Origin: an uncultured Bacilli bacterium | GTDB taxonomy: Bacteria > Bacillota_I > Bacilli_A > RF39 > UBA660 | Assembly: GCA_934098485.1 (NCBI GenBank) | Contig: CAKOOH010000001.1 | Span: forward strand, 68,329 to 132,328 | Direction of reading: 5' to 3' | Length of the DNA: 64,000 nucleotides | Shown: piece by piece, positions 1 to 64,000 of the stretch | How positions within the stretch are numbered: position 1 is the stretch's first letter | Layout of the letters: each line of letters opens with the position of its first letter | Notes under the pieces: model-generated | What the model was told of the DNA's origin: nothing | Databases searched by the model: none | What the model saw: the letters and a program-made list of their open reading frames with translations, nothing else | Position numbers and translations under genes: made by a program

Positions 1-195
1 GGGCTTAAAGGCTTAACAGATAAATATATTTTATCTTTTTTAACATTTACTGTTTGTAGTTTTTCTTTTACATATATTGGGTTAATTTTAGGAAAGTATT
101 CAGTTAAAGTATTAAAGGAAAAGGCGACTTATCTAGGAATATTAATTTTAATAGTTTTAGCACTGGCAAATATATGTCAAATTTTTCTTAATTAA
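1..195 (+). CDS. 3' end of a hydrophobic membrane protein; the 5' part lies outside the window
   Basis: Frame 1 is open from position 1 to TAA at 193-195. The translation ...FTYIGLILGKYSVKVLKEKATYLGILILIVLALANICQIFLN is strongly hydrophobic. Confidence 0.35.
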   Translation, partial: GLKGLTDKYILSFLTFTVCSFSFTYIGLILGKYSVKVLKEKATYLGILILIVLALANICQIFLN

Positions 196-261
196 ATTGA
201 CAATAAGAGTTAATAATCATATATTAAGAATGGTAAAAACTCTTTAAAGGAGGGATTTCTT

Positions 262-1521
262 ATAAAAAAATTAGTTATTGAAGGAAAAAAAGAATTAAAA
301 GGAACTATATCAATTGGTGGTGCTAAAAATAGTATTGTAGCATTAATTCCCGCAGCAATGCTTACTGATGGGGTTTGTGAGATTAGTAATGTTCCTAATA
401 TTACTGATGTTCATTTATTAATTGAGATGATGAAGATTCTAGGCTCTCATATTGAATTTAAAAATGGGTGTTTACATATTGATAATAGAAATGCTCATAA
501 TGATAAAATAGATACGAATTATGCATCAAAACTAAGGGCTTCTTATTATTTTATGGGAGTTTTATTATCAAAATATGGTAAGGCAGAAATTGCTTATCCT
601 GGTGGTTGTGTCATTGGATCTAGACCAATTAATTTTCATATTGAGGGATTTAAAAAACTTGGTGCAAAGGTAGAAATTGAAGAAGATAATAAATATTTAA
701 TAACTGCGGAAAAGTTAGTAGGAACAGATATTTTCTTTGATATTGCTAGTGTTGGAGCTACTTTAAATATTATGTTTGCAGCTGTAAAAGCTGAAGGCAC
801 TACAAGAATCTTTAATGCGGCTAAGGAACCAGAAATTGTTAATGTTGCTTCATTTTTAAATACTATGGGAGCTAAGGTATATGGTGCTGGTACAAGTCAA
901 ATAACAATTGAAGGAGTTAGTGAATTACATGATGGTATAGTTGAAGTAATTCCTGATAGGATTGAAGCAGGAACTTATATTATGATGGGAAGTTTACTGG
1001 GAAATAATTTAGAAATAAAGGGTGTTTTAAAAGAACACTTAGGTGCTGTTTTAACAAAGTTACAAGAAGTTGGTTGTAAATTTATTTATAAAGATAATTC
1101 GATTATTGTTAATAAAACAGAACATTTAAAGCCGGTTAATATTAAGACATTAGTGTATCCAGGATTTGTTACAGATTTAGGGCAACCAATGAGTACTTTT
1201 TTGACTCAGTGTGAAGGTGATTCTATTTTTGAAGAGACAATTTATGAAAATCGTATGAGGCATGTAAAGTATCTAAATATGATGGGAGCATCAATTGATG
1301 CTGATAATAAAATAGCTTATATTCATGGAAAAACACTTTTACACGGAACAAATGTTGAAGCAACAGATTTAAGGGCAGGTGCGGCGATGCTTTTTGCTGG
1401 TATGATTGCCGATGGCACTACAGTAATAAGTAATATTGAACATATATTAAGAGGTTATGAAAATATAGTTGATAAATTATCTAATGTTGGAGCAAGTATT
1501 AAAATAATAGAAGAAGATTAA
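262..1521 (+). CDS. murA: UDP-N-acetylglucosamine 1-carboxyvinyltransferase MurA, with an apparent non-ATG (ATA) start
   Basis: The product IKKLVIEGKKELKGTISIGGAKNSIVALIPAAML... aligns to the MurA N-terminus (MEKIIVRGG...GAKNAVLP). The reading frame is open from 217. RBS AAGGAGGG at 247-254 lies 7 nt before ATA at 262. The first in-frame ATG, at 358, falls inside the conserved domain. Confidence 0.8.
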   Translation: MKKLVIEGKKELKGTISIGGAKNSIVALIPAAMLTDGVCEISNVPNITDVHLLIEMMKILGSHIEFKNGCLHIDNRNAHNDKIDTNYASKLRASYYFMGVLLSKYGKAEIAYPGGCVIGSRPINFHIEGFKKLGAKVEIEEDNKYLITAEKLVGTDIFFDIASVGATLNIMFAAVKAEGTTRIFNAAKEPEIVNVASFLNTMGAKVYGAGTSQITIEGVSELHDGIVEVIPDRIEAGTYIMMGSLLGNNLEIKGVLKEHLGAVLTKLQEVGCKFIYKDNSIIVNKTEHLKPVNIKTLVYPGFVTDLGQPMSTFLTQCEGDSIFEETIYENRMRHVKYLNMMGASIDADNKIAYIHGKTLLHGTNVEATDLRAGAAMLFAGMIADGTTVISNIEHILRGYENIVDKLSNVGASIKIIEED

Positions 1522-1557
1522 AGTTTATGATAGACTGTTTGTAGAAAGGTTTAAAGA

Positions 1558-2196
1558 ATGGAAAAGGGAAATAATAAAGTATTTATAGTAATTATAGTTA
1601 TATTAGGGTTAATGGTTATTGGTTTAGGAAGTTATTTAATTTATGAAAATAAAGATTTAAAGTGCGAAATGGACGAGAAAAAATCTAGTACAACTACTAC
1701 GGTGACAACAAAAAAAGAAAATACTACAACACCTAAGGAAAATGTTAATAATACTACATCTTATAATAATTATTTAAAAAATTTAAAAACTAATTTAAAA
1801 AAAGCTTGTGACCAATTAAGTACTCCTGAAGAAGAAGATGCTGTAATTTGTGAAGGTCAATCAATTACAGGTTATGGTAAATTTTTAGAAAATTTTTATT
1901 TTGATATTTCTAAAGATGGCAAATTAACAATGTCAGGAAGTTCAAAAAATCTAAAAAATTATTTTATAAGTGATTCAGTATTAGAGGCTTTTATTTCTGA
2001 TAGTGGTGGCAATGGCGGGTATCAGCTTTTATATTTTATTAAAGAAGATGGTACTTTGAATCAATTTTGTATTGACTGCATTGTAAATGATGATGAAAAA
2101 ATAATTTTGACTACGGAATATAAAAATATTGTAAATGTTGTAAGCACAACAGCAGGTCCTTTATTTATTGATATTGATGGTAATGTTCACGTGTAA
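1558..2196 (+). CDS. hypothetical membrane-anchored protein with an N-terminal TM helix and a Thr-rich linker
   Basis: 212-aa ORF with a hydrophobic N-terminus (VFIVIIVILGLMVIGLGSYLIY) followed by a TTTTVTTKKENTTTPKE low-complexity linker. Confidence 0.45.
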   Translation: MEKGNNKVFIVIIVILGLMVIGLGSYLIYENKDLKCEMDEKKSSTTTTVTTKKENTTTPKENVNNTTSYNNYLKNLKTNLKKACDQLSTPEEEDAVICEGQSITGYGKFLENFYFDISKDGKLTMSGSSKNLKNYFISDSVLEAFISDSGGNGGYQLLYFIKEDGTLNQFCIDCIVNDDEKIILTTEYKNIVNVVSTTAGPLFIDIDGNVHV

Positions 2197-2249
2197 TTTT
2201 AGAAAAAATAATCATATGTAAAAATTAAAATATAAATTAACAAAAATTC

Positions 2250-2277
2250 TTGCATATCAGCGGTAATATGATATAAT
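2250..2277 (+). promoter_or_regulatory. sigma-A-type promoter upstream of rpmE
   Basis: TTGCAT at 2250-2255, a 16-nt spacer, then TGaTATAAT (extended -10) at 2269-2277. Confidence 0.4.
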
Positions 2278-2337
2278 ACCTAAGTAAAACGAATTTCTAT
2301 AACTTATATGAAGTTATGGCTGAAGGAGGAATAAATA

Positions 2338-2541
2338 ATGAAAAAGAATCTACATCCAGAAAGAGTTGAATGTATAATTACATGTGCTTGTGGCAATAGT
2401 TTTAAAACAATTTCTAACAAACCAAGTCATTTTGTAGAAAGCTGCAATAAATGTAATCCTGCTTACAATGAAAATATGAAGAAAACAACTAAAAAAGACG
2501 GAAATGTTGATAAATTCAAGAAAAAATATAATCTTGACTAA
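2338..2541 (+). CDS. rpmE: 50S ribosomal protein L31 (Zn-ribbon type)
   Basis: The 67-aa product MKKNLHPERVECIITCACGNSFKT...CNKCNPAY...VDKFKKKYN matches the L31 consensus MKKDIHP...CSCGN...CSKCHPF...VDRFNKRF. Confidence 0.85.
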   Translation: MKKNLHPERVECIITCACGNSFKTISNKPSHFVESCNKCNPAYNENMKKTTKKDGNVDKFKKKYNLD

Positions 2542-2562
2542 GAGTAAAATCTTAGTTTTTTT
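2536..2562 (+). terminator. rho-independent terminator after rpmE
   Basis: Stem ACTAAG/CTTAGT with an 8-nt loop, followed by a T7 run. Confidence 0.45.
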
Positions 2563-2599
2563 ATGCAGATAAATGTGATATGATAAGATAGGTGAGAAT

Positions 2600-3055
2600 A
2601 TGAAAATAGTAATAGGTTCAGATCATAATGGAAGCAAAATTAAAAGTGAAATAATTGAATATTTAAAAAATAAAGGTAATGAAGTTATTGATGTAAGTGT
2701 AAGTTCTGCTTCGGGAGATGATTATCCTATATATGCATTTAATGCGGGAGAGATAGTTGCTAATAAAGTATGTGATATAGGTATTTTATTATGTGGAACA
2801 GGTATTGGTATGAGTATAGCGGCAAATAAAGTAAAGGGAATAAGAGCGGCTCATATAAGTAGTGCTGATGAAGCCAGACTTGCTAAGGAACATAATAATG
2901 CAAACATAATTACACTTAGTGCTAATAGTAATAGTTTAGAGGAAATACTAAGATATATTGATATATTTGTAGATACTGAGTTTTTAAATGAAGAAAGACA
3001 TGTTAGAAGAAATGAATTAATTTCTAAATATGAAAATGGAGAATTAAATGTATAA
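2600..3055 (+). CDS. rpiB: ribose-5-phosphate isomerase B (RpiB/LacAB family)
   Basis: MKIVIGSDHNGSKIK...GILLCGTGIGMSIAANKVKGIRAA... is the typical RpiB signature. The product is 151 aa. Confidence 0.8.
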   Translation: MKIVIGSDHNGSKIKSEIIEYLKNKGNEVIDVSVSSASGDDYPIYAFNAGEIVANKVCDIGILLCGTGIGMSIAANKVKGIRAAHISSADEARLAKEHNNANIITLSANSNSLEEILRYIDIFVDTEFLNEERHVRRNELISKYENGELNV

Positions 3056-3242
3056 AACATTAATATATATATTTTGCGTTTTATTAAGTGTTTTTGTTGT
3101 TAGCGGGATTAATTTTAATAATTTTTTTAAGAAAAATCATGTTATAGAAGCAAAATTATTTGTTTTAGTCATAAGTTTTATTATGGGGTACTTATTAGGA
3201 AGTTTTATAATTGAGTTTTTAAATATAAGTAGCATTTTATAG
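3048..3242 (+). CDS. small hydrophobic protein (64 aa)
   Basis: The ORF overlaps the rpiB stop and encodes two predicted TM segments. There is no other support. Confidence 0.3.
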   Translation: MYKTLIYIFCVLLSVFVVSGINFNNFFKKNHVIEAKLFVLVISFIMGYLLGSFIIEFLNISSIL

Positions 3243-3254
3243 AGGATGATATTT

Positions 3255-4157
3255 ATGAAAAAATTAATTTTAATTATTATTTTTTTAGTACCGATTTATA
3301 TAAGTAGTTTTAAAGTAAAGGAAACTACTTTTTTTAATAATGATACAAGTAAGGTAATTAGTAAAACTAATAAAAATAGCAAGACTGTAATAGTACATGT
3401 TAAAGATAAAGATTTATATCTTGATTTAGAAGATTATGTTACTGGCGTAGTAGCAGCAGAAATGCCAGCGTTATTTGATGAAGACGCATTAAAAGCTCAA
3501 GCGGTGGCGTCAAGAAGTTATGCAATGAGTAGTGTAATGAATCACATAATAACTATTTCCTCATCTATTAGTGATCAAGTATATAAAACAAATTACGAAT
3601 TATCAGATAACTGGCAGGGTAATTATGATAAATATTTTAAGAAAATACAAGAAGCTGTAAGAGAAACAGAAAATTTAGTAATAAAAAGAGATAATAAAAT
3701 ACTTAGAACTTATTATTTTTCGATGAGTAATGGATATACAGAAAACTCTTTGGCAGTTTTTAATGAAAATACTTTTGAAAGTGTTTCTTCTAGCTTAGAA
3801 CAAAAATTAAGTAATTATTTAAAAACAGTTACTTTTACAAAAGGTGAATTATGTAAATTATTAAAATTAGATGATATTAATATTCAAAATATAAAAAGAA
3901 ATGAAACTAATCATGTTGATAAAATAATTATAAATAATAAAGAATTTACAGGAGTAGAATTTAGAAAATTATTAAATTTACGATCTACTGATTTTGAAAT
4001 TGAAGAAGAAAATGGGGAATACATAATTGCAACAAAAGGATATGGTCATGGAGTTGGCATGAGTCAGTATGGAGCAAATGAGATGGCAAAAACAGGGAAA
4101 AAATATGAAGAAATATTAAATCATTATTATAAGAATACAGAAATTAAAAAAATATAA
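3255..4157 (+). CDS. spoIID: SpoIID/LytB-domain protein (lytic transglycosylase / amidase enhancer family)
   Basis: The C-terminal GYGHGVGMSQYGANEMA motif is diagnostic of the SpoIID/LytB domain. The product has an N-terminal signal/TM segment. The start was moved to ATG 3255 because the RBS AGAGGA overlaps the ATG at 3246. Confidence 0.7.
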   Translation: MKKLILIIIFLVPIYISSFKVKETTFFNNDTSKVISKTNKNSKTVIVHVKDKDLYLDLEDYVTGVVAAEMPALFDEDALKAQAVASRSYAMSSVMNHIITISSSISDQVYKTNYELSDNWQGNYDKYFKKIQEAVRETENLVIKRDNKILRTYYFSMSNGYTENSLAVFNENTFESVSSSLEQKLSNYLKTVTFTKGELCKLLKLDDINIQNIKRNETNHVDKIIINNKEFTGVEFRKLLNLRSTDFEIEEENGEYIIATKGYGHGVGMSQYGANEMAKTGKKYEEILNHYYKNTEIKKI

Positions 4158-4205
4158 GTATAAAAATATAAAAACTACCCAAAATTTAATTGAAAGAGGT
4201 GGAAA

Positions 4206-4844
4206 ATGAAACCAAAATATAAGTTAAAAGGTTGGGTAGTAGTTAGTGTTTACTTATTATCTTTAACGGCAATCTTATCTAGTTTGTATTTACTGGGGAA
4301 GACGTTAAAAAATTCAATTTACAATGATGAAACTCTATCATATGTTTATAAAGGAATTTTTGATGATGCTATTCCGGTTGTTAAATATGATACTGATAAG
4401 ATAATTAAGCCATTTGCAGATGATAATGTAAAGGTTTTAAAAAAGTATTATGATAAGGATGCGGATAATAGCACACAAGAAGAATCTTTAATATTCTATC
4501 AAAATACATATATGCCAAATACAGGAATTTTGTATAGTAGTGATAAAAGTTTTGATGTTTTAGCTGTCCTTGATGGAACTGTTATGGATATTACCGCTGA
4601 TGAAATTATGGGAAATATAGTAACAATAAAACACTCTAATAATTTAAAAACTATATATCAGTGCTTAAATGAAGTAAAATTCTTTGTTGGTGATATTGTA
4701 AAACAAGGCGATGTAATTGGCAACTCAGGAGTAAATAAAATTGAATCTTCAAGTGACAACATGCTTCTATTTGAAGTAAATAATAATGGAGAATATATTA
4801 ATCCAGAAACCTTTTATAGTATGTTACCTAGCGAACTTTCTTAA
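4206..4844 (+). CDS. M23/LytM-domain protein, probably catalytically degenerate (SpoIIQ-like)
   Basis: N-terminal TM segment. The LytM-like core LAVLDGTVMDI...GNIVTIKHSNNLKTIYQCLNEV.FFVGDIVKQGDVIGNSG is present, but the HxH metal site is replaced by MLLFEV. Confidence 0.55.
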   Translation: MKPKYKLKGWVVVSVYLLSLTAILSSLYLLGKTLKNSIYNDETLSYVYKGIFDDAIPVVKYDTDKIIKPFADDNVKVLKKYYDKDADNSTQEESLIFYQNTYMPNTGILYSSDKSFDVLAVLDGTVMDITADEIMGNIVTIKHSNNLKTIYQCLNEVKFFVGDIVKQGDVIGNSGVNKIESSSDNMLLFEVNNNGEYINPETFYSMLPSELS

Positions 4845-4865
4845 GCCTTTAGATAGGCTTTTTAA
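4843..4865 (+). terminator. putative terminator
   Basis: AAGCCT-ttagat-AGGCTT hairpin followed by a TTTTT run. Confidence 0.35.
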
Positions 4866-4888
4866 ATGAAGGAGGGATATTTATAATT

Positions 4889-5392
4889 TTTGAATTTACA
4901 GATGAGTTTATATATGTTTATAATCGAAAAAAGAAAGAGATAATAAAAGAAAGTATTCCTTCTAAAGTAATATGGAAAAACAAAATATATGATTATGTTA
5001 AACTTTGCAAAATAGTAAATAAAATTGTGTATAAGTATAAACTTACGAACACTTTTTTTAAAACTAGGTTTTATATTTTATTATTTGAAAAAATAACGCC
5101 GGCGGAAGAATATTTATTTAAGAGATTATTTAATTTTATTTCTAATGTTTCTTTAAGCCTTATATATGCTACTAATTTATTTAATAAGGAAAATCACATT
5201 TTTATTAGTGGAAATATTTTATACTATAATAATAACGTTTTAAAAAAACTATCAGAAAAAAAGGAATATATATTAATTGGAAATAGTGATTTAAAGATTT
5301 ATGAAAAATATAAAGAGTATCTAATAAAAAAATATAAAATTCAAATTTTAACTTATGAAAATAGTAATATGATAATCTATGAGAGTATATAA
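4889..5392 (+). CDS. hypothetical protein rich in Tyr, Lys and Asn
   Basis: The frame is open from 4886. A TTG at 4889 lies 9 nt after RBS AAGGAGGG (4871-4879). The ORF track begins at GTG 5027. No recognisable domain. Confidence 0.3.
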   Translation, partial: FEFTDEFIYVYNRKKKEIIKESIPSKVIWKNKIYDYVKLCKIVNKIVYKYKLTNTFFKTRFYILLFEKITPAEEYLFKRLFNFISNVSLSLIYATNLFNKENHIFISGNILYYNNNVLKKLSEKKEYILIGNSDLKIYEKYKEYLIKKYKIQILTYENSNMIIYESI

Positions 5393-5462
5393 ATATGTAC
5401 TCTTTTTATTTGTTTTTGAATATTATTTATACTATAATTAAAATAAGAAAGAATGTGAGAAT

Positions 5463-8400
5463 ATGAAGGTAATTGATGGATGCAGTGCATGCGCAAATAT
5501 GGCTTATAATTTTAGTGATATTAGTTTTATTTATCCGATTACACCATCTAGTCCGATGGCAAGTCAAATAGATAATTTAAGTGGCAAAGATGTAAAAAAT
5601 ATTTTTAATGATACGGTTTCAGTTATTGAAATGCAAAGTGAAGCTGGGGCAGCAGGTGCGTTGCATGGGGCTTTATCAGCAGGTTTACTAGGAACAACTT
5701 TTACGGCAAGTCAAGGATTATTATTAATGATACCTAATATGTATAAAATGGCAGGTGAAATGCTTCCTGGGGTAATTCATGTGGCCGCGAGAAGTTTAGC
5801 AAGTCATGCTCTTAGTATATTTGGCGATCATCAAGATATATACGCTACAAGGCAAACGGGATTTTGTATGCTTGCTTCTACCAATGTTCAGGATGCTTAC
5901 AATTTAGCGTTAGTTGCTCATTTATCCGCAATTGAGGGAAGTTTACCTTTTCTACATTTTTTTGATGGCTTTAGGACTAGTCATGAATATAATCAAATTA
6001 AAGAAATTTCAAGAGAAGAAATTTTAAAATTAGTTAATTTTGACAAAATAAATGAATTTAGAAAAAGAGCACTTAATTCGGGTAAAGCAATTACAAAAGG
6101 AACAAATCAAAATGAAGATATATATTTTCAAAGTTTAGAAGCAAGAAATAGTGATTATGAAAAAATTCCCGATATTGTTAATAATTATATGCAAAAATTA
6201 AATGTGTTAACTAATATGGATTATAAGCCTTTTAATTATTATGGAAGCCCTAAGGCTAAATACGTCATAGTAGCAATGGGATCAGTATGTGATACAGTTA
6301 AGAGGGTCGTTCAAAATAAGAAAAATGTGGATTTTGGATTAATTGAAGTACATTTATATCGCCCTTTTAGTTCTAAGTATTTAAAACAAGTAATACCAAA
6401 AACTGTTAAAAGAATCGCTGTTTTAGATCGTACTAAGGAAAGCGGGTCTATTGGCGAACCTTTATATCTTGATGTTTTAGGGGCTTTAAATGATTTAAAA
6501 ATAAGCATTTATGGTGGTCGTTATGGTCTTTCAAGTAAAAATACAACAATGAATGATATTTATGATGTATTTATGAATTTAGAAAAGTGTCCTAAAAATA
6601 ATTTTACTGTTGGTATTATGGATGATGTTACAAATACAAGTTTGAAACATTTTGACTATACATTTGAAAATTATTATAGAGAATTTAAAATCTTTGGATT
6701 TGGATCAGATGGGATGGTTAGTGCTAGTAAAAACATATTAAAAGTTTTAGGAAATAACAATTTTGTTCAAGGATATTTTGAATATGATTCTAAAAAAAGT
6801 GGGGGAGTAACAATATCTCATATTAGATTAAGTGATGAAGTTATAGAAGCTCCTTATTATGTTACAAATCCCGAATTGGTGGTAGTAACAAAAGATGAAT
6901 ATTTTTATAAATTTAATACGATTGAAGGTATAAAAGAGGGAGGAATTCTTTTAATTAATACAATTAGGAAAGAAGATGAGTTAAATAAATTTTTGCCTGA
7001 TGATTTAAAAAATGAACTTCGAGATAAAAATATTCAAGTATTTATTATTAATGCAGAAGAATTAGCACAGAAAAATGGTATAAATGGAAAAATTAGCCTT
7101 ATTATGGAAGCATCTATTTTAAAACTACTTAATATTAAGAATTTTAAAGAAACGTTAGAAAAAGATATTAAGGAAAGATTTTTAACAAAGGGTGAAGATG
7201 TAGTTAATGCTAATTTAGCGTGTGTTAATGAATTTGAAAGTTATTTAAAAAAAATAGATATAACAGCTGAACAAGGAGTAATTCTTTCGAAAAATGAAGA
7301 TATATTTTCTATGATAAATGAAAGAAAAGGAAATCAATTAAAGGTAAGTGAGCTATTAGATTATAAAGATGGCGTTTTCCCAGGAGGAACTAGCGCTTTA
7401 GAAAAACGTAAAATGAGTTCTTTTGTGGCAAAATGGAATAAAGAAAAATGTATAGAATGTGGTATTTGTGCAACTGTTTGTCCGCATGCCGTAATTAGAT
7501 CTTTCTTAGTTGATGAAAAGCAGTATAAAGATGAATCAAAACCTTCACTAGAAAAAGGATATAATTTTATAATAGGTGTAAGTGAGGCGGATTGTACGGG
7601 GTGTGAACTTTGTGTTAAGAACTGTCCAACTAAATGTTTATCTATGGGAAAGTTTGATTTACAAAAACAGGTACTTGCTGATGAGCTATTTAATGATAAT
7701 ATTAATCCAGAAAGACCGTTAAATTCACCAAAAAATGTTAGTTTGCATAAGCCATTATTTGAATTTTCTGGGGCATGCGCTGGATGCGGAGAGACGCCCT
7801 ATATAAAACTTCTTACACAAATTGTAGGAGAAAAATTAGTAATTGCCAATGCAACGGGTTGCTCTAGCATATATGGAGCAAGCTGTCCTAATACACCTTA
7901 TAAAGTGTCTTGGGCTAATAGTTTATTTGAAGATAATGCAGAATATGGTTTTGGCATACTTTTATCTTATAATAAATTTCGTAATCGTATCGTGAAAGAA
8001 TTAGAAAGTTCACAATTACCTGATGCACAAGAAAAGCTAACTTATTATCTAAATAATAGTGAAGATTATGATAAAATGAAAAAGTTTACTTCGGAAGTAA
8101 AAAATTATATATCAAATGATTTATTAGATTATGTTACTCCAAAAAGCGTGTGGACGATTGGCGGTGATGGTTGGGCATACGATATAGGATATGGCGGTGT
8201 TGATCATGTTTTATCAAGTAATCAAAATGCTAAAATATTAGTATTAGATACGGAAGTTTATTCAAATACGGGTGGTCAAGCAAGTAAATCTAGTCATAAA
8301 GGAGCAGTAGCAGAATTTGCTAATAATGGTAAAATCACGACCAAAAAAGATTTGTTTAGAATTGCTATGAGTTATCCTAATACTTATGTAGCTCAGATAA

Positions 8401-8774
8401 GTTTAGGGGCAAACATTATGCATACTATTAATGTATTAAAAGAAGCGGAAGAACATCAAGGTCCAGCGATAGTTATTGCATACTGTCCTTGTGTTGAACA
8501 TGGGATAAATGGCGGAATGTCTAACTCTATTGCCGAAGAAAAATTAGCGGTTGATTCAGGGTATGTCTTATTAATGAGATATAAAGATAATAAGTTATTA
8601 TTAGATTCAAAAGAACCAGATTTTCAAAAATATGATGAATTTTTGTCTAATGAAGTTAGATATAAAGCTTTAAAAATAAAAAATAAAAAAATGGCGGAAT
8701 CTTTACTTTTAGAAAATAAAGAAAATGCCATTAATAGATATAATTATTATAAAAAATTAAGTGAAGAAAATTAA
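5463..8774 (+). CDS. nifJ: pyruvate:ferredoxin (flavodoxin) oxidoreductase, single-chain PFOR
   Basis: 1103 aa. N-terminus MKVIDGCSACANMAYNFSDISFIYPITPSSPMAS. Two 4Fe-4S Cys clusters (CIECGICATVCP and CTGCELCVKNCP). TPP-binding region GGDGWAYDIG. Confidence 0.9.
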   Translation: MKVIDGCSACANMAYNFSDISFIYPITPSSPMASQIDNLSGKDVKNIFNDTVSVIEMQSEAGAAGALHGALSAGLLGTTFTASQGLLLMIPNMYKMAGEMLPGVIHVAARSLASHALSIFGDHQDIYATRQTGFCMLASTNVQDAYNLALVAHLSAIEGSLPFLHFFDGFRTSHEYNQIKEISREEILKLVNFDKINEFRKRALNSGKAITKGTNQNEDIYFQSLEARNSDYEKIPDIVNNYMQKLNVLTNMDYKPFNYYGSPKAKYVIVAMGSVCDTVKRVVQNKKNVDFGLIEVHLYRPFSSKYLKQVIPKTVKRIAVLDRTKESGSIGEPLYLDVLGALNDLKISIYGGRYGLSSKNTTMNDIYDVFMNLEKCPKNNFTVGIMDDVTNTSLKHFDYTFENYYREFKIFGFGSDGMVSASKNILKVLGNNNFVQGYFEYDSKKSGGVTISHIRLSDEVIEAPYYVTNPELVVVTKDEYFYKFNTIEGIKEGGILLINTIRKEDELNKFLPDDLKNELRDKNIQVFIINAEELAQKNGINGKISLIMEASILKLLNIKNFKETLEKDIKERFLTKGEDVVNANLACVNEFESYLKKIDITAEQGVILSKNEDIFSMINERKGNQLKVSELLDYKDGVFPGGTSALEKRKMSSFVAKWNKEKCIECGICATVCPHAVIRSFLVDEKQYKDESKPSLEKGYNFIIGVSEADCTGCELCVKNCPTKCLSMGKFDLQKQVLADELFNDNINPERPLNSPKNVSLHKPLFEFSGACAGCGETPYIKLLTQIVGEKLVIANATGCSSIYGASCPNTPYKVSWANSLFEDNAEYGFGILLSYNKFRNRIVKELESSQLPDAQEKLTYYLNNSEDYDKMKKFTSEVKNYISNDLLDYVTPKSVWTIGGDGWAYDIGYGGVDHVLSSNQNAKILVLDTEVYSNTGGQASKSSHKGAVAEFANNGKITTKKDLFRIAMSYPNTYVAQISLGANIMHTINVLKEAEEHQGPAIVIAYCPCVEHGINGGMSNSIAEEKLAVDSGYVLLMRYKDNKLLLDSKEPDFQKYDEFLSNEVRYKALKIKNKKMAESLLLENKENAINRYNYYKKLSEEN

Positions 8775-8785
8775 ACAAAAAAATA

Positions 8786-8811
8786 GAGGCTAACCCCCTG
8801 GGGTAGCCTCA
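8786..8811. terminator. GC-rich hairpin after PFOR; candidate (bidirectional) terminator
   Basis: GAGGCTAaCCCCctGGGGTAGCCTC is an extended stem in AT-rich DNA. There is no T-run on the + side; a T-run follows on the - side. Further small hairpins lie at 8826-8880. Confidence 0.4.
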
Positions 8812-8946
8812 AAGAATAAAAAGGGGTTGGCTAGTGTGATACTAGCACCAATTCGCCTATAAGTGAATTGGTGATTTATATACTAATGGAAAAAGGGGTA
8901 AATGTCAACACTTTTTTTAATTATTTTTATAAAAAATGGAGGTTTT

Positions 8947-10941
8947 ATGTTAGAGGATATAAAAGGCCTGGGTCCAAAGTCAATTTTATATTTAAATGAG
9001 TTAAAAATCTATGATATAAAAGATTTATTAGAATATTATCCTTATCGTTATAATGTCTATAAACCAAATAATATTAGTGATGCTCATGATGATGAAACTT
9101 TATTAATTAATGGTATGATTGAGCCTCCAATAAAAGTGTTTTTTATTAAAAGAAATTTAAATAAACTTTCTTTTAAATTAAATACAGAAAAAGAAATTAT
9201 TAATGTTTCTATTTTTAATCGAGCTTTTCTTAAGAAAAATATGATTGTAGGAAAAACTATATCAGTTATTGGAAAATATAATAAGAAATCAAATAGTTTA
9301 GTTGCAAGTGATATAAAAATGGTACCAATATTAAAAACTACTATAGAAGGAGTTTATCATTTAAATGCTAATATAAAAAGAGCAAATTTTAAAAAAATAA
9401 TAGAAACAGCAGTTAATAATAATTTTTATGTTTCGTCTTTAGTTCCTTCTTATTTGGCGGAAAAATATAATTTTGTTTCTAAAATGTCTGCAGTTAGAGA
9501 AATGCATTTTCCTAAATCTATAGAAGCATTAAAGCAGGCAAAGATCTTTTTAATCTATGAAGAATTATTTGCGTTTATGTTAAAAATGAATTATTTAAAA
9601 ATGTCAAGAAATAATAATAATGAAATAGATAGTAAAATGTTTGATGAAAAGAAAGTAAATGATTTTATTTTGAGCTTGCCTTTTAAACTTACTGATGATC
9701 AATTAAAGGCGGTAGAGGAAATAAAGTGTGATTTTAAATCTACATCTAGAATGAACAGACTTATTTTAGGTGATGTAGGAAGTGGTAAAACAATAGTTGC
9801 ATTTATTTCATTATATATGAATTATTTGGCTGGGTTTCAAGGAGTTTTGATGGCGCCTACGGAATTACTTGCTTTACAACATTACAATAATATTATAAGT
9901 ACATTTAAAAATATAAACGTTAATGTGTGTTTACTTACAAGTTCTACTAAGAAAAAAGATAGATTACTGATACTTGAAGATTTAAAAAGTGGCAAATGTG
10001 ATATATTAATTGGAACTCATTCGGTTTTAAATAATGAGGTAGTCTTTAAAAATATTGGTTTAGTAATAACGGATGAACAACATAGATTTGGAGTTGCACA
10101 AAGAAAAAATTTACAAAATAAGGGCGACATGACTGATGTTCTTTATTTAAGCGCTACTCCTATACCTCGAACTTTGGCTTTGACTCTTTTTGGAGATATG
10201 GATATTTCGCAAATTAAAACAAAACCGGCAAATAGAAAACAAATTTATACAAAACTTTATAAAAATAATGAAATAAAATCGGTACTAAAGTTAATGCTTG
10301 ATGAAATAAAGAATAATCATCAAATTTATGTAGTTGCACCTTTAATTGAAGATGAAGAAGGTTCATCTAGTATGGAAAATGTAATATCTTTAAAAGAAAA
10401 AATTAATGTAGCATTTAATGGTAAAGTTCCTTTAGAGGTATTACACGGCAAGTTAAGTGCAAAAGAAAAAGAACAAATTATGAATGACTTTAAGTTAGGC
10501 ATTATTAAAATATTAATTTCTACAACGGTTATAGAGGTTGGCGTAGATGTAAAAAATGCAACGATGATGGTAGTTTTTAATGCGGAAAGATTTGGTCTAG
10601 CAACTCTTCATCAGTTAAGAGGACGTATTGGAAGAAACGATTTAGAAAGTAAGTGCCTTTTAGTAAGTGATTATGATACTCCTAGACTTAAAATATTAGA
10701 GGAGACAAACGATGGCTTTTTAATAAGTGAAAAAGATTTTGAATTAAGAGGCTCGGGTGATTTGTTTGGGGTTAGACAAAGTGGAGATATGAGTTTTAAA
10801 ATTGCAAATCTTGCTAGTGATTTTAAAATTTTAAAACAGTGTGATACTGATAGTAAAGAATTTATTAGTAATCATTTAAATGAAATTAAGAAGTTTCCAG
10901 AACAAAAAAAGGTATTAGATAGTGTATTTTTAAACAACTAA
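8947..10941 (+). CDS. recG: ATP-dependent DNA helicase RecG
   Basis: MLEDIKGLGPKSILYLNELKIYDIKDLLEYYPYRY (RecG N-terminus). Helicase motifs GDVGSGKT, DEQHRFGV and QLRGRIGR. The RBS GGAGG lies 4 nt before ATG 8947. Confidence 0.9.
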   Translation: MLEDIKGLGPKSILYLNELKIYDIKDLLEYYPYRYNVYKPNNISDAHDDETLLINGMIEPPIKVFFIKRNLNKLSFKLNTEKEIINVSIFNRAFLKKNMIVGKTISVIGKYNKKSNSLVASDIKMVPILKTTIEGVYHLNANIKRANFKKIIETAVNNNFYVSSLVPSYLAEKYNFVSKMSAVREMHFPKSIEALKQAKIFLIYEELFAFMLKMNYLKMSRNNNNEIDSKMFDEKKVNDFILSLPFKLTDDQLKAVEEIKCDFKSTSRMNRLILGDVGSGKTIVAFISLYMNYLAGFQGVLMAPTELLALQHYNNIISTFKNINVNVCLLTSSTKKKDRLLILEDLKSGKCDILIGTHSVLNNEVVFKNIGLVITDEQHRFGVAQRKNLQNKGDMTDVLYLSATPIPRTLALTLFGDMDISQIKTKPANRKQIYTKLYKNNEIKSVLKLMLDEIKNNHQIYVVAPLIEDEEGSSSMENVISLKEKINVAFNGKVPLEVLHGKLSAKEKEQIMNDFKLGIIKILISTTVIEVGVDVKNATMMVVFNAERFGLATLHQLRGRIGRNDLESKCLLVSDYDTPRLKILEETNDGFLISEKDFELRGSGDLFGVRQSGDMSFKIANLASDFKILKQCDTDSKEFISNHLNEIKKFPEQKKVLDSVFLNN

Positions 10942-10971
10942 TGATATAATTAGATTAGAGAGGAGTTTATA

Positions 10972-11580
10972 ATGAATAGAGTTAAAATTAAAAATCAGGC
11001 AAAAGAGATAATTAAAGGAAACATTTGGACACTTTTGCTACCATTTATTATAGCTGGAGCTTTATCAGGATTAGTTGGTGGTTTTTCTGGATACTATAGT
11101 TCTTCTACGGAAAGTGCAACTTTAAGTGTTATTTCTTCAATAGTAGAAATAGCAGTTTTACCTTTAACGATTGGTGCGACAGCTTACGTTATGAAATTTG
11201 TTAGAAAAGAACCTGTTGATTTAAATTATATGTTTTCTTTCTATAAACAATTTTGGCCAATCTTTGTACTTACATTTTTAATTGGACTATTTACATCATT
11301 ATGGACATTATTATTTATAGTTCCAGGGATTATAGCAGCAATTAGTTATTCGATGAGTCAGTATATTTTTATTGATGGTGAAGAAGATGCTATGGAATGC
11401 ATTAGAAAAAGTAAAAAAATGATGGATGGTTATAAAGCTGATTATTTTGTATTTAATTTAAGTTTTATAGGTTGGATTTTATTAGCAATTCCAACATTTG
11501 GATTAATTTTTATTTACCTTATTCCATATATGACAGTATCACAAGTGCTTTACTATGAAGAGTTAAAAAAATTAAATTAA
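10972..11580 (+). CDS. DUF975-family integral membrane protein
   Basis: MNRVKIKNQAKEIIKGNIWTLLLPFIIAG... shows the typical DUF975 N-terminus, followed by multiple TM segments. Confidence 0.5.
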   Translation: MNRVKIKNQAKEIIKGNIWTLLLPFIIAGALSGLVGGFSGYYSSSTESATLSVISSIVEIAVLPLTIGATAYVMKFVRKEPVDLNYMFSFYKQFWPIFVLTFLIGLFTSLWTLLFIVPGIIAAISYSMSQYIFIDGEEDAMECIRKSKKMMDGYKADYFVFNLSFIGWILLAIPTFGLIFIYLIPYMTVSQVLYYEELKKLN

Positions 11581-11703
11581 GTAGTAAAATGTTTATAAAA
11601 TGAATTGACAAAGTTTTATAAATTTTATATTATAGTTATAGCATGATAGAAATGTCATGCTGATATCTCTAACGATCTTAATGTTAGAGTGTATCAACCA
11701 AAA

Positions 11704-11734
11704 CCCCCTGAAGAGGCCGAAAGGCCTCATTTTT
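11704..11734 (+). terminator. CCCCCTGAAGAG-hairpin-T5 terminator element, copy 1 of 3
   Basis: CCCCCTGAAGAG at 11704-11715 overlaps the hairpin GAGGCC-gaaa-GGCCTC (11713-11728), followed by ATTTTT. Related copies lie at 23018-23057 and 34196-34234. Confidence 0.6.
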
Positions 11735-11770
11735 GTTTATTTTAAAGAATTTGAGGCCTATTAAATTATT

Positions 11771-11790
11771 TTAGGTACTAAGTTAGGTAC
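11771..11790 (+). repeat. TTAGGTAC tandem doublet (period 12), copy A
   Basis: TTAGGTAC at 11771-11778 and again at 11783-11790. It lies about 40 bp after terminator element 1 and about 120 bp upstream of the AbiEi-like gene. Confidence 0.7.
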
Positions 11791-11912
11791 GTAAATTTAA
11801 AAAAATACTAATTTTTTGACATAAATTATTGGTATTTTATTTTTATAATAGTATTGACATTCATACTGACAAAATATAAAATAATGATATAAAAGTCAAA
11901 AGGAGAATGTAT

Positions 11913-12539
11913 ATGGAAAAGATGACTATAAAAGAGTTTAAAGATCAAAGTAATATTGAGATAATACAGGAGCTAATGAAGGTTAATAATGGATATATTA
12001 CATCTAAACAACTAACCGAATTGGGCATTCATAGAATGTATCTTAATATTATGGTAGATAGAGGTATTATAGAAAAACTTGATAATGGAATATATCTTGA
12101 TGTTAATAAATTTCCAGATTCTTATTATGTACTTAATTTGAATTTATCAGGTATTATATATTCTCATATGACTGCATTATATTTTCATGGATTATCAATT
12201 AAAGCTCCTGATACCAAGTATGATATAACTGTTAAGAAAAATTATAATAGTGTTAAATTGAAAAATCATAATGTATTTTATGTATCTGATGATATATATG
12301 AATTAGGATTAACGGAAGTGAAAACACCATTTGGAAATAATGTTAGAGTATATGATATTGAAAGATGTATATGTGATATTATAAGGTCTAAAAAAAGAAT
12401 GGATAATGAACATATTAAATATAGTTTAAGAGAATATATTAAGAGAAAGGATAAGGATCTTGTTAAACTTTCTAAGTACGCAGATAAAATGGGTATTAAA
12501 AAAGAAGTAATGGATTTATTGGAGTGGTTATATGAATAA
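11913..12539 (+). CDS. AbiEi-like wHTH protein (type IV TA antitoxin / transcriptional regulator family)
   Basis: N-terminal ITSKQLTELGIHRMYLNIMVDRGIIEKLDNGIY resembles the AbiEi N-terminal winged helix. The C-terminal TPFGNNVRVYDIERCICDIIRSK region also resembles AbiEi. RBS AAAGGAGA lies 7 nt before ATG 11913. Confidence 0.55.
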   Translation: MEKMTIKEFKDQSNIEIIQELMKVNNGYITSKQLTELGIHRMYLNIMVDRGIIEKLDNGIYLDVNKFPDSYYVLNLNLSGIIYSHMTALYFHGLSIKAPDTKYDITVKKNYNSVKLKNHNVFYVSDDIYELGLTEVKTPFGNNVRVYDIERCICDIIRSKKRMDNEHIKYSLREYIKRKDKDLVKLSKYADKMGIKKEVMDLLEWLYE

Positions 12540-12732
12540 GATAATAGTTAATAAAATTAAATGTAAAAAATGTGGAGATGTTATTGAATCAACATATAGA
12601 TATGATTTTAAATTTTGTAAATGCGGTGCAGTTGCTGTAGATGGTGGAAAAGATTATTTAAGAAGATTAGGATATGAAGAAGATTATGAAGAATTATCTG
12701 AAGTAGTGAAGGAGGATAAAAAAGATGAATGA
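12532..12732 (+). CDS. small Zn-ribbon protein (CxxC...CxC)
   Basis: The 66-aa product KCKKCGDVIESTYRYDFKFCKCGAVAV carries four Cys residues in a zinc-ribbon arrangement. It overlaps the upstream stop by 8 nt, suggesting translational coupling. Confidence 0.45.
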   Translation: MNKIIVNKIKCKKCGDVIESTYRYDFKFCKCGAVAVDGGKDYLRRLGYEEDYEELSEVVKEDKKDE

Positions 12733-12946
12733 TAAATACGTATTTGAAACTGAAAGTTCTAGAGAAATGGAAATAGTAGCTTCTAGACATAAAATACTAT
12801 CAGTTTTAGATGATATAAAGAATTGGCGTAGAGAATTATATAAAGGATATGATAATAATGTAAGAATCTATGTAATGGTAAATTATATACTCACACTGAT
12901 TTTGAAGAAGCAAGAGATAAATTACCAAAAGATGAACATGGATTAA
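12725..12946 (+). CDS. small hypothetical protein, probably frameshifted (it continues in the -1 frame to 13038)
   Basis: Overlaps the upstream gene by 8 nt. A second frame, 12859-13038 (..DFEEARDKLPKDEHGLIKDCKHVYLDIDLIDKIDNILSEVNYLLDY), has no start codon, consistent with a frameshift. Confidence 0.3.
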   Translation: MNDKYVFETESSREMEIVASRHKILSVLDDIKNWRRELYKGYDNNVRIYVMVNYILTLILKKQEINYQKMNMD

Positions 12947-13183
12947 TAAAAGATTGTAAGCATGTTTATTTAGATATTGATTTAATAGATAAAATTGATA
13001 ATATACTTTCAGAAGTTAATTATTTATTAGATTACTAAATTCTATTTATGTATTGACAAAACAAATAATAATTAGTAAAATATCATTTATTATTTATGTT
13101 TTTGTGAAAAAATCACAAAAATAATAAAAATAAGTATACTTTTTTATAATTTGAGTATATAATATTAATAGGAGGAGATAAAA

Positions 13184-14452
13184 ATGCTTATAGAATTTAG
13201 TGTTAAAAATTTTTTATCATTTAAAGATAAAGTTACATTATCAATGGAAAAAGGTAATGGTGATGAAAAACTAGAAAATGTATTTACTAAAAATGATGTT
13301 GATCTGTTAAGAACAACTGCTATTTATGGAGCAAATGCATCTGGTAAAACAAATATTTTAAAAGCTTTTACTTGCGCAATATTAATGATTAGAAATTCTA
13401 ATTTTATGAATGCCACTAATAAATGGCTTTCAATAAAACCTTTCTTATTTGATAAAAAAACAAGTAAGGAACCTAGTGAATTTGAATTTATTTTCATTGC
13501 TAATGGTGTTAAATATAGATACTTCTTTAGTGCAGATGCAAATAAGATATATGATGAAATTTTAGATGCATATTATACACAGAAACCAACAAATATATTT
13601 ACAAGAACAAATACAAATGATTATGAATTTAATAATGATAAATCTAAATTAGACTCAATAGCTGCAAAGAATACTGAAAATAAACTATTTTTAACAACAG
13701 CAACAACTTGGAATTATGATAAAACAAAAGATGCATTTTTATGGTTTAGTGAAAAAATTGATACATATGATTCATTTGATAGGATATTAGATCAGGACTT
13801 AATTGAATATAGTAAAAATGATGGAGAATTAAAAGAATTTGCTTTAAAATTATTAAAAGAAGCAGATATATTTATTAAAGATATTCATGTTGATTATGAA
13901 GAAAAAGAAATGGATAATGCAATGATGGATTTGTTAATTCCACCACTTGCTAGAACTAACGGAACATTTAAAATGTCTAATGTTAGAATAGAATTAGAAC
14001 ATGAAATAACTGATGAAAATAAAAATAAACATATTTATAGTTTAAATTTCAATGATGAATCATCAGGAACACGAACATTATTTGCTTTAGCGCCATTTTT
14101 AAAAAGAGCATTTGAGAGTACAAAAACAATTGTAGTAGATGAACTAGAAAAAAGTATGCATCCAGCATTAGTAGAATTTATTGTAAAACTATTTAATGAT
14201 AAATCTGTTAATAAAGCAAATAGTCAGTTGATATTCATAACTCATGCAACAAATTTATTAACAATAGAATTATTAAGAAGAGATCAGATATGGTTTACTG
14301 AAAAAAATCCAGACACTGGTGTTTCAGAATTATATCCACTTGATTCGTTTTCAGTTAGAAAAGATGAAAATATTCAGAAAGGTTACATAAATGGTAGATA
14401 TGGGGCAGTTCCATTTATAAAAGATATTGATTCATGGCCAGAAGATATGTAG
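13184..14452 (+). CDS. AAA_21-type ABC ATPase (AbiLi/RloA-like)
   Basis: MLIEFSVKNFLSFKD...AIYGANASGKTNILKA (Walker A). Walker B IVVDELEKSMHP. RBS AGGAGGAG. Confidence 0.55.
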   Translation: MLIEFSVKNFLSFKDKVTLSMEKGNGDEKLENVFTKNDVDLLRTTAIYGANASGKTNILKAFTCAILMIRNSNFMNATNKWLSIKPFLFDKKTSKEPSEFEFIFIANGVKYRYFFSADANKIYDEILDAYYTQKPTNIFTRTNTNDYEFNNDKSKLDSIAAKNTENKLFLTTATTWNYDKTKDAFLWFSEKIDTYDSFDRILDQDLIEYSKNDGELKEFALKLLKEADIFIKDIHVDYEEKEMDNAMMDLLIPPLARTNGTFKMSNVRIELEHEITDENKNKHIYSLNFNDESSGTRTLFALAPFLKRAFESTKTIVVDELEKSMHPALVEFIVKLFNDKSVNKANSQLIFITHATNLLTIELLRRDQIWFTEKNPDTGVSELYPLDSFSVRKDENIQKGYINGRYGAVPFIKDIDSWPEDM

Positions 14453-15048
14453 CACCAAGAAAAAGTAAAAGACCAATAATTATTATTGGCTCTGAAGGTG
14501 AAGGTAGAAATACAGAAAAGTGTTATTTTGGAAACTTTTCAAATAATAGTTTAAGAATTAAATTTTCTACTGGTGGGAGTACTAATCCTAAAGGAATGGT
14601 TGATGATTTGATTAATTATATTCATAATATAGATGCTAAATCAGAAGATCACATAAGAACATTCTTAGTACTAGATACAGATTTAAGTGAAAAACGAATA
14701 AGTGAAATAAAAGAAATAGAACAGAAATGCAAAGATAATAATATTGAAATCATAACTTCGGCTCCAACATTTGAAATATGGTTTTTAATGCATTATAGAA
14801 ACAATAAATTAAAGTTTCTAACAAGTAAAGATGTAAAAAGGGAATTAGAAAAAATTAATGGTACATATTCAGAAACTATGGATATGTATAACAAAATTAA
14901 AAATCAAACAGATGATGCAAGAAGTACTGCACAATCTATTGAACAACAAATTATTAAAGATAGTGAAGATTTATTAAAATCTAATCCACATTCTAGTGTT
15001 TATAAAATATTAGATGCAATAGATGAATTTAATAATTTGAAAGATTAA
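14434..15048 (+). CDS. RloB-like protein (AbiLii-like, Toprim/OLD-related)
   Basis: RPIIIIGSEGEGRNTEKCYFGNF matches the RloB N-terminal EGExTExxYF motif. It overlaps the upstream ATPase gene by 19 nt. Confidence 0.5.
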   Translation: MARRYVAPRKSKRPIIIIGSEGEGRNTEKCYFGNFSNNSLRIKFSTGGSTNPKGMVDDLINYIHNIDAKSEDHIRTFLVLDTDLSEKRISEIKEIEQKCKDNNIEIITSAPTFEIWFLMHYRNNKLKFLTSKDVKRELEKINGTYSETMDMYNKIKNQTDDARSTAQSIEQQIIKDSEDLLKSNPHSSVYKILDAIDEFNNLKD

Positions 15049-15170
15049 ATAATTCTCTCTATATAACAAATATAAACATATGTTATAATGTAGTAAAGAA
15101 AGCGCTAGTACAGGCTTGATTAACAAGTTTATGTATTGGCGCTTTTTTAGTAGTAAAGGAGTATAAATAT

Positions 15171-17360
15171 ATGGAAGTTACTTTTAGAAATTATGAGACA
15201 AATAAAGATATTACACTTAATTCAGAAAAATCTTTATTAGTAATTTATGGTAAAAATGGTAGTGGAAAGACAACTTTATCGAGAAATAATTATTTTGATA
15301 AAAATTATGTTTTTAATGAAGATTTTATTTTTTCGAATGTTTATAATATTACAGAAACTGGTGCTTCGCAAACCGCTTCCACTAAAGAAAAATTTTCCGG
15401 ACTTTGGTTAGGCGAAGATATTGTAAAAATAAGAAAAGAAATTAGTAATATATTGGAAATTGAGAAAAAGATAAAAAATGATTTTCAAACTGAACAAACA
15501 AAATTACTAGATTTTTTTGCTAAAAATCAAATTCAAGTTAATATTTATGATAAAATCAAAGAATTAAATGATAAAGATTTTTGCTTGAATTTAGAAAAAT
15601 ATGATGAGCAAAAAGAAAACTATATTTCGACTTTAATTTTTAAAACCAATATAACAGATAAAGAAAAGTTTATTGAAAAATTAACATATTATAGAAAAAA
15701 TGATATTTATAATATGCTTGTTTCAAAGATAAAATCTAATAACTTATTATCTGAATTAATATTTGCAGATGTTAAAGGTTATATTGATAATATAAATATG
15801 AGGATAAGTCTATTAAGTAAGCAAAAAGAAATAATAGATGAAGTTGAAAAAATATATAAAGATGAAGAAATTACTAATGATCTAAAGGAAAAAATACAAG
15901 ATTGGTATGAAATCCATAAGGATAGGAATAAATGTGTATTTTGTGGCAATACAAATATAGAATCTGCAAAAACAAAATGGAAAAAAGTTTTTTTGAATGA
16001 ATTTATTGATTGCAAAAATAAATTAATAAAGGAATTAAGAATTGATTTAAATTATTGCGAAAATATTATCAATGAAAAACAATTTGCTGAAGTTGATAAA
16101 GATATTATTGACACTATTTCTAAATTGATCAACTATTTAAAAAAATACATTGAAGATACCGAAAAAAATGTATTTTCAAAATTTGAATATAAAGTGGAAT
16201 TTGTAAAAAAAGAAATTGTAGAATTAAATGATTTAATAAACAATTTAGTTAATTATGTTTTGAATAAAAAGAAAGATATCTTAGGTTTTTATCATAATTC
16301 ACAGCAATTTGTAGAAAAATTAAAAAAAGAAAAATTAGAATTAACTGATAAATTAATGGATGAAAAAGGCATTATAATAGCTGATAGTATAAACAAAAAA
16401 TTTGAAAAATTTGGATTAAATAAGAATATAAAGATAATTGTTGATAAACGCTCTACACCTCACAAATTTACATATTCTATCGAAAATCATAGTAATATTA
16501 ATGAATTAAGTGATGGTCAAAAACATAAATTAGCGCTAGCAATTTTTATGAATTATCTTGAAAATCACGATTTGAAAGGTAAAACAATTGTTATTGATGA
16601 TCCAGTGGTTTCACTAGACATTTCGAGTTATATTTTATTTAAACAATATTTATTAAATGATTTAATAATTCAAAAATTTGATGAAAGTACTAAATTGATA
16701 TTATTAACACATGATATCACATATTTATATATCCAATTGTCTAATATATTTGAGAATCAACATATGAGAAATATAACGCAAGTATTTAAATTGAATGGGG
16801 TTAAAATCGAAGAAATTCCATTAGACTTTATTAAAACAGATGACATCACACTATTTAGAGAAGCACTTGATAGTTTAACAAACATATCTGAACTAAGAAT
16901 ATTGAATGCAATAATAAATAAAATTTTCAGAATTGAAATAGACCTTAAGTTAAGGTTTTTTGGATTATCACTTACCGATAAAATAGGAATCGAAGAATTA
17001 AAAATTGATGAGGATAAAAAGAAAATAATTCGAGATTATGGGAAACACATTGTAGAAACAAGCAGAAGAGATCATCCGACCGATAGTGATATTCAACAAA
17101 GTTTATTATATTTAAAAGAAGTATCAGATATTTTAGGATTTAATGATTTTATCACAGATAACCATATTGAAAATATTAATAAAATAGTTAATGAACAAAT
17201 AGATGGACCAATAAATAGTGAGTTGTTTAATTTAATTGACTCTGTAAAGAAATTCCTAAAATCGGATAATAATGATGACTTTAAAAATTATATTGAACAT
17301 ACAAGGAATTCTTATACTCGTAATCTTATTGGTTTGGGGTTAGATGATTATTTCAATTAA
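15171..17360 (+). CDS. RloC/PrrC-like ABC ATPase with a coiled-coil zinc hook; putative abortive-infection anticodon-nuclease-type protein
   Basis: Walker A GKNGSGKTT. A long coiled coil contains CVFCGN (a CxxC hook). D-loop/Walker B IVIDDPVVSLD (AAA_13-like). The C-terminal roughly 200 aa are uncharacterised (..ETSRRDHPTDSD..). Confidence 0.4.
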   Translation: MEVTFRNYETNKDITLNSEKSLLVIYGKNGSGKTTLSRNNYFDKNYVFNEDFIFSNVYNITETGASQTASTKEKFSGLWLGEDIVKIRKEISNILEIEKKIKNDFQTEQTKLLDFFAKNQIQVNIYDKIKELNDKDFCLNLEKYDEQKENYISTLIFKTNITDKEKFIEKLTYYRKNDIYNMLVSKIKSNNLLSELIFADVKGYIDNINMRISLLSKQKEIIDEVEKIYKDEEITNDLKEKIQDWYEIHKDRNKCVFCGNTNIESAKTKWKKVFLNEFIDCKNKLIKELRIDLNYCENIINEKQFAEVDKDIIDTISKLINYLKKYIEDTEKNVFSKFEYKVEFVKKEIVELNDLINNLVNYVLNKKKDILGFYHNSQQFVEKLKKEKLELTDKLMDEKGIIIADSINKKFEKFGLNKNIKIIVDKRSTPHKFTYSIENHSNINELSDGQKHKLALAIFMNYLENHDLKGKTIVIDDPVVSLDISSYILFKQYLLNDLIIQKFDESTKLILLTHDITYLYIQLSNIFENQHMRNITQVFKLNGVKIEEIPLDFIKTDDITLFREALDSLTNISELRILNAIINKIFRIEIDLKLRFFGLSLTDKIGIEELKIDEDKKKIIRDYGKHIVETSRRDHPTDSDIQQSLLYLKEVSDILGFNDFITDNHIENINKIVNEQIDGPINSELFNLIDSVKKFLKSDNNDDFKNYIEHTRNSYTRNLIGLGLDDYFN

Positions 17361-17374
17361 AAAGACCTAGTCCA

Positions 17375-18614
17375 CTAAAGGACTAGGTCATCTTCTTTTT
17401 TATTATCTAAATCTTCATTATAATCATAATACTCAGCATCTTCATAATCAATAATTGTTTCTTTAGGTTCAGGTAATTCTTTCTGCTTACTTTCTAATAA
17501 TTTAGTATTTTGAACTTCTATAATTTGAACTATGTTCTCAAGTCTATTTTGGTACATATGAGAGTAGGTATTAAGTGTTTCATCAATTTTAGAATGTCCT
17601 AAGTACTTAGCTACTAATATTGGCTCCACTATCAATTAATAGCGATGCACAACTATGTCTAAAATCATGTACTCTTATATCTTTAACACCAGCTTTAAAA
17701 GCATTTTTAGTTTTTCTATCTCTTAATGTAGTTTCTGGTAATGGATCAATATCTCCAAAAACATACCAGTTATCATTGAAATTATAAAATCTACTACTAT
17801 CATCGTATAAATCTTTTAAGTAATTTAATAAGAAATTTGGAATAGGTATTGTTCTGTAACTAGACATTGTCTTGGGACTGGATACAGAGTAGGGTTTACC
17901 AGTATTTGGATCAGGTGTTTTAGTAATATTTTTATTTACTGATAAACAACCTTTTCTAAAGTTAATATCATTCCATGTTAATCCTCTAAGCTCACCATTT
18001 CTTAATCCATAATAGAATAATACTTGAAATGCACATACAAATTTAGGATCATCTTCAACAGATAAGAATTTTTGAAATTCTTCTGGTGTATAGAATAACA
18101 TTTCTCTTTTTCTTTCATTAGGATTAGTGAAATTAGTCATTTTATTATAAACTTTAATAAAATTAATATCATACCATTTAGTTCCAAAATTCATTATTGC
18201 TTTTAAATATTTATAAATACCATTTTTATATCTAGTAGATATCTTTTGCTTATTTATATATTGTCTCCACATTTCATAATGTCTAATATTAAATGATTCA
18301 AGTTTTATATTTAATAAAGGTTCTAAATAAACCATCATATTTTTATAATTATAAAGAGTAGTAGGTTTAACTTTATCTTCTTGATATTTATAATGCTCTT
18401 CAATTAATTCTTTAAAGGTTAAATCACTAAATTCAGTAATATTTTTAATATTAATTTTAAATTCTGCTTCATGATCTTTAGCTTCACGTCTAGTAGCAAA
18501 CTTTTTAGAGTGATATCTTCTGGGTCTTCCTAAGTAATCTCTATAAGTTAAATCGACCATCCATGTTCGACCATCTTTTGTAGCTTCTTTATTTTTTACT
18601 TGTCTTATAGCCAT
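17375..18614 (-). pseudogene. tyrosine recombinase/integrase, frameshifted (integrase paralog 1)
   Basis: ORF 17607-18614 has an N-terminal arm-binding-like domain and the catalytic-core boxes (..HDFRHSCASLL). ORF 17375-17635, in another frame, supplies LVAKYLGHSKIDETLNTYSHM, which includes the catalytic Tyr. The two ORFs overlap at 17607-17635. Confidence 0.7.
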
Positions 18615-18679
18615 AAATCTCCTCCTTTGTTATTTGTTTCATCGAATTCTCTTTGTGCTTCTTCATCCATTTGTCTTAG

Positions 18680-18975
18680 TCTTACACCTATTCTTTAGGA
18701 ACTCAAAGAAAGCCAATAAGTGGAAATGAAATACCAAATATTATAAAAGTAGTAAATAATTTTAAAGAGAATAAAGAATTTGATTATGATAAGGCTTTTG
18801 TTGTTTCTAAAGAAGAATTATTAAAAGATGATTGTTCTCTAACTTTAAATAAATACAAAAAAGTTGAAGTAGAAGAAAAAGAATATGAAAAACCAGAAGT
18901 AATTCTTAAAGAAATAATGGATATGGAGGAAGAATTTAAAACAAGACTTAAAGAACTTGGAGAGATGATTAAATG
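18680..18975 (+). pseudogene. hsdM: 3' remnant of the type I RM methyltransferase hsdM (about 98 codons, no start codon)
   Basis: The frame opens after TAG 18677-18679 with no ATG near the 5' end. The translation ...FDYDKAFVVSKEELLKDDCSLTLNKYKKVE...EEFKTRLKELGEMIK resembles an HsdM C-terminus. Its stop overlaps the hsdS start (ATGA). Confidence 0.55.
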
Positions 18976-20079
18976 AAATATCTAAAAATAAAAGATATTA
19001 TTGTAAATACTTCTCCAGAAAAAGTCCCAGTTGGAACTACTCCCTACATTGAAATAGGTGATATTGATATATTTAATAAAACATATCAACATAAAGACAA
19101 AAAATCTGTTAGCGGAGCTAAATACGCATTAAAAGACTCAATTATAGTATCAACTGTAAGGCCTACTAGAGGAGCAATTTCTATAATAAAAGAAGAAAAA
19201 ATAACTGTATCTAACGCATTTGCTATTATAAATGTAGATAAAGAACAATGTAATTTTAAATATTTATTTTATATGATAAATAGCAATAAATTTTATCAAT
19301 ATTTAGGATCTAATTCAAAGGGAGCAACTTATCCTACTTGTTCGAGAGAAGATGTTTATAATTATGAAATTGCATTACCTTCCTTAGACGAACAAAACAA
19401 AATAGTTAAAATATTCGACAACATATCTAATAGTATTATTGTTAAGAAACAACAGGTATTTAAACTAGAACAATTAATTAAATCACAATTTATCAAAATG
19501 TTTGAAAAAAATAACGATTATAAAACATTTAAATTAGAAGAGATTGGATATATGCAAACTGGTGGAACTCCATCTAGAAAAAATAATGAATATTTCAAAG
19601 GAAATATAAATTGGTTTACTGCTGGAGAATTGAATAGCCTGTTTATTAATGATTCTATTGAAAAAATAACTGTCGATGCATTAGAACATAGTTCTGCAAA
19701 ATTGTTTAAAGAAAACAGCTTATTGATAGGAATGTATGATACAGCGGCTATGAAAATGGGTATTCTAAAACATGAAGCAGCTTCGAATCAAGTATGTACA
19801 AATTTTTATCCCAAAGATAATAATGTAAATATAATTTGGTTATATTATTATCTCAACCATCACAAAGAAGATTTGCTAAACGAAAGAAAAGGAATCCGTC
19901 AAAAAAATATAAGTCTGGCTATATTAAAGAATTATTCAGTTAAGTTATATTCAATTATGATTCAAAATAAGTTTGCTAACATAGTAAAACGAATCGATAA
20001 ACAGAAATATGAATTTGAAAAACAATTAGAAAAATTAAAAGAATTACAAGAATCATTGATGAAAGAGTATTTCGGATAA
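18973..20079 (+). CDS. hsdS: type I restriction-modification specificity subunit HsdS (two TRDs)
   Basis: 368 aa with two target-recognition halves separated and followed by conserved coiled-coil repeats (LPSLDEQNKIVKIFD.. and ..LKELQESLMKEYF). Confidence 0.8.
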   Translation: MKYLKIKDIIVNTSPEKVPVGTTPYIEIGDIDIFNKTYQHKDKKSVSGAKYALKDSIIVSTVRPTRGAISIIKEEKITVSNAFAIINVDKEQCNFKYLFYMINSNKFYQYLGSNSKGATYPTCSREDVYNYEIALPSLDEQNKIVKIFDNISNSIIVKKQQVFKLEQLIKSQFIKMFEKNNDYKTFKLEEIGYMQTGGTPSRKNNEYFKGNINWFTAGELNSLFINDSIEKITVDALEHSSAKLFKENSLLIGMYDTAAMKMGILKHEAASNQVCTNFYPKDNNVNIIWLYYYLNHHKEDLLNERKGIRQKNISLAILKNYSVKLYSIMIQNKFANIVKRIDKQKYEFEKQLEKLKELQESLMKEYFG

Positions 20080-20086
20080 TGCTTTA

Positions 20087-20110
20087 AACGACTAAATAAG
20101 TCGTTTTTTT
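20087..20110 (+). terminator. rho-independent terminator after hsdS
   Basis: AACGACT-aaata-AGTCGTT hairpin followed by a T7 run. Confidence 0.6.
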
Positions 20111-20146
20111 ATGATATAATAAATGAGTTATGAGTGGTGATGAATT

Positions 20147-22876
20147 ATGGGTAGAATAAAACCAGAAGTTGAAATTAAATATATTTGTAGTGTGATTGAT
20201 AAAAACATTGTTGCACATTCTAAATTGAAAGATAGGGGATTATTATCAGAAAATATTCTTTCACAATTGAGAAATTTAACCGAAGATATAGCTATATTGA
20301 TTAATAATAAAGAGAATTCTTTAAATTTGGATTGCCATTACGATAATGTTGACACTTCAATGGATTTTGTTGCTGGAAAGAGTAAGTATAAATACATAAA
20401 GAAATTTCATGATTTTCTTCAATCTACTGTTTCTCATTATACTCCTGGAGAAAATGATGCAGAAAGATTAATGTTATATTATTTTAGATATTTGTGCATG
20501 TTTAAACAAACTTTATTAGATGAGTGTTCATTAAATATCCTTGATAAATTAGAGGATTTTCCGATATATGAAGATGAATTGACCAAAAATCATTATAAAG
20601 AGATATGCAAAAAAATAGAAGAAGTAGAAGATTTAACTAACAAAAGTTTAAAAAGAGGTAAGTTTTATGTTAATAAATGCAGGCCAATATATGCTTTTGG
20701 GAAACTATATTATGAGTTGACTTTAACAAAAGCGACAGATTATGTTAATAAATTTGAACGAATTTTAATGTATTCGAAACACTATATTCCAGATAATTAT
20801 TCTATAAAATTATCATATATAGAAAAAGAATTAAAAATTTTTTCATATGATTCTAAGATTAAAGTTATTGATAATTATATTATTTCAATTAGACCATGCG
20901 AAATAAGAAACATAGGAAGATTATTAGGAATTGATAAAAATGTTGATGATAATTATAATGAATATATTAGCTTAATGAAAATACTAAAGGAAGAAGAAAT
21001 AAATCTACTAGAATTATTAATGTCAGACAATATTAAATACAATAATTATTTAGCAATTATTAAGGAAAAAGCTCAAAACAATAATATATCTGAATTATTA
21101 GATAGATTACATGATAGATTAAGCCAAGAACTACCTGGTAATAATATTTTAAGGTATTGTTTAGTTAAAATGGAAAATTCTGTAATTAAGGATCAATTCC
21201 AACGTGTTCAAAATGAACATATTGGCAATCTTTATATTAAAAACCAAAGCATTCCATTCGATTCAATGCCATATGCTATGTCTCCATATAAGCATAATGT
21301 AAGTTGGTTTCATTTGGTTAGTGCAATTGATAATGATGGTCGAGAATATGAGCTACTTGGAAAAAGTATAAAATACAATTCAGAAATGAATAATAAATTA
21401 TATACAGATTTAGATGAAGTAGAAAAGTTTGGTAATGTAGATTCTCTTATAAAAAAATACAACGACGCACTTATATTGTATGGTATTGATTCTTCTGATA
21501 AAAGTAAGATAATTAAAGAAAATAATCTTTTGTTCATAAATTCATATGAAAAAAATTCTATTGAAATAATTAAAAAACTAAAAGCTTATATGTATAAACC
21601 ATCAGAAGAAATAATAGATACTTTTTCGAATAATATTTTAAATTATCCATTAGTAGACTTAACAGATGATAAAATAGAAATAACTAAAAAAATGTTTAAA
21701 AATAATTCTATTGTATTTATACATGGCCCTGCTGGAACTGGAAAAACTAAGATGTTAGAAGTAGTAGCAACAGCTTTTATAAATTATAAAAAAATATATT
21801 TATCTAATACAAATACATCAGTTGAAAATCTTAGAAGAAGAATTCTAAAATATGATGAAGAAAATTCCAATTTTGAAACAACATCACATTACATTAAATA
21901 TAATAATAATGATTATGATATTTTAATAATTGATGAAGGAAGTACTATCAGTAATGAAGAAATGCTTAAGGTATTAAATAAACAACAATATAAGCTGATA
22001 GTATTATCTGGAGATGTCTTTCAAATTGAATCTATAAAATATGGAAATTGGTTTTCTTTATCATATAATATATTTAAAAATGATTTCGTTTTTGAATTAA
22101 TTAAAACAAACAGAACTGATGATAAAGAATTATTAGAACTATGGAAACTAATAAGAGATAATAATGATCAGGCATATAATAAAATATGTAATCAGGAATA
22201 TTCATCTCTGCCAAATGAGAGTATTTTTAATAAAATAAGTGATGATGAAATAATATTATGTTTAAACTATGATGGATTATTTGGAATAAACAATATAAAT
22301 AAACTTCTACAAGAGAAAAACTCTAATAAAGAATATAATATTGGTATTGACTCATATAAGATTGATGATCCAATTGTATTTAATGATTGTCCTAGATTCA
22401 ATAATCTATATAATAATTTAAAGGGAAAAATTAAAAGTATAGAATTAGATGATGAAAATGATAGAGTATGGTTTACAATTTTAGTAGATGATTTTTTGCT
22501 TGATGAACCATTTAAATACGAAATACTTGATTATGTTGGATATAAGACTTTAATAAAGTTTTATGTTAATAATTTTAAGGATACTAATGATGATGAAAAT
22601 GGTTATGATCATATTATTCCATTTAATCTTGCATATGCAATTTCCATTCATAAAGCACAAGGTTTAGAATATGATTCTGTTAAAATAATAATCACTTCTA
22701 ACGTCGAAGATGATATTACAAAGAATATTTTTTATACAGCAATTACTAGAACAAAAAAATATTTAAAAATATTTTGGAGTTCTGAAAGTCAAGTAAAAAT
22801 ATTTGATCAAATGAAAAAGAGAAACAATTCGAGAGACATTTCAATTCTAAAACAAAAAATGAATATTAATTTATAA
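20147..22876 (+). CDS. 909-aa protein with a C-terminal SF1 RecD/Pif1-like helicase domain (AAA_30/UvrD_C_2-like) and a roughly 500-aa uncharacterised N-terminal region
   Basis: Motif I IFIHGPAGTGKTKM. Motif II LIIDEGSTIS. Motif III SGDVFQ. C-terminal SIHKAQGLEYDSVKII...FYTAITRTKKYLKIF. The N-terminal half has no recognisable motif. The gene has its own RBS and an upstream terminator. Confidence 0.55.
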   Translation: MGRIKPEVEIKYICSVIDKNIVAHSKLKDRGLLSENILSQLRNLTEDIAILINNKENSLNLDCHYDNVDTSMDFVAGKSKYKYIKKFHDFLQSTVSHYTPGENDAERLMLYYFRYLCMFKQTLLDECSLNILDKLEDFPIYEDELTKNHYKEICKKIEEVEDLTNKSLKRGKFYVNKCRPIYAFGKLYYELTLTKATDYVNKFERILMYSKHYIPDNYSIKLSYIEKELKIFSYDSKIKVIDNYIISIRPCEIRNIGRLLGIDKNVDDNYNEYISLMKILKEEEINLLELLMSDNIKYNNYLAIIKEKAQNNNISELLDRLHDRLSQELPGNNILRYCLVKMENSVIKDQFQRVQNEHIGNLYIKNQSIPFDSMPYAMSPYKHNVSWFHLVSAIDNDGREYELLGKSIKYNSEMNNKLYTDLDEVEKFGNVDSLIKKYNDALILYGIDSSDKSKIIKENNLLFINSYEKNSIEIIKKLKAYMYKPSEEIIDTFSNNILNYPLVDLTDDKIEITKKMFKNNSIVFIHGPAGTGKTKMLEVVATAFINYKKIYLSNTNTSVENLRRRILKYDEENSNFETTSHYIKYNNNDYDILIIDEGSTISNEEMLKVLNKQQYKLIVLSGDVFQIESIKYGNWFSLSYNIFKNDFVFELIKTNRTDDKELLELWKLIRDNNDQAYNKICNQEYSSLPNESIFNKISDDEIILCLNYDGLFGINNINKLLQEKNSNKEYNIGIDSYKIDDPIVFNDCPRFNNLYNNLKGKIKSIELDDENDRVWFTILVDDFLLDEPFKYEILDYVGYKTLIKFYVNNFKDTNDDENGYDHIIPFNLAYAISIHKAQGLEYDSVKIIITSNVEDDITKNIFYTAITRTKKYLKIFWSSESQVKIFDQMKKRNNSRDISILKQKMNINL

Positions 22877-22878
22877 TT

Positions 22879-22911
22879 TTAGGTACGTAATTAGGTACTA
22901 AAAGTACCTAA
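22879..22911 (+). repeat. TTAGGTAC tandem doublet plus inverted third copy, copy B
   Basis: TTAGGTAC at 22879-22886 and 22891-22898, then GTACCTAA at 22904-22911. This forms the 21-bp palindrome TTAGGTACtaaaaGTACCTAA. Confidence 0.7.
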
Positions 22912-22955
22912 ATGTATGTAAATTCGGATAAATCAAAATAAACTTATATGTTATT

Positions 22956-22978
22956 AAACCCTTATAAATAAAGGGTTT
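22956..22978 (+). terminator. hairpin, putative terminator
   Basis: AAACCCTT-ataaata-AAGGGTTT stem-loop with a weak T-tract. Confidence 0.3.
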
Positions 22979-23017
22979 CTTTAATATTACAAATATTGAC
23001 GTTTTGGAACTAAGGCG

Positions 23018-23057
23018 CCCCCTGAAGAGAGCATTTAACCGTGTTCTCATTTTTTTA
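23018..23057 (+). terminator. CCCCCTGAAGAGAG-hairpin-T8 terminator element, copy 2 of 3
   Basis: CCCCCTGAAGAGAG at 23018-23031. Hairpin GAGAGCA-tttaaccg-TGTTCTC (one G-U pair) followed by ATTTTTTT. Confidence 0.5.
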
Positions 23058-23106
23058 TAAGAAATTAAGCATTTTATATAAGATCTTACTAATTTTTAAT
23101 AAGTTT

Positions 23107-23140
23107 TTAGGTAAGAATTAGGTAATAAAAATTTACCTAA
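23107..23140 (+). repeat. TTAGGTAA tandem doublet plus inverted copy, copy B'
   Basis: TTAGGTAA at 23107-23114 and 23118-23125. TTACCTAA at 23133-23140 gives the palindrome AGGTAAtaaaaatTTACCT. The 20-mer TTTAGGTAAGAATTAGGTAA is identical to copy D. Confidence 0.7.
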
Positions 23141-23295
23141 AATGATAGATTATACTAATAATATGTAGTAAAGTGTTGTATTTTAAGGGATTGAAAAAGT
23201 GTATACTTTCTTCTGACAGTTTCGGTTGTAAGTAAATATGCATTTATAAATGGGATTATGGTATACTATAAATAACTAATGGAAGAGTTGATACT

Positions 23296-23856
23296 ATGAT
23301 AGAATTCCCTATACTTGAAAAAAATGAAATTGTTTTAAGAAGATTAGAAACAAGCGATTATAAAAGTTACCTTGACTATGTAACTGATGAAAAAATCTCC
23401 AGTCAATTTAATTTTAATTATAATGAGGAAAGTGCAAAGTTGCGATTAGAAGAATTAGTTGAAAAATATTCACAAGAAAATAAGCCATTTGTTTGGGTAA
23501 TAGCATTGAAAGATACAGATGAATTTGTTGGAATGATAACAATTGATTCGATTTCTTTTAGTAATAAGAGATTCAGTTTAGCTTATGGAATTAGGGCCAC
23601 TTATCGTGGTAATAATTATGCTTATATTGCCAGTGTTGCCTTAATAAATTATATTTTTAATAATTTTGATATGCATAGGTTAGAGTTAGCACATAATACA
23701 GATAACTTTGCATCACAAAAAATTATTGAAAAATTAGGTGCAAAATTTGAAGGAATAGCAAGAGAATCTAAATTCTATAACAACGGGTTTAAGGATCGCA
23801 AAATATATAGTATTTTAAAACAAGAGTGGTTAGAAGGCAAGAATAATGAATTATGA
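23296..23856 (+). CDS. GNAT-family N-acetyltransferase (RimJ/RimL-like)
   Basis: N-terminal IVLRRLETSDYKSYLDYVTDEKI and the acetyl-CoA binding region ..HRLELAHNTDNFASQKIIEKLGAKFEGIARES.. Confidence 0.65.
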   Translation: MIEFPILEKNEIVLRRLETSDYKSYLDYVTDEKISSQFNFNYNEESAKLRLEELVEKYSQENKPFVWVIALKDTDEFVGMITIDSISFSNKRFSLAYGIRATYRGNNYAYIASVALINYIFNNFDMHRLELAHNTDNFASQKIIEKLGAKFEGIARESKFYNNGFKDRKIYSILKQEWLEGKNNEL

Positions 23857-24451
23857 AATTTTAGTAAATAAGGAAAATCCAATTAGTGATGAATTAAAAG
23901 TAGAAGAATTAGTATCAGTTGGGAAACATTATAGCTTAGCAAATTTAGTATATACCGATCAAGATGTTCTTCTTGAAAAAACTGCAGCAATATTTTTAAA
24001 ACAGTTATTAGAGGATGCAAATAAGATTGATGAACATGTTGTTGTAGTACCAAACTCAGGTCATCGTAGTTTAGAATATCAAGAAAGAGTTATGGATTAT
24101 TATATTAAATTAGAAGGTTTGGAAAAAGCCAAAAGGCGAGTTGCTGCGCCAGGCACATCTGAACACCATACAGGTCTAGCAATTGATTTAATACTTTTTT
24201 ATAATGGTCAACTTTTAAAAGATTTAAATCAAGCATTAAAAACAATTATTTTTATTTATAATAATGCTCACAAATATGGATTTATTTTAAGATATCCAAA
24301 AGATAAAGAATGCATTACTGGCTATCCTTATGAACCATGGCATTTTAGATATGTTGGTATAAAGTTAGCTACATACTTATACGAGAATAGTATGACCTTA
24401 GAAGAATATTATTTAAATAAAAGACTTAACAATAATTTAGGTAAGAATTAG
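23846..24451 (+). CDS. VanY-type D-Ala-D-Ala carboxypeptidase (M15 family)
   Basis: ..SGHRSLEYQERVMDYY..AAPGTSEHHTGLAIDL..YGFILRYPKDKECITGYPYEPWHFRYVG shows the canonical VanY/M15B motifs SxHxxGxAxD and EPWH. Confidence 0.7.
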   Translation: MNYEILVNKENPISDELKVEELVSVGKHYSLANLVYTDQDVLLEKTAAIFLKQLLEDANKIDEHVVVVPNSGHRSLEYQERVMDYYIKLEGLEKAKRRVAAPGTSEHHTGLAIDLILFYNGQLLKDLNQALKTIIFIYNNAHKYGFILRYPKDKECITGYPYEPWHFRYVGIKLATYLYENSMTLEEYYLNKRLNNNLGKN

Positions 24452-24455
24452 GTAA
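24437..24455 (+). repeat. TTAGGTAA tandem doublet, copy D
   Basis: TTAGGTAA at 24437-24444 and 24448-24455. The 20-mer is identical to copy B'. It overlaps the stop codon of the VanY gene. Confidence 0.65.
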
Positions 24456-24643
24456 GAAAAAAGTAAAATGGGCTAACAAGATATAGCAAAACAACTTTTA
24501 ACACTTTTTAGCACATTTTAACACCAAATGAACGAAAATGAATCGATAATCCACAACCCCCTGCCACATCCAACGAAAAATCAGAATTGATTAAAGCCAA
24601 TGTTTATAAGGGTTTGTGAGCATATAGAAGATTGAAAATAATT

Positions 24644-24665
24644 CTTGGGAACAACTTGGGAACAG
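24644..24665 (+). repeat. CTTGGGAACA(A/G) perfect tandem doublet (period 11)
   Basis: CTTGGGAACAA followed by CTTGGGAACAG, about 120 bp upstream of the 24785 operon. A related GGGAACAA doublet lies at 34073-34092. Confidence 0.6.
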
Positions 24666-24784
24666 GTTTTACTAAAATCGCATGATTATTGCAGACATTT
24701 AAGTAGAAAAGTAGTATAATGGAATCATAAAGTTCTATACAATTAAAGTATAGAATTTTTTCTTTTTATAAGGAGGGTATTTAT

Positions 24785-25432
24785 ATGAATGAATTAGTAC
24801 CAGAGTTTAATGATTCCTTATTAATTGATTCTTCAGATATAATCGGTGATTATTTAGAATTGGGAATTGATAGTATTTTAGATAATGAAAGTTTGAAAGA
24901 AATACCCATTATTAAGACATTTATAGGTGTAGGAAAAATTACAAAGAGTATTAGAGAAAGAAACTTAATGAAGAATCTTGCAATTTTTATAAATGAACTT
25001 AATAGTGGAAAAATAGATAAAGAAAAACTTAGTAAGCATAAGGAAGAGTTAAGACAAAATCCTAGAAAAGCAGAAAAGGAATTAGGAAGAATTTTAATAA
25101 TTTTAGAACAAACGATAGATAACATTAAATCATCAATATTAGGAAAACTCTATAAAGCATATATTAACCAAGAAATTGATTGGGATGGGTTTGCTGAATT
25201 TAGTGAAATAACTAATAGACTTTTTATGTTTGATATAAACATTCTTAACGTCATGTGGTCTAAAGAGTATAATGCTTATATCGAACAAAAAGATGATAAT
25301 TTTAGAATAGAAAGAATGTATTCATTAGGAATAATTGGTAATATATTTCCATCTATCAATGAAACTAAACATTTACATGGAAGAGTATTGAATGGATTAG
25401 GTAAAAAATATTGCGATATAATTTTTAGATAG
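24785..25432 (+). CDS. hypothetical protein (215 aa), first gene of a two-gene operon of unknown function
   Basis: Strong RBS AAGGAGGG. No recognisable motif and no TM segment. Confidence 0.5.
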   Translation: MNELVPEFNDSLLIDSSDIIGDYLELGIDSILDNESLKEIPIIKTFIGVGKITKSIRERNLMKNLAIFINELNSGKIDKEKLSKHKEELRQNPRKAEKELGRILIILEQTIDNIKSSILGKLYKAYINQEIDWDGFAEFSEITNRLFMFDINILNVMWSKEYNAYIEQKDDNFRIERMYSLGIIGNIFPSINETKHLHGRVLNGLGKKYCDIIFR

Positions 25433-25443
25433 GAGGTTAAATA

Positions 25444-26907
25444 TTGAAAGGATTAAAATTTTCTGAGTTATTTGAAGTTGAAAAAGAAATATTGGAAGAG
25501 GAGGGCTTTGTAGATCTTTCCCTTTTATGCGACTTGCCACTGTTTATAGATCCATTTTTAATATTTGGTAGTCAAAAAGAAGAATATCAATTATTAAATG
25601 ACGAAATAAATAAGTATTTATTATTTCTAAAAAATAAAGCTATTAATTATGATTTGACAAAAGGCTTATTAAAAAGTTGGTTTACTTTTTCTGAAGTCTC
25701 AAATAACTGGCTCGGGTACTGTAAATTTGGAAATAAGGGTTCTGGATTAGGAACAAAATTTGCAAAAAACTTATACTTTAATCTAAAAAACAAATTAAAT
25801 AATTTTGGTAGTAGTGATATTTTAAAAGTAGACCATATAGAAAAATTATGTCTAATAGATGACAATATAGGTTCCGATAATATTAGCGATTTTGTTGTAA
25901 ATATTATAAAAAAGTATTTCTTGGATAAAACACAAGCGTTTGCTCAAAAGTATTTAAAAAAAGAACATTGCAAATTGTTTAAAGTCGATAAAGTATACTT
26001 TGATTATGATTTAGAAAGATGGATGCCAAAGCAATACTATCTTCCATTTATCAATGATGAATATATTATATTAACACCTATAGATATGTTGACAAAAGAT
26101 TCTTCATGGTTAAACACAAATGATATGTTGGATAGATTTTATTTGATAGTAGAAAAAATACCAAATGAACAATTAAAATTTGAAATAAATAATTATTTAT
26201 CCTCACTATATAAAAAAGACATGACAAAAGAAGAAAAGAGAAAGGGACAATTAGATGTTATAAAAGAATTTCCTGTGTTGATAGATTACTATCTCTTAGA
26301 TCGTGAAGACACCATTGATGAAGCTTCTTCAAGAGGGATAGAAAAGAGCTTATTTATAGATGAAACAATACCAACAATTGTACAGGGAATAGCTAATGCA
26401 TTAAAAGAAACACAATTTTATGACTGCGATGATTCTTCATTTGAAGAGGCAAAAAAAAGAGCTTATTATTTGAAAAAATGTATTGAAGATAATGATGTTT
26501 ATAGGTTGTTCTATGATTCAAAAGGAAATGTTAGACTAACAAAAGAAGAAGATTTACAATTATTATTTAGATTAGTTTGTTTTGGTGTTATTTCTGATGT
26601 TAATAGAGAATGTAACAATGGACGAGGACCTGTAGATTATAAGTTTTCTAAATCTAACTTTGATAAGTCATTAATAGAATTTAAATTAGCTAATAATTCT
26701 AAACTAAAACAAAATTTAAAAAATCAAGTTCAAATTTACGAAAAAGCAAATGACACAAAAAAATCGATAAAAATTATTTTATATTTTACTGATAAAGAAA
26801 AAGAACGTGTAGATAAGATTTTGAAAGAATTAAAACTAACGAATGATGAATCTATTATCTTAATTGATGCAATTAATAATAAAAAGTCTGCTTCAAATGT
26901 TAAATAA
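25444..26907 (+). CDS. hypothetical 487-aa protein with a C-terminal RecB/Cas4-like PD-(D/E)xK nuclease motif
   Basis: TTG start 7 nt after RBS AGGAGG, 11 nt after the upstream stop. C-terminal ..GRGPVDYKFS...SLIEFKLANN..KNQVQIY gives the D...EFK...QxxxY pattern of RecB-family nucleases. The N-terminal roughly 350 aa are unassigned. Confidence 0.45.
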   Translation: MKGLKFSELFEVEKEILEEEGFVDLSLLCDLPLFIDPFLIFGSQKEEYQLLNDEINKYLLFLKNKAINYDLTKGLLKSWFTFSEVSNNWLGYCKFGNKGSGLGTKFAKNLYFNLKNKLNNFGSSDILKVDHIEKLCLIDDNIGSDNISDFVVNIIKKYFLDKTQAFAQKYLKKEHCKLFKVDKVYFDYDLERWMPKQYYLPFINDEYIILTPIDMLTKDSSWLNTNDMLDRFYLIVEKIPNEQLKFEINNYLSSLYKKDMTKEEKRKGQLDVIKEFPVLIDYYLLDREDTIDEASSRGIEKSLFIDETIPTIVQGIANALKETQFYDCDDSSFEEAKKRAYYLKKCIEDNDVYRLFYDSKGNVRLTKEEDLQLLFRLVCFGVISDVNRECNNGRGPVDYKFSKSNFDKSLIEFKLANNSKLKQNLKNQVQIYEKANDTKKSIKIILYFTDKEKERVDKILKELKLTNDESIILIDAINNKKSASNVK

Positions 26908-27011
26908 TTAAAATAACCGAGAAACTAATCTGAAGTTGTAAGATAAAAGTAGACAGAAAAAACTGTTTACTTTTTTTCTTTGATATAATTTGTATAAGGA
27001 GATGATAAAAT

Positions 27012-27362
27012 ATGGCAAGTAAAAGGCAAAAATTTAAACATTGGTCAAAAGAAGAAAAATTAAGGATAGTCAAAAAGATTGTTAATGAAGGTAAATCTAG
27101 TTATCAAGTAGCAAAAGAAGAAAATATTCAATCAACAGGAATGATTAGACATTGGGTAAAACTTTATATTGAGCAAGGAGAAAATGCATTAGTAAATAAA
27201 AAGAAACCAGGTAATCCTTTAAGTAAATATCAAAATAAAACGAACTTAACAAAAGAAGAACAATTAGAATACGAAAATATGAAATTAAGAATTGAGAATG
27301 AACTATTAAAAAAAGGATACCTAATGAAAGGAGATGGTACAATTGTAAAATTCATGAAGTAA
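27012..27362 (+). CDS. IS3-family transposase OrfA (HTH plus leucine zipper)
   Basis: MASKRQKFKHWSKEEKLRIVKKIVNEGKSSYQVAKEENIQ... is a typical IS3 OrfA. An A7 slippery run (A_AAA_AAA G) lies at 27308-27315, near its 3' end. Confidence 0.75.
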   Translation: MASKRQKFKHWSKEEKLRIVKKIVNEGKSSYQVAKEENIQSTGMIRHWVKLYIEQGENALVNKKKPGNPLSKYQNKTNLTKEEQLEYENMKLRIENELLKKGYLMKGDGTIVKFMK

Positions 27363-28249
27363 CTCAAATAAAATATGAAATAATCTAGAATTTAAGTAAG
27401 GAATATAATATTAAATCATTATGTTTGATAATGAAAGTATCTAGAAGTGGTTATTATAGATGGTTAAAAAATAAAAATATATTAAATCAACATGAAATTA
27501 ATCGTAAAGATTTAGGTGAATTAATTAAAGATATTCGCAAAAGAAAACCAAGTTACGGATATCATAAGATTAATGCAATAATAAGACGTGAAATTGGTTG
27601 AATTGTATCGGATAATTTAGTTCATAAGGTATGTAAAATATTAAATATTAAATCAAAAGCCAAACATTATAAATACAAGAAACTTGGAATGGAATCAATT
27701 AAATATTCAAATCAAATATGTGGTAATTGGAACACATCTAGACCATTTGAAAAAATAGTATCAGATACAACTACGTTTTGGTTTAAGAAAAAGAAATATG
27801 ATTGGACTTTCTATTTAGATATATTTAATAATGAAATAGTTGGTTATGATGTAAGGGATTCAATGCACGGCAATGGTATTATAAATCATAGAGAAGCACT
27901 GAATAATATGTTAAATAACAAAATAAAAAGAGGATATAAAGACCTAGAAACAATCGTTCACACTGATCAAGGTTCAGTATATTCCTCAGTGTCATTTAAC
28001 AATATATTCAATTCTTATAAAGTTACCAGATCTATGTCAAAAGCTGGCACACCAACAGATAATCCAGTTATCGAATCTAAAAATGGCTGGATTAAAAAAG
28101 AAATGTATATTGATTTTGACATAAATAATTATAACACAGTTCAAGAATTTATTGATGAATTTGTTTATGATAATAATTATTATAGACCTAGTTATGCATT
28201 AAATTATAAAACCCCCATCGAGTATAAAACTCAATTGGTGTTTAATTAG
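27314..28249 (+). pseudogene. IS3-family transposase OrfB (DDE/rve), interrupted by in-frame TAG and TGA stops
   Basis: The -1 frame contains ..SRSGYYRWLKNK..RKPSYGYHKINAII.. and the catalytic core HTDQGSVYSS..DNPVIESKNGWIKKE. In-frame stops lie at 27386-27388 (TAG) and 27599-27601 (TGA). Confidence 0.6.
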
Positions 28250-28286
28250 AACTTTTTGTGTCTACTTTTTGTTGACAACTTCAAAA

Positions 28287-29287
28287 CTAATCCTCGGTTT
28301 TATTATTATCTAAATTATCTATTACTGCAACTACTTCATCTAAAGTGCTTGTAAATAGATGTGAATAAGTTTTTAAAGTTTCTTCAACTTTTGTGTGACC
28401 TAAGTATTTTGCTACAACTTGAACATTAGCTCCTTTATTAACTAAAAGAGATGCACATGAATGTCTAAAATCGTGTAATCTAATTTGCTTAACATTAGCA
28501 AATTTACAGTTAACATTTTTATGATTAGTAAGTGTATTGCTACATACAGGAAGCATGTCTCCAGCAACAAAGAAATTATCATTGAATCCTGGTATCTTTT
28601 CTGCCTCGTTTTTCACCATTTTAAGGTCATTTGTGAGGACTTGTGGCATTTTTAATATTCTTATACTACTTTTTGTTTTAGGAACCGAGAATCACCAATT
28701 TTTAATGGAACCACGACGGTCATTAATTTGCTTGGAGATACTTAAAGTTCTATCTTTAAAATTGATATCTTTCCATTGTAATCCTCTAAGCACTCCACGT
28801 CTTAATCCACAGTAATATAATATTTCAAAAATACCAATCTATTTGATATCAGTTTCAACAGAAAGAAATTGTTTAAATTCTTCATAAGTAAAAAATAATT
28901 GTTCTTTAGGAAATTCATTAGAATCATTAAAGTTATACATTTTAGGATATACCTTAGCAAAGTTAAACTCATGCCAAGCAGTAGCATAATTCAAAATAGT
29001 TTTTAATAATTTATATATGTCATTTTTAGTTCTTGTAGCAAGATGAGTACTATTTATTTCATCATGCCATCTTTCAAAAGTAGGGTGGTTAAAATCTTTA
29101 AGTTTAACTTTATATAATGATTTTAAATAAGGCAATTTGTTGTTATAACCATATAATGTATTTTCCTTAACTTTATCTTTTCTAAAATATACTTTTCCAA
29201 ATAACTATCATAGTTATTATAAAAAGGATCAATAACCTTTTCACATTCTTCATCACTTATATCTTCATCAGTACATTTCCTTAACAT
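28287..29287 (-). pseudogene. tyrosine integrase paralog 2, multiply frameshifted and 3'-truncated by the IS
   Basis: Fragments 28287-28649 (..RLHDFRHSCASLLVNKGANVQVVAKYLGHTKVEETLKTYSHL..) and 28839-29135 are paralogous to integrase 1 (..FLSVEDDPK versus FLSVETDIK). The start is ATG 29287 with RBS GGAGGTG. The last codons are encoded by the IS right inverted repeat. Confidence 0.6.
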
Positions 29288-29416
29288 AAACACCTCCATA
29301 TGTATTAATCACTCTAAAAAATATCAAGCTTTTATAAAGAATTATTATAAAATCCAATAGTTTTCTAGGAAAAAAACGACAATTAATGATATAATTAATA
29401 TGGGAGGATAAGGGAA

Positions 29417-30652
29417 ATGGAACTAATAAACAACGTGAATAATTTAGATGGAAAAAATTGGCTTAGAAATGCAATTAATTTTTATGAATTAAAAACATTT
29501 GATTTAGAAGAAATACAAAAGAAGTTCTATGACCTTTGTTATAAAAAAAGAACTTCAGGAAAAACATTTTTAATTAATAGTGAATATAAGATTTTAAATT
29601 ATGATTTCACTTTTCAATATATTCATCATTTTGAAGAGTTAAAAAAAACATTTGATATAATAATAAATTCTTCATATAATTCTTATCATGCAATTTTAGT
29701 GGATGATGAATTAGATAACAATATTTTAATTTCAAAATCTATAACTGAATATGTAGAAAATTCTGGATTAGAATATAGAGGAAAGATAATTGTTAATTTC
29801 AAAGAAGAAAATATAACAAAAAAGGTTTTCTTAATACTTAATAGATTATCAGAGGTTAAACAAATAAAGTTAAAAAAACATGAAATCAACCACGAAAAGA
29901 AATCTGAATATGTTATATCAAGTAAAAGTAAAATTGATAAAATTGGATTAAAGCATCCTGCACCATATAGCTACAATGATATAGAATCGCTAATTGAAAA
30001 AGAAAATATACATGATAAGGTAATTTTGGATCCATTCTTAGGAATTGGTTCAACAATCATTGGAACTTATAAAACTAATTACAATATAGGGATTGAACTT
30101 AATAAAGAATATGTTGAGTTAATAAAAGAAAGAATTAAATTTTTAAATATCAGTGATTTAGATGATAGTAAATATAAAATAATTAATGGTAATTCTTCAA
30201 AAGAAATAAAAAAGATAGATCAAAATATTGATGTTGTTATTACATCACCACCATACTTCAATATTTTAAAAAATAAAAGTAAAGGTGTAAGACATGATAA
30301 AAGTCAAACAAGACAGGGGGTTGAATATTATAGTGAGTTAAAAGATGATATTGGGAATTTAGATGAATATGATGATTACTTAAAGGCAATGGAAAAAATA
30401 TTCAAAGAGTCATTTAATAAAATGAATAATGGCGGAAAGTTTTATTTAATAATTAGTGATTTTACAATAAATAAGAAAGAAACTGATATTCATTCTGATA
30501 TGATCCTTTTAATGAATAAAGTAGGATTTACATATAATGGTACTTCATATATCTTGCAAAATCAAAAAGCAATATATCCTTTTGGATATCCATATAAAAT
30601 TGTATTAAATCATATTTTTCAATATATAATTGTTTTTGAAAAGAGGTGGTAG
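29417..30652 (+). CDS. DNA methyltransferase (N4/N6 family, PF01555-like), RM operon gene 1
   Basis: AdoMet motif ILDPFLGIGSTIIG and catalytic motif VVITSPPYFN. The product is 411 aa with an N-terminal region of about 180 aa of unknown function. Confidence 0.65.
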   Translation: MELINNVNNLDGKNWLRNAINFYELKTFDLEEIQKKFYDLCYKKRTSGKTFLINSEYKILNYDFTFQYIHHFEELKKTFDIIINSSYNSYHAILVDDELDNNILISKSITEYVENSGLEYRGKIIVNFKEENITKKVFLILNRLSEVKQIKLKKHEINHEKKSEYVISSKSKIDKIGLKHPAPYSYNDIESLIEKENIHDKVILDPFLGIGSTIIGTYKTNYNIGIELNKEYVELIKERIKFLNISDLDDSKYKIINGNSSKEIKKIDQNIDVVITSPPYFNILKNKSKGVRHDKSQTRQGVEYYSELKDDIGNLDEYDDYLKAMEKIFKESFNKMNNGGKFYLIISDFTINKKETDIHSDMILLMNKVGFTYNGTSYILQNQKAIYPFGYPYKIVLNHIFQYIIVFEKRW

Positions 30653-31917
30653 TAATGAATAAACAAAGTAAAGACTATAAAGCTAGAAAGAAAATTGGAC
30701 AGTTTTTTACTGAAATCAAATTGGCTGAAAAACTAATTGAAATGTTTGAATTGGATTTTAACAATAAGGTTATAGTTGAACCATCATGTGGGGATGGTGT
30801 ATTTATTAAACAAATTATAAAAAAATCACCATTATTCAAAAATATCATTGGAATTGATATAGATAAAAAGGCACTTAGTAAATTATCTGGATTAAGTGAT
30901 AATATTGAATTAAAAAATAAAGATTTTCTAAAATTAAAATTCTCTAATGTTGATGTTGTGATTGGTAATCCGCCATTTAATTTAAAAGTCGATGACTTTG
31001 TTGATTCAACTGAAGCTTTTATTTCAAAAGGAATTGATATTTTAAAACCTGGAGGCGAATTAATATTAATAATTCCGAATACTGTTCTTAGAAGTCAAAA
31101 ATATCAAAAACTAAGAACAAAAATTTTAGATGAAACAAAAATTATAGGCATTGTAGATACAAGAGGACATGAGTTCCTGGGAGCTGATGTTGAAACGGTT
31201 GCAATATATTTGAAAAAAGAAAAAATAAGTGCACAAGAATATTACTATATTTCCAATGGCCAAAAGAGAAATATTGTTTTAGAAAGAAATATAAGAGATA
31301 CAATTTTATTGTATAATCGAAATTACTATAACATTATAAATAGTAAAATATTAGGTTGTAATTTGGAAGAATTATTCTATGTTAGAAGAGGTAATTGCAA
31401 GGCAAATGGGTTAAAAGGAAGAGATCTAGATTTTTACAATGATATTTATTATATGCCAGACGGTAATAGTGTATTTATAGCTATACAAAATATAGCGTAT
31501 AGATTGACTGCAAATGTAGTTAGAGGAGATCTTGACAAAATTTCTGATACTATAACAATGCTAATTCCAAAAAAGAATATGACAATTTTAGAAATGAAGT
31601 ATATTGCAAATTATTTAAATTCATCAGTTGCTTATTACAATTTGCATATAAATTGTTTAAATAATAGCAGGTTAACTATACATATGGATAAATATTATAT
31701 TGATGATATCAAAATACCAAGTTGTGATAATAAAGTATTGGATCATATGAGCAATATATTAAAAGGTCACGAGAGAAAACAAGATATTATTAATATTAGA
31801 AATGACTTCTTTTATAATACGTTTTCGTTGGATTTAGAAGTAATAAATGAAATAGAAAAATTTTGGAAGGCTCCAAAATATAAACTAAAAGAAGGAAGTA
31901 TGGGGTATGAATGTTGA
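30646..31917 (+). CDS. gamma-class N6-adenine DNA methyltransferase (Eco57I/TaqI-like), RM operon gene 2
   Basis: Motif X GQFFTE. Motif I EPSCGDGVF. Motif IV GNPPFN. A C-terminal TRD-like region follows. Overlaps gene 1 by 7 nt. Confidence 0.65.
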   Translation: MVVMNKQSKDYKARKKIGQFFTEIKLAEKLIEMFELDFNNKVIVEPSCGDGVFIKQIIKKSPLFKNIIGIDIDKKALSKLSGLSDNIELKNKDFLKLKFSNVDVVIGNPPFNLKVDDFVDSTEAFISKGIDILKPGGELILIIPNTVLRSQKYQKLRTKILDETKIIGIVDTRGHEFLGADVETVAIYLKKEKISAQEYYYISNGQKRNIVLERNIRDTILLYNRNYYNIINSKILGCNLEELFYVRRGNCKANGLKGRDLDFYNDIYYMPDGNSVFIAIQNIAYRLTANVVRGDLDKISDTITMLIPKKNMTILEMKYIANYLNSSVAYYNLHINCLNNSRLTIHMDKYYIDDIKIPSCDNKVLDHMSNILKGHERKQDIINIRNDFFYNTFSLDLEVINEIEKFWKAPKYKLKEGSMGYEC

Positions 31918-32401
31918 AAATGTTGTAAACTATGAAAATGAAATTGCAATGTATCCAGATATAATGGAGAGTATTAAGTTTTATATGGATTTATTTGGAT
32001 ATGAATGTAAGGTATTTGAAACTTGGCATGAGTTTAAGCCTGAATTGCGTGAGAGATTTCAAAGAGAAATAGATATATTAGGTGATTTTGGTAAGCCAGA
32101 TATTACGGTCTTATATAGAAAATCAAGTGATGAAGATGATAAAGTGTTAATAATAGAAGCTAAATTGAATAGTGTTGTTATGAAAGATATAGCTCAAGCA
32201 AAAATGTATGGTGATATCTTTAAGGCAGATAAGGTCTTTTTAGTTGCTCCTTATGAATTAAGGAGAATGATTGAACAATACTATTATGTAAATAAAAATA
32301 TTTTTAGATATGATGGCGATAAAGAAATTAAATATGTAAGGCTTTCTGATTGTAATCTACTTATACAACAATCAATCCCATCGGGAGGTGAGTTGTTTTG
32401 A
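31907..32401 (+). CDS. small PD-(D/E)xK nuclease-fold protein (candidate restriction endonuclease catalytic subunit)
   Basis: GKPDITVLYRK...VLIIEAKL fits the PD...ExK motif. Overlaps gene 2 by 11 nt. Confidence 0.4.
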   Translation: MNVENVVNYENEIAMYPDIMESIKFYMDLFGYECKVFETWHEFKPELRERFQREIDILGDFGKPDITVLYRKSSDEDDKVLIIEAKLNSVVMKDIAQAKMYGDIFKADKVFLVAPYELRRMIEQYYYVNKNIFRYDGDKEIKYVRLSDCNLLIQQSIPSGGELF

Positions 32402-33402
32402 TAACTGCAAATGAATCGTATTTATTAGGAATCCTATTTGGTAAGGGTTCTATTATTGTTACTGATAATGGTAATGTAGTGTTAAATTTTAGGGTTAAAT
32501 TTAGAAGACCTACTGATGGATCTTTGAGAACTGATAATATTCATACTCAAAGTGAAGAAAGAGCATATGTAGAAACATTAAAATCAAAACTATCTAATGA
32601 CTTTTCTGAAATAATTTATTTACTAAGAGATACATGGAACATTAATTCAAAGATAGATCTTCCTAATTCATATAGTTTAGATGATTGGAAAATGAAAGAA
32701 ATACTTATATCAACCGAAGAAATACCATGTGATTATCAAAGATTATGTGAATTGCTTAATGTTGGATACTTAGAAAATAATGTATTAAAAAAATTTCCTT
32801 TTCATCTAAATTTAGAAAATAATAAAATGAATGCGTTGTCTTTTTTACAGGGAATATGTGATTCTTGTTCGCTTGTTCCAAATGAAGCATCAAGTAGCTA
32901 TGGAGGAGATGGAGATTCTAGAATTCAACTTGAACCATCTCAAGAAAGATGGGAAATACCTATTGGGATTTGTAGGGTATTTCAAGTTGGATTATCAATA
33001 CCTGTAAATAACATAAATTGGGGCCATCCGCAAATTAGAGGCATGGATGTGTGGAGAGGCCAAAATCACCAATTTAGAGTTAGTTTAAAAAATATTCCTC
33101 CACAAATTGAATTATACAGATTATCATATAAAAGAGAAGAATATCGTAATTTATATGCTAGAAGAAATACATCTTATGAAGAAGCAGATTTATGCCCAGT
33201 TAGTAAGAGAGTAAAAGAGGGAGAAGTAATTCACGTATATAGAACATCAAATCCTGAGATTGATAATGATTTATTGGATGAAAGAATTAGAGGTATTAGC
33301 ATAGATGTATCACAAAGAAAGAGCCTTATAGTATGTAAGCTATTAGGGTGTACTCAGTGCCAAGACTATTTTGATGTTGAAATTGATAAAAATGATAATT
33401 AA
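32398..33402 (+). CDS. hypothetical 334-aa protein; candidate DNA-recognition partner of the small nuclease
   Basis: TTG start overlapping the upstream TGA (TTGA), with RBS GGGAGGTGAG 6 nt upstream. No recognisable motif. Confidence 0.35.
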   Translation: MITANESYLLGILFGKGSIIVTDNGNVVLNFRVKFRRPTDGSLRTDNIHTQSEERAYVETLKSKLSNDFSEIIYLLRDTWNINSKIDLPNSYSLDDWKMKEILISTEEIPCDYQRLCELLNVGYLENNVLKKFPFHLNLENNKMNALSFLQGICDSCSLVPNEASSSYGGDGDSRIQLEPSQERWEIPIGICRVFQVGLSIPVNNINWGHPQIRGMDVWRGQNHQFRVSLKNIPPQIELYRLSYKREEYRNLYARRNTSYEEADLCPVSKRVKEGEVIHVYRTSNPEIDNDLLDERIRGISIDVSQRKSLIVCKLLGCTQCQDYFDVEIDKNDN

Positions 33403-33408
33403 AATAAT

Positions 33409-33440
33409 TTGCTTAGATTTTGATAATCTAGGCTTTTTTA
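33409..33440 (+). terminator. rho-independent terminator after the RM-like operon
   Basis: GCTTAGATT-ttgat-AATCTAGGC hairpin (one G-U pair) followed by a T6 run. Confidence 0.6.
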
Positions 33441-33477
33441 GTGATATAATATATAACTAATAAATGAGGTGACTAAA

Positions 33478-34065
33478 ATGAAAGAATCAAGAATCATTAT
33501 AATTATTTCAATTGCTATGCTGATAGCACTAATTCCTTTATTATACGTTTTGCAATTGTGTGGAATAAGTAGTGAATTGAGTATAAATATAATTACCAAT
33601 TTAGGATGTGGGATTATAGTTGGTTTAGTTACAGCCATATGTCAGTATTTTATGGCAAAAAGTCGTATTATAAATACAGTGTACGGTCTATATTTTGAAT
33701 TATATACTACTTATTATTCTGTTAAAAATAAAGAATTTTTCCATCATATTAATACTATTGCATTATTTAAAAAACTTACTGGATTATCCACCGAAATCAA
33801 GAATACATTGTCAGAATATCATGGCTTTTTTAAAGAAAAGGAATCTATGTATACGAAAATTAATCCACAGATCAATATAGGTGAAAATTATAAAGCTGAA
33901 AAAATAATTAAAACTATTATTAAATGGTTTAATGAGAAAGCATTTGATGAAAGTGTTGAACCATTTATAAATGAAGTAGAGAATATATTAAAAAGTATTG
34001 ATGAAAAAAGATTTAAAGAAGATAAAGAACAAATGATAAAAATGTTTAATTATATATGGAAATAG
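33478..34065 (+). CDS. hypothetical membrane protein (2 N-terminal TM segments plus a cytoplasmic domain)
   Basis: The extended -10 TGaTATAAT lies at 33439-33449. RBS AATGAGGTGA lies 6 nt before ATG 33478. The track's GTG 33469 start is less likely. Confidence 0.4.
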   Translation: MKESRIIIIISIAMLIALIPLLYVLQLCGISSELSINIITNLGCGIIVGLVTAICQYFMAKSRIINTVYGLYFELYTTYYSVKNKEFFHHINTIALFKKLTGLSTEIKNTLSEYHGFFKEKESMYTKINPQINIGENYKAEKIIKTIIKWFNEKAFDESVEPFINEVENILKSIDEKRFKEDKEQMIKMFNYIWK

Positions 34066-34072
34066 TTATTTC

Positions 34073-34092
34073 GGGAACAAATGGGGAACAAT
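34073..34092 (+). repeat. GGGAACAA tandem doublet (period 12)
   Basis: cGGGAACAAatgGGGAACAA lies immediately after the 33478 gene stop. It is related to the doublet at 24644-24665. Confidence 0.55.
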
Positions 34093-34195
34093 TACATAGG
34101 GCAAGATAGATAAAATAGGACTATTTACGAAAAATATAGCAAATGATAAGTCAATAATAATGAAAAATATGACAAAAAAATAGGGTATAATTTTT

Positions 34196-34234
34196 CCCCT
34201 CCTGAAGAGAGCATCTAACCGTGCTCTTATTTTT
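34196..34234 (+). terminator. CCCCTCCTGAAGAGAG-hairpin-T5 terminator element, copy 3 of 3
   Basis: AGAGCA-tctaaccg-TGCTCT hairpin followed by TATTTTT. It is preceded by a TATAAT-like box at 34184-34189. Confidence 0.5.
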
Positions 34235-34282
34235 GTGCCTATTTTATAAGGAATTGTGAGGTATCAAGTTTGCTAAAATAAT

Positions 34283-34301
34283 TTAGGTACAATTTAGGTA
34301 C
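34283..34301 (+). repeat. TTAGGTAC tandem doublet (period 11), copy E
   Basis: TTTAGGTACAA followed by TTTAGGTACAA, about 45 bp after terminator element 3. Confidence 0.65.
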
Positions 34302-34468
34302 AAAAAAATTTGATTTAAGTATAGTTCATTGCATAAAAGTGATGAAAATGGCAAAAAAATCTTTTGTAAAAATATGTTGTTATTCTTTGCAAGTTATTTG
34401 GAAGTTCCACATGGTGAAGGAGATTTTTCACTTCTTATTAAGAACTTAGTAAAAATGATTGTACTACT

Positions 34469-34765
34469 ATGCGATCGGATGACAAAGAAAAATTTTATGC
34501 GGTTTTAAAGGCACTTGTGGTAAAACCACTAGTAGATATTTCGAGAGCTAAAGGTATTATTCCAGGACTAGATGTACAATATAGTAGTGCTAAAAATACA
34601 AATTGCTTTAAATTAACTTGGGATTATGAAGATAGTGATGGCATTAGAGTATACACTACTGATTTAATAGATTCTACCGTATATGATTATGAAGGTGGCA
34701 TTTATGCTGGTGCTGATTTATCTTTTGAACTTATAATCAAGACAAAAAAGTATGAAAATTTTTAA
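34469..34765 (+). CDS. hypothetical protein (98 aa)
   Basis: ORF only; no motif. Confidence 0.35.
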   Translation: MRSDDKEKFYAVLKALVVKPLVDISRAKGIIPGLDVQYSSAKNTNCFKLTWDYEDSDGIRVYTTDLIDSTVYDYEGGIYAGADLSFELIIKTKKYENF

Positions 34766-34952
34766 AGAAGTTCTTCCAGGGGGACTTACAAAATAAACTA
34801 ATGATAAACCTTGTTTTAAGTAAATCAATAATACTTTGAACAGGGTTTTTCTTTGCTTTAAACTAATTGTTTAATTAATTAAACTTAATATATGTAGGTA
34901 GTTTTTATAATTTATGATAGTTTATTTTCAGAGAAAGGAGATTAAAAAATTT

Positions 34953-35666
34953 ATGAAAAAGAATATAGGATTAATGATGGGAGTACTAGTATTTTTGGTA
35001 TTAATAGGATTAATTTGCGCTTTACTTTATAAAGATAACAATAAATATATAGAACAAGAACTTCCAAAACCAGAACTATCGGAAGGTTTAAGGGGTAAAT
35101 ACGGAATTGACAAAAATATTAATGAGGCAACTATTGATAATTATTTAAATCGATCAGATACGGTTTATCGTGATGTGCGTATGCTTGTTGATACAGCAAC
35201 TTGGGAAAATAAAGGTGGAGACAGATATTTAACTGGATATATTAAAGGATTTGAAGTAATTCCTTCACCATATTTGGCAAGTTATACTGATGCTTACATC
35301 AAGCAAAAAGAAAAGGAAAATGTTAGTGGTTTATATACAGGCGATACTTTATTTACCTTAAATGATGATGGAAGTTATACTGCCAATTATGAAGAATCCA
35401 TGGATATTTTAGAAGCGGTTTTCCCTAAGGATAAGAATATTTTTATTATATGTGGAGCTGGCGGGTATGCAGGTCAAGTTAAAGAAATGTTAGTTTCACT
35501 AGGCTGGGATGAAAATAAAGTTAGAGATATTGGTGGTTACTGGTATTATAAGGGACAAAATTCTATTCAAGTAAAAGAAATAAAAAATGGAAAAGATTAT
35601 TATAATTTTAGTAAAGTTCCTTATTACAATATAGATTTTAAATCACTACATAAAGTAAACAAATGA
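34953..35666 (+). CDS. membrane-anchored or secreted protein with a rhodanese-like C-terminal region
   Basis: N-terminal TM/signal segment. ..IFIICGAGGYAGQVKEMLVSLGW..IGGYWYY resembles the rhodanese active-site loop Cys(X)5. RBS AAAGGAG. Confidence 0.4.
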   Translation: MKKNIGLMMGVLVFLVLIGLICALLYKDNNKYIEQELPKPELSEGLRGKYGIDKNINEATIDNYLNRSDTVYRDVRMLVDTATWENKGGDRYLTGYIKGFEVIPSPYLASYTDAYIKQKEKENVSGLYTGDTLFTLNDDGSYTANYEESMDILEAVFPKDKNIFIICGAGGYAGQVKEMLVSLGWDENKVRDIGGYWYYKGQNSIQVKEIKNGKDYYNFSKVPYYNIDFKSLHKVNK

Positions 35667-36100
35667 AAAAAATAGTTTTAATTTTACTAGCAATTTTTAC
35701 ATTAATGGGATGTAGTAATAAGGAAAATAAATTTTATTTAGATGATGAATATTATGGTAATGGCAAACTGTTAAGTATAAAAGCTGAGGATATTAACTCT
35801 TTAGAAGATAAAACTTATATTGTTTTCATTTATAATAACTATTGTAATTTACCAATACCATGTGAAGATATTTTTAAGGAAGTGGCAAAAGATAATGATT
35901 TGATTTTTTATACTTTGTCATATGAAGAAATGCAAAATACTTTTTTCAAAGAAAAAATTCAATATGCTCCTTCAGTTGTGATAGTGCATAAAGGAGAAAT
36001 TATTGACTATTTAGATGCTAATAGCGACGATGATTATGATAAATACCAGGATAAAAAGGCATTTCTAAACTGGCTTAAAAACTATATTTATTTGAAATAA
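35663..36100 (+). CDS. lipoprotein, function unknown
   Basis: Lipobox LMGCSN. Overlaps the upstream gene (ATGA). Confidence 0.5.
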   Translation: MKKIVLILLAIFTLMGCSNKENKFYLDDEYYGNGKLLSIKAEDINSLEDKTYIVFIYNNYCNLPIPCEDIFKEVAKDNDLIFYTLSYEEMQNTFFKEKIQYAPSVVIVHKGEIIDYLDANSDDDYDKYQDKKAFLNWLKNYIYLK

Positions 36101-36114
36101 AAAAATATTTAAAG

Positions 36115-36143
36115 ATGTAAACGTTAAAAAGTTTACATTTTTT
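36115..36143 (+). terminator. rho-independent terminator
   Basis: ATGTAAAC-gttaaaaa-GTTTACAT perfect 8-bp stem followed by TTTTT. Confidence 0.7.
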
Positions 36144-36390
36144 ATATGTATTCTTTTCTTTTTAGAATTTCTATTTGGTTATTGATTTTAATTTTAGATA
36201 AAAGTATAATGAAATTATGAAAAATAAAGAACTAAAAAAAGTAATTAAAGAATTAGTATTTGATATCATTTTTGTGTTATTTTTAATAATATTATCTTTT
36301 TATGTTTCTAAAAAAATTTACGGAAATATAAATGAAATAAATAATAATTTAGGAGAAGATAATGTTATAAATAATGATTTAAATAAATAA

Positions 36391-36903
36391 TTAATTGTTA
36401 TTTTCAGGAAACAATCTTTCATAGAAAATGGTAGCAAGAGTTTCCGGACTTTCTTTGGCACCATTTAAAATCCACATTTTACTAGCGTTATATATAGCGC
36501 CACTTAAAATATATAAACGATACTTTTGAGTTATATCGTTTTTATTATTAGGATAAAAAGCAGTCATATATTCATTTAATTTATTTTGGATTATACTGGA
36601 TAGATTAGATTTTTCTAAAACGATAAATAAATCCTTATTATTATAAAAAAAATTAAATGCAAATAAGAAACGATCATAGATATCTTTTTCTTCAATGTTA
36701 CTTTGTAAATATTCTTCTTTAAGTTCTTCAAAATAATCCTTTAAAATATCTTCTTTATATGTATAATTACGATAATAAGCCATTCTAGAGACACCAGCTT
36801 TTTCAGTAATTTCCGTAATTGTGATATCTTTAAAATTTTTTTCATTCATAAGAATTAATAAAGAATCTTTTATGCATTTTTTAATAAATTTATTTCCTTT
36901 CAA
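36391..36903 (-). CDS. TetR/AcrR-family transcriptional regulator
   Basis: N-terminal HTH ..FKDITITEITEKAGVSRMAYYRNYTYKEDIL. Confidence 0.7.
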   Translation of the reverse strand: MKGNKFIKKCIKDSLLILMNEKNFKDITITEITEKAGVSRMAYYRNYTYKEDILKDYFEELKEEYLQSNIEEKDIYDRFLFAFNFFYNNKDLFIVLEKSNLSSIIQNKLNEYMTAFYPNNKNDITQKYRLYILSGAIYNASKMWILNGAKESPETLATIFYERLFPENNN

Positions 36904-36960
36904 ACAAAAAACCTCCTTTTGTAACTTTTTTATAAAGTATCTTTTTAAATTATTTAAACT

Positions 36961-36978
36961 ATGTTACAATTGTAACAT
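36961..36978. promoter_or_regulatory. perfect 18-bp palindrome ATGTTACAATTGTAACAT; candidate TetR operator in the divergent promoter region
   Basis: The sequence is identical to its own reverse complement. A TTGTAAC half-site also lies at 36920-36926. It sits between the tetR gene and the acyl-CoA synthetase gene. Confidence 0.5.
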
Positions 36979-37002
36979 ACAATGTGAAAGAAAGGTATAT
37001 TT

Positions 37003-38739
37003 ATGGGTGTAGTTAATCAATATATTGATAAATTAATGGATTTTATAAAAAATAAAACTATTGATCCAGAAAAAGCTTGGTTAAAATATTATAATAAAAT
37101 GCCTGAACATTTAAGTTATAGTCAGGGTAGTATTTATGACGCGCTAAAAAATGCCGCAAGTTTATATCCTAAGAATATTGCTTATAGATATTTTGGATAT
37201 GAAGTTTCTTATAGAGGTTTTTTAAAGAAAATAGATAAGATTGCTAGTTGTTTAAAGCAGTTTGATATAGTAGAAAACGAATGTGTAACAATGTGTTTAC
37301 CTAATTCGCCAGAATCTTTTGCGCTTTTTTATGCCATTAATAAGATAGGGGCAATAGCAAATATTGTGCATCCTTTATCTTCAACGGCGGATATTGAAAG
37401 AGCATTAAAGGAAACTAATAGTTCAATTTTATTTGTTTCAGATGCAAGTATGCCTAAAGCACGAGGTATTAAAGTTAAACATTTTATAATGGTGCCTACA
37501 AGTTTTAGTTTTAAAGGTATTCTTAAATTAGGTTATAATATTAAAGAAGCAGCAAATTTAAAACTTGATGAAGGAATGATAAGTTTTAGTGATTTTTTGC
37601 TTGAAGCAACTAATGATGATGTATATGTAAAAAGAGATGGAACCGATCCAGCTGCTATTATTTATAGTGGTGGTACGACTGGTAAACCAAAAGGAATTAT
37701 AATATCAAACTTAAATTTTAATGCGATGGCCCTTCAAACGAGAACGGTTTGTGATATTATAAGTCCAGGAAATTCTGTTTTAGCGGCATTACCAATATTT
37801 CATGTGTTTGGACTTGCACTTTGCTGTCATACTTGTTTATCATCAGGAATGACTTGCATTATTGTACCTAGACTTAATACAAAAGCGATTAATATGGAAT
37901 TAAAAAAGTATAAGCCAAATGTTTATCCGGCCGTTCCTTCTTTGTTAAAAATGTCTTTAGATGGCATTTTTCCAGGAAGAGCTGCTTTTAAAGATATAAA
38001 AGTTGTTGTAGTTGGCGGCGATTATTTATCACCAAAAGTAAAGGAAGATTTTGAAGAGTTCTTAAAAAAATGTGGTAGTAATGCAGTTGTAAAAGTTGGC
38101 TATGGTTTATCAGAAGCAACTGGTTTTAGTGCTTGTACGGCAGCGATGGATGAAAAAGACGTTATTAATGGGACTTTAGGAATACCTAATCCAGATATGG
38201 ATATAAAAGTTATCGAATTAAATAGTGATGTGGAAAAAGCATATGGCGAAATTGGTGAACTTTGTATAAGTGGTCCAACAATAATGATGGGTTATATTAA
38301 TGAAAGTGAAGAAACTAAGAAAACTTTAGTATTACATAGTGATGGAAAAGTTTGGCTTCATACAGGAGACTTGGGTTATAGAGATGAAAATGGTTTATTT
38401 TTCTATAGTTCAAGATTAAAGAGAATGATAATTACTAATGGATATAATGTATATCCGGTGGAACTAGAAGAAATTATTTCAAAGTGTGAGTATGTTAAGG
38501 CGTGCACTGTAGTTGGGGTTCCTCATAAAACAAAGGGACAAACGCCTAAAGCAGTTATTGTACTTAAAGATGGTGTAGAAGAAAATATTGAAATAAGAAG
38601 TAAAATTAGAAAATATTGCAAAGAAAATTTGGCAAATTATGCGGTTCCAACAGAATTTGAATACCGAACTACTTTACCGGTAACGGCAGTGGGGAAAGTG
38701 GCATATCGCGATTTAGAAAAGAATAAAACAAAAAAATAA
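37003..38739 (+). CDS. AMP-dependent synthetase/ligase (long-chain acyl-CoA synthetase-like)
   Basis: AMP-binding motif IYSGGTTGKPKGI, plus ..GYGLSEATG.. and a C-terminal ..GKV.YRDL region. Confidence 0.8.
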   Translation: MGVVNQYIDKLMDFIKNKTIDPEKAWLKYYNKMPEHLSYSQGSIYDALKNAASLYPKNIAYRYFGYEVSYRGFLKKIDKIASCLKQFDIVENECVTMCLPNSPESFALFYAINKIGAIANIVHPLSSTADIERALKETNSSILFVSDASMPKARGIKVKHFIMVPTSFSFKGILKLGYNIKEAANLKLDEGMISFSDFLLEATNDDVYVKRDGTDPAAIIYSGGTTGKPKGIIISNLNFNAMALQTRTVCDIISPGNSVLAALPIFHVFGLALCCHTCLSSGMTCIIVPRLNTKAINMELKKYKPNVYPAVPSLLKMSLDGIFPGRAAFKDIKVVVVGGDYLSPKVKEDFEEFLKKCGSNAVVKVGYGLSEATGFSACTAAMDEKDVINGTLGIPNPDMDIKVIELNSDVEKAYGEIGELCISGPTIMMGYINESEETKKTLVLHSDGKVWLHTGDLGYRDENGLFFYSSRLKRMIITNGYNVYPVELEEIISKCEYVKACTVVGVPHKTKGQTPKAVIVLKDGVEENIEIRSKIRKYCKENLANYAVPTEFEYRTTLPVTAVGKVAYRDLEKNKTKK

Positions 38740-38857
38740 AAAGTTCATTTTAATAAAGGGGCTTTTTATTTTTTATAATATTGACTATAATTTTATGTTG
38801 TTATTCTTTTTTAAAATATTATTTTTTGATATAATTTATTAATGGTAGGAGCGGTTT

Positions 38858-40588
38858 ATGAAAGTGTTTATTGCGAATTTAAAATTAGTTTGGAGATTTG
38901 CAAAATATCAAAAGAAAAATATTATAAAAACTACAATATGGAAAATAATTATAATGATAATAAGTGTTGTAGTTCCTTTGATTTCAGCAAAGATTATTGT
39001 AAATTTAACAGATAATAAAATATATCAATGTTTGATGTTTGTAGTTTTAATGTTTGTTATAGAAAATTTAAGAAACTTTGCAATTTATTTTTCTAATTGT
39101 TTTAGTCAAGTGGTTTTTAGAGAAACAATGGTACTTATGCAAAAGTCATTGGGGGATGCTATGTTAAAATTAGAGACTAAAGTTATTGATGATGATGGAT
39201 CAGGTGTTTTTATTCAAAGATTAACAAATGATGTTTCACTTTTATCGGATGAATTTTCTTCAATTAATAATTATTTTGGAAATATTATTACAAACATAGG
39301 TATATTTGTGGCTATATTTGTGATAAATAAATGGATATTTTTATATTCGGTTTTGTATACGATTCTTTTGTATTATATTTTTAAGAAAAGAAATTATTTA
39401 TATAATGAAAAAAAGAAAATTTATAAAAAAGAATCGGAAATTACTACCGGCTTTATTGGAGAATTAGTTAGAGGAATTAGAGATATTAAAATGCTTAATT
39501 CGGAAAAAAGTTTTTTAAATAAAATGGAAGATAATGTTGTTTCTTTAAATAATAGCGCGTATGATATGAATACAGTCCAAAGAAATTATACTTTGATTAG
39601 TGGATTTACTTACGATTTTGGAGATTTCATTTTACAATTTATTATTGGGTTATCTATTTTGTATGAAAAAATAACGATACCTAATGGAATTGTTCTTTTT
39701 AATTATTCGGGAAGAGTTATTGATCTAGGAAGAACATTAGATAGTTTTTCTAAAGAAATAAAAGATTTTAATTTGGCAAGTGAGAGAGTTTTTTCAATAA
39801 TTGATGGGGATGATTATAAAAAAGAAGAGTTTGGTAGTATTCATTTAAAGAAAGTTAATGGGGATTTTGAATTTAAGAATGTTTCATTTGCTTATGATAA
39901 AAATAAAGTTTTAAAAAATTTAAATTTTAAAATTAATGCGAACGAAACTGTGGCTTTTGTTGGTAAAACCGGTGCAGGAAAAACGACTATATTTAGTTTG
40001 TTGTGCAAAATGTATGATAATTATGAGGGCGAAATAACTATTGATAATATTGATATAAAGAAACTGGATAAAGATTCAATAAGAGGAAATATTACCATTA
40101 TAAGTCAAAATCCATATATTTTTCATATGAGTATTAAAGAAAATTTAAAATTGGTAAAAGGCAATTTAACTAAAAAAGAAATGATAGAGGCGTGTAAAGC
40201 GGCTTCTTTGCATGATTTTATTATGACTTTGCCTAAAAAGTACGATACTATAATTGGTGAGGGTGGTGTAAATCTTTCAGGTGGCCAAAAGCAAAGATTA
40301 GCAATCGCTAGAGCTTTAGTGCAGAAAACTGAAATAATTTTATTTGATGAAGCAACGAGCGCTCTTGATAATGAGACCCAAATGCACATTCAAAAGGCAA
40401 TTGAAAATATGAAAAATGAATATACGATTTTAATCATTGCTCATCGCTTATCAACAATTATAAATGCAGATAGAATTTTATTTTTAGATAATGGAAAAAT
40501 AACAGCAAGTGGCACACATAAAGAATTATTAAAAAATTGTCCTGCTTATAAAAATTTATACGAATCAGAAATTACGAAAGATTCATAA
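38858..40588 (+). CDS. ABC transporter, fused permease/ATP-binding subunit (exporter type)
   Basis: N-terminal 6-TM region. Walker A GKTGAGKTT. Signature LSGGQKQRLAIARAL. Walker B ILFDEATSALD. Confidence 0.8.
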   Translation: MKVFIANLKLVWRFAKYQKKNIIKTTIWKIIIMIISVVVPLISAKIIVNLTDNKIYQCLMFVVLMFVIENLRNFAIYFSNCFSQVVFRETMVLMQKSLGDAMLKLETKVIDDDGSGVFIQRLTNDVSLLSDEFSSINNYFGNIITNIGIFVAIFVINKWIFLYSVLYTILLYYIFKKRNYLYNEKKKIYKKESEITTGFIGELVRGIRDIKMLNSEKSFLNKMEDNVVSLNNSAYDMNTVQRNYTLISGFTYDFGDFILQFIIGLSILYEKITIPNGIVLFNYSGRVIDLGRTLDSFSKEIKDFNLASERVFSIIDGDDYKKEEFGSIHLKKVNGDFEFKNVSFAYDKNKVLKNLNFKINANETVAFVGKTGAGKTTIFSLLCKMYDNYEGEITIDNIDIKKLDKDSIRGNITIISQNPYIFHMSIKENLKLVKGNLTKKEMIEACKAASLHDFIMTLPKKYDTIIGEGGVNLSGGQKQRLAIARALVQKTEIILFDEATSALDNETQMHIQKAIENMKNEYTILIIAHRLSTIINADRILFLDNGKITASGTHKELLKNCPAYKNLYESEITKDS

Positions 40589-40626
40589 TAATTATAAAGT
40601 TACTTATAATATAATAAAGGAGTGTT

Positions 40627-41061
40627 ATGAAAAAATTTATTATATTATTAATAGTGACTTTTTTTATTGGAGTAATTCCTTCATTACTTGTAGGTAATGA
40701 TGTGACAGGTTTAATATTACCAAAGTTTTATCCACCTAAAATATTATTTCCAATAATGTGGAGTATACTTTATTTATTAATGACAATTTCAGTATATTTA
40801 GCTACTAAAAACAGTGATGATGCCTATAAAATATACTTTATCCAGTTAATTGTAAATGCTTTTTGGACAGTAATTTTCTTTGGATTAAAATTAAGATTAC
40901 TTGCTTTTCTTTGGATTATATTTTTATTCATTTTGGTTATTATCATGATAAAGAAATTTTATAAAGAAAATAAAAACGCCGGTCTTTTACAAATTCCGTA
41001 TATAATTTGGCTTTTAATAGCAATGTATTTAAATTTATCTATTTATCTATTAAATATGTAA
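40627..41061 (+). CDS. tspO: TspO/MBR-family tryptophan-rich membrane protein
   Basis: 144 aa with 5 TM segments. LPKFYPPKILFPIMWSILYLLMTIS fits the TspO consensus. Confidence 0.55.
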   Translation: MKKFIILLIVTFFIGVIPSLLVGNDVTGLILPKFYPPKILFPIMWSILYLLMTISVYLATKNSDDAYKIYFIQLIVNAFWTVIFFGLKLRLLAFLWIIFLFILVIIMIKKFYKENKNAGLLQIPYIIWLLIAMYLNLSIYLLNM

Positions 41062-41108
41062 GTGTAATTTTAAGAAAAATACAAATAATAAAATAAAGGT
41101 GTATTAAT

Positions 41109-41432
41109 ATGAAGCAGTATTATTTTGTTATTTGTATTTTATTATTGTTTATAATTTTGAATATTAAAGAGAGTTTTGCTTATAAAAATGATAATTTAGT
41201 TATAGAACCTAAAAATGTAACTACAAAAAATCTAAGTGAGTATGTGAAAGAAAATATTAGTAGAGATATAAATTATTTTTGTTCTTATGATGATTGCTAT
41301 TTAGTTAAAGAAAAAAATATAAATAAATCGATTTCTAATTTTGAAGAAAATTATTTTAAAAGATTAAATGAAGATGATAGACTGATATTAAATGTTAAAG
41401 GAATTGCGATTACTAAAATAGTACTTTATTAG
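41109..41432 (+). CDS. hypothetical secreted protein
   Basis: N-terminal signal-like hydrophobic segment. No motif. Confidence 0.35.
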   Translation: MKQYYFVICILLLFIILNIKESFAYKNDNLVIEPKNVTTKNLSEYVKENISRDINYFCSYDDCYLVKEKNINKSISNFEENYFKRLNEDDRLILNVKGIAITKIVLY

Positions 41433-42782
41433 TTAAAGTTTGATTATTTCAAGGTCTTTTTTGTTTTCTTTAATTAATTCTTTAACAAAAAGAGAGTAAT
41501 TACTATATGGTACTAGAAGATAAGCACTATTTCTTGTTCTAGTAAGGGCAACATAAAAAAGTCTTCTTTCTTCTTCATAAGGAATGGTTTCTTTAAATGA
41601 TAAAAGATTTATTATTTGATGATTTTTAATTTTTGAGGGTAAACTATTAGTTTTGTTTAAAAGATTAATAATTATTATATTATCTTCTTCTAAGCCTTTA
41701 GATTTATGAATTGTCAGAAACTTTATATTATCAGATTCTGAGACATTAAATGTTTCTTTATCTTTATTATTTCGTCCTAAAATTAAAATATGACCACCAA
41801 TTAATTTAATTATTTTTTCTAAACAAGTTTTTTCGTTTTTGTAAAATACTATTTTGATGGGTTTTTCAGTATCCTTTAAACAAATAGTATTTTTTTTAAT
41901 TTGTTTTTTATTTTTCATAATAAAGTTATTGGTAATATTAACGAGAGTCTGACTGTTTCGATAATTATAATCTAGATTAATAATAGTTAGATTTTCAAGA
42001 TAATCTTTTAGATTTATAAGAATTTTTAAATCACAGCCACTAAAACGGTATATTGATTGGTAATCATCTCCGACCGCAAAAAGATGTCCGTTATTTTGAT
42101 CAATGATTGCTTTTATTAAATTAAATCTAATTAGGGAAGTGTCTTGAAATTCATCTATGATAACAAATTTATATTTAGTTTTTACTTCATTATTATTTAT
42201 TTTGGCAGTGCCGATACTAATCATATCATTAAAATCAAGATAACCTGATGATGATAGTTCATTTTGATATAATAAGTAAATTTCAATAATAAGTAAAAGA
42301 TAATCTTTGGTTATAAAATGAGCATTTTTATATAGAGATATGAGATAATCAATATTACTGTAATTGGCTTTATAGAGATTTATAAAAGTTGAAATTAAGT
42401 TAATTAGATTATCTTTAGTGTTTTCTAATAAAATTTTTCTGATGATTTTCTTTTGTCTTTTATTTTGGGGCTTATTAAGATATTCTTTAATTAAAAATGT
42501 AAGCATGCTTTCTTTGGCAATTTTAGTATTATCATCACGAATTAAATCTAAAGCTAGTTTGTGAAATGTTTTTACATCTATATTATATTTAATTTTTCTT
42601 TTTATATCATTTACAGATTCATTAGTAAAAGAAATGGCGAGTATTTCATTTTCTTTATATAGATTATTTTCAATTAAATAATTAATTTTATTTATGATAG
42701 TAAAAGTTTTCCCGGAACCAGCACCGGCGATTAATAAAACATTACCAAGAGTAGTAACGGCCAATTGTTGTTTTTCATTCAT
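41433..42782 (-). CDS. compact UvrD/Rep-family SF1 helicase
   Basis: MNEKQQLAVTTLGNVLLIAGAGSGKTFTI (motif I). C-terminal ..RRLFYVALTRTRNSAYLL. Own promoter TTGACA-17 nt-TATATT just upstream. The TTG-extended ORF to 42818 would run through that promoter. Confidence 0.6.
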   Translation of the reverse strand: MNEKQQLAVTTLGNVLLIAGAGSGKTFTIINKINYLIENNLYKENEILAISFTNESVNDIKRKIKYNIDVKTFHKLALDLIRDDNTKIAKESMLTFLIKEYLNKPQNKRQKKIIRKILLENTKDNLINLISTFINLYKANYSNIDYLISLYKNAHFITKDYLLLIIEIYLLYQNELSSSGYLDFNDMISIGTAKINNNEVKTKYKFVIIDEFQDTSLIRFNLIKAIIDQNNGHLFAVGDDYQSIYRFSGCDLKILINLKDYLENLTIINLDYNYRNSQTLVNITNNFIMKNKKQIKKNTICLKDTEKPIKIVFYKNEKTCLEKIIKLIGGHILILGRNNKDKETFNVSESDNIKFLTIHKSKGLEEDNIIIINLLNKTNSLPSKIKNHQIINLLSFKETIPYEEERRLFYVALTRTRNSAYLLVPYSNYSLFVKELIKENKKDLEIIKL

Positions 42783-42827
42783 GATTACTAATATAAGATA
42801 AGAAAAAAATATTGTCAATCAAAAAAA

Positions 42828-45800
42828 CTAGTTAAGGTCAACTAGTTTTTTATCAAGAAGAGAATAAAGATATATTGATGTTTGCTTATTAGTTTTATAC
42901 TCGATGTAGTTTTTATAGCCTGTTAACTGTTTAAGATAAGCCGCATCCGAAGTATGTTTTAATTTATAATCAATAATAATATTGTGATTTTCAAAGGTAA
43001 GTAGTAAATCAATTACTCCCGTTTTAGAAATATTGTTTTCTTCATAAATAAACTCATACTCCTTGTAAATTTTGGCATCTTTAATATTTTCTAATAATTT
43101 ATTATTTAATAAGTTTTTAACAATATCTATTTCAAATTCGTTTAATAAAGAAAAATTAGGATTTTTAAAATCAATATTTTCAAGGATGTAGTGAAGTTTA
43201 ATTCCTAAAAGCATATTTTCTTTTTCTGTATTAGTTATCAGTTTGTTTTGCTCTTTAGAATAGTGTTCCTCGTTAATAACTTCGTTTTTTTCTTCTATTT
43301 CATTAACAATAATTTCATTTTCGGCAACTTTTAGATTGCTAATATCTATTTCTTTATTTATTTTGTAATTATTATTTATTTCGGGAACTTTGACATTTTT
43401 AATATATTTTTCAAGATAAGGATATATTGATTCTAAGATATTTTTAAAATTTTTATATTTTATTCGTGATAGATAATCAATTACTTCATTATTATCTGCT
43501 GTCATAATTGCATCATCTTTTAACTCAGTAACTATAATCATTTTTTCTTTACATCTTGTTAAAGCAACATAAAATAATCTTATTTTTTCAGAAATTTCAT
43601 CTTTAATATATTTTTCTTTATTAATAAAGGAAACAAAACTTGATTTAATACCATTATCATATGTAGGGATTATTAAACCATATTTGTTATTAAAAATAAA
43701 TTTTGCTTTAACTTCGTCCATATTAAAATCTTTGTGAAAGCCAGAAAAATAACATATTTTATATTCTAAACCTTTAGATTTATGAATATTTGTTATAGTT
43801 ACTGAATCACTTTCGGTGATAAGAGCATTTATTTTTAGTTCTTCTTTATCATTTATTAAGGACGCTAAATAATCATTTATCCCATAAATATCAATACCAA
43901 CTTTATTTAAATCAGCAATTTTATTTATTAAATTGTTTAAGATAATAGTGCGATAATTAATGTTCCCAATAGTTATCATTCGTTTATAGAAGTCAAATTT
44001 ATCTATGATTGTTTCAATTAATTCTTTGTTACCAAATGATTCTAAGTTATTTACAATTTCTAAACAGTACTTATAAATAGTAGTTTCGCTTAATTTTTTA
44101 TTAATTATAATTTCATAAATTTCATTATCATTCATACTAAATAAATAACTTCTAGCAATACTAGTAAAATAGAATTTAGTCGTTTCATCATATATATGAT
44201 TTTTAATATTGATAATTAAACCAACAATGTTCTTTATTAAATAAGTTTCATTAGAAATTAAAATATTTTCATCTTTATAAATATTTAAAGGAATCATAAG
44301 ATAGTCAAATACTTTTTTATAAATATCAAAACTACTAGTGCGGTCCATTAAAATACAAAAATCTTTATAAGTACAAGGTCTTAAGGTATTATCTAGGACA
44401 AGATATTTATTTTCAATTTTTTCTTTTATATCGTTACCAATTATAAAGGCTTCAATTTCTTCTTTTTTGTGAATATCATCTTTTTCATAACGGTATATTT
44501 CTAAATTATTATTATAGCTGTTATTTCCTATTTCGTTAAACATCATGTTGCCAAAAACAAGTTGGTGCTCTTTTTGATAATCAGCGTTACCAAGTTCATC
44601 ATCCATAATATGATTAAAGATGTTATTTATACTATATAATACTGCGTCTCTAGAGCGAAAATTTTTATTTAAATCGATTTTGATGCCACCATTATTATTT
44701 TTGTATAAATCATATTTTATTTTAAAAATATCAGGATTAGCATTTCTAAAACGATAAATAGATTGCTTGATATCACCAACCATGTAAACATTATTATTTT
44801 CAATAAGTTTAATAAATTCTTCTTGAATATCACTGGTATCTTGATATTCATCAATCATTATTTCTTTAAAACTATCCTTAAGATCATTTCTGATATTCTC
44901 ATTATTTTTAATTAAATTTATGGCCATTTTACTAATATCATTAAACTCAAACATTTGATATTTTCTTTTAAAGCTACTTACTTTATTGTTTAATTTTAAT
45001 AAAACGTCAATAATTATTTCGGCATATTTTTTAGTTGATCTTAAGTCATTAATTAATACTTCTTTATCATAAAAAGTATATGATTTTAAAACTTTAATAA
45101 TATTAGTAATTTCACTTTTATAATATTTGCCATTTTCAGTTGAGCCAGTTAGTCTAAAAGAACCAATATCTAAATTATTTCTGATTTCATCATATGTTTT
45201 AGCATTTATTAATGGAGTAAGAGCCTGGCTATAATTATTAAAGAACTTTTCTGGCGCTTCAAATGATAAATTATAAAGAGATGTTTTAATAGTTTCGATT
45301 CTTTTTAATAGATTATTTACGTATTCATTAAATAAAAAATTAATATTTTCTTCACTGTAGTAGTCATTTATATAATTTTTTAAATATTCTTCTTTGTTTA
45401 TTAATAAATCGATTTTACTATCTAAAGATAAAATAATTTTTTTGATAGGTTTATCGTTTTTACCACAAAAGGAAGTTACAAAATCAATAAAATTTTGATT
45501 GTTTTCTAAATATAATTCATTGAAAATTTCATTTATAATGTTCTTTTTTTGATTGTTTATAATGGAAGAATCAATGATACTTATATTTTGATCTAAGTTT
45601 AGCAAGTAATGGTATTTTTTTACTAAAGATAAGACAAAAGCATCAAAGGTTGTAATGCTAGAACTTTCAACAAGTTTGGCTTCTTTTTTAATTTCTTCAT
45701 CTTCTAAAATAGCTTTTTTAATTCGGGTCTTCATTTCAGCGGCTGCATTATTAGTAAATGTAAGAATTAATAGTTCGTTAACATGAATTCCATTTTTGAT

Positions 45801-45929
45801 TTTATTTATAACTCGCGCAGTTAAAACAGCAGTTTTTCCAGAACCAGCACCTGCAGAAACAATGATATTTGATCCTTCGGTATTTATTGCTTTTTGTTGT
45901 TCTAGAGTCCATTTAGGCATCAATATCAT
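42828..45929 (-). CDS. addA: ATP-dependent helicase/nuclease subunit A (AddA)
   Basis: N-terminal MPKWTLEQQKAINTEGSNIIVSAGAGSGKTAVL. The C-terminal RecB-type nuclease has GVIDLL...IIDYKLKHTSD. Confidence 0.85.
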   Translation of the reverse strand: MILMPKWTLEQQKAINTEGSNIIVSAGAGSGKTAVLTARVINKIKNGIHVNELLILTFTNNAAAEMKTRIKKAILEDEEIKKEAKLVESSSITTFDAFVLSLVKKYHYLLNLDQNISIIDSSIINNQKKNIINEIFNELYLENNQNFIDFVTSFCGKNDKPIKKIILSLDSKIDLLINKEEYLKNYINDYYSEENINFLFNEYVNNLLKRIETIKTSLYNLSFEAPEKFFNNYSQALTPLINAKTYDEIRNNLDIGSFRLTGSTENGKYYKSEITNIIKVLKSYTFYDKEVLINDLRSTKKYAEIIIDVLLKLNNKVSSFKRKYQMFEFNDISKMAINLIKNNENIRNDLKDSFKEIMIDEYQDTSDIQEEFIKLIENNNVYMVGDIKQSIYRFRNANPDIFKIKYDLYKNNNGGIKIDLNKNFRSRDAVLYSINNIFNHIMDDELGNADYQKEHQLVFGNMMFNEIGNNSYNNNLEIYRYEKDDIHKKEEIEAFIIGNDIKEKIENKYLVLDNTLRPCTYKDFCILMDRTSSFDIYKKVFDYLMIPLNIYKDENILISNETYLIKNIVGLIINIKNHIYDETTKFYFTSIARSYLFSMNDNEIYEIIINKKLSETTIYKYCLEIVNNLESFGNKELIETIIDKFDFYKRMITIGNINYRTIILNNLINKIADLNKVGIDIYGINDYLASLINDKEELKINALITESDSVTITNIHKSKGLEYKICYFSGFHKDFNMDEVKAKFIFNNKYGLIIPTYDNGIKSSFVSFINKEKYIKDEISEKIRLFYVALTRCKEKMIIVTELKDDAIMTADNNEVIDYLSRIKYKNFKNILESIYPYLEKYIKNVKVPEINNNYKINKEIDISNLKVAENEIIVNEIEEKNEVINEEHYSKEQNKLITNTEKENMLLGIKLHYILENIDFKNPNFSLLNEFEIDIVKNLLNNKLLENIKDAKIYKEYEFIYEENNISKTGVIDLLLTFENHNIIIDYKLKHTSDAAYLKQLTGYKNYIEYKTNKQTSIYLYSLLDKKLVDLN

Positions 45930-48228
45930 CTCCTAACTTTAATTCTTTTTCGGTAGTTAAATATTCTAAATCTTTATCGGTCACATAACAAACGGATTTA
46001 TAAGGACAAAACTCACAACTTAGGTTAGTGTTACCAAGCATTTTAGGGGCAATTTTAAATTCAGCATTTTTAATATCTTTAATACAATCTTTAATTTTAC
46101 TTTCGGTTAAGTTATATAAATAATTAAAATCATTCGCCGTTAAAATTTTGGCATATTTAGAAAAACCATTTTGGGTCATTTTCATACCTTTAATAAAATC
46201 ACTATTTTCATAAGTGGGATCAAAATCTTTTAGTAATTCTTCATTTCCTAAAGTGTATCCATCTAATTTTAGGTAGTTTTCATAAATTTCAGTTTCATTT
46301 TTTTCAAAGTCACTGGTAATCATAGGTTTTAAAATGTGCTGTAAATATATTCCAACAACTAAAGAATCAGGATATAGTTTTTTTATTAGATATAAATAGC
46401 ATGGCAATTGTAAGTTTAAACCATATTTTGCTAATCTTAAATCGATTTCCGGGTTTCCCGTTTTGTAATCAATTAAAACTACTTTATCTTCGTACATCAT
46501 AATTTTATCAATAATACCGATAAACTTCGTATCATCAATCATTATATTAATATTTTTTTCACATTCAATATTTTGATATTTATTTTGACTAGATAGACTT
46601 TTAATATATTTGATGGCGCCCTTTAATTCTTTCATTATTTTATTAGTGAAAACTTTGTTTTCAGGGGTTAATTCAAATTCGTTATTTTTAATAAACGTTT
46701 CATAAGAACTTTCAAAACTTTTATTTTCGTCATATATTTCTGATAATATATAATGGCATAAAGAACCTAACCAAGCATCAAAAGTACTTTCAAATTTGTT
46801 TAATTTTAAAATATTATCTAAATAATATCTAAAAGGGCACTCATAATAAGTATTCATTTTAGAATAAGATAAGTTAAAATTATAATTTTGTAAATTTACT
46901 TTTTGATATTTATTATTATAAGATTGATATCCTTGATTAGGATATGTTTTTAGTAATACTTCTAAACTAGGACTTTTAAGGTTAAATTTAATATAATCGT
47001 CTAAAATTAAGCCTAAATTATATAAATTACTTTCATGAGAGTGACCACTAGGGCTATAATCAACATTTTTAATTTCTAGATTTAATTCTTTAATAAGAGG
47101 TGATGGCTCAAGAGAACCGCCTAAATTTTGAAGAGCCGCACTAATAAAAAGATTAGGTGTATTATTTAAAATGCTTTCCCAAATAATAATTTCATTGTTA
47201 TTTTTTTCAATAGTATTTTCTAAGTATGAAGGCTTTTCTTTATCATTAATAAAGTCTTCATCTTTATAGACTTTAGGTATATATTCACGGTTAAAATCTA
47301 ATAAGTAAATATACTCATCATTGTTAAAATAATTATCTTTTAATTCTACGATATTAACTGCGTTTTGATATTTAGGATTTTTAAGTTTAGCCGTTTTAAA
47401 TTCTTCCGTTAAAAGATTTTTTATTTCATTTTTATTTTCAATAAAATAATATTCATTTAATATATTAATAATAGCATTTTTTATTTCAGGAGTTTTAACA
47501 AGTGATAAGGCTTTATCTAAGTCGTGCATGTTATTTAAAAAATTTTGGCCATCAATTGTGTCAAAAATGGTTTTTTCATTATTAAAATTTACTTTTAAAT
47601 GATAAAATTTACTAATTTTTTTAATTGTACTTTCATTTTCTTTGTTAACATTAGCAAAAAATACTTTGGAAGGGTTTAAATTTTTATTTAAGATATCATT
47701 AAAAATATAATCTATTTCGTTTTCTATAGTTTTAAAATTTAGAATAATTTCTTTTTTATTTAAAGTATTTTCATGGGAAACGATAGTAACTTTGGCACTT
47801 TTTTCTAATATGCCGATTAATTTTTTTTGATACTTGGTAATTATAGTAAAGCCCCAAAATAAAATTTCTTTATCTTTTATTGTTTCATAAAATAATGGAT
47901 CTTTAATTAGTAACTCATGATTTAAAAGATCATCTTTGATATTTTCTAAATATTTTAATTTTTCATTCTCATAACCTAAATCAAGTAAGTTATATAAGCT
48001 CCTTATGATTTCTTTAGCGTTACTTAGACTTAGATGATAATTTTGATATAAATAATAAATTCCTTTTTTATCATAATCATAAAACATTCTTTTTTTTAGT
48101 TCTTCCATTGTTAAAATTTTTATGTTGTACATTTTATCTAAAGAATTTAAATATTTGATGATTTTTTTCTTTATATTACTGGGAATTATTAATATTAAAT
48201 TGTCGTGTAAATATTGCAATAAATTCAT
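45913..48228 (-). CDS. addB: ATP-dependent helicase/nuclease subunit B (AddB)
   Basis: 771 aa, overlapping the addA start. The C-terminal Cys cluster ..CEFCPYKSVCY is typical of the AddB Fe-S nuclease domain. Confidence 0.8.
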   Translation of the reverse strand: MNLLQYLHDNLILIIPSNIKKKIIKYLNSLDKMYNIKILTMEELKKRMFYDYDKKGIYYLYQNYHLSLSNAKEIIRSLYNLLDLGYENEKLKYLENIKDDLLNHELLIKDPLFYETIKDKEILFWGFTIITKYQKKLIGILEKSAKVTIVSHENTLNKKEIILNFKTIENEIDYIFNDILNKNLNPSKVFFANVNKENESTIKKISKFYHLKVNFNNEKTIFDTIDGQNFLNNMHDLDKALSLVKTPEIKNAIINILNEYYFIENKNEIKNLLTEEFKTAKLKNPKYQNAVNIVELKDNYFNNDEYIYLLDFNREYIPKVYKDEDFINDKEKPSYLENTIEKNNNEIIIWESILNNTPNLFISAALQNLGGSLEPSPLIKELNLEIKNVDYSPSGHSHESNLYNLGLILDDYIKFNLKSPSLEVLLKTYPNQGYQSYNNKYQKVNLQNYNFNLSYSKMNTYYECPFRYYLDNILKLNKFESTFDAWLGSLCHYILSEIYDENKSFESSYETFIKNNEFELTPENKVFTNKIMKELKGAIKYIKSLSSQNKYQNIECEKNINIMIDDTKFIGIIDKIMMYEDKVVLIDYKTGNPEIDLRLAKYGLNLQLPCYLYLIKKLYPDSLVVGIYLQHILKPMITSDFEKNETEIYENYLKLDGYTLGNEELLKDFDPTYENSDFIKGMKMTQNGFSKYAKILTANDFNYLYNLTESKIKDCIKDIKNAEFKIAPKMLGNTNLSCEFCPYKSVCYVTDKDLEYLTTEKELKLGDDIDA

Positions 48229-48328
48229 AATACCACCTTTTAAATTATATCATATGTTATCTTTATTTTATTAAAAACACAAAAAAAGCATATACTTTTT
48301 GGCATATACTTTTAAAGTTATTTTTATT

Positions 48329-48589
48329 TTAAATATTTTTTTCTTTTCCTTTTAAAAATATTTTTTTTACACGAGATATCATACTGGCATCAAAGTTAAG
48401 CGCGACTGTCGTGACAGGTAAATTATATCTTTCGGCAACGTCTATAATAGCTCTAGCAGTTTCGTCATTTTCGGCATTTATAATATAATCATGCCATTCT
48501 TTTTTATTAGAAAAACCACTTTTGATAGCGTCTTCGGTATCTTTTTTTTGTAATAATTTAATCTCTAATTTGTAATCTTCTATATTCAT
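48329..48589 (-). CDS. hypothetical protein (86 aa)
   Basis: ORF only. Confidence 0.35.
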   Translation of the reverse strand: MNIEDYKLEIKLLQKKDTEDAIKSGFSNKKEWHDYIINAENDETARAIIDVAERYNLPVTTVALNFDASMISRVKKIFLKGKEKNI

Positions 48590-48597
48590 AAAACCTC

Positions 48598-49605
48598 CTA
48601 ATCAGGGTAAACTGATGTTAAACCAAAGTAGTTTTCCATCGTTATCCACGAACCACTATTATATAATTTTTTGGCTAAATCTTTACCGACATAACGAATA
48701 TGCCATGGTTCAAATATGTAACCAGTTTCACTTGTTGAACCTTCGGGGTATCTTAATATGTAGCCATATAAATAACAGTTATTGGCAATCCAGATGCCTT
48801 CTTTTGTATCTTTAAAATCCGTTGTTATGGTGTTTAAATCAAAGGCTAAACCAGTTTGATGTTCGGAGTTTCCTGGTCTTGCGGAAGAAGTATCAGCGGC
48901 TGCTTTGCCTTTGCGTTTAACATAACTATTATATAAATCACTTTGATAACTATAAGAGCGATATCCACTTTGAGCCCATAAATTTAAACCGATAGCCTTA
49001 GAATCACTAAGCATTTCATTCCAAGCATTATAGGCATCTTTATCTAGTGGGTCACGCGCAAAGCCACTTGATGGCACGCTTTTATAGGGATTTAGGGGCA
49101 CAAAATTTTCATCTAATTTATAAGTTTTGTTGACAATTAGGTAATTATCAACATAGTAAGCGCCATTTTTGTAAGTAATTGTATAACCTTTACTGCTGGT
49201 ACCAACATAACCTTCTTTAGTGCTAGATTTAGTTGTGGTGGTAGTTTTCTTTGTTGTTAACTTAGCTGTAGTAGTGGTAGTGGTTGTCTTAGCATTGGTT
49301 GTTACACTTGTATTAATTACTTCAGAAGAAACAGTAGTTGCTTCATTAGTATTTTTCTCATTGGATGTTAGTGTAGTTTTAGTAGACGTAGATAAATTAT
49401 TTTTATCATCGCATTTTTTTAATAGTAAGAAGTTAAACGTATTTACGATTAAAATACATATAATTGTTAAAAGAATATTTAATAGTATTTTTTTCTTTTT
49501 TATTTTCTTTAAAATAAGAATACTAATATATAAAAAGCCTAAAACCAAAGAACCATATAAAATTATATTATGAGTTAAATTAAAAACATTATCTTCTAAA
49601 CACAT
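48598..49605 (-). CDS. membrane-anchored VanY-type D,D-carboxypeptidase (M15) with a Thr-rich linker
   Basis: N-terminal TM segment and a TTTTTTAKLTTKKTTTTTK linker. C-terminal ..SGYRSYSYQ..RPGNSEHQTGLAFDL..YGYILRYPEG..EPWHIRYVG. Confidence 0.65.
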   Translation of the reverse strand: MCLEDNVFNLTHNIILYGSLVLGFLYISILILKKIKKKKILLNILLTIICILIVNTFNFLLLKKCDDKNNLSTSTKTTLTSNEKNTNEATTVSSEVINTSVTTNAKTTTTTTTAKLTTKKTTTTTKSSTKEGYVGTSSKGYTITYKNGAYYVDNYLIVNKTYKLDENFVPLNPYKSVPSSGFARDPLDKDAYNAWNEMLSDSKAIGLNLWAQSGYRSYSYQSDLYNSYVKRKGKAAADTSSARPGNSEHQTGLAFDLNTITTDFKDTKEGIWIANNCYLYGYILRYPEGSTSETGYIFEPWHIRYVGKDLAKKLYNSGSWITMENYFGLTSVYPD

Positions 49606-49612
49606 ATCACAC

Positions 49613-50422
49613 CTACTTTATATTAAATTTAATGCTGTTTGTTTCTAAAAATTCCATAATTGTTTGGGAATTTATAGCATAACCTAAAGTTAATTTTAGA
49701 TCTTTAGAAGCATTTAAAGTTTTAGAGCCTACTAACATACCTAAAATATAACCATTTTTATCAGCTACAATGCCGCCACTTTGTCCGGGAAGAGCAGGAT
49801 TAGATGTTTCAAACATGGAAATAACTTCATTATCGCTGGCAATATTACGAGTAATAATTCCTTCAGTGGGAAAAATGGGGAAGTTCATTATTTTATTTGT
49901 CGTTTTTATTACGCATTCATTCTCATCATAGGAAAAAGCATCATATTCAGGAAAAGCAAATCCGATATTACAAATACTAGTACCTATTTGAGGGATTTCT
50001 TTAGAAAATACCGGAAAATTCTTAACATGAACTTTATTAACTTTTTCAGATTTTATAATAGCTAAATCTAATTCAGGATGTTTTATAATATCAATTTTTC
50101 CTTCTATATTAGCTGTATCAACAATAATATTGTGCATTGCAACGACAGTATCATTAGTAATACCATATTTCTTTTCGATTTTTTTAATTTGTCTAGGACT
50201 TTTTTCTTTTAATTCTTTTAAAATAGGATTGTATACTTCACCAATTTCTTCAGAAAGTAAAATTAAATCAGCATTACTTGCGGTAGTTAAAATATCACCA
50301 TCTTCATTTAGAACAATCATGGTAGAAATATAATTATTTAAATGATCACTATTATAAAATAAACGAGCGGTTATAATTGGTCTTAAAAAATTAACAGCGT
50401 TTTTAATTGCTACTTTAAACAT
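49613..50422 (-). CDS. trypsin-like serine protease (S1 family)
   Basis: The catalytic Ser motif appears as PGQSGGIV. The product is 269 aa. Confidence 0.5.
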   Translation of the reverse strand: MFKVAIKNAVNFLRPIITARLFYNSDHLNNYISTMIVLNEDGDILTTASNADLILLSEEIGEVYNPILKELKEKSPRQIKKIEKKYGITNDTVVAMHNIIVDTANIEGKIDIIKHPELDLAIIKSEKVNKVHVKNFPVFSKEIPQIGTSICNIGFAFPEYDAFSYDENECVIKTTNKIMNFPIFPTEGIITRNIASDNEVISMFETSNPALPGQSGGIVADKNGYILGMLVGSKTLNASKDLKLTLGYAINSQTIMEFLETNSIKFNIK

Positions 50423-50515
50423 ATTATCACCTTTTTAATTATAGCACGGATAATATATAACTTAAAGTTTTTGTAGATTAATAATTTTAAATAAAGATTG
50501 GAAAATAAAAAGAAA

Positions 50516-50710
50516 CTACTTGGTTTCTTTGATAATCTTATATAGGCCTAATAACTCGATAGCAAGAGATAATATTAATAAAGCAAAACAGTAAGTATCA
50601 CTTATTTCAACATAACGATTTACTAATAATGATATTATTAAAAATATGGCGCCCATAAATAAAATTAATAAACCTGTATTTTTCTTTTTTTCCTTTTTCA
50701 TAGCTTCCAC
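50516..50710 (-). CDS. small membrane protein (64 aa)
   Basis: Two hydrophobic helices. ORF only. Confidence 0.3.
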   Translation of the reverse strand: MEAMKKEKKKNTGLLILFMGAIFLIISLLVNRYVEISDTYCFALLILSLAIELLGLYKIIKETK

Positions 50711-50763
50711 CCTTTGTTAAAAATATTATAGCATTTTATAAAAACACTTTTAAGAAGAAAAGA

Positions 50764-51285
50764 TTGATTTTACACTTATTTTATATTATAAATAGATTTG
50801 GTGATTTGATGCAAAAAATAATAATTAATGAAGAAAATCTTAAAGAGGAAGAAATAAACACTAAAATTGGTAAAATATATATAATTTTAGTTAATGAAAA
50901 AGATGAAGTTTTTTTAGAAAAAAGACATAATACATATCACTTTATAGATGGATATATTAATAAAGAAGGTAATATAGATGATTTAGTTATGATGATAATA
51001 AAAGATAAAACAAATATTGAAAAAATAAAAACAATAAAACCATTTTTACTTAAAGAAGAATATATTAGTGATTATCCAACAATTAATGATAAAACTTTGT
51101 ATTATTCATATTATTATTTTGCTAGTTATGAGGGTAAGGAAAATCATGTTGTTTGGAAAGAATCTTCAGAATATGAATATATTTCTTTTAAAAATCTTAA
51201 AAATACTTTAGAAAGTAACCGTTATGATAATCCGAGAAATCAAATGACAGTAAAGGAAATGATAGATGTAATAGAGTATATATAA
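50764..51285 (+). CDS. hypothetical protein (alternative start ATG 50809)
   Basis: ORF only. Possible distant NUDIX-like fold; not supported by motifs. Confidence 0.35.
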   Translation: MILHLFYIINRFGDLMQKIIINEENLKEEEINTKIGKIYIILVNEKDEVFLEKRHNTYHFIDGYINKEGNIDDLVMMIIKDKTNIEKIKTIKPFLLKEEYISDYPTINDKTLYYSYYYFASYEGKENHVVWKESSEYEYISFKNLKNTLESNRYDNPRNQMTVKEMIDVIEYI

Positions 51286-51335
51286 ATATTCCTTTTATTA
51301 TTTTCTTTTTTTTATTATAATGATAAAGATGAAGA

Positions 51336-52781
51336 ATGAAAAAATTTTTAAAAAGCAATTATAAATATATATTTAGTTTTATTTTACTTTTTGTAATTAG
51401 TTACTTTTTTCCTTATACTGCCGATGATTTTTATTGGGGATCTAAAAGTTTAAACATAAAAGAATTTATTAATATAAGTAAGGATATTTATTTAAACGGA
51501 AGATATTTGGGTGATTTTTTTGCAATTATAATGGTAAAATCAAGAATTTTTAGAAGCTTAATTGTAAGTTTAGTAATAAATTTAATAATTTATTTAATAA
51601 GTAAAAAAGAAAATGTTAAATTTTGGTTAGTAGGATTATTGTTTTTAGCGATATTTCCTCTTGTTTTGGCACAGTCAGTTGTTTGGACTAGTGGCTTTGC
51701 TAATTATGGATTATCGGCACTTTTAGTAATTTATTTGTATTATGAAAAGGATAATTTAATTAATTCTACGAGTAGAAAATATCATGTGATTCACGGTTTA
51801 CTAGTATTTTTGGGACAGTTCTTTTTGGAGAATATTTCAATATTTGTTGTATGCTACTTTATATATTTAAATATTATTAGTTATAAGAAAAATAAAAAAA
51901 TAAATGTGACATTGATTGTCTATTTGATAATATCTTTTATAGGTTTAATACTGATGTTTAGTCATCCATCATATGTATCATCACTAGCAGTGGGTGGTAA
52001 TGGTTATAAAAAAATTAATTATAGATTTACTGATGTTACGAGTAGAATATTTGACAACTATTCGAGAATTTGTAAGTATATATTTGTTTTTTCATTTGTT
52101 TGTACTTTTATTTTAACATTAATTCTTTTTATTAAAGATAAGAAAAAGAACTTTAACAATAAAAAGATTAATTTGGTATTTCATATCTATAACTTTGCCT
52201 TTTGTTTATATTCCTTAATTTTTTGTTTATTATTTTTAGCACAGGAATTTAGTTTGGTAAATTCAATTCTTAGTACTTTATTTATTATAAATATAATTTA
52301 TTTTATGATTCGTCTTTATAAAAAAGAAAAAGATTTATGGGAAATTTTAATGATGATTATTATGATAATTTTACCACTTTCGATTGTACAGCCAATAGGA
52401 GCAAGAAACTTTTTTATAATAAATCTTTTAGAAATAATTTTTATAATTAAACTTAATAATAAAGAAAAAGTATTTACTATGGATAAAGAGTTCCTTTGTA
52501 AATATTTGAAATTTATTTTGGGATTATTAATATGTTATCTATCATTTATTTATGTATATTTAGGCATTTTGGATTTTAAAAGAAATAATTATATAAAAGA
52601 AGAAGTGAATAAAGGAAGCACAAATATCAAAGTATTTAAGTATCCTTTTGCTAATTATGTATGGCGAAGTGAGTTAGATGGTGAATACTTTGGTGGCTAT
52701 TATAATAAGTTCTATGGATATAGTAATGAAGTAAAATATGATAATATTTCATTAAATGAATGGCGCAAATTAACTAAATAA
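51336..52781 (+). CDS. polytopic integral membrane protein (at least 10 TM), function unknown
   Basis: 481-aa hydrophobic protein with aromatic-rich loops. Confidence 0.45.
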   Translation: MKKFLKSNYKYIFSFILLFVISYFFPYTADDFYWGSKSLNIKEFINISKDIYLNGRYLGDFFAIIMVKSRIFRSLIVSLVINLIIYLISKKENVKFWLVGLLFLAIFPLVLAQSVVWTSGFANYGLSALLVIYLYYEKDNLINSTSRKYHVIHGLLVFLGQFFLENISIFVVCYFIYLNIISYKKNKKINVTLIVYLIISFIGLILMFSHPSYVSSLAVGGNGYKKINYRFTDVTSRIFDNYSRICKYIFVFSFVCTFILTLILFIKDKKKNFNNKKINLVFHIYNFAFCLYSLIFCLLFLAQEFSLVNSILSTLFIINIIYFMIRLYKKEKDLWEILMMIIMIILPLSIVQPIGARNFFIINLLEIIFIIKLNNKEKVFTMDKEFLCKYLKFILGLLICYLSFIYVYLGILDFKRNNYIKEEVNKGSTNIKVFKYPFANYVWRSELDGEYFGGYYNKFYGYSNEVKYDNISLNEWRKLTK

Positions 52782-52852
52782 TTATTTTTAGCACTTGATA
52801 TTGACAAGTGCTATTTTTAGTGTTAAAACTATAATTAGAAAAGAGGAATATT

Positions 52853-54736
52853 ATGAAGAAAAGAGAGTTTAAATCATCATCAAAAAAAGTTTTGGATATG
52901 ATGATTAATTCAATATATACAAATAAAGATATATTTTTAAGAGAACTTATTTCTAATGCGAGTGATGCTTTAGATAAATTATCTTATTTAGCCCTTACAG
53001 ATAAAAGTATTAATATATTACCTAGCAGTTTAGAAATTAATATTAAAGCAAATAAGGAAGACAGAACACTTACAATAAGTGATAATGGACTTGGCATGAA
53101 TGAAGAAGATTTAGAAAACAATTTAGGAACAATCGCAGAATCTGGTTCATTAAAATTTAAAGAAGATAATAAAGATAGCAAAGATGCCGAGATAATTGGT
53201 CAATTTGGAGTTGGTTTTTATTCAGCATTTATGGTGGCTAAAAAGGTGGAAGTTTTTTCTAGAAAATACAATGAAAGTGAAGGGTTTTTATGGTCTAGTG
53301 AAGGCGCCGATGGTTACACAATAAGTAAGTGTGCTAAAGAAAATATAGGAACAACTATAAAATTATATTTAAAAGATGATACAGATGAAGAAAATTATAC
53401 AAATTATTTAGAAGAGTATACGATTAGAAGTATTATTAAAAAATATAGTGATTATATAAAATACCCAATAAAGATGGAAGTAACTAATAAAGTTTTAAAA
53501 GAAGGATCAAAAGATGAATATGAAACTGTTATAGAAAATCAAACGATTAATTCAATGATTCCTTTATGGAAAAAAGAAAAAAAAGATATTACTAATGAAG
53601 AATATGAAAATTTTTATTCATCAAGATTTAATGATTATGAAAAACCTCTTAAAGTATTACATAATACTGTAGAAGGGAATGTTTCTTATAAGTCATTATT
53701 GTTTATACCTTCTCATGCACCATTTGATTACTATTATAAAGATTTTAAAAAAGGATTAGAACTTTATACAAATGGGGTAATGATTATGGAAAAGTGTGAA
53801 GAATTACTTCCTGATTATTATAGTTTTGTTAAAGGCGTAGTAGATTCTCAAGATTTAAGTTTAAATATTTCAAGAGAAACTTTACAAAATGATAGACATG
53901 TTTTAGCTATTGCAAAAACTTTGGAAACGAGAATTCATAATGAACTTTTAGATATGTTGAAAAAAGATTTTGATAATTATAAGAAATTTTTTGATGCTTT
54001 TGGTTCACAAATAAAATATGGTGTTTATAATATGTATGGCGTAAATAAAGATAAATTAAAAGATTTATTAATATTTTATTCATCAAAAAACGAAAAATTT
54101 ATAACTTTAGAAGATTATGTTAATAGCATGGATGAAAAACAAGAAAATATTTACTATGCATGTGGTGAAACAATTGATAAAATAAATCTACTTCCGCAAG
54201 TAGAACAAGTAAAGAAGAAAAATTATGATATTTTATATTTAACTGATTATTTAGATGAATTTGTTTTAGGTGTTTTAAATGAATTTAATGGTAAGAAATT
54301 TAAGAATGTTGCTGATAGTTCTTTAGAATTAGATACCGAAGAAGAAAAAGAAGCATTAAATAAAATAAATGAAGATAATAAAGAGATGCTTGATGTAATT
54401 AAGAAAGAACTTGGTGAAGATGTAGAACGCGTAAGATTTACCAATAAACTAGCAACGCATCCGGTATGTTTAACAACCGAAGGTGAAGTAAGCGTGGAAA
54501 TGCAGAAGGTTATTAATGCAATGCCGGGTGATGATAAAGTTAAAGCCAAAATGGTTTTAGAAATAAATGAAAATCATCCAATTAGTGATAAGCTTAAAGA
54601 TTTATATAAAAATGATAAAGATGAGCTTAGAAAGTACGCTAAAGTATTGTACTCTGAGGCTCGTTTAATAGAAGGTTTATCAATTGACAATCCAACAGAA
54701 ATATCCAATTTAATTTGTGATTTATTATCCAAATAA
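52853..54736 (+). CDS. htpG: molecular chaperone HtpG (Hsp90)
   Basis: N-terminal motifs FLRELISNASDALDKL and GQFGVGFYSAFMVA. Confidence 0.9.
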   Translation: MKKREFKSSSKKVLDMMINSIYTNKDIFLRELISNASDALDKLSYLALTDKSINILPSSLEINIKANKEDRTLTISDNGLGMNEEDLENNLGTIAESGSLKFKEDNKDSKDAEIIGQFGVGFYSAFMVAKKVEVFSRKYNESEGFLWSSEGADGYTISKCAKENIGTTIKLYLKDDTDEENYTNYLEEYTIRSIIKKYSDYIKYPIKMEVTNKVLKEGSKDEYETVIENQTINSMIPLWKKEKKDITNEEYENFYSSRFNDYEKPLKVLHNTVEGNVSYKSLLFIPSHAPFDYYYKDFKKGLELYTNGVMIMEKCEELLPDYYSFVKGVVDSQDLSLNISRETLQNDRHVLAIAKTLETRIHNELLDMLKKDFDNYKKFFDAFGSQIKYGVYNMYGVNKDKLKDLLIFYSSKNEKFITLEDYVNSMDEKQENIYYACGETIDKINLLPQVEQVKKKNYDILYLTDYLDEFVLGVLNEFNGKKFKNVADSSLELDTEEEKEALNKINEDNKEMLDVIKKELGEDVERVRFTNKLATHPVCLTTEGEVSVEMQKVINAMPGDDKVKAKMVLEINENHPISDKLKDLYKNDKDELRKYAKVLYSEARLIEGLSIDNPTEISNLICDLLSK

Positions 54737-54795
54737 ATTGGATTTTTTTAGTGTTATTATTGACAAATATATGTTCGATATTATATACTGGTTTT

Positions 54796-55998
54796 ATGAG
54801 AGAAAATAAGATAGCAAAATTAATTATTCTTTTACTAATTATTAGTTTTTTATGGGGATGTAGTAATAAAAAAGAAGAGGAAAATCCTTCTCTTACAAAG
54901 ATAACTGTAAAAATTAATAGTTTTGAATATGCAGAGAGAAAAAATAATTCTATTCTAGATGCCTTGGATATAACCGATGGTGAATTTATTAATGCAGAAG
55001 ATAAGATAAATACATTAGTTTTAGGAGAACATACAGTTAATGTTAAATATAAAAATAGTAATGGGAAAACACAAAAATATAAATATGTTTATACTGTAAA
55101 AGATACAACAAAACCAATGATATTACATAGAAGTGTATTTAATGTAAATGTGGGAAGTAATCCAGATATTTTAAGTCAAATAATTTGTGGAGATAATTAT
55201 GATAGTAATTTGGTGTGTGAAATAGAAGGAGAATATGATTTTAATAAAATAGGGGAATATAAAGTTTATTTTACAGCAAAAGATAGTAGTGGGAATTTAA
55301 CAAAATCACCATTTAAAATTGTTGTTAAAGAAAAACAGGAATCTAATAGCTCTAATAATACACCTGTAAAGGGCAAAGATATAGCAGACTTTATAAAAAA
55401 ATATAAAAGTGATAATAATGAAATTGGCATTGATGTATCTACGTGGCAGGGTGATGTTGATTATGAAAAAGTTAAAAATGCTGGGATAGATTTTGTATTT
55501 ATAAGATTAGGCTTTGCTAGTAAAGATGGAAAAATTACTTTAGATAATAAGTTTAAACAGAATCTAAAAAATGCTAAAGAGGCAGGATTAAAAGTTGGGG
55601 TTTATTTTTATTCAAAGGCATCAACAATAATGATGGCAAAAGAGCAGGCAAAATATGTAATTGATGCTTTAGATGGAGAAGAACTTTCTTTACCAATTGC
55701 TTTTGACTGGGAGTGCTGGAATGATTTTAATAGTTTTCATATTAGTTATACTGATTTAAATTTAATTGCTGAAGAATTTATAAAAACCGTTCAAGAGGCT
55801 GGATATATTGGCATGAATTATGGCAGTGCTTCGTATTTAGAAAAGGTTTGGTTTATAGATGAGTATCCGGTATGGATGGCACATTATACGACAAAAACTG
55901 ATTTTAAAAAAGAGTATTATATATGGCAAGCAAGTAATGTGGGAGTAGTACCAGGGATTGACGGATTTGTGGATTTAGATGTATCATATATTAAATAA
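54796..55998 (+). CDS. lipoprotein with Ig-like domains and a C-terminal GH25 muramidase (lysozyme) domain
   Basis: Lipobox LWGCSN. GH25 motifs GIDVSTWQGDVDYEKVKNAGIDFVFIRLG and ..DGFVDLDVSY. The start was moved to ATG 54796 because the track's start lies inside the promoter TTGACA-..-TATACT. Confidence 0.65.
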   Translation: MRENKIAKLIILLLIISFLWGCSNKKEEENPSLTKITVKINSFEYAERKNNSILDALDITDGEFINAEDKINTLVLGEHTVNVKYKNSNGKTQKYKYVYTVKDTTKPMILHRSVFNVNVGSNPDILSQIICGDNYDSNLVCEIEGEYDFNKIGEYKVYFTAKDSSGNLTKSPFKIVVKEKQESNSSNNTPVKGKDIADFIKKYKSDNNEIGIDVSTWQGDVDYEKVKNAGIDFVFIRLGFASKDGKITLDNKFKQNLKNAKEAGLKVGVYFYSKASTIMMAKEQAKYVIDALDGEELSLPIAFDWECWNDFNSFHISYTDLNLIAEEFIKTVQEAGYIGMNYGSASYLEKVWFIDEYPVWMAHYTTKTDFKKEYYIWQASNVGVVPGIDGFVDLDVSYIK

Positions 55999-56000
55999 TA

Positions 56001-56891
56001 ATGGAGGAAAAAATGAAATCAAAAGTATATTTTATTAGAGAAATAAATGAAGATAATTTAGTTAAATTATATGATTTATTAAATATTAACTTAGAAGGTA
56101 ATGTGGCGGTAAAAGTGCATTCTGGTGAAAAAGGAAATCAAAACTTTTTAAAACCACCATTTTATGAGAAAATTATAAATAGAGTAAATGGTACGATTGT
56201 AGAATGCAATACAGCTTATGATGGTGCAAGAAATACAACATCGAAGCATCAAGAATTAATGAATGAACATGGCTGGACAAAATATTATGATGTTGACATT
56301 ATGGATAAAGACGGTGATAAAACATTAGATATTCCAAATGGCAAAATAATTAAGGAAAATTATGTTGGTAAGGATATAGATAATTATGATTCAATGCTAG
56401 TAGTAAGCCATTTTAAAGGACATCCAATGGGCGGTTACGGTGGAGCATTAAAGCAATTATCTATTGGAGTTGCTTCTTCTAATGGAAAAGCATATATTCA
56501 TTCAGCAGGTAAAATTAAAAATCAAAAAGAATTATGGGAAAATATTGCTCCACAAAATGATTTTTTAGAAGCAATGGCGGATGCTGCTTCTAGCGTTTGT
56601 AAATTATTTAAAAATAAAATTGCATTTATAAATGTAATGGCAAATATGAGTGTTGACTGTGATTGCTGCGCAGTGGCGGAAGATCCTTGTTTAAAAGATA
56701 TTGGTATTTTAGCAAGTTTAGATCCTGTTGCGATAGATAAGGCTTGTTTGGATTTAGTAATAAATAGTGAAGATGAGGGAAAAGAACATTTCTTAGAAAG
56801 AGTAAATTCTAGAAATGGTATGCATATTTTAGAAGCAGCTGAAGAACTTGAAGTAGGAACAACTGATTACGAGCTAATTGAGGTTAAATAA
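56001..56891 (+). CDS. DUF362-domain protein
   Basis: N-terminal MEEKMKSKVYFIREINEDNLVKLYDLL. The C-terminal Cys cluster VDCDCCAVAEDPC is typical of the DUF362 family. Confidence 0.55.
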   Translation: MEEKMKSKVYFIREINEDNLVKLYDLLNINLEGNVAVKVHSGEKGNQNFLKPPFYEKIINRVNGTIVECNTAYDGARNTTSKHQELMNEHGWTKYYDVDIMDKDGDKTLDIPNGKIIKENYVGKDIDNYDSMLVVSHFKGHPMGGYGGALKQLSIGVASSNGKAYIHSAGKIKNQKELWENIAPQNDFLEAMADAASSVCKLFKNKIAFINVMANMSVDCDCCAVAEDPCLKDIGILASLDPVAIDKACLDLVINSEDEGKEHFLERVNSRNGMHILEAAEELEVGTTDYELIEVK

Positions 56892-56896
56892 TTATT

Positions 56897-57442
56897 ATGG
56901 AACTTTGGGGATTTTTATTTATAAGTTTATTTGGAACTTTAGGACACTTTATGTATGAATGGACCAATCATAATAAATATGCGTCTATTATATTTGCGGT
57001 AAATGAAAGCACATGGGAACATATGAAATTAGTGGTTTTTCCATCGCTAATTTGGATATTTGTAGAAATTCCATTTCTATATAATAATCCTAATTTTATA
57101 GCGGCTAAATTTATTTCACTAGTTACTATGTTAATTTTAATTCCGGTACTGTTTTATTTGTATAAATTATTTTTTAAAAAACATAGTTTAATTTATAGTA
57201 TTGTAGAATTTTTAATTTCCATAGCAGCTGGTCAATATCTTAGTTACTTAGTGCTTCAAGCTGATGCCATAAATCCGATTTATAATTATATTAGTTTAAT
57301 TTTGTTAATCTTAATTATTAGTTATTTTTTAGTAGCAACTTTAATTCCTGGAACAAGTGAATTATATACTGATCCGATTACTAATAAAAAAGGAATAAAA
57401 GGACATACTCATATGAGTCATGATCATAAAGAACACAAATAG
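56897..57442 (+). CDS. hypothetical membrane protein (5-6 TM)
   Basis: Hydrophobic 181-aa ORF with a His-rich C-terminus (HTHMSHDHKEHK). Confidence 0.4.
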   Translation: MELWGFLFISLFGTLGHFMYEWTNHNKYASIIFAVNESTWEHMKLVVFPSLIWIFVEIPFLYNNPNFIAAKFISLVTMLILIPVLFYLYKLFFKKHSLIYSIVEFLISIAAGQYLSYLVLQADAINPIYNYISLILLILIISYFLVATLIPGTSELYTDPITNKKGIKGHTHMSHDHKEHK

Positions 57443-57520
57443 TTTGAACTCCTAACGTGTTTTTTTTATTATTTATTTACTTTTAAGAAAAGTTTTTATA
57501 TAATAAATATCGCAACTTGG

Positions 57521-58723
57521 GTGAGAAGTATGAATACAAAGAAAAAAGCAATTAAATATATAACAGAAAAATTAAAAAATAAACCAGATATATTAGCAAA
57601 AAGTATAATGGCAGGTTTCTTATTAGAAAGTGCTGGCGCTAGTGATAATGAAGTAATTGCTGGTTATCTTTCTTTTGTCATAGATGAAAACGGTGACTGT
57701 ATAGAGGAAATAATTTCTTTTTTTGGTGGAGAAATAAGTAGTTTAGTACTTACTTCAAAAAGAATTGTTGGAGAAATGTCTATTGAAGAGAGAATGAGAC
57801 AAAATAATAAAAATATTATTGGATTACCTGATAAGAATAAAGATGTTTTATGTGCGAAAATCATAGCATATTTAGAATATGATAAAGATAAAAAAGGTAG
57901 CGATGAATTTTTAAATGATATTGATGCTCCACTAGATAAAAAGATGACACTTTTAAATGGTATGTTTAACCATTTAGCAACTGATTATGCAAGTTCTTTA
58001 ATTTCTATGCTATATTCTTTACTTAATGAAATGATGATTGCTGATTATGGTTTTTCTTATGTAGAAAACTTTGTGCCTAGTGATTTACGAACAGAATTAA
58101 ATCATTTAAAAAATGCTTTGCTAAGTAATAAACCTTATTTAATTATATTAACAAATGGAGAATTTAATACTTCTAGTTCTTTTAGTGATGTTCTTCTAAA
58201 ATTATTTGATGTAAAATATCGTCTTAAGGTTAATGATAGAGAAGAAAATTTATCTTTTGATTATATAAAAGAAAGTCTTTCTTTAGTAGAAAAAAATCTT
58301 TTACTTAGCGCTTCATTAAAGGGAAACGTCTTAGAAAGATTAATTGGCGATGATAGTGTAATTTTGGGAAGTGACTATTTATTAGAACTTTTTGATTTTG
58401 TCGCAATGCTTATAAAAGAAAAAACAATTTCCTTAGAAGATATAAAGAATTTTGCTAGTAAAAATCAAAGACTTATAGAAAGTGCAGTGAATATTGTTTT
58501 TGTAAATTATGCTGCTAATAAGGAATTGGATTTAGAAGATAGTAATACTAGCGAGTATGAAGATTTACTGGAAAACTGTAAAAGGCTAATTGTAAGTGAT
58601 GTAAAAGACGTTGATATAACTAAAATTACAAGTAGAGAAGAAACAGTAATAATTACAGGAATGTTACTTCCATATATGGATAAAGGTAGAATTCTTGCAT
58701 TAAGAGAAAGTATTATAAAATAA
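57521..58723 (+). CDS. hypothetical protein; the N-terminus resembles a degenerate HD domain
   Basis: ..IMAGFLLESAGASDNEVIAGYLSFVIDENGD.. resembles the HD-domain helix pair, but the HD dyad is replaced. Confidence 0.3.
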   Translation: MRSMNTKKKAIKYITEKLKNKPDILAKSIMAGFLLESAGASDNEVIAGYLSFVIDENGDCIEEIISFFGGEISSLVLTSKRIVGEMSIEERMRQNNKNIIGLPDKNKDVLCAKIIAYLEYDKDKKGSDEFLNDIDAPLDKKMTLLNGMFNHLATDYASSLISMLYSLLNEMMIADYGFSYVENFVPSDLRTELNHLKNALLSNKPYLIILTNGEFNTSSSFSDVLLKLFDVKYRLKVNDREENLSFDYIKESLSLVEKNLLLSASLKGNVLERLIGDDSVILGSDYLLELFDFVAMLIKEKTISLEDIKNFASKNQRLIESAVNIVFVNYAANKELDLEDSNTSEYEDLLENCKRLIVSDVKDVDITKITSREETVIITGMLLPYMDKGRILALRESIIK

Positions 58724-58756
58724 AAAAACTAACTTAAAATTTTCCAAAGTTAGTTT

Positions 58757-59032
58757 TTATTTGTGAGTATTTTCATAATAATTACGTTCAGCAAGTTCTG
58801 TTAATATTATATCTAATTCTTCATCAAGAGTGTCTTCATATGCTTCTTCGGCTTCATAGATAATTTCATTTAAAGATGACATATTTTGATAATCAATATT
58901 AAATCTTTTTAAAACTTCAATTTGATAATTAGTTAAGTATAATTTGTCATTAACTTTAATCAATTTATTTTTTTGAAAATCAACATTTTTTAGTAAATCA
59001 TTAATGTTTTCCATATTAAATAAAGGATACAA
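58757..59032 (-). CDS. hypothetical protein (91 aa)
   Basis: ORF only. Confidence 0.35.
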   Translation of the reverse strand: MYPLFNMENINDLLKNVDFQKNKLIKVNDKLYLTNYQIEVLKRFNIDYQNMSSLNEIIYEAEEAYEDTLDEELDIILTELAERNYYENTHK

Positions 59033-59213
59033 TATCGATGATATTTTTACTTTCTAAAATATATAAAATAGTGATGATGATAAGAATTATTAAAATTATT
59101 ATTAATATAGTTATAAGGGAGCGGCTTCCTAATCTTTCAGTAGCTACGGGACTTTCCACAATTAATTTCTTTTTGAATTCTTCACTATCATTTTTATTAT
59201 TCAAATAGATCAC
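59016..59213 (-). CDS. small membrane protein (65 aa)
   Basis: Single hydrophobic helix. ORF only. Confidence 0.3.
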   Translation of the reverse strand: MIYLNNKNDSEEFKKKLIVESPVATERLGSRSLITILIIILIILIIITILYILESKNIIDIVSFI

Positions 59214-59236
59214 CTTTTCTTTTAATAAATTATATC

Positions 59237-60016
59237 TTATTTAAAATATTTCTTCAATTTTTTTCGGAATTTCTTAGGATTTAGTAAGTAAAGTGCTAAA
59301 AGGATAGTGGCAAGCAATATATATTCAAAAGTTCCCGTTTTACGCGTAAATTTAGCAGTTAATTCAATATTGGAAGTAATCTTAGTATTAAAGTCAAATT
59401 TTTGATCATTTAAATACCAACCGTCAAAATTATAACCACTTTTTTCGGGAGTAAAACTTGCAACCACCTCGTTTTCATCTACTTTAACTTGTTTTTCATT
59501 ATTGTCATATATAAACTTAACAATATAGGTAACAGGTGTGTAGTCGCTCCATAATCCTAATTTTTGCTTTTTTGCTTCATTTTCAATTTCATATAATTCT
59601 TCTAAATAAGAGTACTTTCCATAAACGTATTTTATTTTGGCATAGCCAACTTCGATTAATTCTTTTTGAAGTAAACTATTATCAACCCAAACCCATGCAA
59701 GTATGCGACCATATTTATCTAATTTAGTACTTTTATCATCATATTCAAGTTCGATTTTTTTAGCATTTGTAATTTTATTACAGGTATAACTACTAGCGTC
59801 TTTGCCGTAAGCTTCAACTTCTTTATTGGGATGAACCGTTTCGGGGGTATCTATTGCTAGAAATCTTACTTTTGTTTTTTCTCCATCAATATTAAAAACA
59901 GCTGTATCACCATCTACACATTTAACGAATTTAACAGTTTCTTTAGTATTTGCATAAACATTATTATTTAGATTTAATGTTAATAAAAACAGACTTATAA
60001 ACAATATCTTTTTCAT
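59237..60016 (-). CDS. nuc: secreted, membrane-anchored thermonuclease (SNase family)
   Basis: Signal peptide. SNase core VKCVDGDTAVFNIDGEKTKVRFLAIDTPET..YGKDAS....DKYGRILAWVW. C-terminal hydrophobic anchor. Confidence 0.75.
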   Translation of the reverse strand: MKKILFISLFLLTLNLNNNVYANTKETVKFVKCVDGDTAVFNIDGEKTKVRFLAIDTPETVHPNKEVEAYGKDASSYTCNKITNAKKIELEYDDKSTKLDKYGRILAWVWVDNSLLQKELIEVGYAKIKYVYGKYSYLEELYEIENEAKKQKLGLWSDYTPVTYIVKFIYDNNEKQVKVDENEVVASFTPEKSGYNFDGWYLNDQKFDFNTKITSNIELTAKFTRKTGTFEYILLATILLALYLLNPKKFRKKLKKYFK

Positions 60017-60114
60017 ATTTTTACCTCTATATAATAATAAAGTTAATTTTTAAATTTAGCAATATATTTGTTTAAAGATGTATTTATTTATGATACAATT
60101 ATTTAGAATAAGAG

Positions 60115-61725
60115 GTGGCTTTTGTGAAAGTAATAAACGATTTATTAAATGCTTTAACAAATGTAGAAAAATCTATTGGTGATCCAATTAATGATGCTCA
60201 AACTCGAAAAAATGAGATTTTAGAAATTAAAAATATATTATTTAATTATAATAACGAAATAACAGAAAAAAATATATTAGATTTTAAAGATGAAGATATC
60301 AAACGCATTTTAGAACTTTATAGTCATGATAATAATGAACTATATAAACAATATAATATATATAAAAATATCGTTGTTTCATATGAAGAAATAAATAATA
60401 AATATAAAAATATTGATGCTCCGCAGGTGGAAAGTGCTAAAAAATGGTTTAAAAAACTTGCTTTTGACATCACAAAATATATGCAAAATGTAACAGATAC
60501 AACCGATGAATATATAAAATCATTAAAAGAAAAAAATGTTTTGCCACGTAAATACTTAAATATGTTTAAAAACGAAAAATTAGTTGAACCTATATTATCA
60601 ATAAGTGAATTTAATGAACTCATAAATGAGATGTTTTTTGATTTAAAAAAGAGAATAAAAATTAAAAGCGAAATTGCTAAAATGAATGTGGAAATAATGT
60701 TTTTAGATGATCAAGAAGAAAGTGCAGCAGTCTTAGAACTAGAAAAATATAAGAATTTAGTAGAAAATGTTAAATCTAAACAGCAAAAAATTTATGATGA
60801 ATTGAATGAGCAAAAATTTACAGTAAATGAAGTTAAAGATAAAACTGATGAATTAAGTAAAAAATATAAACTAGATGAAAAGACGCTTCAAGATGTTATT
60901 AAAGCGGTTTTACTTAATAAAGAATTAAATAATGAAAATGTATCTTTAGAAAAATTAGAGGAAATATATAATTTAAAATTAGAACTAACTAAAGAGGAAA
61001 ATAAAAAAAGTGATCTAGAAGATGCTTCTATAATAAGTGAAGTTAATCAAATTTTAGAAAAAGAAAAAAGATTAATTAATAAAACAAACGAAAAAGAATT
61101 TGATATTTATCTAGCGCAAAGTATTGATTCTAACGATGAAAAAGCAATAAGTTATAAAATTGTTTCTGTATTAACTGCTTTATATAGCGAGTGTGAAAAG
61201 TTAAAAAATTCAAAAGGATTAAAACTTACCCATGATAATGCGGTAGGAAATATTAGACAGTATATTGATGCTTATAATGTTTTACATGAAACGTTAGAAA
61301 AAGTATTAAATGAAAAGATGAAAAAAGTCCTTTATTTAACAAATAAAAAGGAATATCCTTATATATTGGAAGATGCTAAAAAGTACAATGAAACGGAAAA
61401 AAATGGTTTATATGATTTACTTTATAATCTTTTTTATGAAGATATAAGTAAGGTAAAATGTAGTGAAATTTTATCTGATTTAGAAATATATAGAATTAGT
61501 AATGATGTTATAAAAATGGCTTTTATTAAGTTAGATAATGATTATCTTTTGGTTTTAAATGCATCTATAATTAATGGTGATGATAAACCAAGTTCATTTG
61601 TTTTTTCACAAGACGTTAAAGTTATAAAAGATGTAATAAAAATGAGTAGTGATAAGGATAAAATAGAAAAACTTTATAAAAAGCAGGCTAAATTTAGAAA
61701 AGAGTTATGGGAAACTTTAAACTAG
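60115..61725 (+). CDS. hypothetical coiled-coil protein (536 aa)
   Basis: Lys/Glu-rich heptad-like sequence with no enzymatic motif. Confidence 0.4.
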   Translation: MAFVKVINDLLNALTNVEKSIGDPINDAQTRKNEILEIKNILFNYNNEITEKNILDFKDEDIKRILELYSHDNNELYKQYNIYKNIVVSYEEINNKYKNIDAPQVESAKKWFKKLAFDITKYMQNVTDTTDEYIKSLKEKNVLPRKYLNMFKNEKLVEPILSISEFNELINEMFFDLKKRIKIKSEIAKMNVEIMFLDDQEESAAVLELEKYKNLVENVKSKQQKIYDELNEQKFTVNEVKDKTDELSKKYKLDEKTLQDVIKAVLLNKELNNENVSLEKLEEIYNLKLELTKEENKKSDLEDASIISEVNQILEKEKRLINKTNEKEFDIYLAQSIDSNDEKAISYKIVSVLTALYSECEKLKNSKGLKLTHDNAVGNIRQYIDAYNVLHETLEKVLNEKMKKVLYLTNKKEYPYILEDAKKYNETEKNGLYDLLYNLFYEDISKVKCSEILSDLEIYRISNDVIKMAFIKLDNDYLLVLNASIINGDDKPSSFVFSQDVKVIKDVIKMSSDKDKIEKLYKKQAKFRKELWETLN

Positions 61726-61738
61726 GTGGTGATAAAAA

Positions 61739-64000
61739 TGGTAAATGAAGAATATGTTATTAAACTTATAAAAAATAAACTAGAGATGGTTGATGCAGAA
61801 AAAAAAGATCAAATAGATTTGTTAAGTATTGCAAATTTAAAAGATATTTTAAAAAGAATCAATGATGATAAAGAATATTTTAACTATTTTCTTTTGGATA
61901 TTAAAGATGAAGATATAAATGCCATTTTGTCAATTACCAAAGATGATGAAGAAAAAAATAACTTTGCTGGTATGCTTTTCTATATAAAAAAAATAATTGA
62001 AATTAGTAAGAAAGAAGAAACCGCAATACCATTAAGTGACAATCAATTATTGGTTTTAAAAGAGTTTGCTGAGTTACTAAAACGTTATGTTAATATAAGT
62101 GAATATAAAAATGAGACACTTAAAGGAAAAGAAGCGAAAAATAAAACCGCACTTCTAGCGATTTTAGAAAAACTAGAAAAGAAAGCTCATTTAAATGGCA
62201 AAGATATTGATAATTTAAAACTTTTGGATGTTTCTTTAACTGAACTTGATCAAATTATTTCATTTGTAAACGAGTATAATGTACAAGTTTATTTAGATTC
62301 TCAAAACGGCGAGGAAAAGGCGAATGTAACTACTACCGCGACTGATAAAGAAGAAAACCAAGAAAAATTAGAAGAAGCAAATACTGATGAGGTTACAAAA
62401 GAAGCGTTTTTAGAAAAGCCTAGCGAAGAAGAAAAAATTGAAACAAATGTAAATGATGCAGATTTAGAAAATAAAAAGGAAGTAAGCCCAAGTAAAGAAG
62501 AAAATATTAAGAAAGATGTTCCTAAAAAGAAAAAAGAGAATAATGCTGATGTTAGTAAAATTGTAAATGATCCATATCATGCAATGGGTGATAGTTTACA
62601 AAAAGATGATGAACCAAAAATTATTTTTAAAAAGAGTCTTAACCAGATAATTGAAGAAGATTTACTTCCGAAAACAGACAAGCAATTAGATACAAATGAT
62701 AACAGTGGTGAGGAAATTGATTTATTTAAACCACAGAGTTTTGATTTTGTGCCAAAACAGTCAAAGAACAAAGAAGATGACACTTTCAAAAATGAAGAAA
62801 TAACAGCAAATGAAGAAATGGCACCAACTGATGAAAAAGTATCTATGGAAGAAGAAAGCCCATTAAAAGAAAATGCAGCGCCTACTATAGTAAATACTGG
62901 TACAGTAGCAGATGGAATAACGGAAATAAAAAATTGGTTAAAAGAACTTAATATTAATTATGATGAACTTCCAGCTGGTAGTAAAAGTCAGTTATTAAAT
63001 AATAGTAATATGGAGGATATTAAAGGTGTAATATCATATTTAAAAGAAAAGAGATATACAAAAGAAATAATGATGCGACCACTTTGTTTACTTTTATCGC
63101 AAACAAATGATAAAAGTATGAACGCTAGTATCAACTTATTAAATAAATATTATAAACTTACTGATGAAAATATAGTATCTTTAATTAATAGATTTACGGT
63201 AATATTTACGAAAAAGGGCTATAACAATTTAATAAAAAATATTGACATCATTAAAAATCTAGATGGACAGTTAGTTGCAGATGTTATTCAGAAAAATCCT
63301 GGTTTACTTGCTACAAATAGTGATAATTTGAAGGAGGTTTTGGAAGTTTTAAGCAACTTTAAAGTTAGCAGTAGTATTTTCTTACATACGTGGATCTATA
63401 ATTTAGATGTTAATGATTTACTAAAAAATGTAGATGTTTTAAATAGTTATGGACTTGATGCTTATACTTATATTGATGATGAAACTTTTACACTTTTATT
63501 AAACCCTAATTTGCCTTTTATGCTTGATCAGTTTATTGAAATGGGAATGGATAGTTATATTTATAGTGATGAAACGCAAGCATTTAGAAAAATTAAATCT
63601 TTAATTATTAAGAGAATTTTCTATGCTTATAAAAATAATTTATCTATTTGGAAAAACGATAATGTGATTGATTCTTTTGAAAAGATTATTCAAAATAATT
63701 ATTTGATTGTTAGTGAAGATGATATAACCGGTTTAATAAAAAAATATCCAAAACTTGAAGCCTTAGAAGAAGGGTATAGATTAGCATTATACACTAATAC
63801 CAATATGGCGAAAATAAAAAGAAAGTGTGAACTTGTTTTTGGTAATAAAATTATATCAAGATTAAAGGTATATAGTGTTCTTAACTGCTTATTAGATGCG
63901 GGAATTAGTTTAAAGGAAGCCTTAATTTATGCGATAACCTATAATTCAATTTTGGAGCCTTATGAACTTGAAAAACTAGAAACATGTGTAAATAATATTA
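61739..64000 (+). CDS. large hypothetical protein; 3' end beyond the window
   Basis: RBS AGGTGGTGA before ATG 61739. The frame stays open to position 64000. An acidic low-complexity middle region is followed by a conserved-looking helical C-terminal part. Confidence 0.4.

What the first reader, a model, noticed from the sequence alone, without database searches (positions are those of the whole stretch)
11581..34468. About 23 kb modular accessory/defence island between a DUF975 gene and the core; candidate serial cassette accretion at one hotspot
Two blocks of housekeeping genes (murA..recG and rhodanese..htpG) flank a region packed with phage-defence-type genes. These include an AbiEi-like protein, an AbiL-like pair, an RloC-like ATPase, type I RM remnants, a helicase, a two-MTase RM operon and nuclease-motif unknowns. 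The region also holds two decayed tyrosine integrases and a decayed IS3. The modules are separated by recurring repeat elements, listed as separate findings. This architecture suggests successive site-specific insertions into one att hotspot followed by decay of the recombinases.
Basis: partly seen in the sequence, partly recalled or inferred. Interest (0 to 1): 0.7.

Follow-up and report, generated by a model that had tools for sequence, protein, structure and literature searches.

The report
Defence islands stacked at sRNA gene
The 23 kb region is a real, strain-variable stack of at least three integrated mobile elements carrying anti-phage genes, all inserted one after another into the 3' end of a previously undescribed, highly conserved small-RNA gene of an uncultured gut Bacilli bacterium; it is a well-documented new example of a known process, not a new kind of system.

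Summary
Pfam and PADLOC confirm AbiEi (orphan), AbiLi/AbiLii, an AAA_13 ATPase, an orphan HsdS, a PDC-S53 helicase, two MTases, two decayed tyrosine integrases and a decayed IS3.

Contigs encoding an identical DUF975 protein carry at least 7 different contents at this spot. All diverge exactly after CCCCCTGAAGAG (11704-11715).

That 12-mer is the 3' end of an unannotated sRNA gene at about 11640-11737. The gene has a promoter, two covarying hairpins, an invariant C-rich tail and a terminator, and no Rfam match.

The 12-mer recurs only at 23018 and 34198. A degenerate copy lies at 24556.

Each copy is followed by a different terminator and flanked by doublet repeats that look like arm sites. 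Each element is bracketed by its own doublet type.

This defines E1 (11716-23029), E2 (23030-24563, no integrase) and E3 (24564-34209). A stub of an older element follows.

The DNA to the right of every internal junction directly abuts the sRNA in other genomes. Same-family integrases and a temperate phage sit at this sRNA in many species.

Side finding: E3's candidate restriction enzyme pairs a PD-(D/E)XK subunit with a catalytically dead double-LAGLIDADG-fold subunit.

The parts
11605..11737 (+). Core sRNA gene, which is the attB target. It has a promoter TTGACA-17-TATTAT (11605-11633), two hairpins (about 11640-11695), the single-stranded tail UAUCAACCAAAACCCCCUGAAG, and a terminator hairpin 11713-11728 followed by a T-run.
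   Evidence: - Promoter and terminator scan.
- Fold z-score of -6.45.
- Covariation: 11 of 18 pairs compensatory, 94% of cells paired against 31-51% in slid controls, 0 of 500 shuffles reach the observed score.
- The promoter is conserved in 26 of 32 distinct variants.
- The 19-mer tail is identical in relatives found through RecG alone, at 51-61% RecG identity.
- No Rfam family matches.
11704..11715 (+). J0: att core CCCCCTGAAGAG at the sRNA 3' end. This is the left border of the variable region.
   Evidence: Homology of L001, L002, L005 and L009 to the window stops exactly at 11715. After ...CUGAAG every haplotype has a different terminator.
11716..23017 (.). Element E1 (11.3 kb), bracketed by TTAGGTAC doublets at 11771-11790 and 22879-22898. 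It is probably the youngest element.
   Evidence: Its integrase carries a single lesion.
11907..12946 (+). E1 cargo: AbiEi-family gene (11907-12539, no AbiEii partner), DUF7695 (12532-12732) and a 73-aa ORF (12725-12946).
   Evidence: DUF7695 recurs about 300 nt after the sRNA in L048, L063 and L079.
13184..15048 (+). E1 cargo: AbiLi (AAA_21, 13184-14452) and AbiLii/RloB (14434-15048), which together make a complete AbiL pair by HMM.
   Evidence: A homologous pair (49% and 38% identity) lies directly after the sRNA in another species, L063.
15171..17360 (+). E1 cargo: a 729-aa AAA_13 ATPase with Walker A at residue 27 and a CVFC motif at residue 255. It gives weak hits to candidate system PDC-S06. 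It is RloC-like, but membership is not established.
17375..18614 (-). IntA: a tyrosine-integrase pseudogene. One small deletion between the HxxR box and the catalytic Tyr splits it into 335-aa and 86-aa ORFs.
   Evidence: - Pfam Phage_integrase plus Arm-DNA-bind_4.
- Removing one base restores a 412-aa protein colinear with the L045 integrase, 69% identical.
- The same lesion is present in independent assemblies.
18973..22876 (+). E1 cargo: an orphan type I specificity gene hsdS (18973-20079) and a 909-aa SF1 helicase matching candidate system PDC-S53 over its full length (20147-22876).
   Evidence: There is no hsdM or hsdR in the window. L007 has a 36% identical helicase at the same hotspot.
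23018..23029 (+). J1: second copy of the att core, followed by its own terminator (23030-23052).
   Evidence: The stretch 23017-23260 is 93% identical to the DNA after the second core of L001. The stretch 23018-23077 is 92% identical to the DNA abutting the sRNA in L035.
23030..24555 (.). Element E2 (1.5 kb), with no recombinase. It carries GNAT (23296-23856) and VanY (23846-24451) and is bracketed by identical TTAGGTAAGAATTAGGTAA doublets at 23107-23125 and 24437-24455. It resembles a cis-mobilizable element, or it is a deletion remnant.
   Evidence: (D6).
24556..24563 (+). J2: a degenerate att core (ACCCCCTG), followed by the conserved TTTATAAGGG box (24603-24612).
   Evidence: The stretch 24606-24780 is 70% identical to the DNA at +41..+225 after the sRNA in L028.
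24564..34197 (.). Element E3 (9.6 kb), bracketed by GGGAACA doublets at 24647-24664 and 34073-34090. It is older and more decayed than E1.
   Evidence: Its right end (33441-34357) is 82% identical to a segment of a tandem array at the same sRNA in another species, L053.
24785..26907 (+). E3 cargo: a 215-aa unknown protein and a 487-aa protein (DUF8370/DUF8371; PADLOC candidate PDC-M36A at 1e-14).
26931..28283 (+). An IS3-family element with 25-bp imperfect inverted repeats (TGAAGTTGT...ACAACTTCA) and a 9-bp duplication AAACTAATC. It inserted into the hairpin between the 487-aa gene and IntB. Its transposase is split into three ORFs.
   Evidence: (I1).
28287..29135 (-). IntB: a heavily decayed tyrosine integrase. 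The arm-binding N-terminus is missing, and there is an internal stop plus a frameshift.
   Evidence: It is 69% identical to the intact L001 integrase in the catalytic part and 70% identical to IntA at the DNA level over 282 nt (D1).
29417..33402 (+). E3 cargo: a four-gene restriction-modification-like module.
- N6_N4 MTase (29417-30652).
- Eco57I-type N6 MTase (30646-31917).
- A 164-aa PD-(D/E)XK nuclease (31907-32401).
- A 334-aa double-LAGLIDADG-fold protein (32398-33402).
   Evidence: - MTases.
- The four genes stay together in distant homologues.
33469..34065 (+). E3 cargo: a 198-aa predicted membrane protein of unknown function.
   Evidence: A 76% identical homologue lies at the same relative place in L053.
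34198..34209 (+). J3: third copy of the att core (CCTCCTGAAGAG, one mismatch), followed by its own terminator.
   Evidence: The stretch 34198-34357 is 82-85% identical to the DNA abutting the sRNA in L031, L048, L063 and L079.
34210..34514 (.). Stub of the oldest element (E4). It keeps only a terminator, the TTTATAAGG box and a TTAGGTAC doublet at 34283-34301. The rest was deleted together with native genes.
   Evidence: This right junction is shared by all island-bearing haplotypes of the species.
34469..34765 (+). A 98-aa ORF that is the remnant of the 3' end of a native trypsin-like gene. The gene is intact (536 aa) in the L003-type haplotype.

Best explanation
Model
The region is a tandem array of integrative elements. 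Each was inserted by a phage-type tyrosine integrase into the same attB, which is the 3' end of a conserved small-RNA gene lying just after DUF975.

Proposed steps
1. Each incoming element carries an attP. It holds the sRNA tail (...CCCCCUGAAG), its own Rho-independent terminator and its own arm-type doublet repeats.
2. Recombination inside the shared tail leaves the sRNA intact but gives it the element's terminator. The previous 3' end is pushed to the far side of the new element.
3. Repetition stacked E4, then E3, then E2, then E1 (inferred order), with the newest next to the sRNA.
4. The integrases then decayed. IntA has one small deletion. IntB lost its N-terminus and gained a stop and a frameshift. 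An IS3 landed next to IntB and decayed in turn. One core eroded. A deletion removed most of E4 plus three native genes. The array is now fixed.

Cargo
The cargo is mostly anti-phage or candidate anti-phage: AbiL, an AbiEi-family gene, an AAA_13 ATPase, a PDC-S53 helicase, a PDC-M36A-like pair and a two-MTase restriction system.

Shown
- The core repeats and the junction anatomy.
- Strain-level and species-level variability at this site.
- The RNA gene.
- The association of this integrase family with the site.
- The lesions in the integrases and the IS3.

Inferred
- That these integrases catalysed the insertions.
- That the doublets are arm sites.
- The order of arrival.
- That the cargo defends against phage.
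For: Break point
- All haplotypes with an identical DUF975 protein break at 11715.
- The core 12-mer occurs only at 11704, 23018 and 34198. A remnant lies at 24556.

Terminators
- Eight different terminators follow ...CUGAAG within this one species, and many more occur in others.

Arm-type doublets
- Each window element is bracketed by its own doublet type: TTAGGTAC for E1, TTAGGTAA for E2 and GGGAACA for E3.
- The doublets sit at conserved distances from the core.
- The same holds for the L001 element.

Junction flanks
- The right flanks of J1, J2 and J3 are each found abutting the sRNA in other genomes.

Generality of the site
- Tandem arrays also occur in L001 and L053.
- Integrases 40-70% identical to IntA and IntB lie on the minus strand 80-2600 nt (in two loci 3.3-6.7 kb) after the sRNA, in 12 of 61 metagenome or viral loci from several species.
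- One locus is a temperate phage end, with integrase, CI-like repressor, SSB and NinB.

Unoccupied sites
- Candidate unoccupied sites share one terminator type, GACCUC-GNRA-GAGGUC, across species.

Gene turnover
- Downstream ORFs: 200 fall into 163 clusters. Upstream ORFs: 195 fall into 65 clusters.
- PADLOC models hit: 430 downstream against 6 upstream.

Decay gradient
-.

Precedents
-.
Against: - No intact integrase is present in the window, and no excised circle or attP was found. Activity is therefore inferred from association only.
- J2 keeps only 8 nt of the core.
- The bracket rule fails for the second segment of L053, which has a TTAGGT arm on the left and a GGGAACA arm on the right. 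Arrays are clearly also reshaped by deletion.
- The integrases sit in the middle of E1 and E3, 5-6 kb from attL, not at the edge. The same layout is seen in L045, and in L001 at 1.7 kb.
- The identical 23 kb haplotype in at least 17 contigs shows that the stacking is not ongoing in this lineage.
- All island-bearing haplotypes share the right junction. Whole-array replacement by homologous recombination could therefore explain part of the strain diversity.
Confidence: 0.8

Rival explanations
1. The 23 kb array was assembled elsewhere, or long ago, and reached this lineage in one step. It arrived either as a composite element using J0 and J3 as its ends, or by homologous recombination in the shared flanks. 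On this view the hotspot diversity within the species reflects allele replacement, not repeated integration here.
For: - The identical haplotype is present in at least 17 contigs.
- All island-bearing haplotypes share the same right junction and the same truncated trypsin-like gene, while the left flank is 98-99% identical. That gives long homology arms for replacement.
- The right end of E3 plus J3 plus the E4 arm occurs as a block in another species.
Against: - This view still requires serial site-specific accretion somewhere to create the internal junctions.
- L001 has a different element in front of an E2-type left end, so modules do reassort.
- The decay gradient along the array argues for different ages.
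Confidence: 0.3
2. The repeats are not att sites. They are ordinary terminators or a dispersed intergenic repeat (REP- or MITE-like). The region is variable only because of illegitimate or homologous recombination between core genes.
For: Each core copy is part of a terminator-like hairpin with a T-run. The integrases are dead.
Against: - The core and the doublets occur nowhere else in the 64 kb.
- All copies lie on one strand and in register.
- Haplotypes break at the same nucleotide.
- The same integrase family is found at the same sRNA in many species and in a phage.
- Junction flanks recur next to the sRNA elsewhere.
Confidence: 0.04
3. IntA and the neighbouring hsdS form a phase-variable type I restriction shufflon, not the integration module of an element.
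For: A tyrosine recombinase lies divergently next to an hsdS gene.
Against: - There is no hsdM, no hsdR and no second hsdS in the window.
- No inverted hsdS repeats were found.
- IntA has an arm-binding domain and groups with the integrases that sit next to the sRNA att site.
- Its closest annotated relatives are Firmicute phage integrases.
Confidence: 0.03

Closest known systems
Tandem ssrA genomic islands of Dehalococcoides (PMC3146451)
   Same: - Several islands lie in tandem downstream of a single-copy RNA gene.
- Each is delimited by a direct repeat of that gene's 3' end.
- The integration genes lie on the reverse strand near attL.
- Some islands lack recombination genes or are fixed, and accretion is invoked to explain them.
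   Different: - The recombinase there is a serine recombinase; here it is a lambda-type tyrosine integrase with an arm-binding domain.
- The target there is tmRNA; here it is a roughly 95-nt sRNA.
- The cargo there is reductive dehalogenases; here it is anti-phage genes.
Accretion of ICESt1-type elements and CIMEs in Streptococcus thermophilus (own knowledge; concept reviewed in PMC5704250 and PMC5812530, listed but not read)
   Same: Site-specific integration next to a resident element gives composite arrays with internal att sites. Elements that keep their att sites but have no recombinase (CIMEs) resemble E2.
   Different: The target there is the 3' end of a protein-coding gene (fda). The elements there carry conjugation or mobilisation modules, and none is present in the window.
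Defence-island integration hotspots of E. coli (PMC10121019, listed; abstract only)
   Same: Anti-phage systems are concentrated on mobile elements that occupy a limited number of chromosomal hotspots, with different cargo in different strains.
   Different: - The host phylum differs.
- The hotspot here is defined to the nucleotide.
- It is an sRNA gene shared across genera of uncultured Bacilli.
Prophage integration into sRNA genes (ryeB in Salmonella, ryeE/cyaR in E. coli; PMC3603311)
   Same: The 3' end of a structured, conserved sRNA gene is used as attB.
   Different: Those are single prophages in Enterobacteria. Here a diversified integrase family, defence islands and phages share one sRNA, and the terminator is visibly swapped by each element.
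Heterodimeric and type IIS restriction enzymes with a separate cleavage subunit (FokI cleavage domain, R.BspD6I small subunit)
   Same: The E3 module has two MTases, as expected for an asymmetric site. It also has a small PD-(D/E)XK protein whose fold matches type IIS cleavage domains.
   Different: The partner subunit has a double-LAGLIDADG fold without the canonical acidic residues. No such restriction subunit was found in the literature searched. Activity has not been tested.

Membership tests
Integrative island at the 3' end of an RNA gene (tyrosine-integrase type) | Direct repeats of the 3' end of the target gene flank the element | tested here: met
   CCCCCTGAAGAG occurs at 11704, 23018 and 34198 and nowhere else in 64 kb. 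A remnant lies at 24556.
Integrative island at the 3' end of an RNA gene (tyrosine-integrase type) | The target is a real RNA gene whose 3' end is rebuilt by the element | tested here: met
   - Promoter, covarying hairpins and terminator.
- Element-specific terminators after ...CUGAAG.
- Transcription itself has not been shown.
Integrative island at the 3' end of an RNA gene (tyrosine-integrase type) | A tyrosine integrase with the R..HxxR..Y catalytic set is encoded in the element | tested here: inconclusive
   Both genes belong to the family. After repair IntA shows the LRNGELRGL Arg, HDFRHS and the Tyr in YSHMY. Both genes are pseudogenes in the window.
Integrative island at the 3' end of an RNA gene (tyrosine-integrase type) | An unoccupied site exists in related genomes | tested here: inconclusive
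   - L003, L004 and L016 have no integrase and no second core.
- Their terminator type is shared with other species in which recG follows directly.
- The FtsK-like gene next to the sRNA in these contigs could itself be of mobile origin.
Integrative island at the 3' end of an RNA gene (tyrosine-integrase type) | Excision and integration activity | not testable with these tools
   No circular junction was found in IMG/VR.
Tandem accretion array with a CIME-like member | The inner flanks of internal att sites occur as attL next to the target in other genomes | tested here: met
   - J1 right flank matches L035 and L001.
- J2 right flank matches L028.
- J3 right flank matches L031, L048, L063 and L079.
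- Sources.
Tandem accretion array with a CIME-like member | A segment flanked by att sites lacks any recombinase | tested here: met
   E2 (23030-24555) holds only GNAT and VanY, between identical doublets. A deletion remnant cannot be excluded.
Defence island | Several known or candidate anti-phage systems are clustered, with strain-variable content | tested here: met
   PADLOC hits. Variable content. PADLOC models hit: 430 downstream against 6 upstream.
Defence island | Protection against phage | not testable with these tools
   PDC-S53, PDC-S06 and PDC-M36 are only candidate systems in PADLOC-DB.
AbiE (type IV toxin-antitoxin / abortive infection) | AbiEi antitoxin together with an AbiEii nucleotidyltransferase toxin | tested here: not met
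   AbiEi scores 7e-61. The next genes are DUF7695 and a 73-aa ORF with no AbiEii hit, and there is no room for one.
AbiL | AbiLi (AAA ATPase) followed by AbiLii (RloB-like) | tested here: met
   7.4e-93 and 6.2e-16 in PADLOC. AAA_21 and RloB in Pfam. The two ORFs overlap.
RloC anticodon nuclease | AAA_13 ATPase with a CxxC zinc hook in a coiled coil and a C-terminal anticodon-nuclease domain | tested here: inconclusive
   AAA_13 at 1.9e-16. A single CVFC motif at residue 255. No model for the nuclease domain was available, and NCBIfam gave only ABC-like noise.
Type I restriction-modification | hsdS together with hsdM and hsdR | tested here: not met
   Only hsdS is present. No hsdM or hsdR lies elsewhere in the window.
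Type II (IIS-like) restriction-modification | Methyltransferase(s) plus a nuclease with a catalytic motif in one operon | tested here: met
   - Two MTases.
- The 164-aa protein has an invariant PD..ExK motif and a restriction-endonuclease fold.
- The operon is conserved in distant homologues.
- Cleavage and methylation have not been tested.
LAGLIDADG homing endonuclease | [quoted passage not shown] | tested here: met
LAGLIDADG homing endonuclease | Acidic metal-binding residue at the base of each LAGLIDADG helix | tested here: not met
   By my own hand alignment of the two motifs (G11 and G152 placed at motif position 3), the corresponding positions are the invariant K16 and C157. WhiA likewise lacks the acidic residues and is not a nuclease (PMC3384342).
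IS3 family insertion sequence | HTH orfA plus rve orfB between TG...CA inverted repeats, with a target duplication | tested here: met
   The transposase is broken into three ORFs, so the element is inactive.

The most novel reading that the evidence does not exclude
The four-gene module of E3 (29417-33402) may be a restriction-modification system of an architecture not on record. It would combine two MTases, a small FokI-like PD-(D/E)XK cleavage subunit and a separate DNA-recognition subunit built on a catalytically dead double-LAGLIDADG scaffold. It rides on elements that dock at a new, lineage-wide sRNA whose terminator each element replaces.
Probability: 0.35. Interest if true: 0.65.

Novelty: new member of a known kind. 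Interest (0 to 1): 0.5.

Why it matters
- The analysis gives a nucleotide-precise, conserved landmark for finding defence islands, integrative elements and prophages in a large group of uncultured, low-GC gut, rumen and digester Bacilli. The landmark is the RecG-(DUF975)-sRNA synteny together with the invariant tail CAACCAAAACCCCCTGAAG. Composition-based island finders would fail here, because the island has the same GC content as its flanks.
- It documents a clear natural example of tandem accretion in which each element keeps its own arm-repeat signature. That makes the history of the array readable.
- It yields two testable by-products: an undescribed sRNA family with an invariant C-rich single-stranded tail, and a candidate restriction enzyme that uses a LAGLIDADG-fold subunit.
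- The process itself (integration into RNA-gene 3' ends, accretion, decay, defence cargo) is established biology.

Tried and rejected
- **tRNA or tmRNA as target:** none is present in the window.
- **Rfam:** no family matched at gathering score or at E up to 10 around 11540-11800.
- **Excised forms:** searching IMG/VR for the predicted E1 attP junction, and for the common core-plus-terminator, gave nothing. The sRNA tail gave one viral contig, which is an integrated phage end with host flank.
- **Independent contexts for E2:** the identical GNAT protein returned only the window haplotype.
- **The 334-aa protein:** no Pfam, NCBIfam, PADLOC, PDB-sequence or plasmid hit. Only the fold search was informative.
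- **The 164-aa protein:** no sequence-level hits.
- **Repeats as REP/MITE elements, and the IntA-hsdS shufflon:** both rejected (see rivals).
- **A fourth ACCCCCTG at 8793:** it lies in the loop of the PFOR terminator and is unrelated.
- **The 'own arm type on both sides' rule:** it does not hold for the second segment of L053, so I do not claim it as general.
- **'Rhodanese-like' label for the 250-aa flank gene:** could not be confirmed.
- **Not run:** the complete DefenseFinder and PADLOC pipelines with their system-level rules.

Full report
**1. What is in the window**

The window has about 25% GC throughout, and the island is not compositionally distinct from its flanks. It has no tRNA or tmRNA gene.

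It matches, at 100% identity, contigs from human-gut metagenomes. The nearest genome record is a MAG labelled 'uncultured Bacilli bacterium' from a Hadza sample. ORFs are long and well covered by Pfam models under genetic code 11.

- The left flank is core: murA-type gene, L31, RpiB, SpoIID, an M23 peptidase, PFOR, RecG and DUF975.
- The right flank is core: a 250-aa protein without a Pfam hit, a thioredoxin-like lipoprotein, TetR, an AMP-binding enzyme, an ABC transporter, AddAB-like genes and HtpG.
- The 'rhodanese-like' label rests only on a PspE hit at E=0.22.

**2. Gene content of 11.6-34.5 kb**

- An AbiEi-family protein at 7e-61, but no AbiEii. It is followed by DUF7695 and a 73-aa ORF.
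- AbiLi at 7e-93, with an overlapping AbiLii/RloB gene.
- A 729-aa AAA_13 ATPase with a single CVFC motif. Its PADLOC hits are weak, to candidate PDC-S06.
- A tyrosine integrase in two ORFs.
- An hsdS gene. There is no hsdM or hsdR anywhere in the window.
- A 909-aa helicase matching candidate PDC-S53 end to end at 3.6e-287.
- GNAT and VanY, which are not defence genes.
- A 215-aa protein and a 487-aa protein (DUF8370/8371; PDC-M36A at 1e-14).
- An IS3 element in three ORFs.
- Two fragments of a second integrase.
- An N6_N4 MTase and an Eco57I-type MTase.
- Proteins of 164 aa and 334 aa without any family hit.
- A 198-aa membrane protein.

The 'PDC' systems are candidates only.

**3. The region is strain-variable, and the break point is exact**

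I looked up contigs that encode exactly the same DUF975 protein. This gave 24 contigs with the same left flank, at 98.5-100% DNA identity, but different contents after it.

- L001: a protein kinase, an integrase and a DpnII-type RM system.
- L002: an integrase, Mob/Rep-like genes and other cargo.
- L005, with its right side seen in L098: an IS200-type transposase, UvrD, a Schlafen-type helicase and further genes.
- L007, with its right side seen in L100: an integrase fragment, an AlwI-type RM system, a 906-aa helicase and Fic.
- L006 and L008: the window's own content.
- L003, L004 and the species-representative MAG L016: a short form in which an FtsK-like gene, a 184-aa gene and a trypsin-like gene are followed directly by the right-hand core.
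- L011: OLD- and UvrD-family genes, seen from the right side.

Homology to the window ends at 11715 in four haplotypes, and within the next 43 nt in the others.

**4. The break point is the 3' end of an sRNA gene**

Position 11715 is the last base of CCCCCTGAAGAG. Upstream lies a near-consensus promoter, TTGACA-17-TATTAT, at 11605-11633. Next come two hairpins, then a single-stranded tail UAUCAACCAAAACCCCCUGAAG, then a terminator hairpin with a T-run. The fold z-score is -6.45.

In every haplotype the sequence up to ...CUGAAG is the same. The terminator hairpin that follows has a different sequence but the same design.

A scan of public metagenomes with the 22-nt tail found 60 loci from human gut, rumen, termite gut and digesters. 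These hold 33 distinct versions of the 85 nt upstream.

- An alignment of 24 versions supports both hairpins. Compensatory changes occur in 11 of 18 pairs. 94% of cells are paired, against 31-51% when the partners are slid. None of 500 shuffles reaches the observed score.
- G-U pairs, the promoter (conserved in 26 of 32 versions) and the terminators all point to the + strand.
- The scan required the tail, so its invariance had to be checked independently. Relatives found only through RecG (L018-L021, 51-61% RecG identity) all carry the identical 19-mer 120-200 nt after recG or DUF975.
- No Rfam family matches.

I therefore treat it as an undescribed trans-acting sRNA. The resemblance of its C-rich tail to the seed regions of RoxS/RsaE comes from my own recollection and was not tested.

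**5. Anatomy of the array**

The 12-mer recurs only at 23018 (exact) and 34198 (one mismatch) in the whole 64 kb, both on the + strand. An 8-nt remnant, ACCCCCTG, lies at 24556.

Each copy is followed by its own terminator, except the remnant. Each is also followed by a conserved TTTATAAGG-type box.

About 115-140 nt to the left and 65-85 nt to the right of the cores lie tandem doublets of a 7-8-mer. All are on the + strand.

- TTAGGTAM-N3-5-TTAGGTAM occurs 5 times against 0.00 expected.
- GGGAACA-N-GGGAACA occurs 2 times against 0.00 expected.

The doublets pair up around the segments.

- TTAGGTAC at 11771 and 22879.
- TTAGGTAA, as an identical 19-mer, at 23107 and 24437.
- GGGAACA at 24647 and 34073.
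- A lone TTAGGTAC at 34283.

This defines E1 (11716-23029), E2 (23030-24563) and E3 (24564-34209), plus a stub E4 (34210 to about 34514).

The integrases have an Arm-DNA-bind domain. I therefore read the doublets as arm-type sites specific to each element's integrase. This is an inference.

The L001 element shows the same rule, with TTAGGTACC doublets on both inner sides, and it is followed by an E2-type left end. The second segment of the L053 array does not follow the rule. Arrays are evidently also remodelled by deletions.

**6. The internal junctions are former attL sites**

The DNA immediately to the right of each internal core is found directly abutting the sRNA in other genomes.

- J1 right flank: in L035 (92% identical), and after the second core of L001 (93% over 244 nt).
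- J2 right flank (24606-24780): at +41..+225 after the sRNA in L028 (70% identical).
- J3 right flank (34198-34357): in L031, L048, L063 and L079 (82-85% identical).
- Sources.

In L048, L063 and L079 the DNA continues with DUF7695, and in L063 with an AbiLi/AbiLii pair. The E4 stub is therefore the left end of an element related to the left half of E1.

A second species, L053 (RecG 70% identical), has its own array with cores at 0, +6.4 kb and +8.9 kb. It shares E3's right end, J3 and the E4 arm at 82% identity.

**7. Integrases**

IntA becomes a 412-aa protein, colinear with the L045 integrase (69% identical), when one base is removed. The lesion is a small deletion between the HxxR box and the catalytic Tyr. 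It is present in independent assemblies.

IntB lacks its N-terminal part and has a stop and a frameshift. An IS3 element with 25-bp inverted repeats and a 9-bp duplication sits in the hairpin between the 487-aa gene and IntB. That IS3 is itself broken.

Integrases of this family, 40-70% identical, lie on the minus strand with the 3' end facing the sRNA.

- They are 80-2600 nt after the tail in ten of the 61 loci, and 3.3-6.7 kb after it in L083 and L045. They also occur in L001, L002, L007 and L018.
- In L045 the space between the sRNA and the integrase holds ToxN, Fic, DUF6994 and DUF4268. This is the same layout as E1 and E3.
- L085, from IMG/VR, is the end of a temperate phage: integrase, CI-like S24 repressor, a PD-(D/E)XK protein, SSB and NinB.
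- The nearest annotated relatives are Firmicute phage integrases at about 32% identity.

**8. Empty site and right border**

The L003-type haplotype has no integrase, no doublets and no second core. Its terminator is GGACCUC-GAAA-GAGGUCC. That type recurs in other species where recG follows the sRNA directly. I take this to be the unoccupied state, with the caveat that the FtsK-like gene could itself be of mobile origin.

All island-bearing haplotypes of the species share the J3-type junction, the E4 arm and a truncated trypsin-like gene. The 98-aa ORF at 34469-34765 is that truncated gene. One old deletion therefore removed most of E4, the final att copy and about 4 kb of native DNA. It predates the present diversity.

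**9. Hotspot statistics**

In 71 loci, 200 ORFs downstream of the sRNA fall into 163 clusters at 60% identity. The 195 upstream ORFs fall into 65 clusters.

At E<=1e-10 the 150 downstream representatives hit 430 PADLOC models, including type I RM systems. The 65 upstream representatives hit 6 models, which are helicase-type matches. The model count is inflated by redundant RM models and is only a coarse contrast.

**10. Mechanism and order**

If each newcomer integrates at the intact sRNA end, every core copy should be followed by the terminator and arm of the element to its right. The oldest element should then lie furthest from the sRNA. The window fits this expectation.

- The order of arrival would be E4, then E3, then E2, then E1.
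- Decay increases with distance. IntA has one lesion. E2 has no integrase. J2 is eroded. IntB is wrecked and next to a dead IS. E4 is reduced to 300 bp.

The order is an inference, because integration into internal att copies is also possible.

The identical 23 kb haplotype in at least 17 contigs shows that the array is now inherited as a block. No excised form was found.

**11. Comparison with known systems**

- Integration into sRNA genes is known for ryeB and ryeE (PMC3603311).
- Tandem islands delimited by repeats of an RNA gene's 3' end, including members without recombinase and 'accretion', are described for Dehalococcoides ssrA (PMC3146451).
- Defence cargo at integration hotspots is described for E. 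coli (PMC10121019).

The present locus is a new member of that kind. Its distinguishing points are the new sRNA target, shared across genera, and the readable arm-repeat signatures.

**12. Side finding in E3**

- *Gene neighbourhood.* The four genes stay together in homologues down to 35% identity in unrelated contexts.

The likely reading is a type IIS-like system in which the LAGLIDADG-fold protein provides DNA recognition and the small subunit cleaves. This is untested. I found no such architecture in the literature searched.

**13. Verdict**

The finding is a new member of a known kind, of moderate interest.

Noticed in passing
window 11605-11737 (+); also L018-L021 and L025-L085: An undescribed sRNA family of about 95 nt. 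It has a conserved sigma-70-type promoter, two covarying hairpins, an invariant single-stranded tail UAUCAACCAAAACCCCCUGAAG and a terminator. It is usually syntenic with recG and DUF975 and is found in many uncultured Bacilli from gut, rumen and digesters. No Rfam match. Its function is unknown; the C-rich tail suggests pairing with G-rich ribosome-binding sites.
   Followed up: yes
window 31907-33402 (+); L093-L097: A conserved gene pair next to two MTases. One is a 164-aa PD-(D/E)XK protein whose fold resembles type IIS cleavage domains. The other is a 334-aa double-LAGLIDADG-fold protein that lacks the canonical acidic residues. Together they are a candidate two-subunit restriction enzyme of an unrecorded architecture.
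   Followed up: partly
window 11907-12946 (+): An AbiEi-family gene overlaps by 8 nt with a DUF7695 zinc-ribbon gene and a 73-aa ORF, in place of an AbiEii toxin. DUF7695 alone recurs at the left end of related elements (L048, L063, L079, L053). This may be a different partner set for AbiEi-like regulators.
   Followed up: partly
window 26922-26930 and 28284-28292: The IS3-family element is flanked by a 9-bp direct repeat, AAACTAATC. To my knowledge that is longer than the 3-5 bp usual for IS3. The insertion lies in the loop of a bidirectional terminator hairpin (AACCGAG...CTCGGTT).
   Followed up: partly
window 34685-34710; L003 14788-14916; L011 4400-4528: Relative to L003, L100 and L011, the window (like L098, L099 and L103) lacks about 128 bp inside the trypsin-like gene remnant. 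The BLAST pieces overlap by about 25 nt, which suggests deletion between short repeats.
   Followed up: no
L003 11263-15026 (also L004 and L016): The presumed unoccupied haplotype carries a short (425 aa) FtsK/SpoIIIE-type protein with a gamma domain, a 184-aa protein and a 536-aa trypsin/cadherin-like protein next to the sRNA. The short FtsK-like gene could itself be a remnant of a mobile element.
   Followed up: no
window 48598-49605 (-) and 23846-24451 (+): The genome has a second, larger VanY-family D,D-carboxypeptidase (335 aa) in the core right flank. The island-borne 201-aa VanY, with its GNAT partner, is therefore an extra copy.
   Followed up: no
L017 (contig CAVIQT010000057, labelled Phocaeicola vulgatus) and L021 (labelled Bacteroidaceae): These contigs encode PFOR, RecG and DUF975 that are 82-89% identical to the window (L017), or a RecG 61% identical followed by the sRNA (L021). 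They sit in bins labelled Bacteroidales and are probably mis-binned Bacilli contigs.
   Followed up: no
L098 7857-7878; L053 oriented +6284: Further doublet types lie about 120-135 nt left of degenerate or intact cores: TACCTATA doublets in L098 and ACCCATC doublets in L053. This suggests more arm-site specificities in this integrase family.
   Followed up: partly

Follow-up and report, generated by a model that had tools for sequence, protein, structure and literature searches.

The window, i.e. the whole stretch of 64,000 nucleotides analyzed here, contains a region in which gene modules adjoin one another and tandem doublets of the motif TTAGGTA(C/A) recur at the junctions. What are these doublets, and which protein would read them? 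The initial annotation had linked them to a tyrosine recombinase, with operators of a common regulator as the alternative. Its description of the region as modular, with integrase-associated modules, holds, the doublets do belong to a tyrosine-recombinase system, and its idea of an arm-type direct repeat fits. We consider it likely that the doublets are arm-type (P/P') tyrosine-integrase sites in tandemly accreted, partly decayed defence islands at the tail of a small RNA (sRNA) gene.

Tandem doublets and the junction core

A pattern search located five TTAGGTA(C/A) doublets, at 11771-11790 (copy A), 22879-22898 (copy B), 23107-23125 (copy B'), 24437-24455 (copy C) and 34283-34301 (copy D), all of them where the initial annotation had placed them, and 100 dinucleotide shuffles of the window gave none. 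Single TTAGGTAM boxes numbered 15, versus 6.5 expected. The inverted third boxes described for copies B (22904-22911) and B' (23133-23140) are real, and so is the 20-mer found in identical form at 23106 and 24436, on both sides of the GNAT+VanY module; copies A, C and D have no inverted box. Doublet and inverted box together form the palindromes TTAGGTACtaaaaGTACCTAA and AGGTAAtaaaaatTTACCT.

Another repeat, missed in the first reading, is the junction core CCCCCTGAAG. It lies on the plus strand at 11704-11713 (core copy 1, attL of element 1), at 23018-23027 (core copy 2, the junction of elements 1 and 2) and, in the form CCTCCTGAAG, at 34198-34207 (core copy 4); at 24557-24563 (core copy 3, the junction of elements 2 and 3, same strand) only CCCCCTG is present. 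A terminator hairpin follows core copy 2 (the terminator of element 2, ending near 23056) and core copy 4 (ending near 34234).

The core is where strains diverge. Ten strain variants, all with the same DUF975 protein, match the window at about 99% identity until 11713-11715 and consist of unrelated DNA beyond (in L007 and L010 the match runs to 11762, with mismatches). The strains L003 and L004 have no insert at the core; as they are free of doublets and integrases and carry another terminator, they look like the unoccupied site, and their homology to the window returns at 34515, within a truncated trypsin-like gene. Direct repeats of the target at both ends are thus accompanied by occupied and empty sites among strains, as in site-specific genomic islands. 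The P' arm with CCCCCTGccacatcc has a different left partner in each of three cases (the window, L026 and L042), joined exactly at CCCCCTG, and the crossover probably falls within this part of the core. The island that precedes the remnant of a fourth element at the right end of the region varies from strain to strain, L222 and L223 having another island before the same remnant. No excised attP junction of an L001-type element was found in metagenome contigs.

These comparisons bear on the earlier proposal that a doublet with its inverted box forms the core-type crossover site and that the identical 20-mers are an att duplication caused by insertion of the GNAT+VanY module. The palindromes and the 20-mers exist as described, but strain homology breaks at CCCCCTGAAG, 67-139 bp from the doublets and 67 nt ahead of copy A; three of the five copies lack the inverted box; unrelated doublet sequences occupy the same offsets elsewhere while the core is constant; and in three genomes the same P' arm meets different partners exactly at CCCCCTG. 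This makes the proposal hardly credible. The 20-mers turned out to be the P' and P arm repeats of element 2, and the duplicated target is CCCCCTG(AAG), at 23018 and 24557.

A small RNA gene as the probable target

Core copy 1 belongs to a conserved, unannotated sRNA-like gene of about 95 nt (11640-11735, plus strand), which represents attB and lies downstream of recG-DUF975. Its promoter (11605-11633, plus strand) consists of TTGACA, 17 nt and TATTAT (11 of 12 in the promoter scan), and, of the 26 orthologous loci tested, 22 have a TTGAC box between -92 and -114 relative to the core. The gene comprises hairpin 1 (11640-11661), hairpin 2 (11662-11695), an unpaired conserved tail (UCAACCAAAACCCCCUGAAG) and a terminator (11713-11728) with a U run, the sequence from 11714 on being contributed by element 1. 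The fold has z = -5.96, compensatory changes affect six of the seven hairpin-2 pairs, and the architecture recurs in 22-26 other species with differing stem sequences. ARAGORN found no tRNA or tmRNA in the window, and the target gene had no Rfam match at the gathering threshold or at E <= 10.

Every variant has its own hairpin and T run directly after CCCCCTGAAG, so that each element brings a replacement terminator for the sRNA gene. We infer that the unpaired 3' tail of the gene is the target, with CCCCCTG as the probable overlap, and that each insertion swaps the sRNA terminator for an element-borne one; because the latter replaces the sRNA's own, the target would be regenerated for the next element.

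Genomic islands that restore the RNA gene they split have been described (PMC4383910), as have tandem ssrA islands in Dehalococcoides (PMC3146451). The islands analyzed here resemble Islander-type and ssrA islands in their integration within the 3' portion of a gene for a small stable RNA, in the supply of a replacement 3' end, in the displaced copy of the target at the far end, and in the repeated use of the site, which leads to tandem islands. Unlike Islander-type islands, they use as target an unannotated two-hairpin sRNA, neither tRNA nor tmRNA, and restore only the terminator and a few tail bases.

The islands and their integrases

The region 11704-34514 appears to be a tandem array of integrative genomic islands of 11.3, 1.5 and 9.6 kb and a 0.3-kb remnant. 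We infer that the islands entered the same target in succession, by tyrosine-integrase site-specific recombination.

Element 1 (11714-23017) is a core-bounded defence island of 11.3 kb, whose genes, identified with Pfam and PADLOC, encode AbiEi-like, DUF7695, AbiLi/AbiLii and PDC-S06-like proteins, the integrase int1, an orphan HsdS and a PDC-S53 helicase. Both its arms, like those of the other elements, are on the plus strand and carry TTAGGTAC: copy A is the P' arm doublet (11771-11790; two boxes with period 12, 67 nt from the core), and copy B the P arm (22879-22911; two direct boxes and one inverted box, with core copy 2 139 nt downstream). Copy B begins 3 nt past the stop codon of the 909-aa helicase.

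Element 2 (23028-24556) is a mini-element of 1.5 kb without an integrase. Its repeat is TTAGGTAA, present in copy B' (P' arm, 23107-23140; two direct boxes and one inverted box, 89 nt past core copy 2) and in copy C (P arm, 24437-24455; two boxes, with core copy 3 120 nt downstream), which overlaps the last VanY codons and the stop codon. In L001 the arm homologous to copy B' has two direct and two inverted boxes. The span 23018-24563 has a core and an arm doublet at each end and GNAT (23296-23856) and VanY (23846-24451) as its only genes; with both arms intact, it has kept attL and attR and lacks genes of integration and transfer, as is typical of a cis-mobilizable element (CIME). The exact GNAT protein was found in 17 contigs, always in the same fixed context, with no sign of independent movement of element 2.

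Element 3 (24564-34197), an island of 9.6 kb, harbors DUF8370/8371-like proteins, IS3 remnants, the integrase pseudogene int3, two DNA methyltransferases and genes of unknown function. It has a second repeat family of the same design, the GGGAACA type, also missed in the first reading: the P' arm doublet at 24644-24664 (CTTGGGAACAaCTTGGGAACA; CTTGGGAACA twice, period 11, 87 nt past core copy 3) and the P arm doublet at 34070-34090 (TTCGGGAACAaATGGGGAACA; GGGAACA twice, period 11, about 125 nt upstream of core copy 4). The 0.3-kb remnant of element 4 (34208-34514), after which homology to L003 and L004 resumes, contains copy D (34283-34301; TTAGGTACA twice, period 11, 85 nt past core copy 4) as the P' arm doublet of the truncated element. 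Each of elements 1-3 carries its own repeat at both ends, and throughout the window the distance from the core is +67 to +89 for P' doublets and -120 to -139 for P doublets.

In the mechanism that we propose, the TTAGGTA(C/A) doublets, together with the GGGAACA doublets in element 3, would be the arm-type P' and P sites of each attP. The cognate heterobivalent integrase would bind them through its N-terminal arm-binding domain and form a bridge between arm and core DNA within the recombination complex. After integration, one arm set would stay just inside each element end, which accounts for a doublet on both sides of every module junction.

The integrase int1 (17375-18614, minus strand) has an N-terminal match to Arm-DNA-bind_4 (PF14657, residues 18-58) and a match to Phage_integrase (PF00589), and its relatives in L001 and L006 have the same domains; the conserved N-terminal motif is TKDGR..W...Y..G..S..F.TKKEA. 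The solved structures closest to the catalytic domain are PDB 6EMZ, 6EN0 and 6EMY, deposited as 'Int protein', which we take to be the Tn1549 integrase. A separate N-terminal arm-binding domain is thus present on an element-encoded tyrosine recombinase, though int1 is frameshifted near 17607-17635, which puts the segment with the catalytic Tyr into a different frame; the independent contigs L006 and L008 share exactly this frameshift. The broken pseudogene int3 (28287-29174, minus strand), which belongs to the GGGAACAA clade, has internal stops and no N-terminus. With a frameshift in int1, int3 reduced to a pseudogene and element 2 devoid of an integrase, the array is probably no longer autonomously mobile, and as both integrases are defective the sites in the window may be relics.

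Tandem accretion and CIMEs have been described for streptococcal ICE/IME families (PMC5704250). Here, too, decayed residents without an integrase that keep attL/attR (element 2 and the remnant of element 4) stand beside putative later arrivals that use the same att site, and distantly related integrases of similar site specificity coexist. Unlike in the streptococcal families, no conjugation or relaxase genes are found in the window elements (a Mob_Pre relaxase is present in L002 only), and the cargo is mostly anti-phage defence. The array is also similar to integron cassette arrays, in which short modules, with one or a few genes apiece and delimited by recombination sites, gather at a fixed-site platform. 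An integron was considered and rejected: no integrase, of the IntI type or other, adjoins the sRNA gene in the window, every module comes, or came, with an integrase and a promoter of its own, and the sites are a core with arm doublets, not attC hairpins.

Repeats and integrases in related loci

The comparison set comprised 1.53 Mb, 90 loci and the window, with 87 cores; 80 of the loci were from other species. Doublets were found at +67 to +93 of 51 of the 87 cores and at -123 to -139 of 29. Exact doublets occurred at 0.116 per kb in the whole set and were concentrated at these fixed offsets, so that the concern, raised with the initial annotation, that the motif might be frequent anywhere in intergenic DNA was not borne out. 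The doublet-core spacing was also constant across 106 distinct metagenome junctions, 70 of which had no doublet. An origin of the doublets by chance, or as low-complexity repeats in AT-rich sequence, has a negligible probability: at least 120 viral contigs contain the same 16-base pattern, by a rough estimate about what chance would give in a collection of this size, and a core adjoins it in only one of them, but the shuffles of the window and the offsets fixed over 87 junctions already refute this explanation.

Both arms have repeats, which are located inside the element and off the crossover and are unlike the core in sequence. P and P' repeats agreed in 21 of the 23 elements with both detected, versus 47% in cross-element pairs; the two elements with discordant ends, in L051 and L083, are probably composites or deletions. 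Arm repeats differing entirely in sequence hold the same offsets in other elements, with the core constant. The repeat classes seen were TTAGGTACCA, GGGAACAA, TTTTGGTCCAA/TTTAGGCCCAA, TTAGGTACAA/..CGA, ACCTCTTAT/CACCACTTAT, TTAGGTAC, AACTACCAA and TAGGTACCCA. The integrase gene was on the strand opposite to the core in all but one of the 88 integrase matches, and comparison of a neighbor-joining tree of the 88 integrases with the flanking repeats has shown that the repeat sequence tracks the integrase clade.

This co-variation also bears on the suggestion that a transcription factor, such as the AbiEi-like wHTH protein encoded at 11907-12539, uses the doublets as operators or activator sites to control the first gene of each module. 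The initial annotation had every copy upstream of the first plus-strand gene, which is correct for copies A, B' and D, whose distance to the first plus-strand ORF is 100-190 nt, but not for copies B and C, which are associated with the stop codons of the helicase and VanY. An AbiEi-like gene is the first one after a TTAGGTAC-type doublet in L062, L073 and L079 too; however, AbiEi-like genes are present in only 3 of the 80 other loci, whereas doublets are found at most junctions. Moreover, copies B and C, like the GGGAACA copy at 34070, are at element 3' ends or inside a stop codon, both candidate -35 boxes lie downstream of copy A without overlap, and the repeat class goes with the integrase clade, not with the cargo. 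Sites that neither generally accompany the AbiEi gene nor overlap its promoter are very unlikely to be its operators.

Since the integrase and the repeat are co-inherited on one element, co-variation alone cannot tell integrase binding from binding by another element-encoded protein; any co-inherited protein would follow the integrase tree. The doublets could be read by an excisionase, a recombination directionality factor or a small DNA-binding protein instead of the integrase N-terminal domain. Excisionase-type accessory proteins often bind tandem direct repeats on one helix face, and the period of 11-12 bp places both boxes on one face, as is typical of cooperative winged-helix binders; in addition, a small HTH-like ORF is found upstream of the integrase in more complete relatives (L072, 8692-8949), and a Zn-ribbon DUF7695 gene recurs about 240 nt past the P' doublet in two clades. 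Nevertheless, we regard an accessory protein as an unlikely reader: doublets in both arms at fixed distances are the classical pattern of integrase arm sites, every integrase has a dedicated arm-binding domain that needs a target, and no other conserved small gene is common to the doublet elements (L001, element 2 and clade G differ in their genes).

Changes of the repeat are, furthermore, tracked by divergence of the integrase N-terminal domain. When catalytic domains were equally diverged, N-terminal domains were 9-13 points more diverged in integrase pairs with different repeats, and same-repeat pairs showed no extra N-terminal divergence, except in one bin. As the pairs are phylogenetically non-independent and the 60-70% identity bin is without effect, the comparison is only suggestive of faster N-terminal divergence where repeats differ.

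Binding by the integrase agrees with what is known about arm-type sites, examples of which include those of mycobacteriophage L5 Int and the DR2 repeats of Tn916/Tn1549 Int. As documented for lambda Int, such sites are situated well away from the core, in the P and P' arms (PMC4880445). The doublets resemble the arm sites of heterobivalent integrases in several respects: they are short repeats in direct orientation, in many cases paired side by side with a period of about 10-11 bp; they are found in both attP arms, tens to more than 100 bp off the crossover, with a sequence unlike the core; one set lies inside each element end after integration; and a small N-terminal domain, here matching a Pfam arm-binding domain, is the putative reader of the repeat. 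Unlike in known arm-site systems, one core of 7-10 bp is shared across the family together with at least 12 different arm repeats, and the target is the tail of an sRNA, not a protein gene, a tRNA or AT-rich DNA (the latter as for Tn916). The mechanism is already known; what is added here is a new family of uncultured gut bacteria in which it is seen.

The association between repeat and integrase was also seen in an independent metagenome sample of 47 loci picked by the sRNA tail alone, in which the doublet goes with an integrase within 8 kb (counts 11/8/2/26; Fisher p = 2e-4). In this sample TTTTGGTCCAA was found again with an integrase that shares 92.5% identity with its counterpart in L046, where the repeat is the same, replicating the specificity of the repeat for the integrase lineage.

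Insertion junctions in a small RNA gene

Public assemblies queried with the exact DUF975 protein yielded ten contigs (L001-L010), mostly from Hadza and other human-gut metagenomes, in which the left flank is as in the window and the DNA to the right differs: by BLAST, all ten match the window at ~99% identity as far as 11713-11715 and are divergent beyond. The point of divergence is the end of CCCCCTGAAG(AG), the unpaired tail of a small RNA (sRNA). This core motif, first seen at 11704, is found again at 23018, as CCTCCTGAAG at 34198 and as a shorter CCCCCTG at 24557. Since strain homology ends at the motif and the motif recurs, the junctions lie at the core and not at the TTAGGTA(C/A) doublets, which had initially been likened, where joined by an inverted box, to a tyrosine recombinase core site and, at 23107 and 24437, to an att duplication. 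Both likenesses are contradicted by these breakpoints and by the partners of the P' arm, which follows the core at the left end of an element. In the sub-clade with the CTTGGGAACA repeat this arm begins with CCCCCTGccacatcc and has three different left partners in three genomes, which argues that strand exchange probably takes place within CCCCCTG.

In several loci, GCTCTCTT-CCCCCTG-AAGAGAGC forms a perfect 8-7-8 palindrome, an inverted repeat around the core (L011:7840, L015:8767, L016:5568, L044:6818, in oriented coordinates, and L026), and here the left flank of the core is not the sRNA. The palindrome may represent two core-type sites around a 7-bp overlap, as expected of such sites. Two of the strain variants, L003 and L004, look like the unoccupied site: they have neither doublet nor integrase, their different terminator is followed by FtsK-like and trypsin-like genes, and the right flank of the window rejoins their sequence at 34515. 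The excised attP junction of the L001-type element had no matches in metagenome contigs, which says nothing either way on current excision. In L005 and L009 (~10745-11400), an IS200/IS605-type Y1 transposase gene and the hairpin acccccagatagtctgggggt directly follow the element-type terminator and occupy the place where the P' doublet would otherwise stand.

The sRNA gene with its promoter extends over 11605-11735. Between the DUF975 gene and the first doublet, a consensus promoter (TTGACA, 17 nt, TATTAT; 11605-11633) precedes a ~95-nt unit in which two hairpins lead into a C-rich unpaired tail and an intrinsic terminator (fold z = -5.96). The same design, in which a TTGAC box is followed by two hairpins, UCAACCAAAACCCCCUGAAG as the unpaired tail and a terminator, was found in at least 22 other species (orthologues in L013, L014, L018, L021-L023, L029, L034, L036, L043, L047, L051-L053, L059, L068, L073, L075, L082, L083 and L090) and in at least 120 metagenome contigs. 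The stem sequences differ between species, with compensatory changes in six of the seven hairpin-2 pairs, and the tail AACCAAAACCCCCUGAAG is invariant, unpaired and C-rich. Alignment with MAFFT and RNAalifold recovered hairpin 2 only, as length variation misaligned hairpin 1, and structures were therefore compared from per-sequence folds. The sRNA has no match in Rfam even at E <= 10, and no tRNA, tmRNA or Rfam family was found in the window. A conserved structured sRNA absent from Rfam merits study in its own right; we speculate on a likeness between its CCCCCU tail and the C-rich seed regions used by Firmicute sRNAs in pairing with Shine-Dalgarno sequences. Three matches to the tail in viral contigs are all host-flank-like junctions, one of which (L211) carries a triple TTAGATACT repeat.

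Repeats inside both ends of the islands

The five doublets of the initial annotation (11771, 22879, 23107, 24437 and 34283) were recovered exactly, as were the inverted third boxes (22904-22911 and 23133-23140); no doublet occurred in 100 dinucleotide-preserving shuffles, and single TTAGGTAM boxes number 15 in the window, 6.5 being expected. After the core, strain variants carry a different tandem doublet of period 11-12, located 45-60 nt beyond a strain-specific terminator hairpin: ATTAGGTACC in L001, AACTACCAA in L002, TAGKTACCCA in L007 and L010, and, as in the window after core 11704, TTAGGTAC in L006 and L008. After core 24557 the window has CTTGGGAACA, whose partner repeat (GGGAACA twice, 34070-34090) lies ~125 nt before core 34198. 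With such doublets and partner repeats at both ends, each core-to-core stretch thus has its own repeat inside both ends: TTAGGTAC at 11771 and 22879 in element 1 (11714-23017), TTAGGTAA at 23107 and 24437 in element 2 (23028-24556), and GGGAACA at 24644 and 34070 in element 3 (24564-34197), while the element 4 remnant (34208-34514) has the left arm only, with TTAGGTACA at 34283.

From the initial interpretation, arm-type repeats of a tyrosine recombinase are retained, and the core site, the att duplication and the operator are not. The operator reading, in which the AbiEi-like protein would bind the doublets, has both the distribution of AbiEi-like genes and the position of the doublets against it. 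Integron, replication-iteron and promoter-element readings were dropped because the repeats stand at both ends, keep fixed offsets from the recombination core and follow the integrase lineage.

In heterobivalent tyrosine integrases, a small N-terminal domain binds the distant P and P' arm-type sites and the C-terminal domains bind the core (PMC4880445). An island inserted in an RNA gene restores the gene that it splits and leaves a displaced piece of the target at its far end (PMC4383910), and the regenerated site is used repeatedly, giving tandem arrays that include integrase-less CIMEs (PMC5704250). The anatomy of the locus is in every respect that expected of arm sites, RNA-gene islands and tandem arrays combined. 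It is a clear and well-replicated case of a known mechanism, in which both the family and the kind of target are new, and the current understanding of site-specific recombination is unchanged. By the predicted pairing, an L001-type integrase would read TTAGGTACCA doublets and a clade-B integrase would read GGGAACAA.

Repeats and integrases in other species and metagenomes

An alignment of three integrases was scanned against one genome per species, which gave 552 relatives; 80 loci were fetched, nearly all of them from MAGs of human, ruminant and rabbit guts labelled uncultured Bacilli, Tenericutes, Mollicutes or Erysipelotrichaceae. The 90 loci analysed, together with the window, contain 87 cores in 1.53 Mb, with an overall density of exact 8-mer doublets of 0.116 per kb. 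A doublet stands at +67 to +93 in 51 of the 87 cores and at -123 to -139 in 29, and core and integrase gene are on opposite strands in 87 of 88 cases. Repeats of the P' arm and of the P arm (before the next core) match in 21 of the 23 elements with both arms detected (one artefactual row was dropped), compared with 47% of cross-element pairs, and the repeat sequence tracks the integrase tree almost perfectly.

An accessory protein, for example an excisionase, could read the doublets instead of the integrase, and its co-inheritance on one element would give the same co-variation, but no other small gene is common to all elements. As to the integrase itself, at equal catalytic-domain divergence, pairs with different repeats are 9-13 points more diverged in the N-terminal domain and same-repeat pairs are not; with non-independent pairs and one identity bin showing no effect, this is only suggestive of N-terminal divergence tracking repeat change. 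The plain matrix of N-terminal versus catalytic identity used clade representatives and is not decisive alone. Across genomes representing different species, integrases with 94-96% identity adjoin host sRNAs that are clearly diverged, which argues for recent horizontal spread of these integrases.

Metagenome contigs scanned with the sRNA tail alone, thus with no selection for integrases, provided an independent sample of 106 distinct junctions. A terminator directly follows the core in all 106; 36 have a doublet, new repeat classes among them, and 70 have none. Of the 47 loci whose downstream sequence spans at least 3 kb, 11 have both a doublet and an integrase within 8 kb, eight a doublet only, two an integrase only and 26 neither (Fisher p = 2e-4). 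One metagenome doublet, TTTTGGTCCAA, pairs with an integrase 92.5% identical to that of L046, a locus with the same repeat. In viral contigs the doublet pattern has at least 120 matches, with a core at the right offset only in L213; by our own rough estimate, a pattern of 16 specified bases would reach about this number by chance, and the matches are uninformative on function. A search of the literature with the core and repeat sequences found only unrelated primers.

The islands follow a simple rule: the sRNA tail CCCCCTGAAG, a terminator, a doublet at about +70 to +90, cargo, a doublet at about -125 to -139 and the next core. With it, integrative islands of poorly known uncultured Bacilli and 'Tenericutes'-like MAGs can be delimited to the base, and a hotspot stands out in which anti-phage systems, known and candidate, abound. 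A single core combined with different arm repeats makes these integrases a natural series for the study of arm-specificity evolution, and they are possibly useful as orthogonal integration tools.

Decay, cargo and mini-elements of the array

The integrase of element 1 (int1; 17375-18614, minus strand) has an Arm-DNA-bind_4 domain and a Phage_integrase catalytic domain. The best-matching solved structures, PDB 6EMZ, 6EN0 and 6EMY, are deposited as 'Int protein'; we take them to be the Tn1549 integrase. A single frameshift in int1 just precedes the catalytic-tyrosine segment LVAKYLGHSKIDETLNTYSHMY, which is in another frame; as it is identical in independent assemblies (L006, L008, L214-L218), it is not an assembly error. 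The integrase of element 3 (int3) has no N-terminus and is interrupted by internal stops. The array in this window is largely decayed. Remnants of an IS3-family transposase (an HTH ORF and an rve ORF, 27012-28249) adjoin the broken int3, whose 3' neighbourhood may have been destroyed by the IS insertion. In L222 and L223 the element 4 remnant has a different island on its left, with a CTGCACA doublet in the P arm of that island, so that insertions accumulated independently on the sRNA-proximal side of this remnant.

That the locus still works as a reusable landing pad, and is not a graveyard, we consider unlikely. The sRNA, previously undescribed and widely conserved in uncultured gut Bacilli, would then be the universal attB of a whole integrase family, which would keep one 7-bp overlap but have evolved at least a dozen orthogonal arm-site 'codes', TTAGGTAA and TTAGGTAC forming one compatible pair. 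Integrase-less mini-elements with intact arms, such as the 1.5-kb GNAT+VanY unit and 1.5-3 kb units in L060, L077 and L051, would be captured and excised in trans by incoming arm-compatible integrases. This would amount to an integron-like exchange of defence cassettes, with each insertion rewiring the 3' end of the sRNA.

Integrase-less core-to-core units of 1.5-3 kb resembling the GNAT+VanY element were observed in L060 (13652-15124), L077 (18806-20885), L017 (5041-6868) and L051 (14315-17535; all in oriented coordinates), and in L060 and L077 their arm doublets match at both ends. An exact look-up of the element 2 GNAT protein always found it in the same array.

The window has ~25% G+C and a GC skew strongly positive on the coding strand. 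Upstream, housekeeping genes are conserved (pyruvate:ferredoxin oxidoreductase, recG and the DUF975 membrane protein, 10972-11580), and from 11907 to ~34100 the content is typical island cargo: AbiEi-like, DUF7695, AbiLi/AbiLii, a PDC-S06-like ATPase, the tyrosine integrase, an orphan HsdS and a PDC-S53 helicase, followed by GNAT, VanY, two proteins of unknown function, IS3 transposase remnants, integrase fragments and two DNA methyltransferases. The orphan Type I specificity subunit (HsdS, 18973-20079) adjoins the integrase in an element with neither hsdM nor hsdR. DUF7695, a 66-aa Zn-ribbon protein (CxxC...CxC; 12532-12732), is also encoded in L057, L059, L066, L068, L075 and L019; in two integrase clades its gene recurs ~240 nt after the P' doublet, and it may be a conserved gene of the elements. 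Outside the islands, a second VanY-like gene (48661-49047, minus strand) is 41% identical to the island VanY. At 42000-50000 both GC and AT skew reverse sign, because most genes of this block, which is oriented differently from the remainder of the window, are minus-strand genes.

Follow-up and report, generated by a model that had tools for sequence, protein, structure and literature searches.

The 909-aa protein encoded at positions 20147..22876 (+) of the window, a 64,000-nucleotide stretch of a contig from an uncultured Bacilli bacterium, is a member of PDC-S53, a large multi-phylum family that a standard defence-annotation tool flags and whose N-terminal half was previously undescribed. 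Its members recurrently lie near restriction-modification (R-M) genes. We propose that PDC-S53 proteins are self-contained companion helicases to R-M systems, carried as cargo of mobile elements, whose substrates would be ssDNA or DNA ends of foreign origin, a reading on which we are evenly divided; they would then be anti-phage or anti-plasmid factors working alongside restriction. The window gene itself is mostly an ordinary result, namely an already listed candidate on a mobile element that has decayed.

The open reading frame is intact, with an ATG start, 909 codons plus a stop and no internal stops, and the reverse strand opposite it is full of stops. It is not a chance frame, since an identical protein occurs on 16 metagenome contigs and a search with its N-terminal half matches 655 clusters (50% identity). 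The N-terminal domain is almost always fused to the helicase: the proteins in these clusters are, with few exceptions, about 900 aa long and carry the domain at residues 1-480. The PADLOC model PDC-S53 (PDLC05035) is matched end to end (E 3.6e-287, 953 bits, residues 8-906 against model positions 6-895 of 900), and the window protein shares the length and the single-gene organisation of the family, with no difference at the family level. The other PADLOC models matched at E<=1 were PDC-S68 (C-terminal part), GajB, PDC-M16A, MkoA, DinG, mad8, and TRIP13. Members of the family, named 'ATP-dependent RecD-like DNA helicase' in RefSeq, are found in Bacillota, Bacteroidota, and Actinomycetota, with a patchy distribution on mobile elements, plasmids, and temperate phages.

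PDC-S53 was described as a single-gene phage defence candidate (Payne et al. 2024, bioRxiv 10.1101/2024.01.29.577857). It belongs to a set of 145 "guilt-by-embedding" candidates, the PDCs, which that study defined by their location inside BREX, DISARM, and type I R-M loci; for most of them, validation was pending as of 2026. The R-M linkage of PDC-S53 fits this route of discovery. Our literature search found no study of the PDC-S53 family, and the portion of the Payne et al. supplement that it covered does not mention it either. The first-pass annotation of this DNA had described a 909-aa protein with a C-terminal SF1 helicase and an N-terminal half of about 500 aa, which the reading frame and Pfam bear out, and the idea of a single gene with a helicase fusion inside a defence island is likewise supported. 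Its suggestion of a new helicase-effector defence gene stands in part: defence is the best-supported role, but the gene is not new, since it is a full-length member of PDC-S53, a family that is already catalogued.

The gene probably has its own promoter. Between hsdS and the helicase gene lies an intrinsic-terminator-like hairpin (20086..20106, +), with an 8-bp stem followed by T7 (U7), a dG of -7.9 kcal/mol, and a z of -3.87. Downstream of the hairpin come a promoter-like extended -10 element, TGaTATAAT (20112..20120, +), for which no good -35 was found, and a Shine-Dalgarno-like sequence, GAGTGGTGA (20132..20140, +), 6 nt before the ATG. These predicted signals agree with the earlier description of a separately transcribed gene with an upstream terminator and a ribosome-binding site. 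On the 3' side, two terminator-like hairpins (22956..23048, +) are present, the second of them at the right edge of a block that is discussed below.

The C-terminal part of the protein (aa 505-909; 21659..22873, +) is an SF1B RecD/Dda-like helicase core, recognized by Pfam, NCBIfam, PHROGs, PDB sequences, and motifs. Walker A, motifs Ia, II, III, V, and VI, and a UvrD_C_2 C-terminal domain are all present, including GPAGTGKT as Walker A (aa 527-534; nt 21725-21748, +), DEGS as motif II (aa 596-599; nt 21932-21943, +), SGDVFQ as motif III (aa 621-626; nt 22007-22024, +), IHKAQGLEYDSV as motif V (aa 834-845; nt 22646-22681, +), and TAITRTKK as motif VI (aa 864-871; nt 22736-22759, +). Every motif falls within residues 505-909, as the annotation had stated of the C-terminal 400 aa, and the Pfam SF1 helicase domains are confined to residues 505-875. 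In an alignment of 103 sequences, the motor motifs are at least 90% conserved. Three Pfam models score above their gathering cut-offs (AAA_30, 54 bits against 27; UvrD_C_2, 42 against 27.4; Viral_helicase1, 59 against 21), while AAA_11 remains under threshold and AAA_12 is absent. The PHROG 'Dda-like helicase' model matches the motor at E 4e-38, the nearest PDB sequences are RecD and RecD2, and in Pfam the motor weakly resembles the helicase domain of Schlafen group 3. The motor is thus classified as RecD/Dda-like SF1B, not Upf1-like, and, going by superfamily membership alone, it would be expected to translocate 5'->3' on ssDNA. In its motifs and UvrD_C_2 domain it resembles RecD, RecD2, and phage Dda. 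It differs from RecD and RecD2 in that its scores fall far under the NCBIfam equivalog cut-offs (TIGR01447 (RecD), 93 against 310; TIGR01448 (RecD2), 90 against 500), in its unique 500-aa N-terminal module, and in not belonging to a RecBCD operon.

Residues 1-500 gave no match in Pfam (searched with the single sequence and with 27 fragment sequences, E<=1), NCBIfam, PHROGs, or PDB sequences (phmmer and a 27-sequence profile). An AF2 model of this half (mc586c2edb322), built on the 103-sequence alignment, reached a pLDDT of 94 and a pTM of 0.90, compared with a pLDDT of 65 for an earlier model from 22 close homologues. The model begins with an N-terminal helical bundle (aa 6-158; 20162..20620, +) carrying the near-invariant residues R42, E46, S96, H97, and Y112. 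A five-stranded beta domain follows (aa 173-246; 20663..20884, +), with near-invariant Y174, Y189, E190, K202, and Y218, and directly after it stand the equally conserved R249 and E252. The helical/mixed linker to the motor (aa 250-500; 20894..21646, +) contains near-invariant G331, N333, Y337, Q350, F371, P375, H383, and N439, as well as a conserved loop motif, IPFDxMPF..SL..HNP. With Foldseek, the model has no PDB or BFVD match at E<=0.001. The sole recurrent local matches are to SSB/RPA/MCM OB folds (probability up to 1.0, target-normalised TM 0.4-0.53, E>0.1); we would place them on aa 173-246, so that the beta domain may be OB-like. Local OB-fold similarity is thus all that the profile and structure searches suggested for residues 1-500 returned.

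Across 100 relatives with a mean identity of 30%, about 20 polar or aromatic residues of the N-terminal half are near-invariant. Mean identity is 30% in this half versus 42% in the motor, and the conservation of the N-terminal half is even across its sub-domains. This half is under constraint and has a defined fold; it is not featureless. The earlier remark that it lacks a recognisable nuclease or sensor motif therefore holds for nucleases, for which neither a match nor a fold was found, but overlooks the near-invariant residues and the defined fold. The annotation advised looking for conserved acidic or histidine clusters; near-invariant E46, E190, E252, H97, and H383 are present, spread across the sub-domains. 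Candidate HEPN, PD-(D/E)XK, HNH, and PLD motifs were inspected by eye and rejected, as their spacing and order did not fit and the fold gave them no support.

One alternative, on the pattern of Nhi, AbiO, or Hna, is that this half is a nuclease or another enzyme of an undescribed fold to which the helicase feeds DNA. An effector is usual in defences that consist of a single protein, and near-invariant R42, E46, H97, E190, K202, R249, E252, and H383 could form one active site at a domain interface. The domain order is also that of Nhi and AbiO, where an accessory domain likewise precedes a C-terminal SF1 helicase in one polypeptide encoded in defence islands or on plasmids, and the weak Schlafen group 3 similarity of the motor has been reported for AbiO too. 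The likeness to Nhi drawn in the first-pass annotation is therefore right as to domain order. It fails in two other respects: neither a domain nor a fold of the PD-(D/E)XK or any other nuclease type was found in the N-terminal half, and the motor (AAA_30 plus UvrD_C_2) is of the RecD/Dda and not of the Upf1 kind. PADLOC-DB v2 includes Nhi and AbiO models, and none of the PADLOC models matched at E<=1 bears the name Nhi, Hhe, AbiO, or Hna, so that the N-terminal half does not map to a known Nhi or Hhe family. No nuclease was matched in Pfam, PADLOC, PHROGs, or PDB by sequence or profile, and Foldseek found no nuclease fold for a model of this quality. In the beta region, five strands follow one another directly, which differs from the alpha-beta-beta-beta-alpha-beta order of PD-(D/E)XK, and K202-F-D/E204 is the reverse of the (D/E)xK order. 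We consider a hidden nuclease or enzyme of this kind unlikely.

At the window locus, the gene lies in a block (17350..23031), delimited by blastn and boundary sequences, that shares 96-98% nucleotide identity with locus L007, which comes from a second strain of this uncultured Bacilli species; beyond the block, the flanks are unrelated. The block looks like a small integrative mobilisable element made up of an integrase, a relaxase (lost here), hsdM, hsdS, and the helicase. No att-like direct repeats of at least 10 nt were found at its ends, and its base composition is not distinct from that of its flanks. The integrase is a tyrosine recombinase of 335 aa (17607..18614, -; Pfam Phage_integrase and Arm-DNA-bind_4). 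Comparison with L007, in which Mob_Pre and N6_Mtase were identified, places a deletion junction at 18688..18689, where 3.84 kb (L007 2701-6541) is missing from the window. The lost segment comprised the Mob_Pre relaxase gene, three small ORFs, and the first 383 hsdM codons. What remains of hsdM is its 3' end, the last 95 codons plus the stop (18689..18976, +), which overlaps hsdS by ATGA and is 98% identical in translation to residues 384-478 of the intact 478-aa HsdM of L007. The hsdS frame itself, encoding a type I specificity subunit of 368 aa (18973..20079, +), is intact (Pfam Methylase_S in two stretches, E 7e-33; PADLOC Specificity_I). No intact hsdM and no hsdR were found among the window ORFs scanned, which agrees with the neighbouring hsdS having been called an orphan; it is one, however, because hsdM was lost in the 3.8-kb deletion, and what had been overlooked is that it is the remnant of an hsdM-hsdS pair. 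Phase variation through an hsdS shufflon driven by the adjacent integrase was considered and rejected, as there is a single hsdS copy and the comparison with L007 shows a simple deletion. With hsdM truncated, the type I partner in the window is dead, and the window helicase must either act alone or be a recent remnant. Other genes nearby in the window encode AAA_21+RloB (AbiLi/AbiLii) and an AAA_13 protein. UvrD/AddAB-like proteins are encoded by the large ORFs at 41433-48228, and the window thus has, separate from the helicase gene, an AddAB-like locus at 42828-48228.

The annotation had missed a pattern of the wider family: in about 13 of 23 independent lineages, the helicase has restriction or methylase genes (types I to IV) at a distance of 1-3 genes, and in most of these lineages it is directly downstream of them on the same strand. 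It directly follows type I genes in the window and L007, L018/19, L022, and L035/36, type III genes in L009/10 and L020, type II genes in L017 and L012/L024-27, an EcoRI-methylase with GmrSD/HNH in L011, and type IV-like REases in L016. In L008, the methylases are upstream on the opposite strand, and in two temperate phages the helicase is flanked by methylases or a type IIS R-M. Further neighbours include AbiLi, PDC-S49, PDC-S20, and a toxin-antitoxin pair. Six of the 23 lineages (L028, L032, L034, and L037-L039) have no defence context, and about 10, phage and plasmid copies included, have no adjacent restriction enzyme. No neighbour family that could represent an obligatory partner is common to the lineages examined. 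A 278-aa upstream gene was rejected as a conserved partner, being limited to the two phages; the genes of equal length in L018 and L019 are unrelated to it.

The position of the helicase gene beside R-M genes recalls RloC and PrrC, the latter being the textbook case of a gene lodged within a type I R-M system. By this logic, the helicase would be held inactive by the R-M enzyme, or would monitor it, and fire once a phage anti-restriction factor disables R-M. The gene is repeatedly the last in R-M operons, with a gap of 3 nt in L035, and accessory genes inside or ending type I operons are a feature shared with PrrC and RloC. PrrC and RloC, however, are ABC-ATPase anticodon nucleases, whereas the window protein is an SF1B helicase without a recognisable toxic domain, and no toxic effector is evident. 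The R-M genes beside PDC-S53 members are of types I to IV and not of type I alone, and these partners have no common subunit to which a guard could bind. Together with the lineages that have no adjacent restriction enzyme, and with the window itself, where R-M is destroyed and the helicase frame is intact and identical on 16 contigs, this makes a guard function quite unlikely.

The helicase might instead serve the replication, transfer, or recombination of the element that carries it, with no role in defence. An integrase and a Mob_Pre relaxase are encoded in the L007 block. On a 10.6-kb L. plantarum plasmid, rep and DUF536 precede the helicase gene, which is also present in phages and near recombinases. 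The protein also resembles TraA, TrwC, and TraI in having an SF1B RecD-like motor as the C-terminal half of a long mobile-element protein, and the motor is weakly similar to TraA-type helicase domains. This similarity, however, is limited to C-terminal motifs (TraA_Ti, 44 bits against a cut-off of 590; the NCBIfam TraA models align to residues ~827-892 alone). The N-terminal half contains no HUH relaxase domain or fold, the relaxase in L007 is a separate Mob_Pre protein, and no relaxase appeared among the Pfam or Foldseek matches. There is no consistent linkage to relaxase, rep, or T4SS genes, and on chromosomes the gene occurs at the 3' end of R-M operons. In both temperate phages, it lies in a horizontally exchanged cassette divergent from the phage replication genes, and each phage has a replicative helicase, primase, or polymerase of its own, encoded on the other strand. 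The window, moreover, lost the relaxase and kept the helicase intact. A maintenance role is thus distinctly improbable.

That the protein is a housekeeping RecD2-like repair paralogue, as the RefSeq names of its relatives and the closeness of RecD and RecD2 among solved proteins would suggest, is very improbable indeed, given scores far short of the RecD and RecD2 cut-offs, flanks that differ between strains, a patchy and mobile-element-borne distribution across three phyla, and an N-terminal half unrelated to that of RecD2.

For the companion-helicase reading, which we prefer, we suggest the following mechanism. The N-terminal module would bind exposed ssDNA or DNA ends of the invader by means of the OB-like domain, whose lining would consist of conserved Tyr, Lys, and Arg; such targets could be restriction products or intermediates of replication or recombination. 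The motor would then move 5'->3', unwinding or stripping the bound intermediates, and, as a result, repair or replication of the invader would be blocked or its DNA passed to host nucleases. Against a defence based on unwinding only stands the finding that no toxic or nuclease effector is recognisable in the protein. A published precedent for phage clearance driven by a helicase at exposed ssDNA is Druantia III-A, whose DruE, a dimer that unwinds 3'->5', requires DruH (bioRxiv 10.64898/2026.05.13.724758). DruE is an SF2 helicase, and it has no sequence or fold relationship to the window protein. A stronger claim, which we regard as doubtful, is that PDC-S53 is a nuclease-free add-on motor for all R-M types, a second layer of defence that is physically independent of the R-M enzyme but selected to travel with it, in which the N-terminal module would recognise ssDNA or ends left on foreign DNA by completed or stalled restriction and the motor would take these molecules apart, or else that the roughly 20 invariant residues make up a catalytic centre, that of a nuclease or other enzyme with a new fold.

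With a confident model and a short list of invariant residues at hand, the question is directly testable. If the companion-helicase reading is true, it would explain a common unannotated last gene of R-M operons, and a nuclease-free helicase protecting cells with unrelated R-M types would represent a new effector logic in bacterial immunity.

The 909-aa protein is encoded at positions 20147-22876 of the forward strand by a frame that starts with ATG and is open throughout its 909 codons; the antisense strand of this interval contains stops throughout. Every SF1 motif quoted in the first-pass annotation was located in this uninterrupted frame, with GPAGTGKT at residues 527-534, DEGS at 596-599, SGDVFQ at 621-626, IHKAQGLEYDSV at 834-845, and TAITRTKK at 864-871. 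The proposal of that annotation, a new Nhi-like helicase-effector, holds only in part: the protein is a defence candidate, but from an already catalogued family, and evidence for a nuclease is absent. PADLOC model PDLC05035, which represents PDC-S53 (a single-gene phage defence candidate), covers the whole protein (E 3.6e-287, 953 bits; residues 8-906 align to positions 6-895 of the 900-position model). The next-best PADLOC matches, PDC-S68, GajB, PDC-M16A, and MkoA, are limited to the helicase motifs, and none of the matches at E<=1 carries the name Nhi, Hhe, AbiO, or Hna. Such candidates come from Payne et al., who started from genes lying inside BREX, DISARM, and type I restriction-modification (R-M) loci, curated 145 "phage defence candidates", and entered them in PADLOC explicitly as candidates (bioRxiv 10.1101/2024.01.29.577857). 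None of the papers searched mentions PDC-S53.

The profile and structure search of residues 1-500 and the inspection of homologs for conserved residues, both proposed in the first-pass annotation, were carried out. No significant match was found in Pfam, PHROGs, or the PDB with either a single sequence or a profile. When 1.84 billion cluster representatives were searched exhaustively with phmmer, 655 matched at E<=1e-3 (463 at <=1e-10); since nearly all are about 900 aa long with the domain at positions 1-480, the N-terminal domain is essentially always fused to a PDC-S53-type helicase. A shallow alignment led to a poor structure model (pLDDT 65), and a 103-sequence alignment gave a model with pLDDT 94.0 and pTM 0.90, in which a helical bundle (residues 6-158) is followed by five long beta strands in succession (173-246), then by helices (250-350) and a mixed segment that joins the motor (351-500). 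Foldseek comparison of this model found nothing at E<=0.001: the lowest E values were 0.28 in the PDB and 2.4e-3 in BFVD, the latter for a RecD-like helicase of Pithovirus at low TM. The sole recurrent local similarity is to OB folds, namely those of SSB, RPA70N, MCM N-terminal domains, and phage SSBs (probabilities up to 1.0, target-normalised TM 0.4-0.53). The N-terminal half is thus modelled with high confidence, resembles no solved or viral structure significantly, and has a putative OB-like core.

With 100 full-length representatives, the query shares on average 30% identity over residues 1-500, spread evenly over the sub-domains (28-32%), and 42% over the helicase half. About 20 N-terminal residues are near-invariant: R42, E46, S96, H97, Y112, Y174, Y189, E190, K202, Y218, R249, E252, G331, N333, Y337, Q350, F371, P375, H383, and N439. 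This pattern marks a conserved site for a ligand or for catalysis and is unlike a hypervariable surface tracking phage proteins. The tyrosines, lysine, and arginine in or just after the beta domain would suit ssDNA binding, and the conserved histidines and glutamates would be compatible with an as yet undescribed enzymatic site. A cryptic nuclease of new fold is a less likely, rival reading of this half. No nuclease fold is among the Foldseek hits in the PDB or BFVD, and neither a topology made of strands only nor the order K202-F-D/E204 fits PD-(D/E)XK. As to the contrary outcomes named in the first-pass annotation, Foldseek returned no relaxase fold, and the PADLOC matches at E<=1 include no Nhi or Hhe model.

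The hsdS gene (18973-20079) lies upstream of the helicase gene. The terminator and ribosome-binding site reported there are recognisable as consensus features: the intergenic region contains a hairpin of 8 bp with a U7 tract behind it (-7.9 kcal/mol; z = -3.9 relative to shuffled sequences) and, 3' of it, an extended -10 element (TGaTATAAT, 20112-20120) and GAGTGGTGA, six nucleotides ahead of the ATG. Because of these features, it is plausible that the helicase gene forms its own transcription unit. The hsdS gene, described as an orphan, has no intact partner among the window ORFs scanned, but it is a remnant of an hsdM-hsdS pair. The closest match to this lineage of uncultured gut Bacilli is MAG CAKOLO01 (98%), which represents another strain of the species (locus L007), and the identical 909-aa protein occurs on 16 human-gut contigs with unchanged arrangement. 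The two strains have only the block 17350-23031 (1358-10886 in L007) in common, between unrelated flanks. At the junction 18688/18689, the window lacks 3.84 kb of L007 (2701-6541) that carry a Mob_Pre relaxase gene, three short ORFs, and codons 1-383 of the gene for a 478-aa HsdM; positions 18689-18973 encode just the last 95 HsdM residues, 98% identical to those of L007. Thus, hsdS looks orphan because this deletion took most of hsdM. From its content, an integrase, a relaxase, and hsdM-hsdS-helicase cargo, the block looks like a small integrative mobilisable element that is decayed or decaying in the window strain. No att-like repeats were found at the block ends, and its base composition shows no contrast.

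Other genes of the island were also annotated. An AbiEi antitoxin-like gene (11907-12946; PADLOC AbiEi, E 7e-61) precedes ORFs of 66 aa (DUF7695) and 73 aa, with no AbiEii nucleotidyltransferase in the next position, and is either an orphan or has an unrecognised partner; at L020, a related locus, an AbiEi 65% identical to it adjoins the helicase. The AAA_21 ATPase and RloB-like genes at 13184-15048 match AbiLi/AbiLii of PADLOC and, by this match, are a known two-gene defence just upstream; at L014, too, the helicase has an AbiLi homologue upstream. The 729-aa AAA_13 ATPase at 15171-17360 (weak PDC-S06 match) is intact; L002 (4987-7214) carries it as two ORFs of ~366 aa and L003 (112-1212) has the matching 366-aa distal ORF, which looks like a frameshift polymorphism. 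Downstream, 24785-26907 encodes a 215-aa and 487-aa pair (DUF8370/DUF8371) with a weak PDC-M36A match, and a homologue of the 487-aa protein (30% identical) lies directly 3' of the helicase at L008 (10889-12310). Repeated insertion and decay have left their marks at 27012-28649, as fragments of an IS3-family transposase (HTH_Tnp_1; rve) and a 120-aa truncated integrase. Adjacent DNA methyltransferases at 29417-33402, N6_N4_Mtase and N6_Mtase/Eco57I-like with a PADLOC 'mad2' match, precede 164-aa and 334-aa ORFs without Pfam match, and could represent R-M or methylation-associated defence with an unrecognised nuclease. On the reverse strand, 41433-48228 encodes an AddA/AddB-like pair made up of a 1033-aa UvrD-type helicase and a 771-aa PD-(D/E)XK protein, adjoined by an extra 461-aa UvrD-like helicase; these genes are probably housekeeping.

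No partner gene is conserved across the family loci compared; the recurring neighbour is restriction, with R-M of several types beyond type I. Type I arrangements include hsdR-hsdM-hsdS-helicase with a 60-nt gap (L018/L019), hsdR-hsdM-AAA_14/DUF4143-hsdS-helicase with a 3-nt gap in relatives of ~30% identity (L035/L036), and hsdM-hsdS-hsdR-DUF4357-helicase (L022). The helicase also follows type III Mod and Res (L009/L010, L020), an N6_N4 methylase with DpnII (L017), an EcoRI methylase with GmrSD/HNH (L011), and a C5 methylase with Bsp6I and GIY-YIG, the last situated at one end of an integrative element with a variable opposite flank (L012/L024-27). Two type IV-like restriction endonucleases lie upstream at L016, and methylases lie upstream on the opposite strand at L008. 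Restriction or methylase genes occur within three genes of the helicase, mostly upstream on the same strand, in ~13 of 23 independent lineages (L015 taken as ambiguous), a fraction that is indicative only because the sample is small and non-random. Neighbours elsewhere include AbiLi (L014), PDC-S49 (L013), PDC-S20 (L021), and, on a small MOBQ plasmid (L031), a toxin-antitoxin pair; six of the 23 lineages have no defence context. At L035, multiple accessory genes are stacked on a single R-M locus: the AAA_14/DUF4143 ATPase (3261-4787) sits between hsdM and hsdS of this distant type I operon, and a 451-aa protein without assigned family and a PIN7 protein (8779-10762) lie 3' of the helicase.

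Two otherwise unrelated temperate phages, of Terrisporobacter and Erysipelothrix, share a 3.8-kb cassette (L029 7910-11666; L030 7910-11667; 82% nucleotide identity) that encodes a 278-aa protein without Pfam match and a PDC-S53-family helicase. It adjoins methylases or type IIS R-M, diverges in transcription from the helicase, primase, and polymerase genes native to the phage, and is followed in both by a gene for a ~70-aa HTH-like repressor (78% amino acid identity). A PrrC-style guard of R-M is weakened as an explanation, since the R-M partners are diverse and some helicase copies have none. A maintenance helicase of mobile elements is likewise weakened, as linkage to rep, relaxase, or T4SS is inconsistent and the phage contexts count against it.

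Pfam SF1 helicase domains are confined to residues ~505-875, with Viral_helicase1 at 59 bits (cut-off 21), AAA_30 at 54 (27), and UvrD_C_2 at 42 (27.4). NCBIfam RecD and RecD2 match at 93 and 90 bits, far short of their equivalog cut-offs of 310 and 500, TraA-type relaxase models match residues ~827-892 only (44 vs 590 bits), and the PHROG "Dda-like helicase" model gives E 4e-38. The nearest solved sequences are RecD and RecD2, with similarity confined to the surroundings of motifs V and VI. In 103 relatives, conservation reaches at least 90% at Walker A and at motifs Ia, II, III, V, and VI. The helicase half is thus an SF1B motor that is divergent yet intact, for which we infer 5'->3' polarity from the superfamily. 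A housekeeping RecD2 paralogue is excluded for practical purposes.

The best-supported reading is that the 909-aa protein is a self-contained defence helicase travelling with restriction systems. Its N-terminal module, with the putative OB-like core, would recognise ssDNA or ends on invading DNA, with restriction products and replication or recombination intermediates as candidate targets, and the SF1B motor would unwind or strip the recognised DNA. Unwinding-based clearance at exposed ssDNA has a published precedent in Druantia III-A (bioRxiv 10.64898/2026.05.13.724758). In the window strain, a defence helicase might feed host end-processing by the AddA/AddB-like proteins. What is added here for the family is a model of the N-terminal half, a list of its invariant residues, an explanation of the orphan hsdS, and a linkage to R-M of multiple types.
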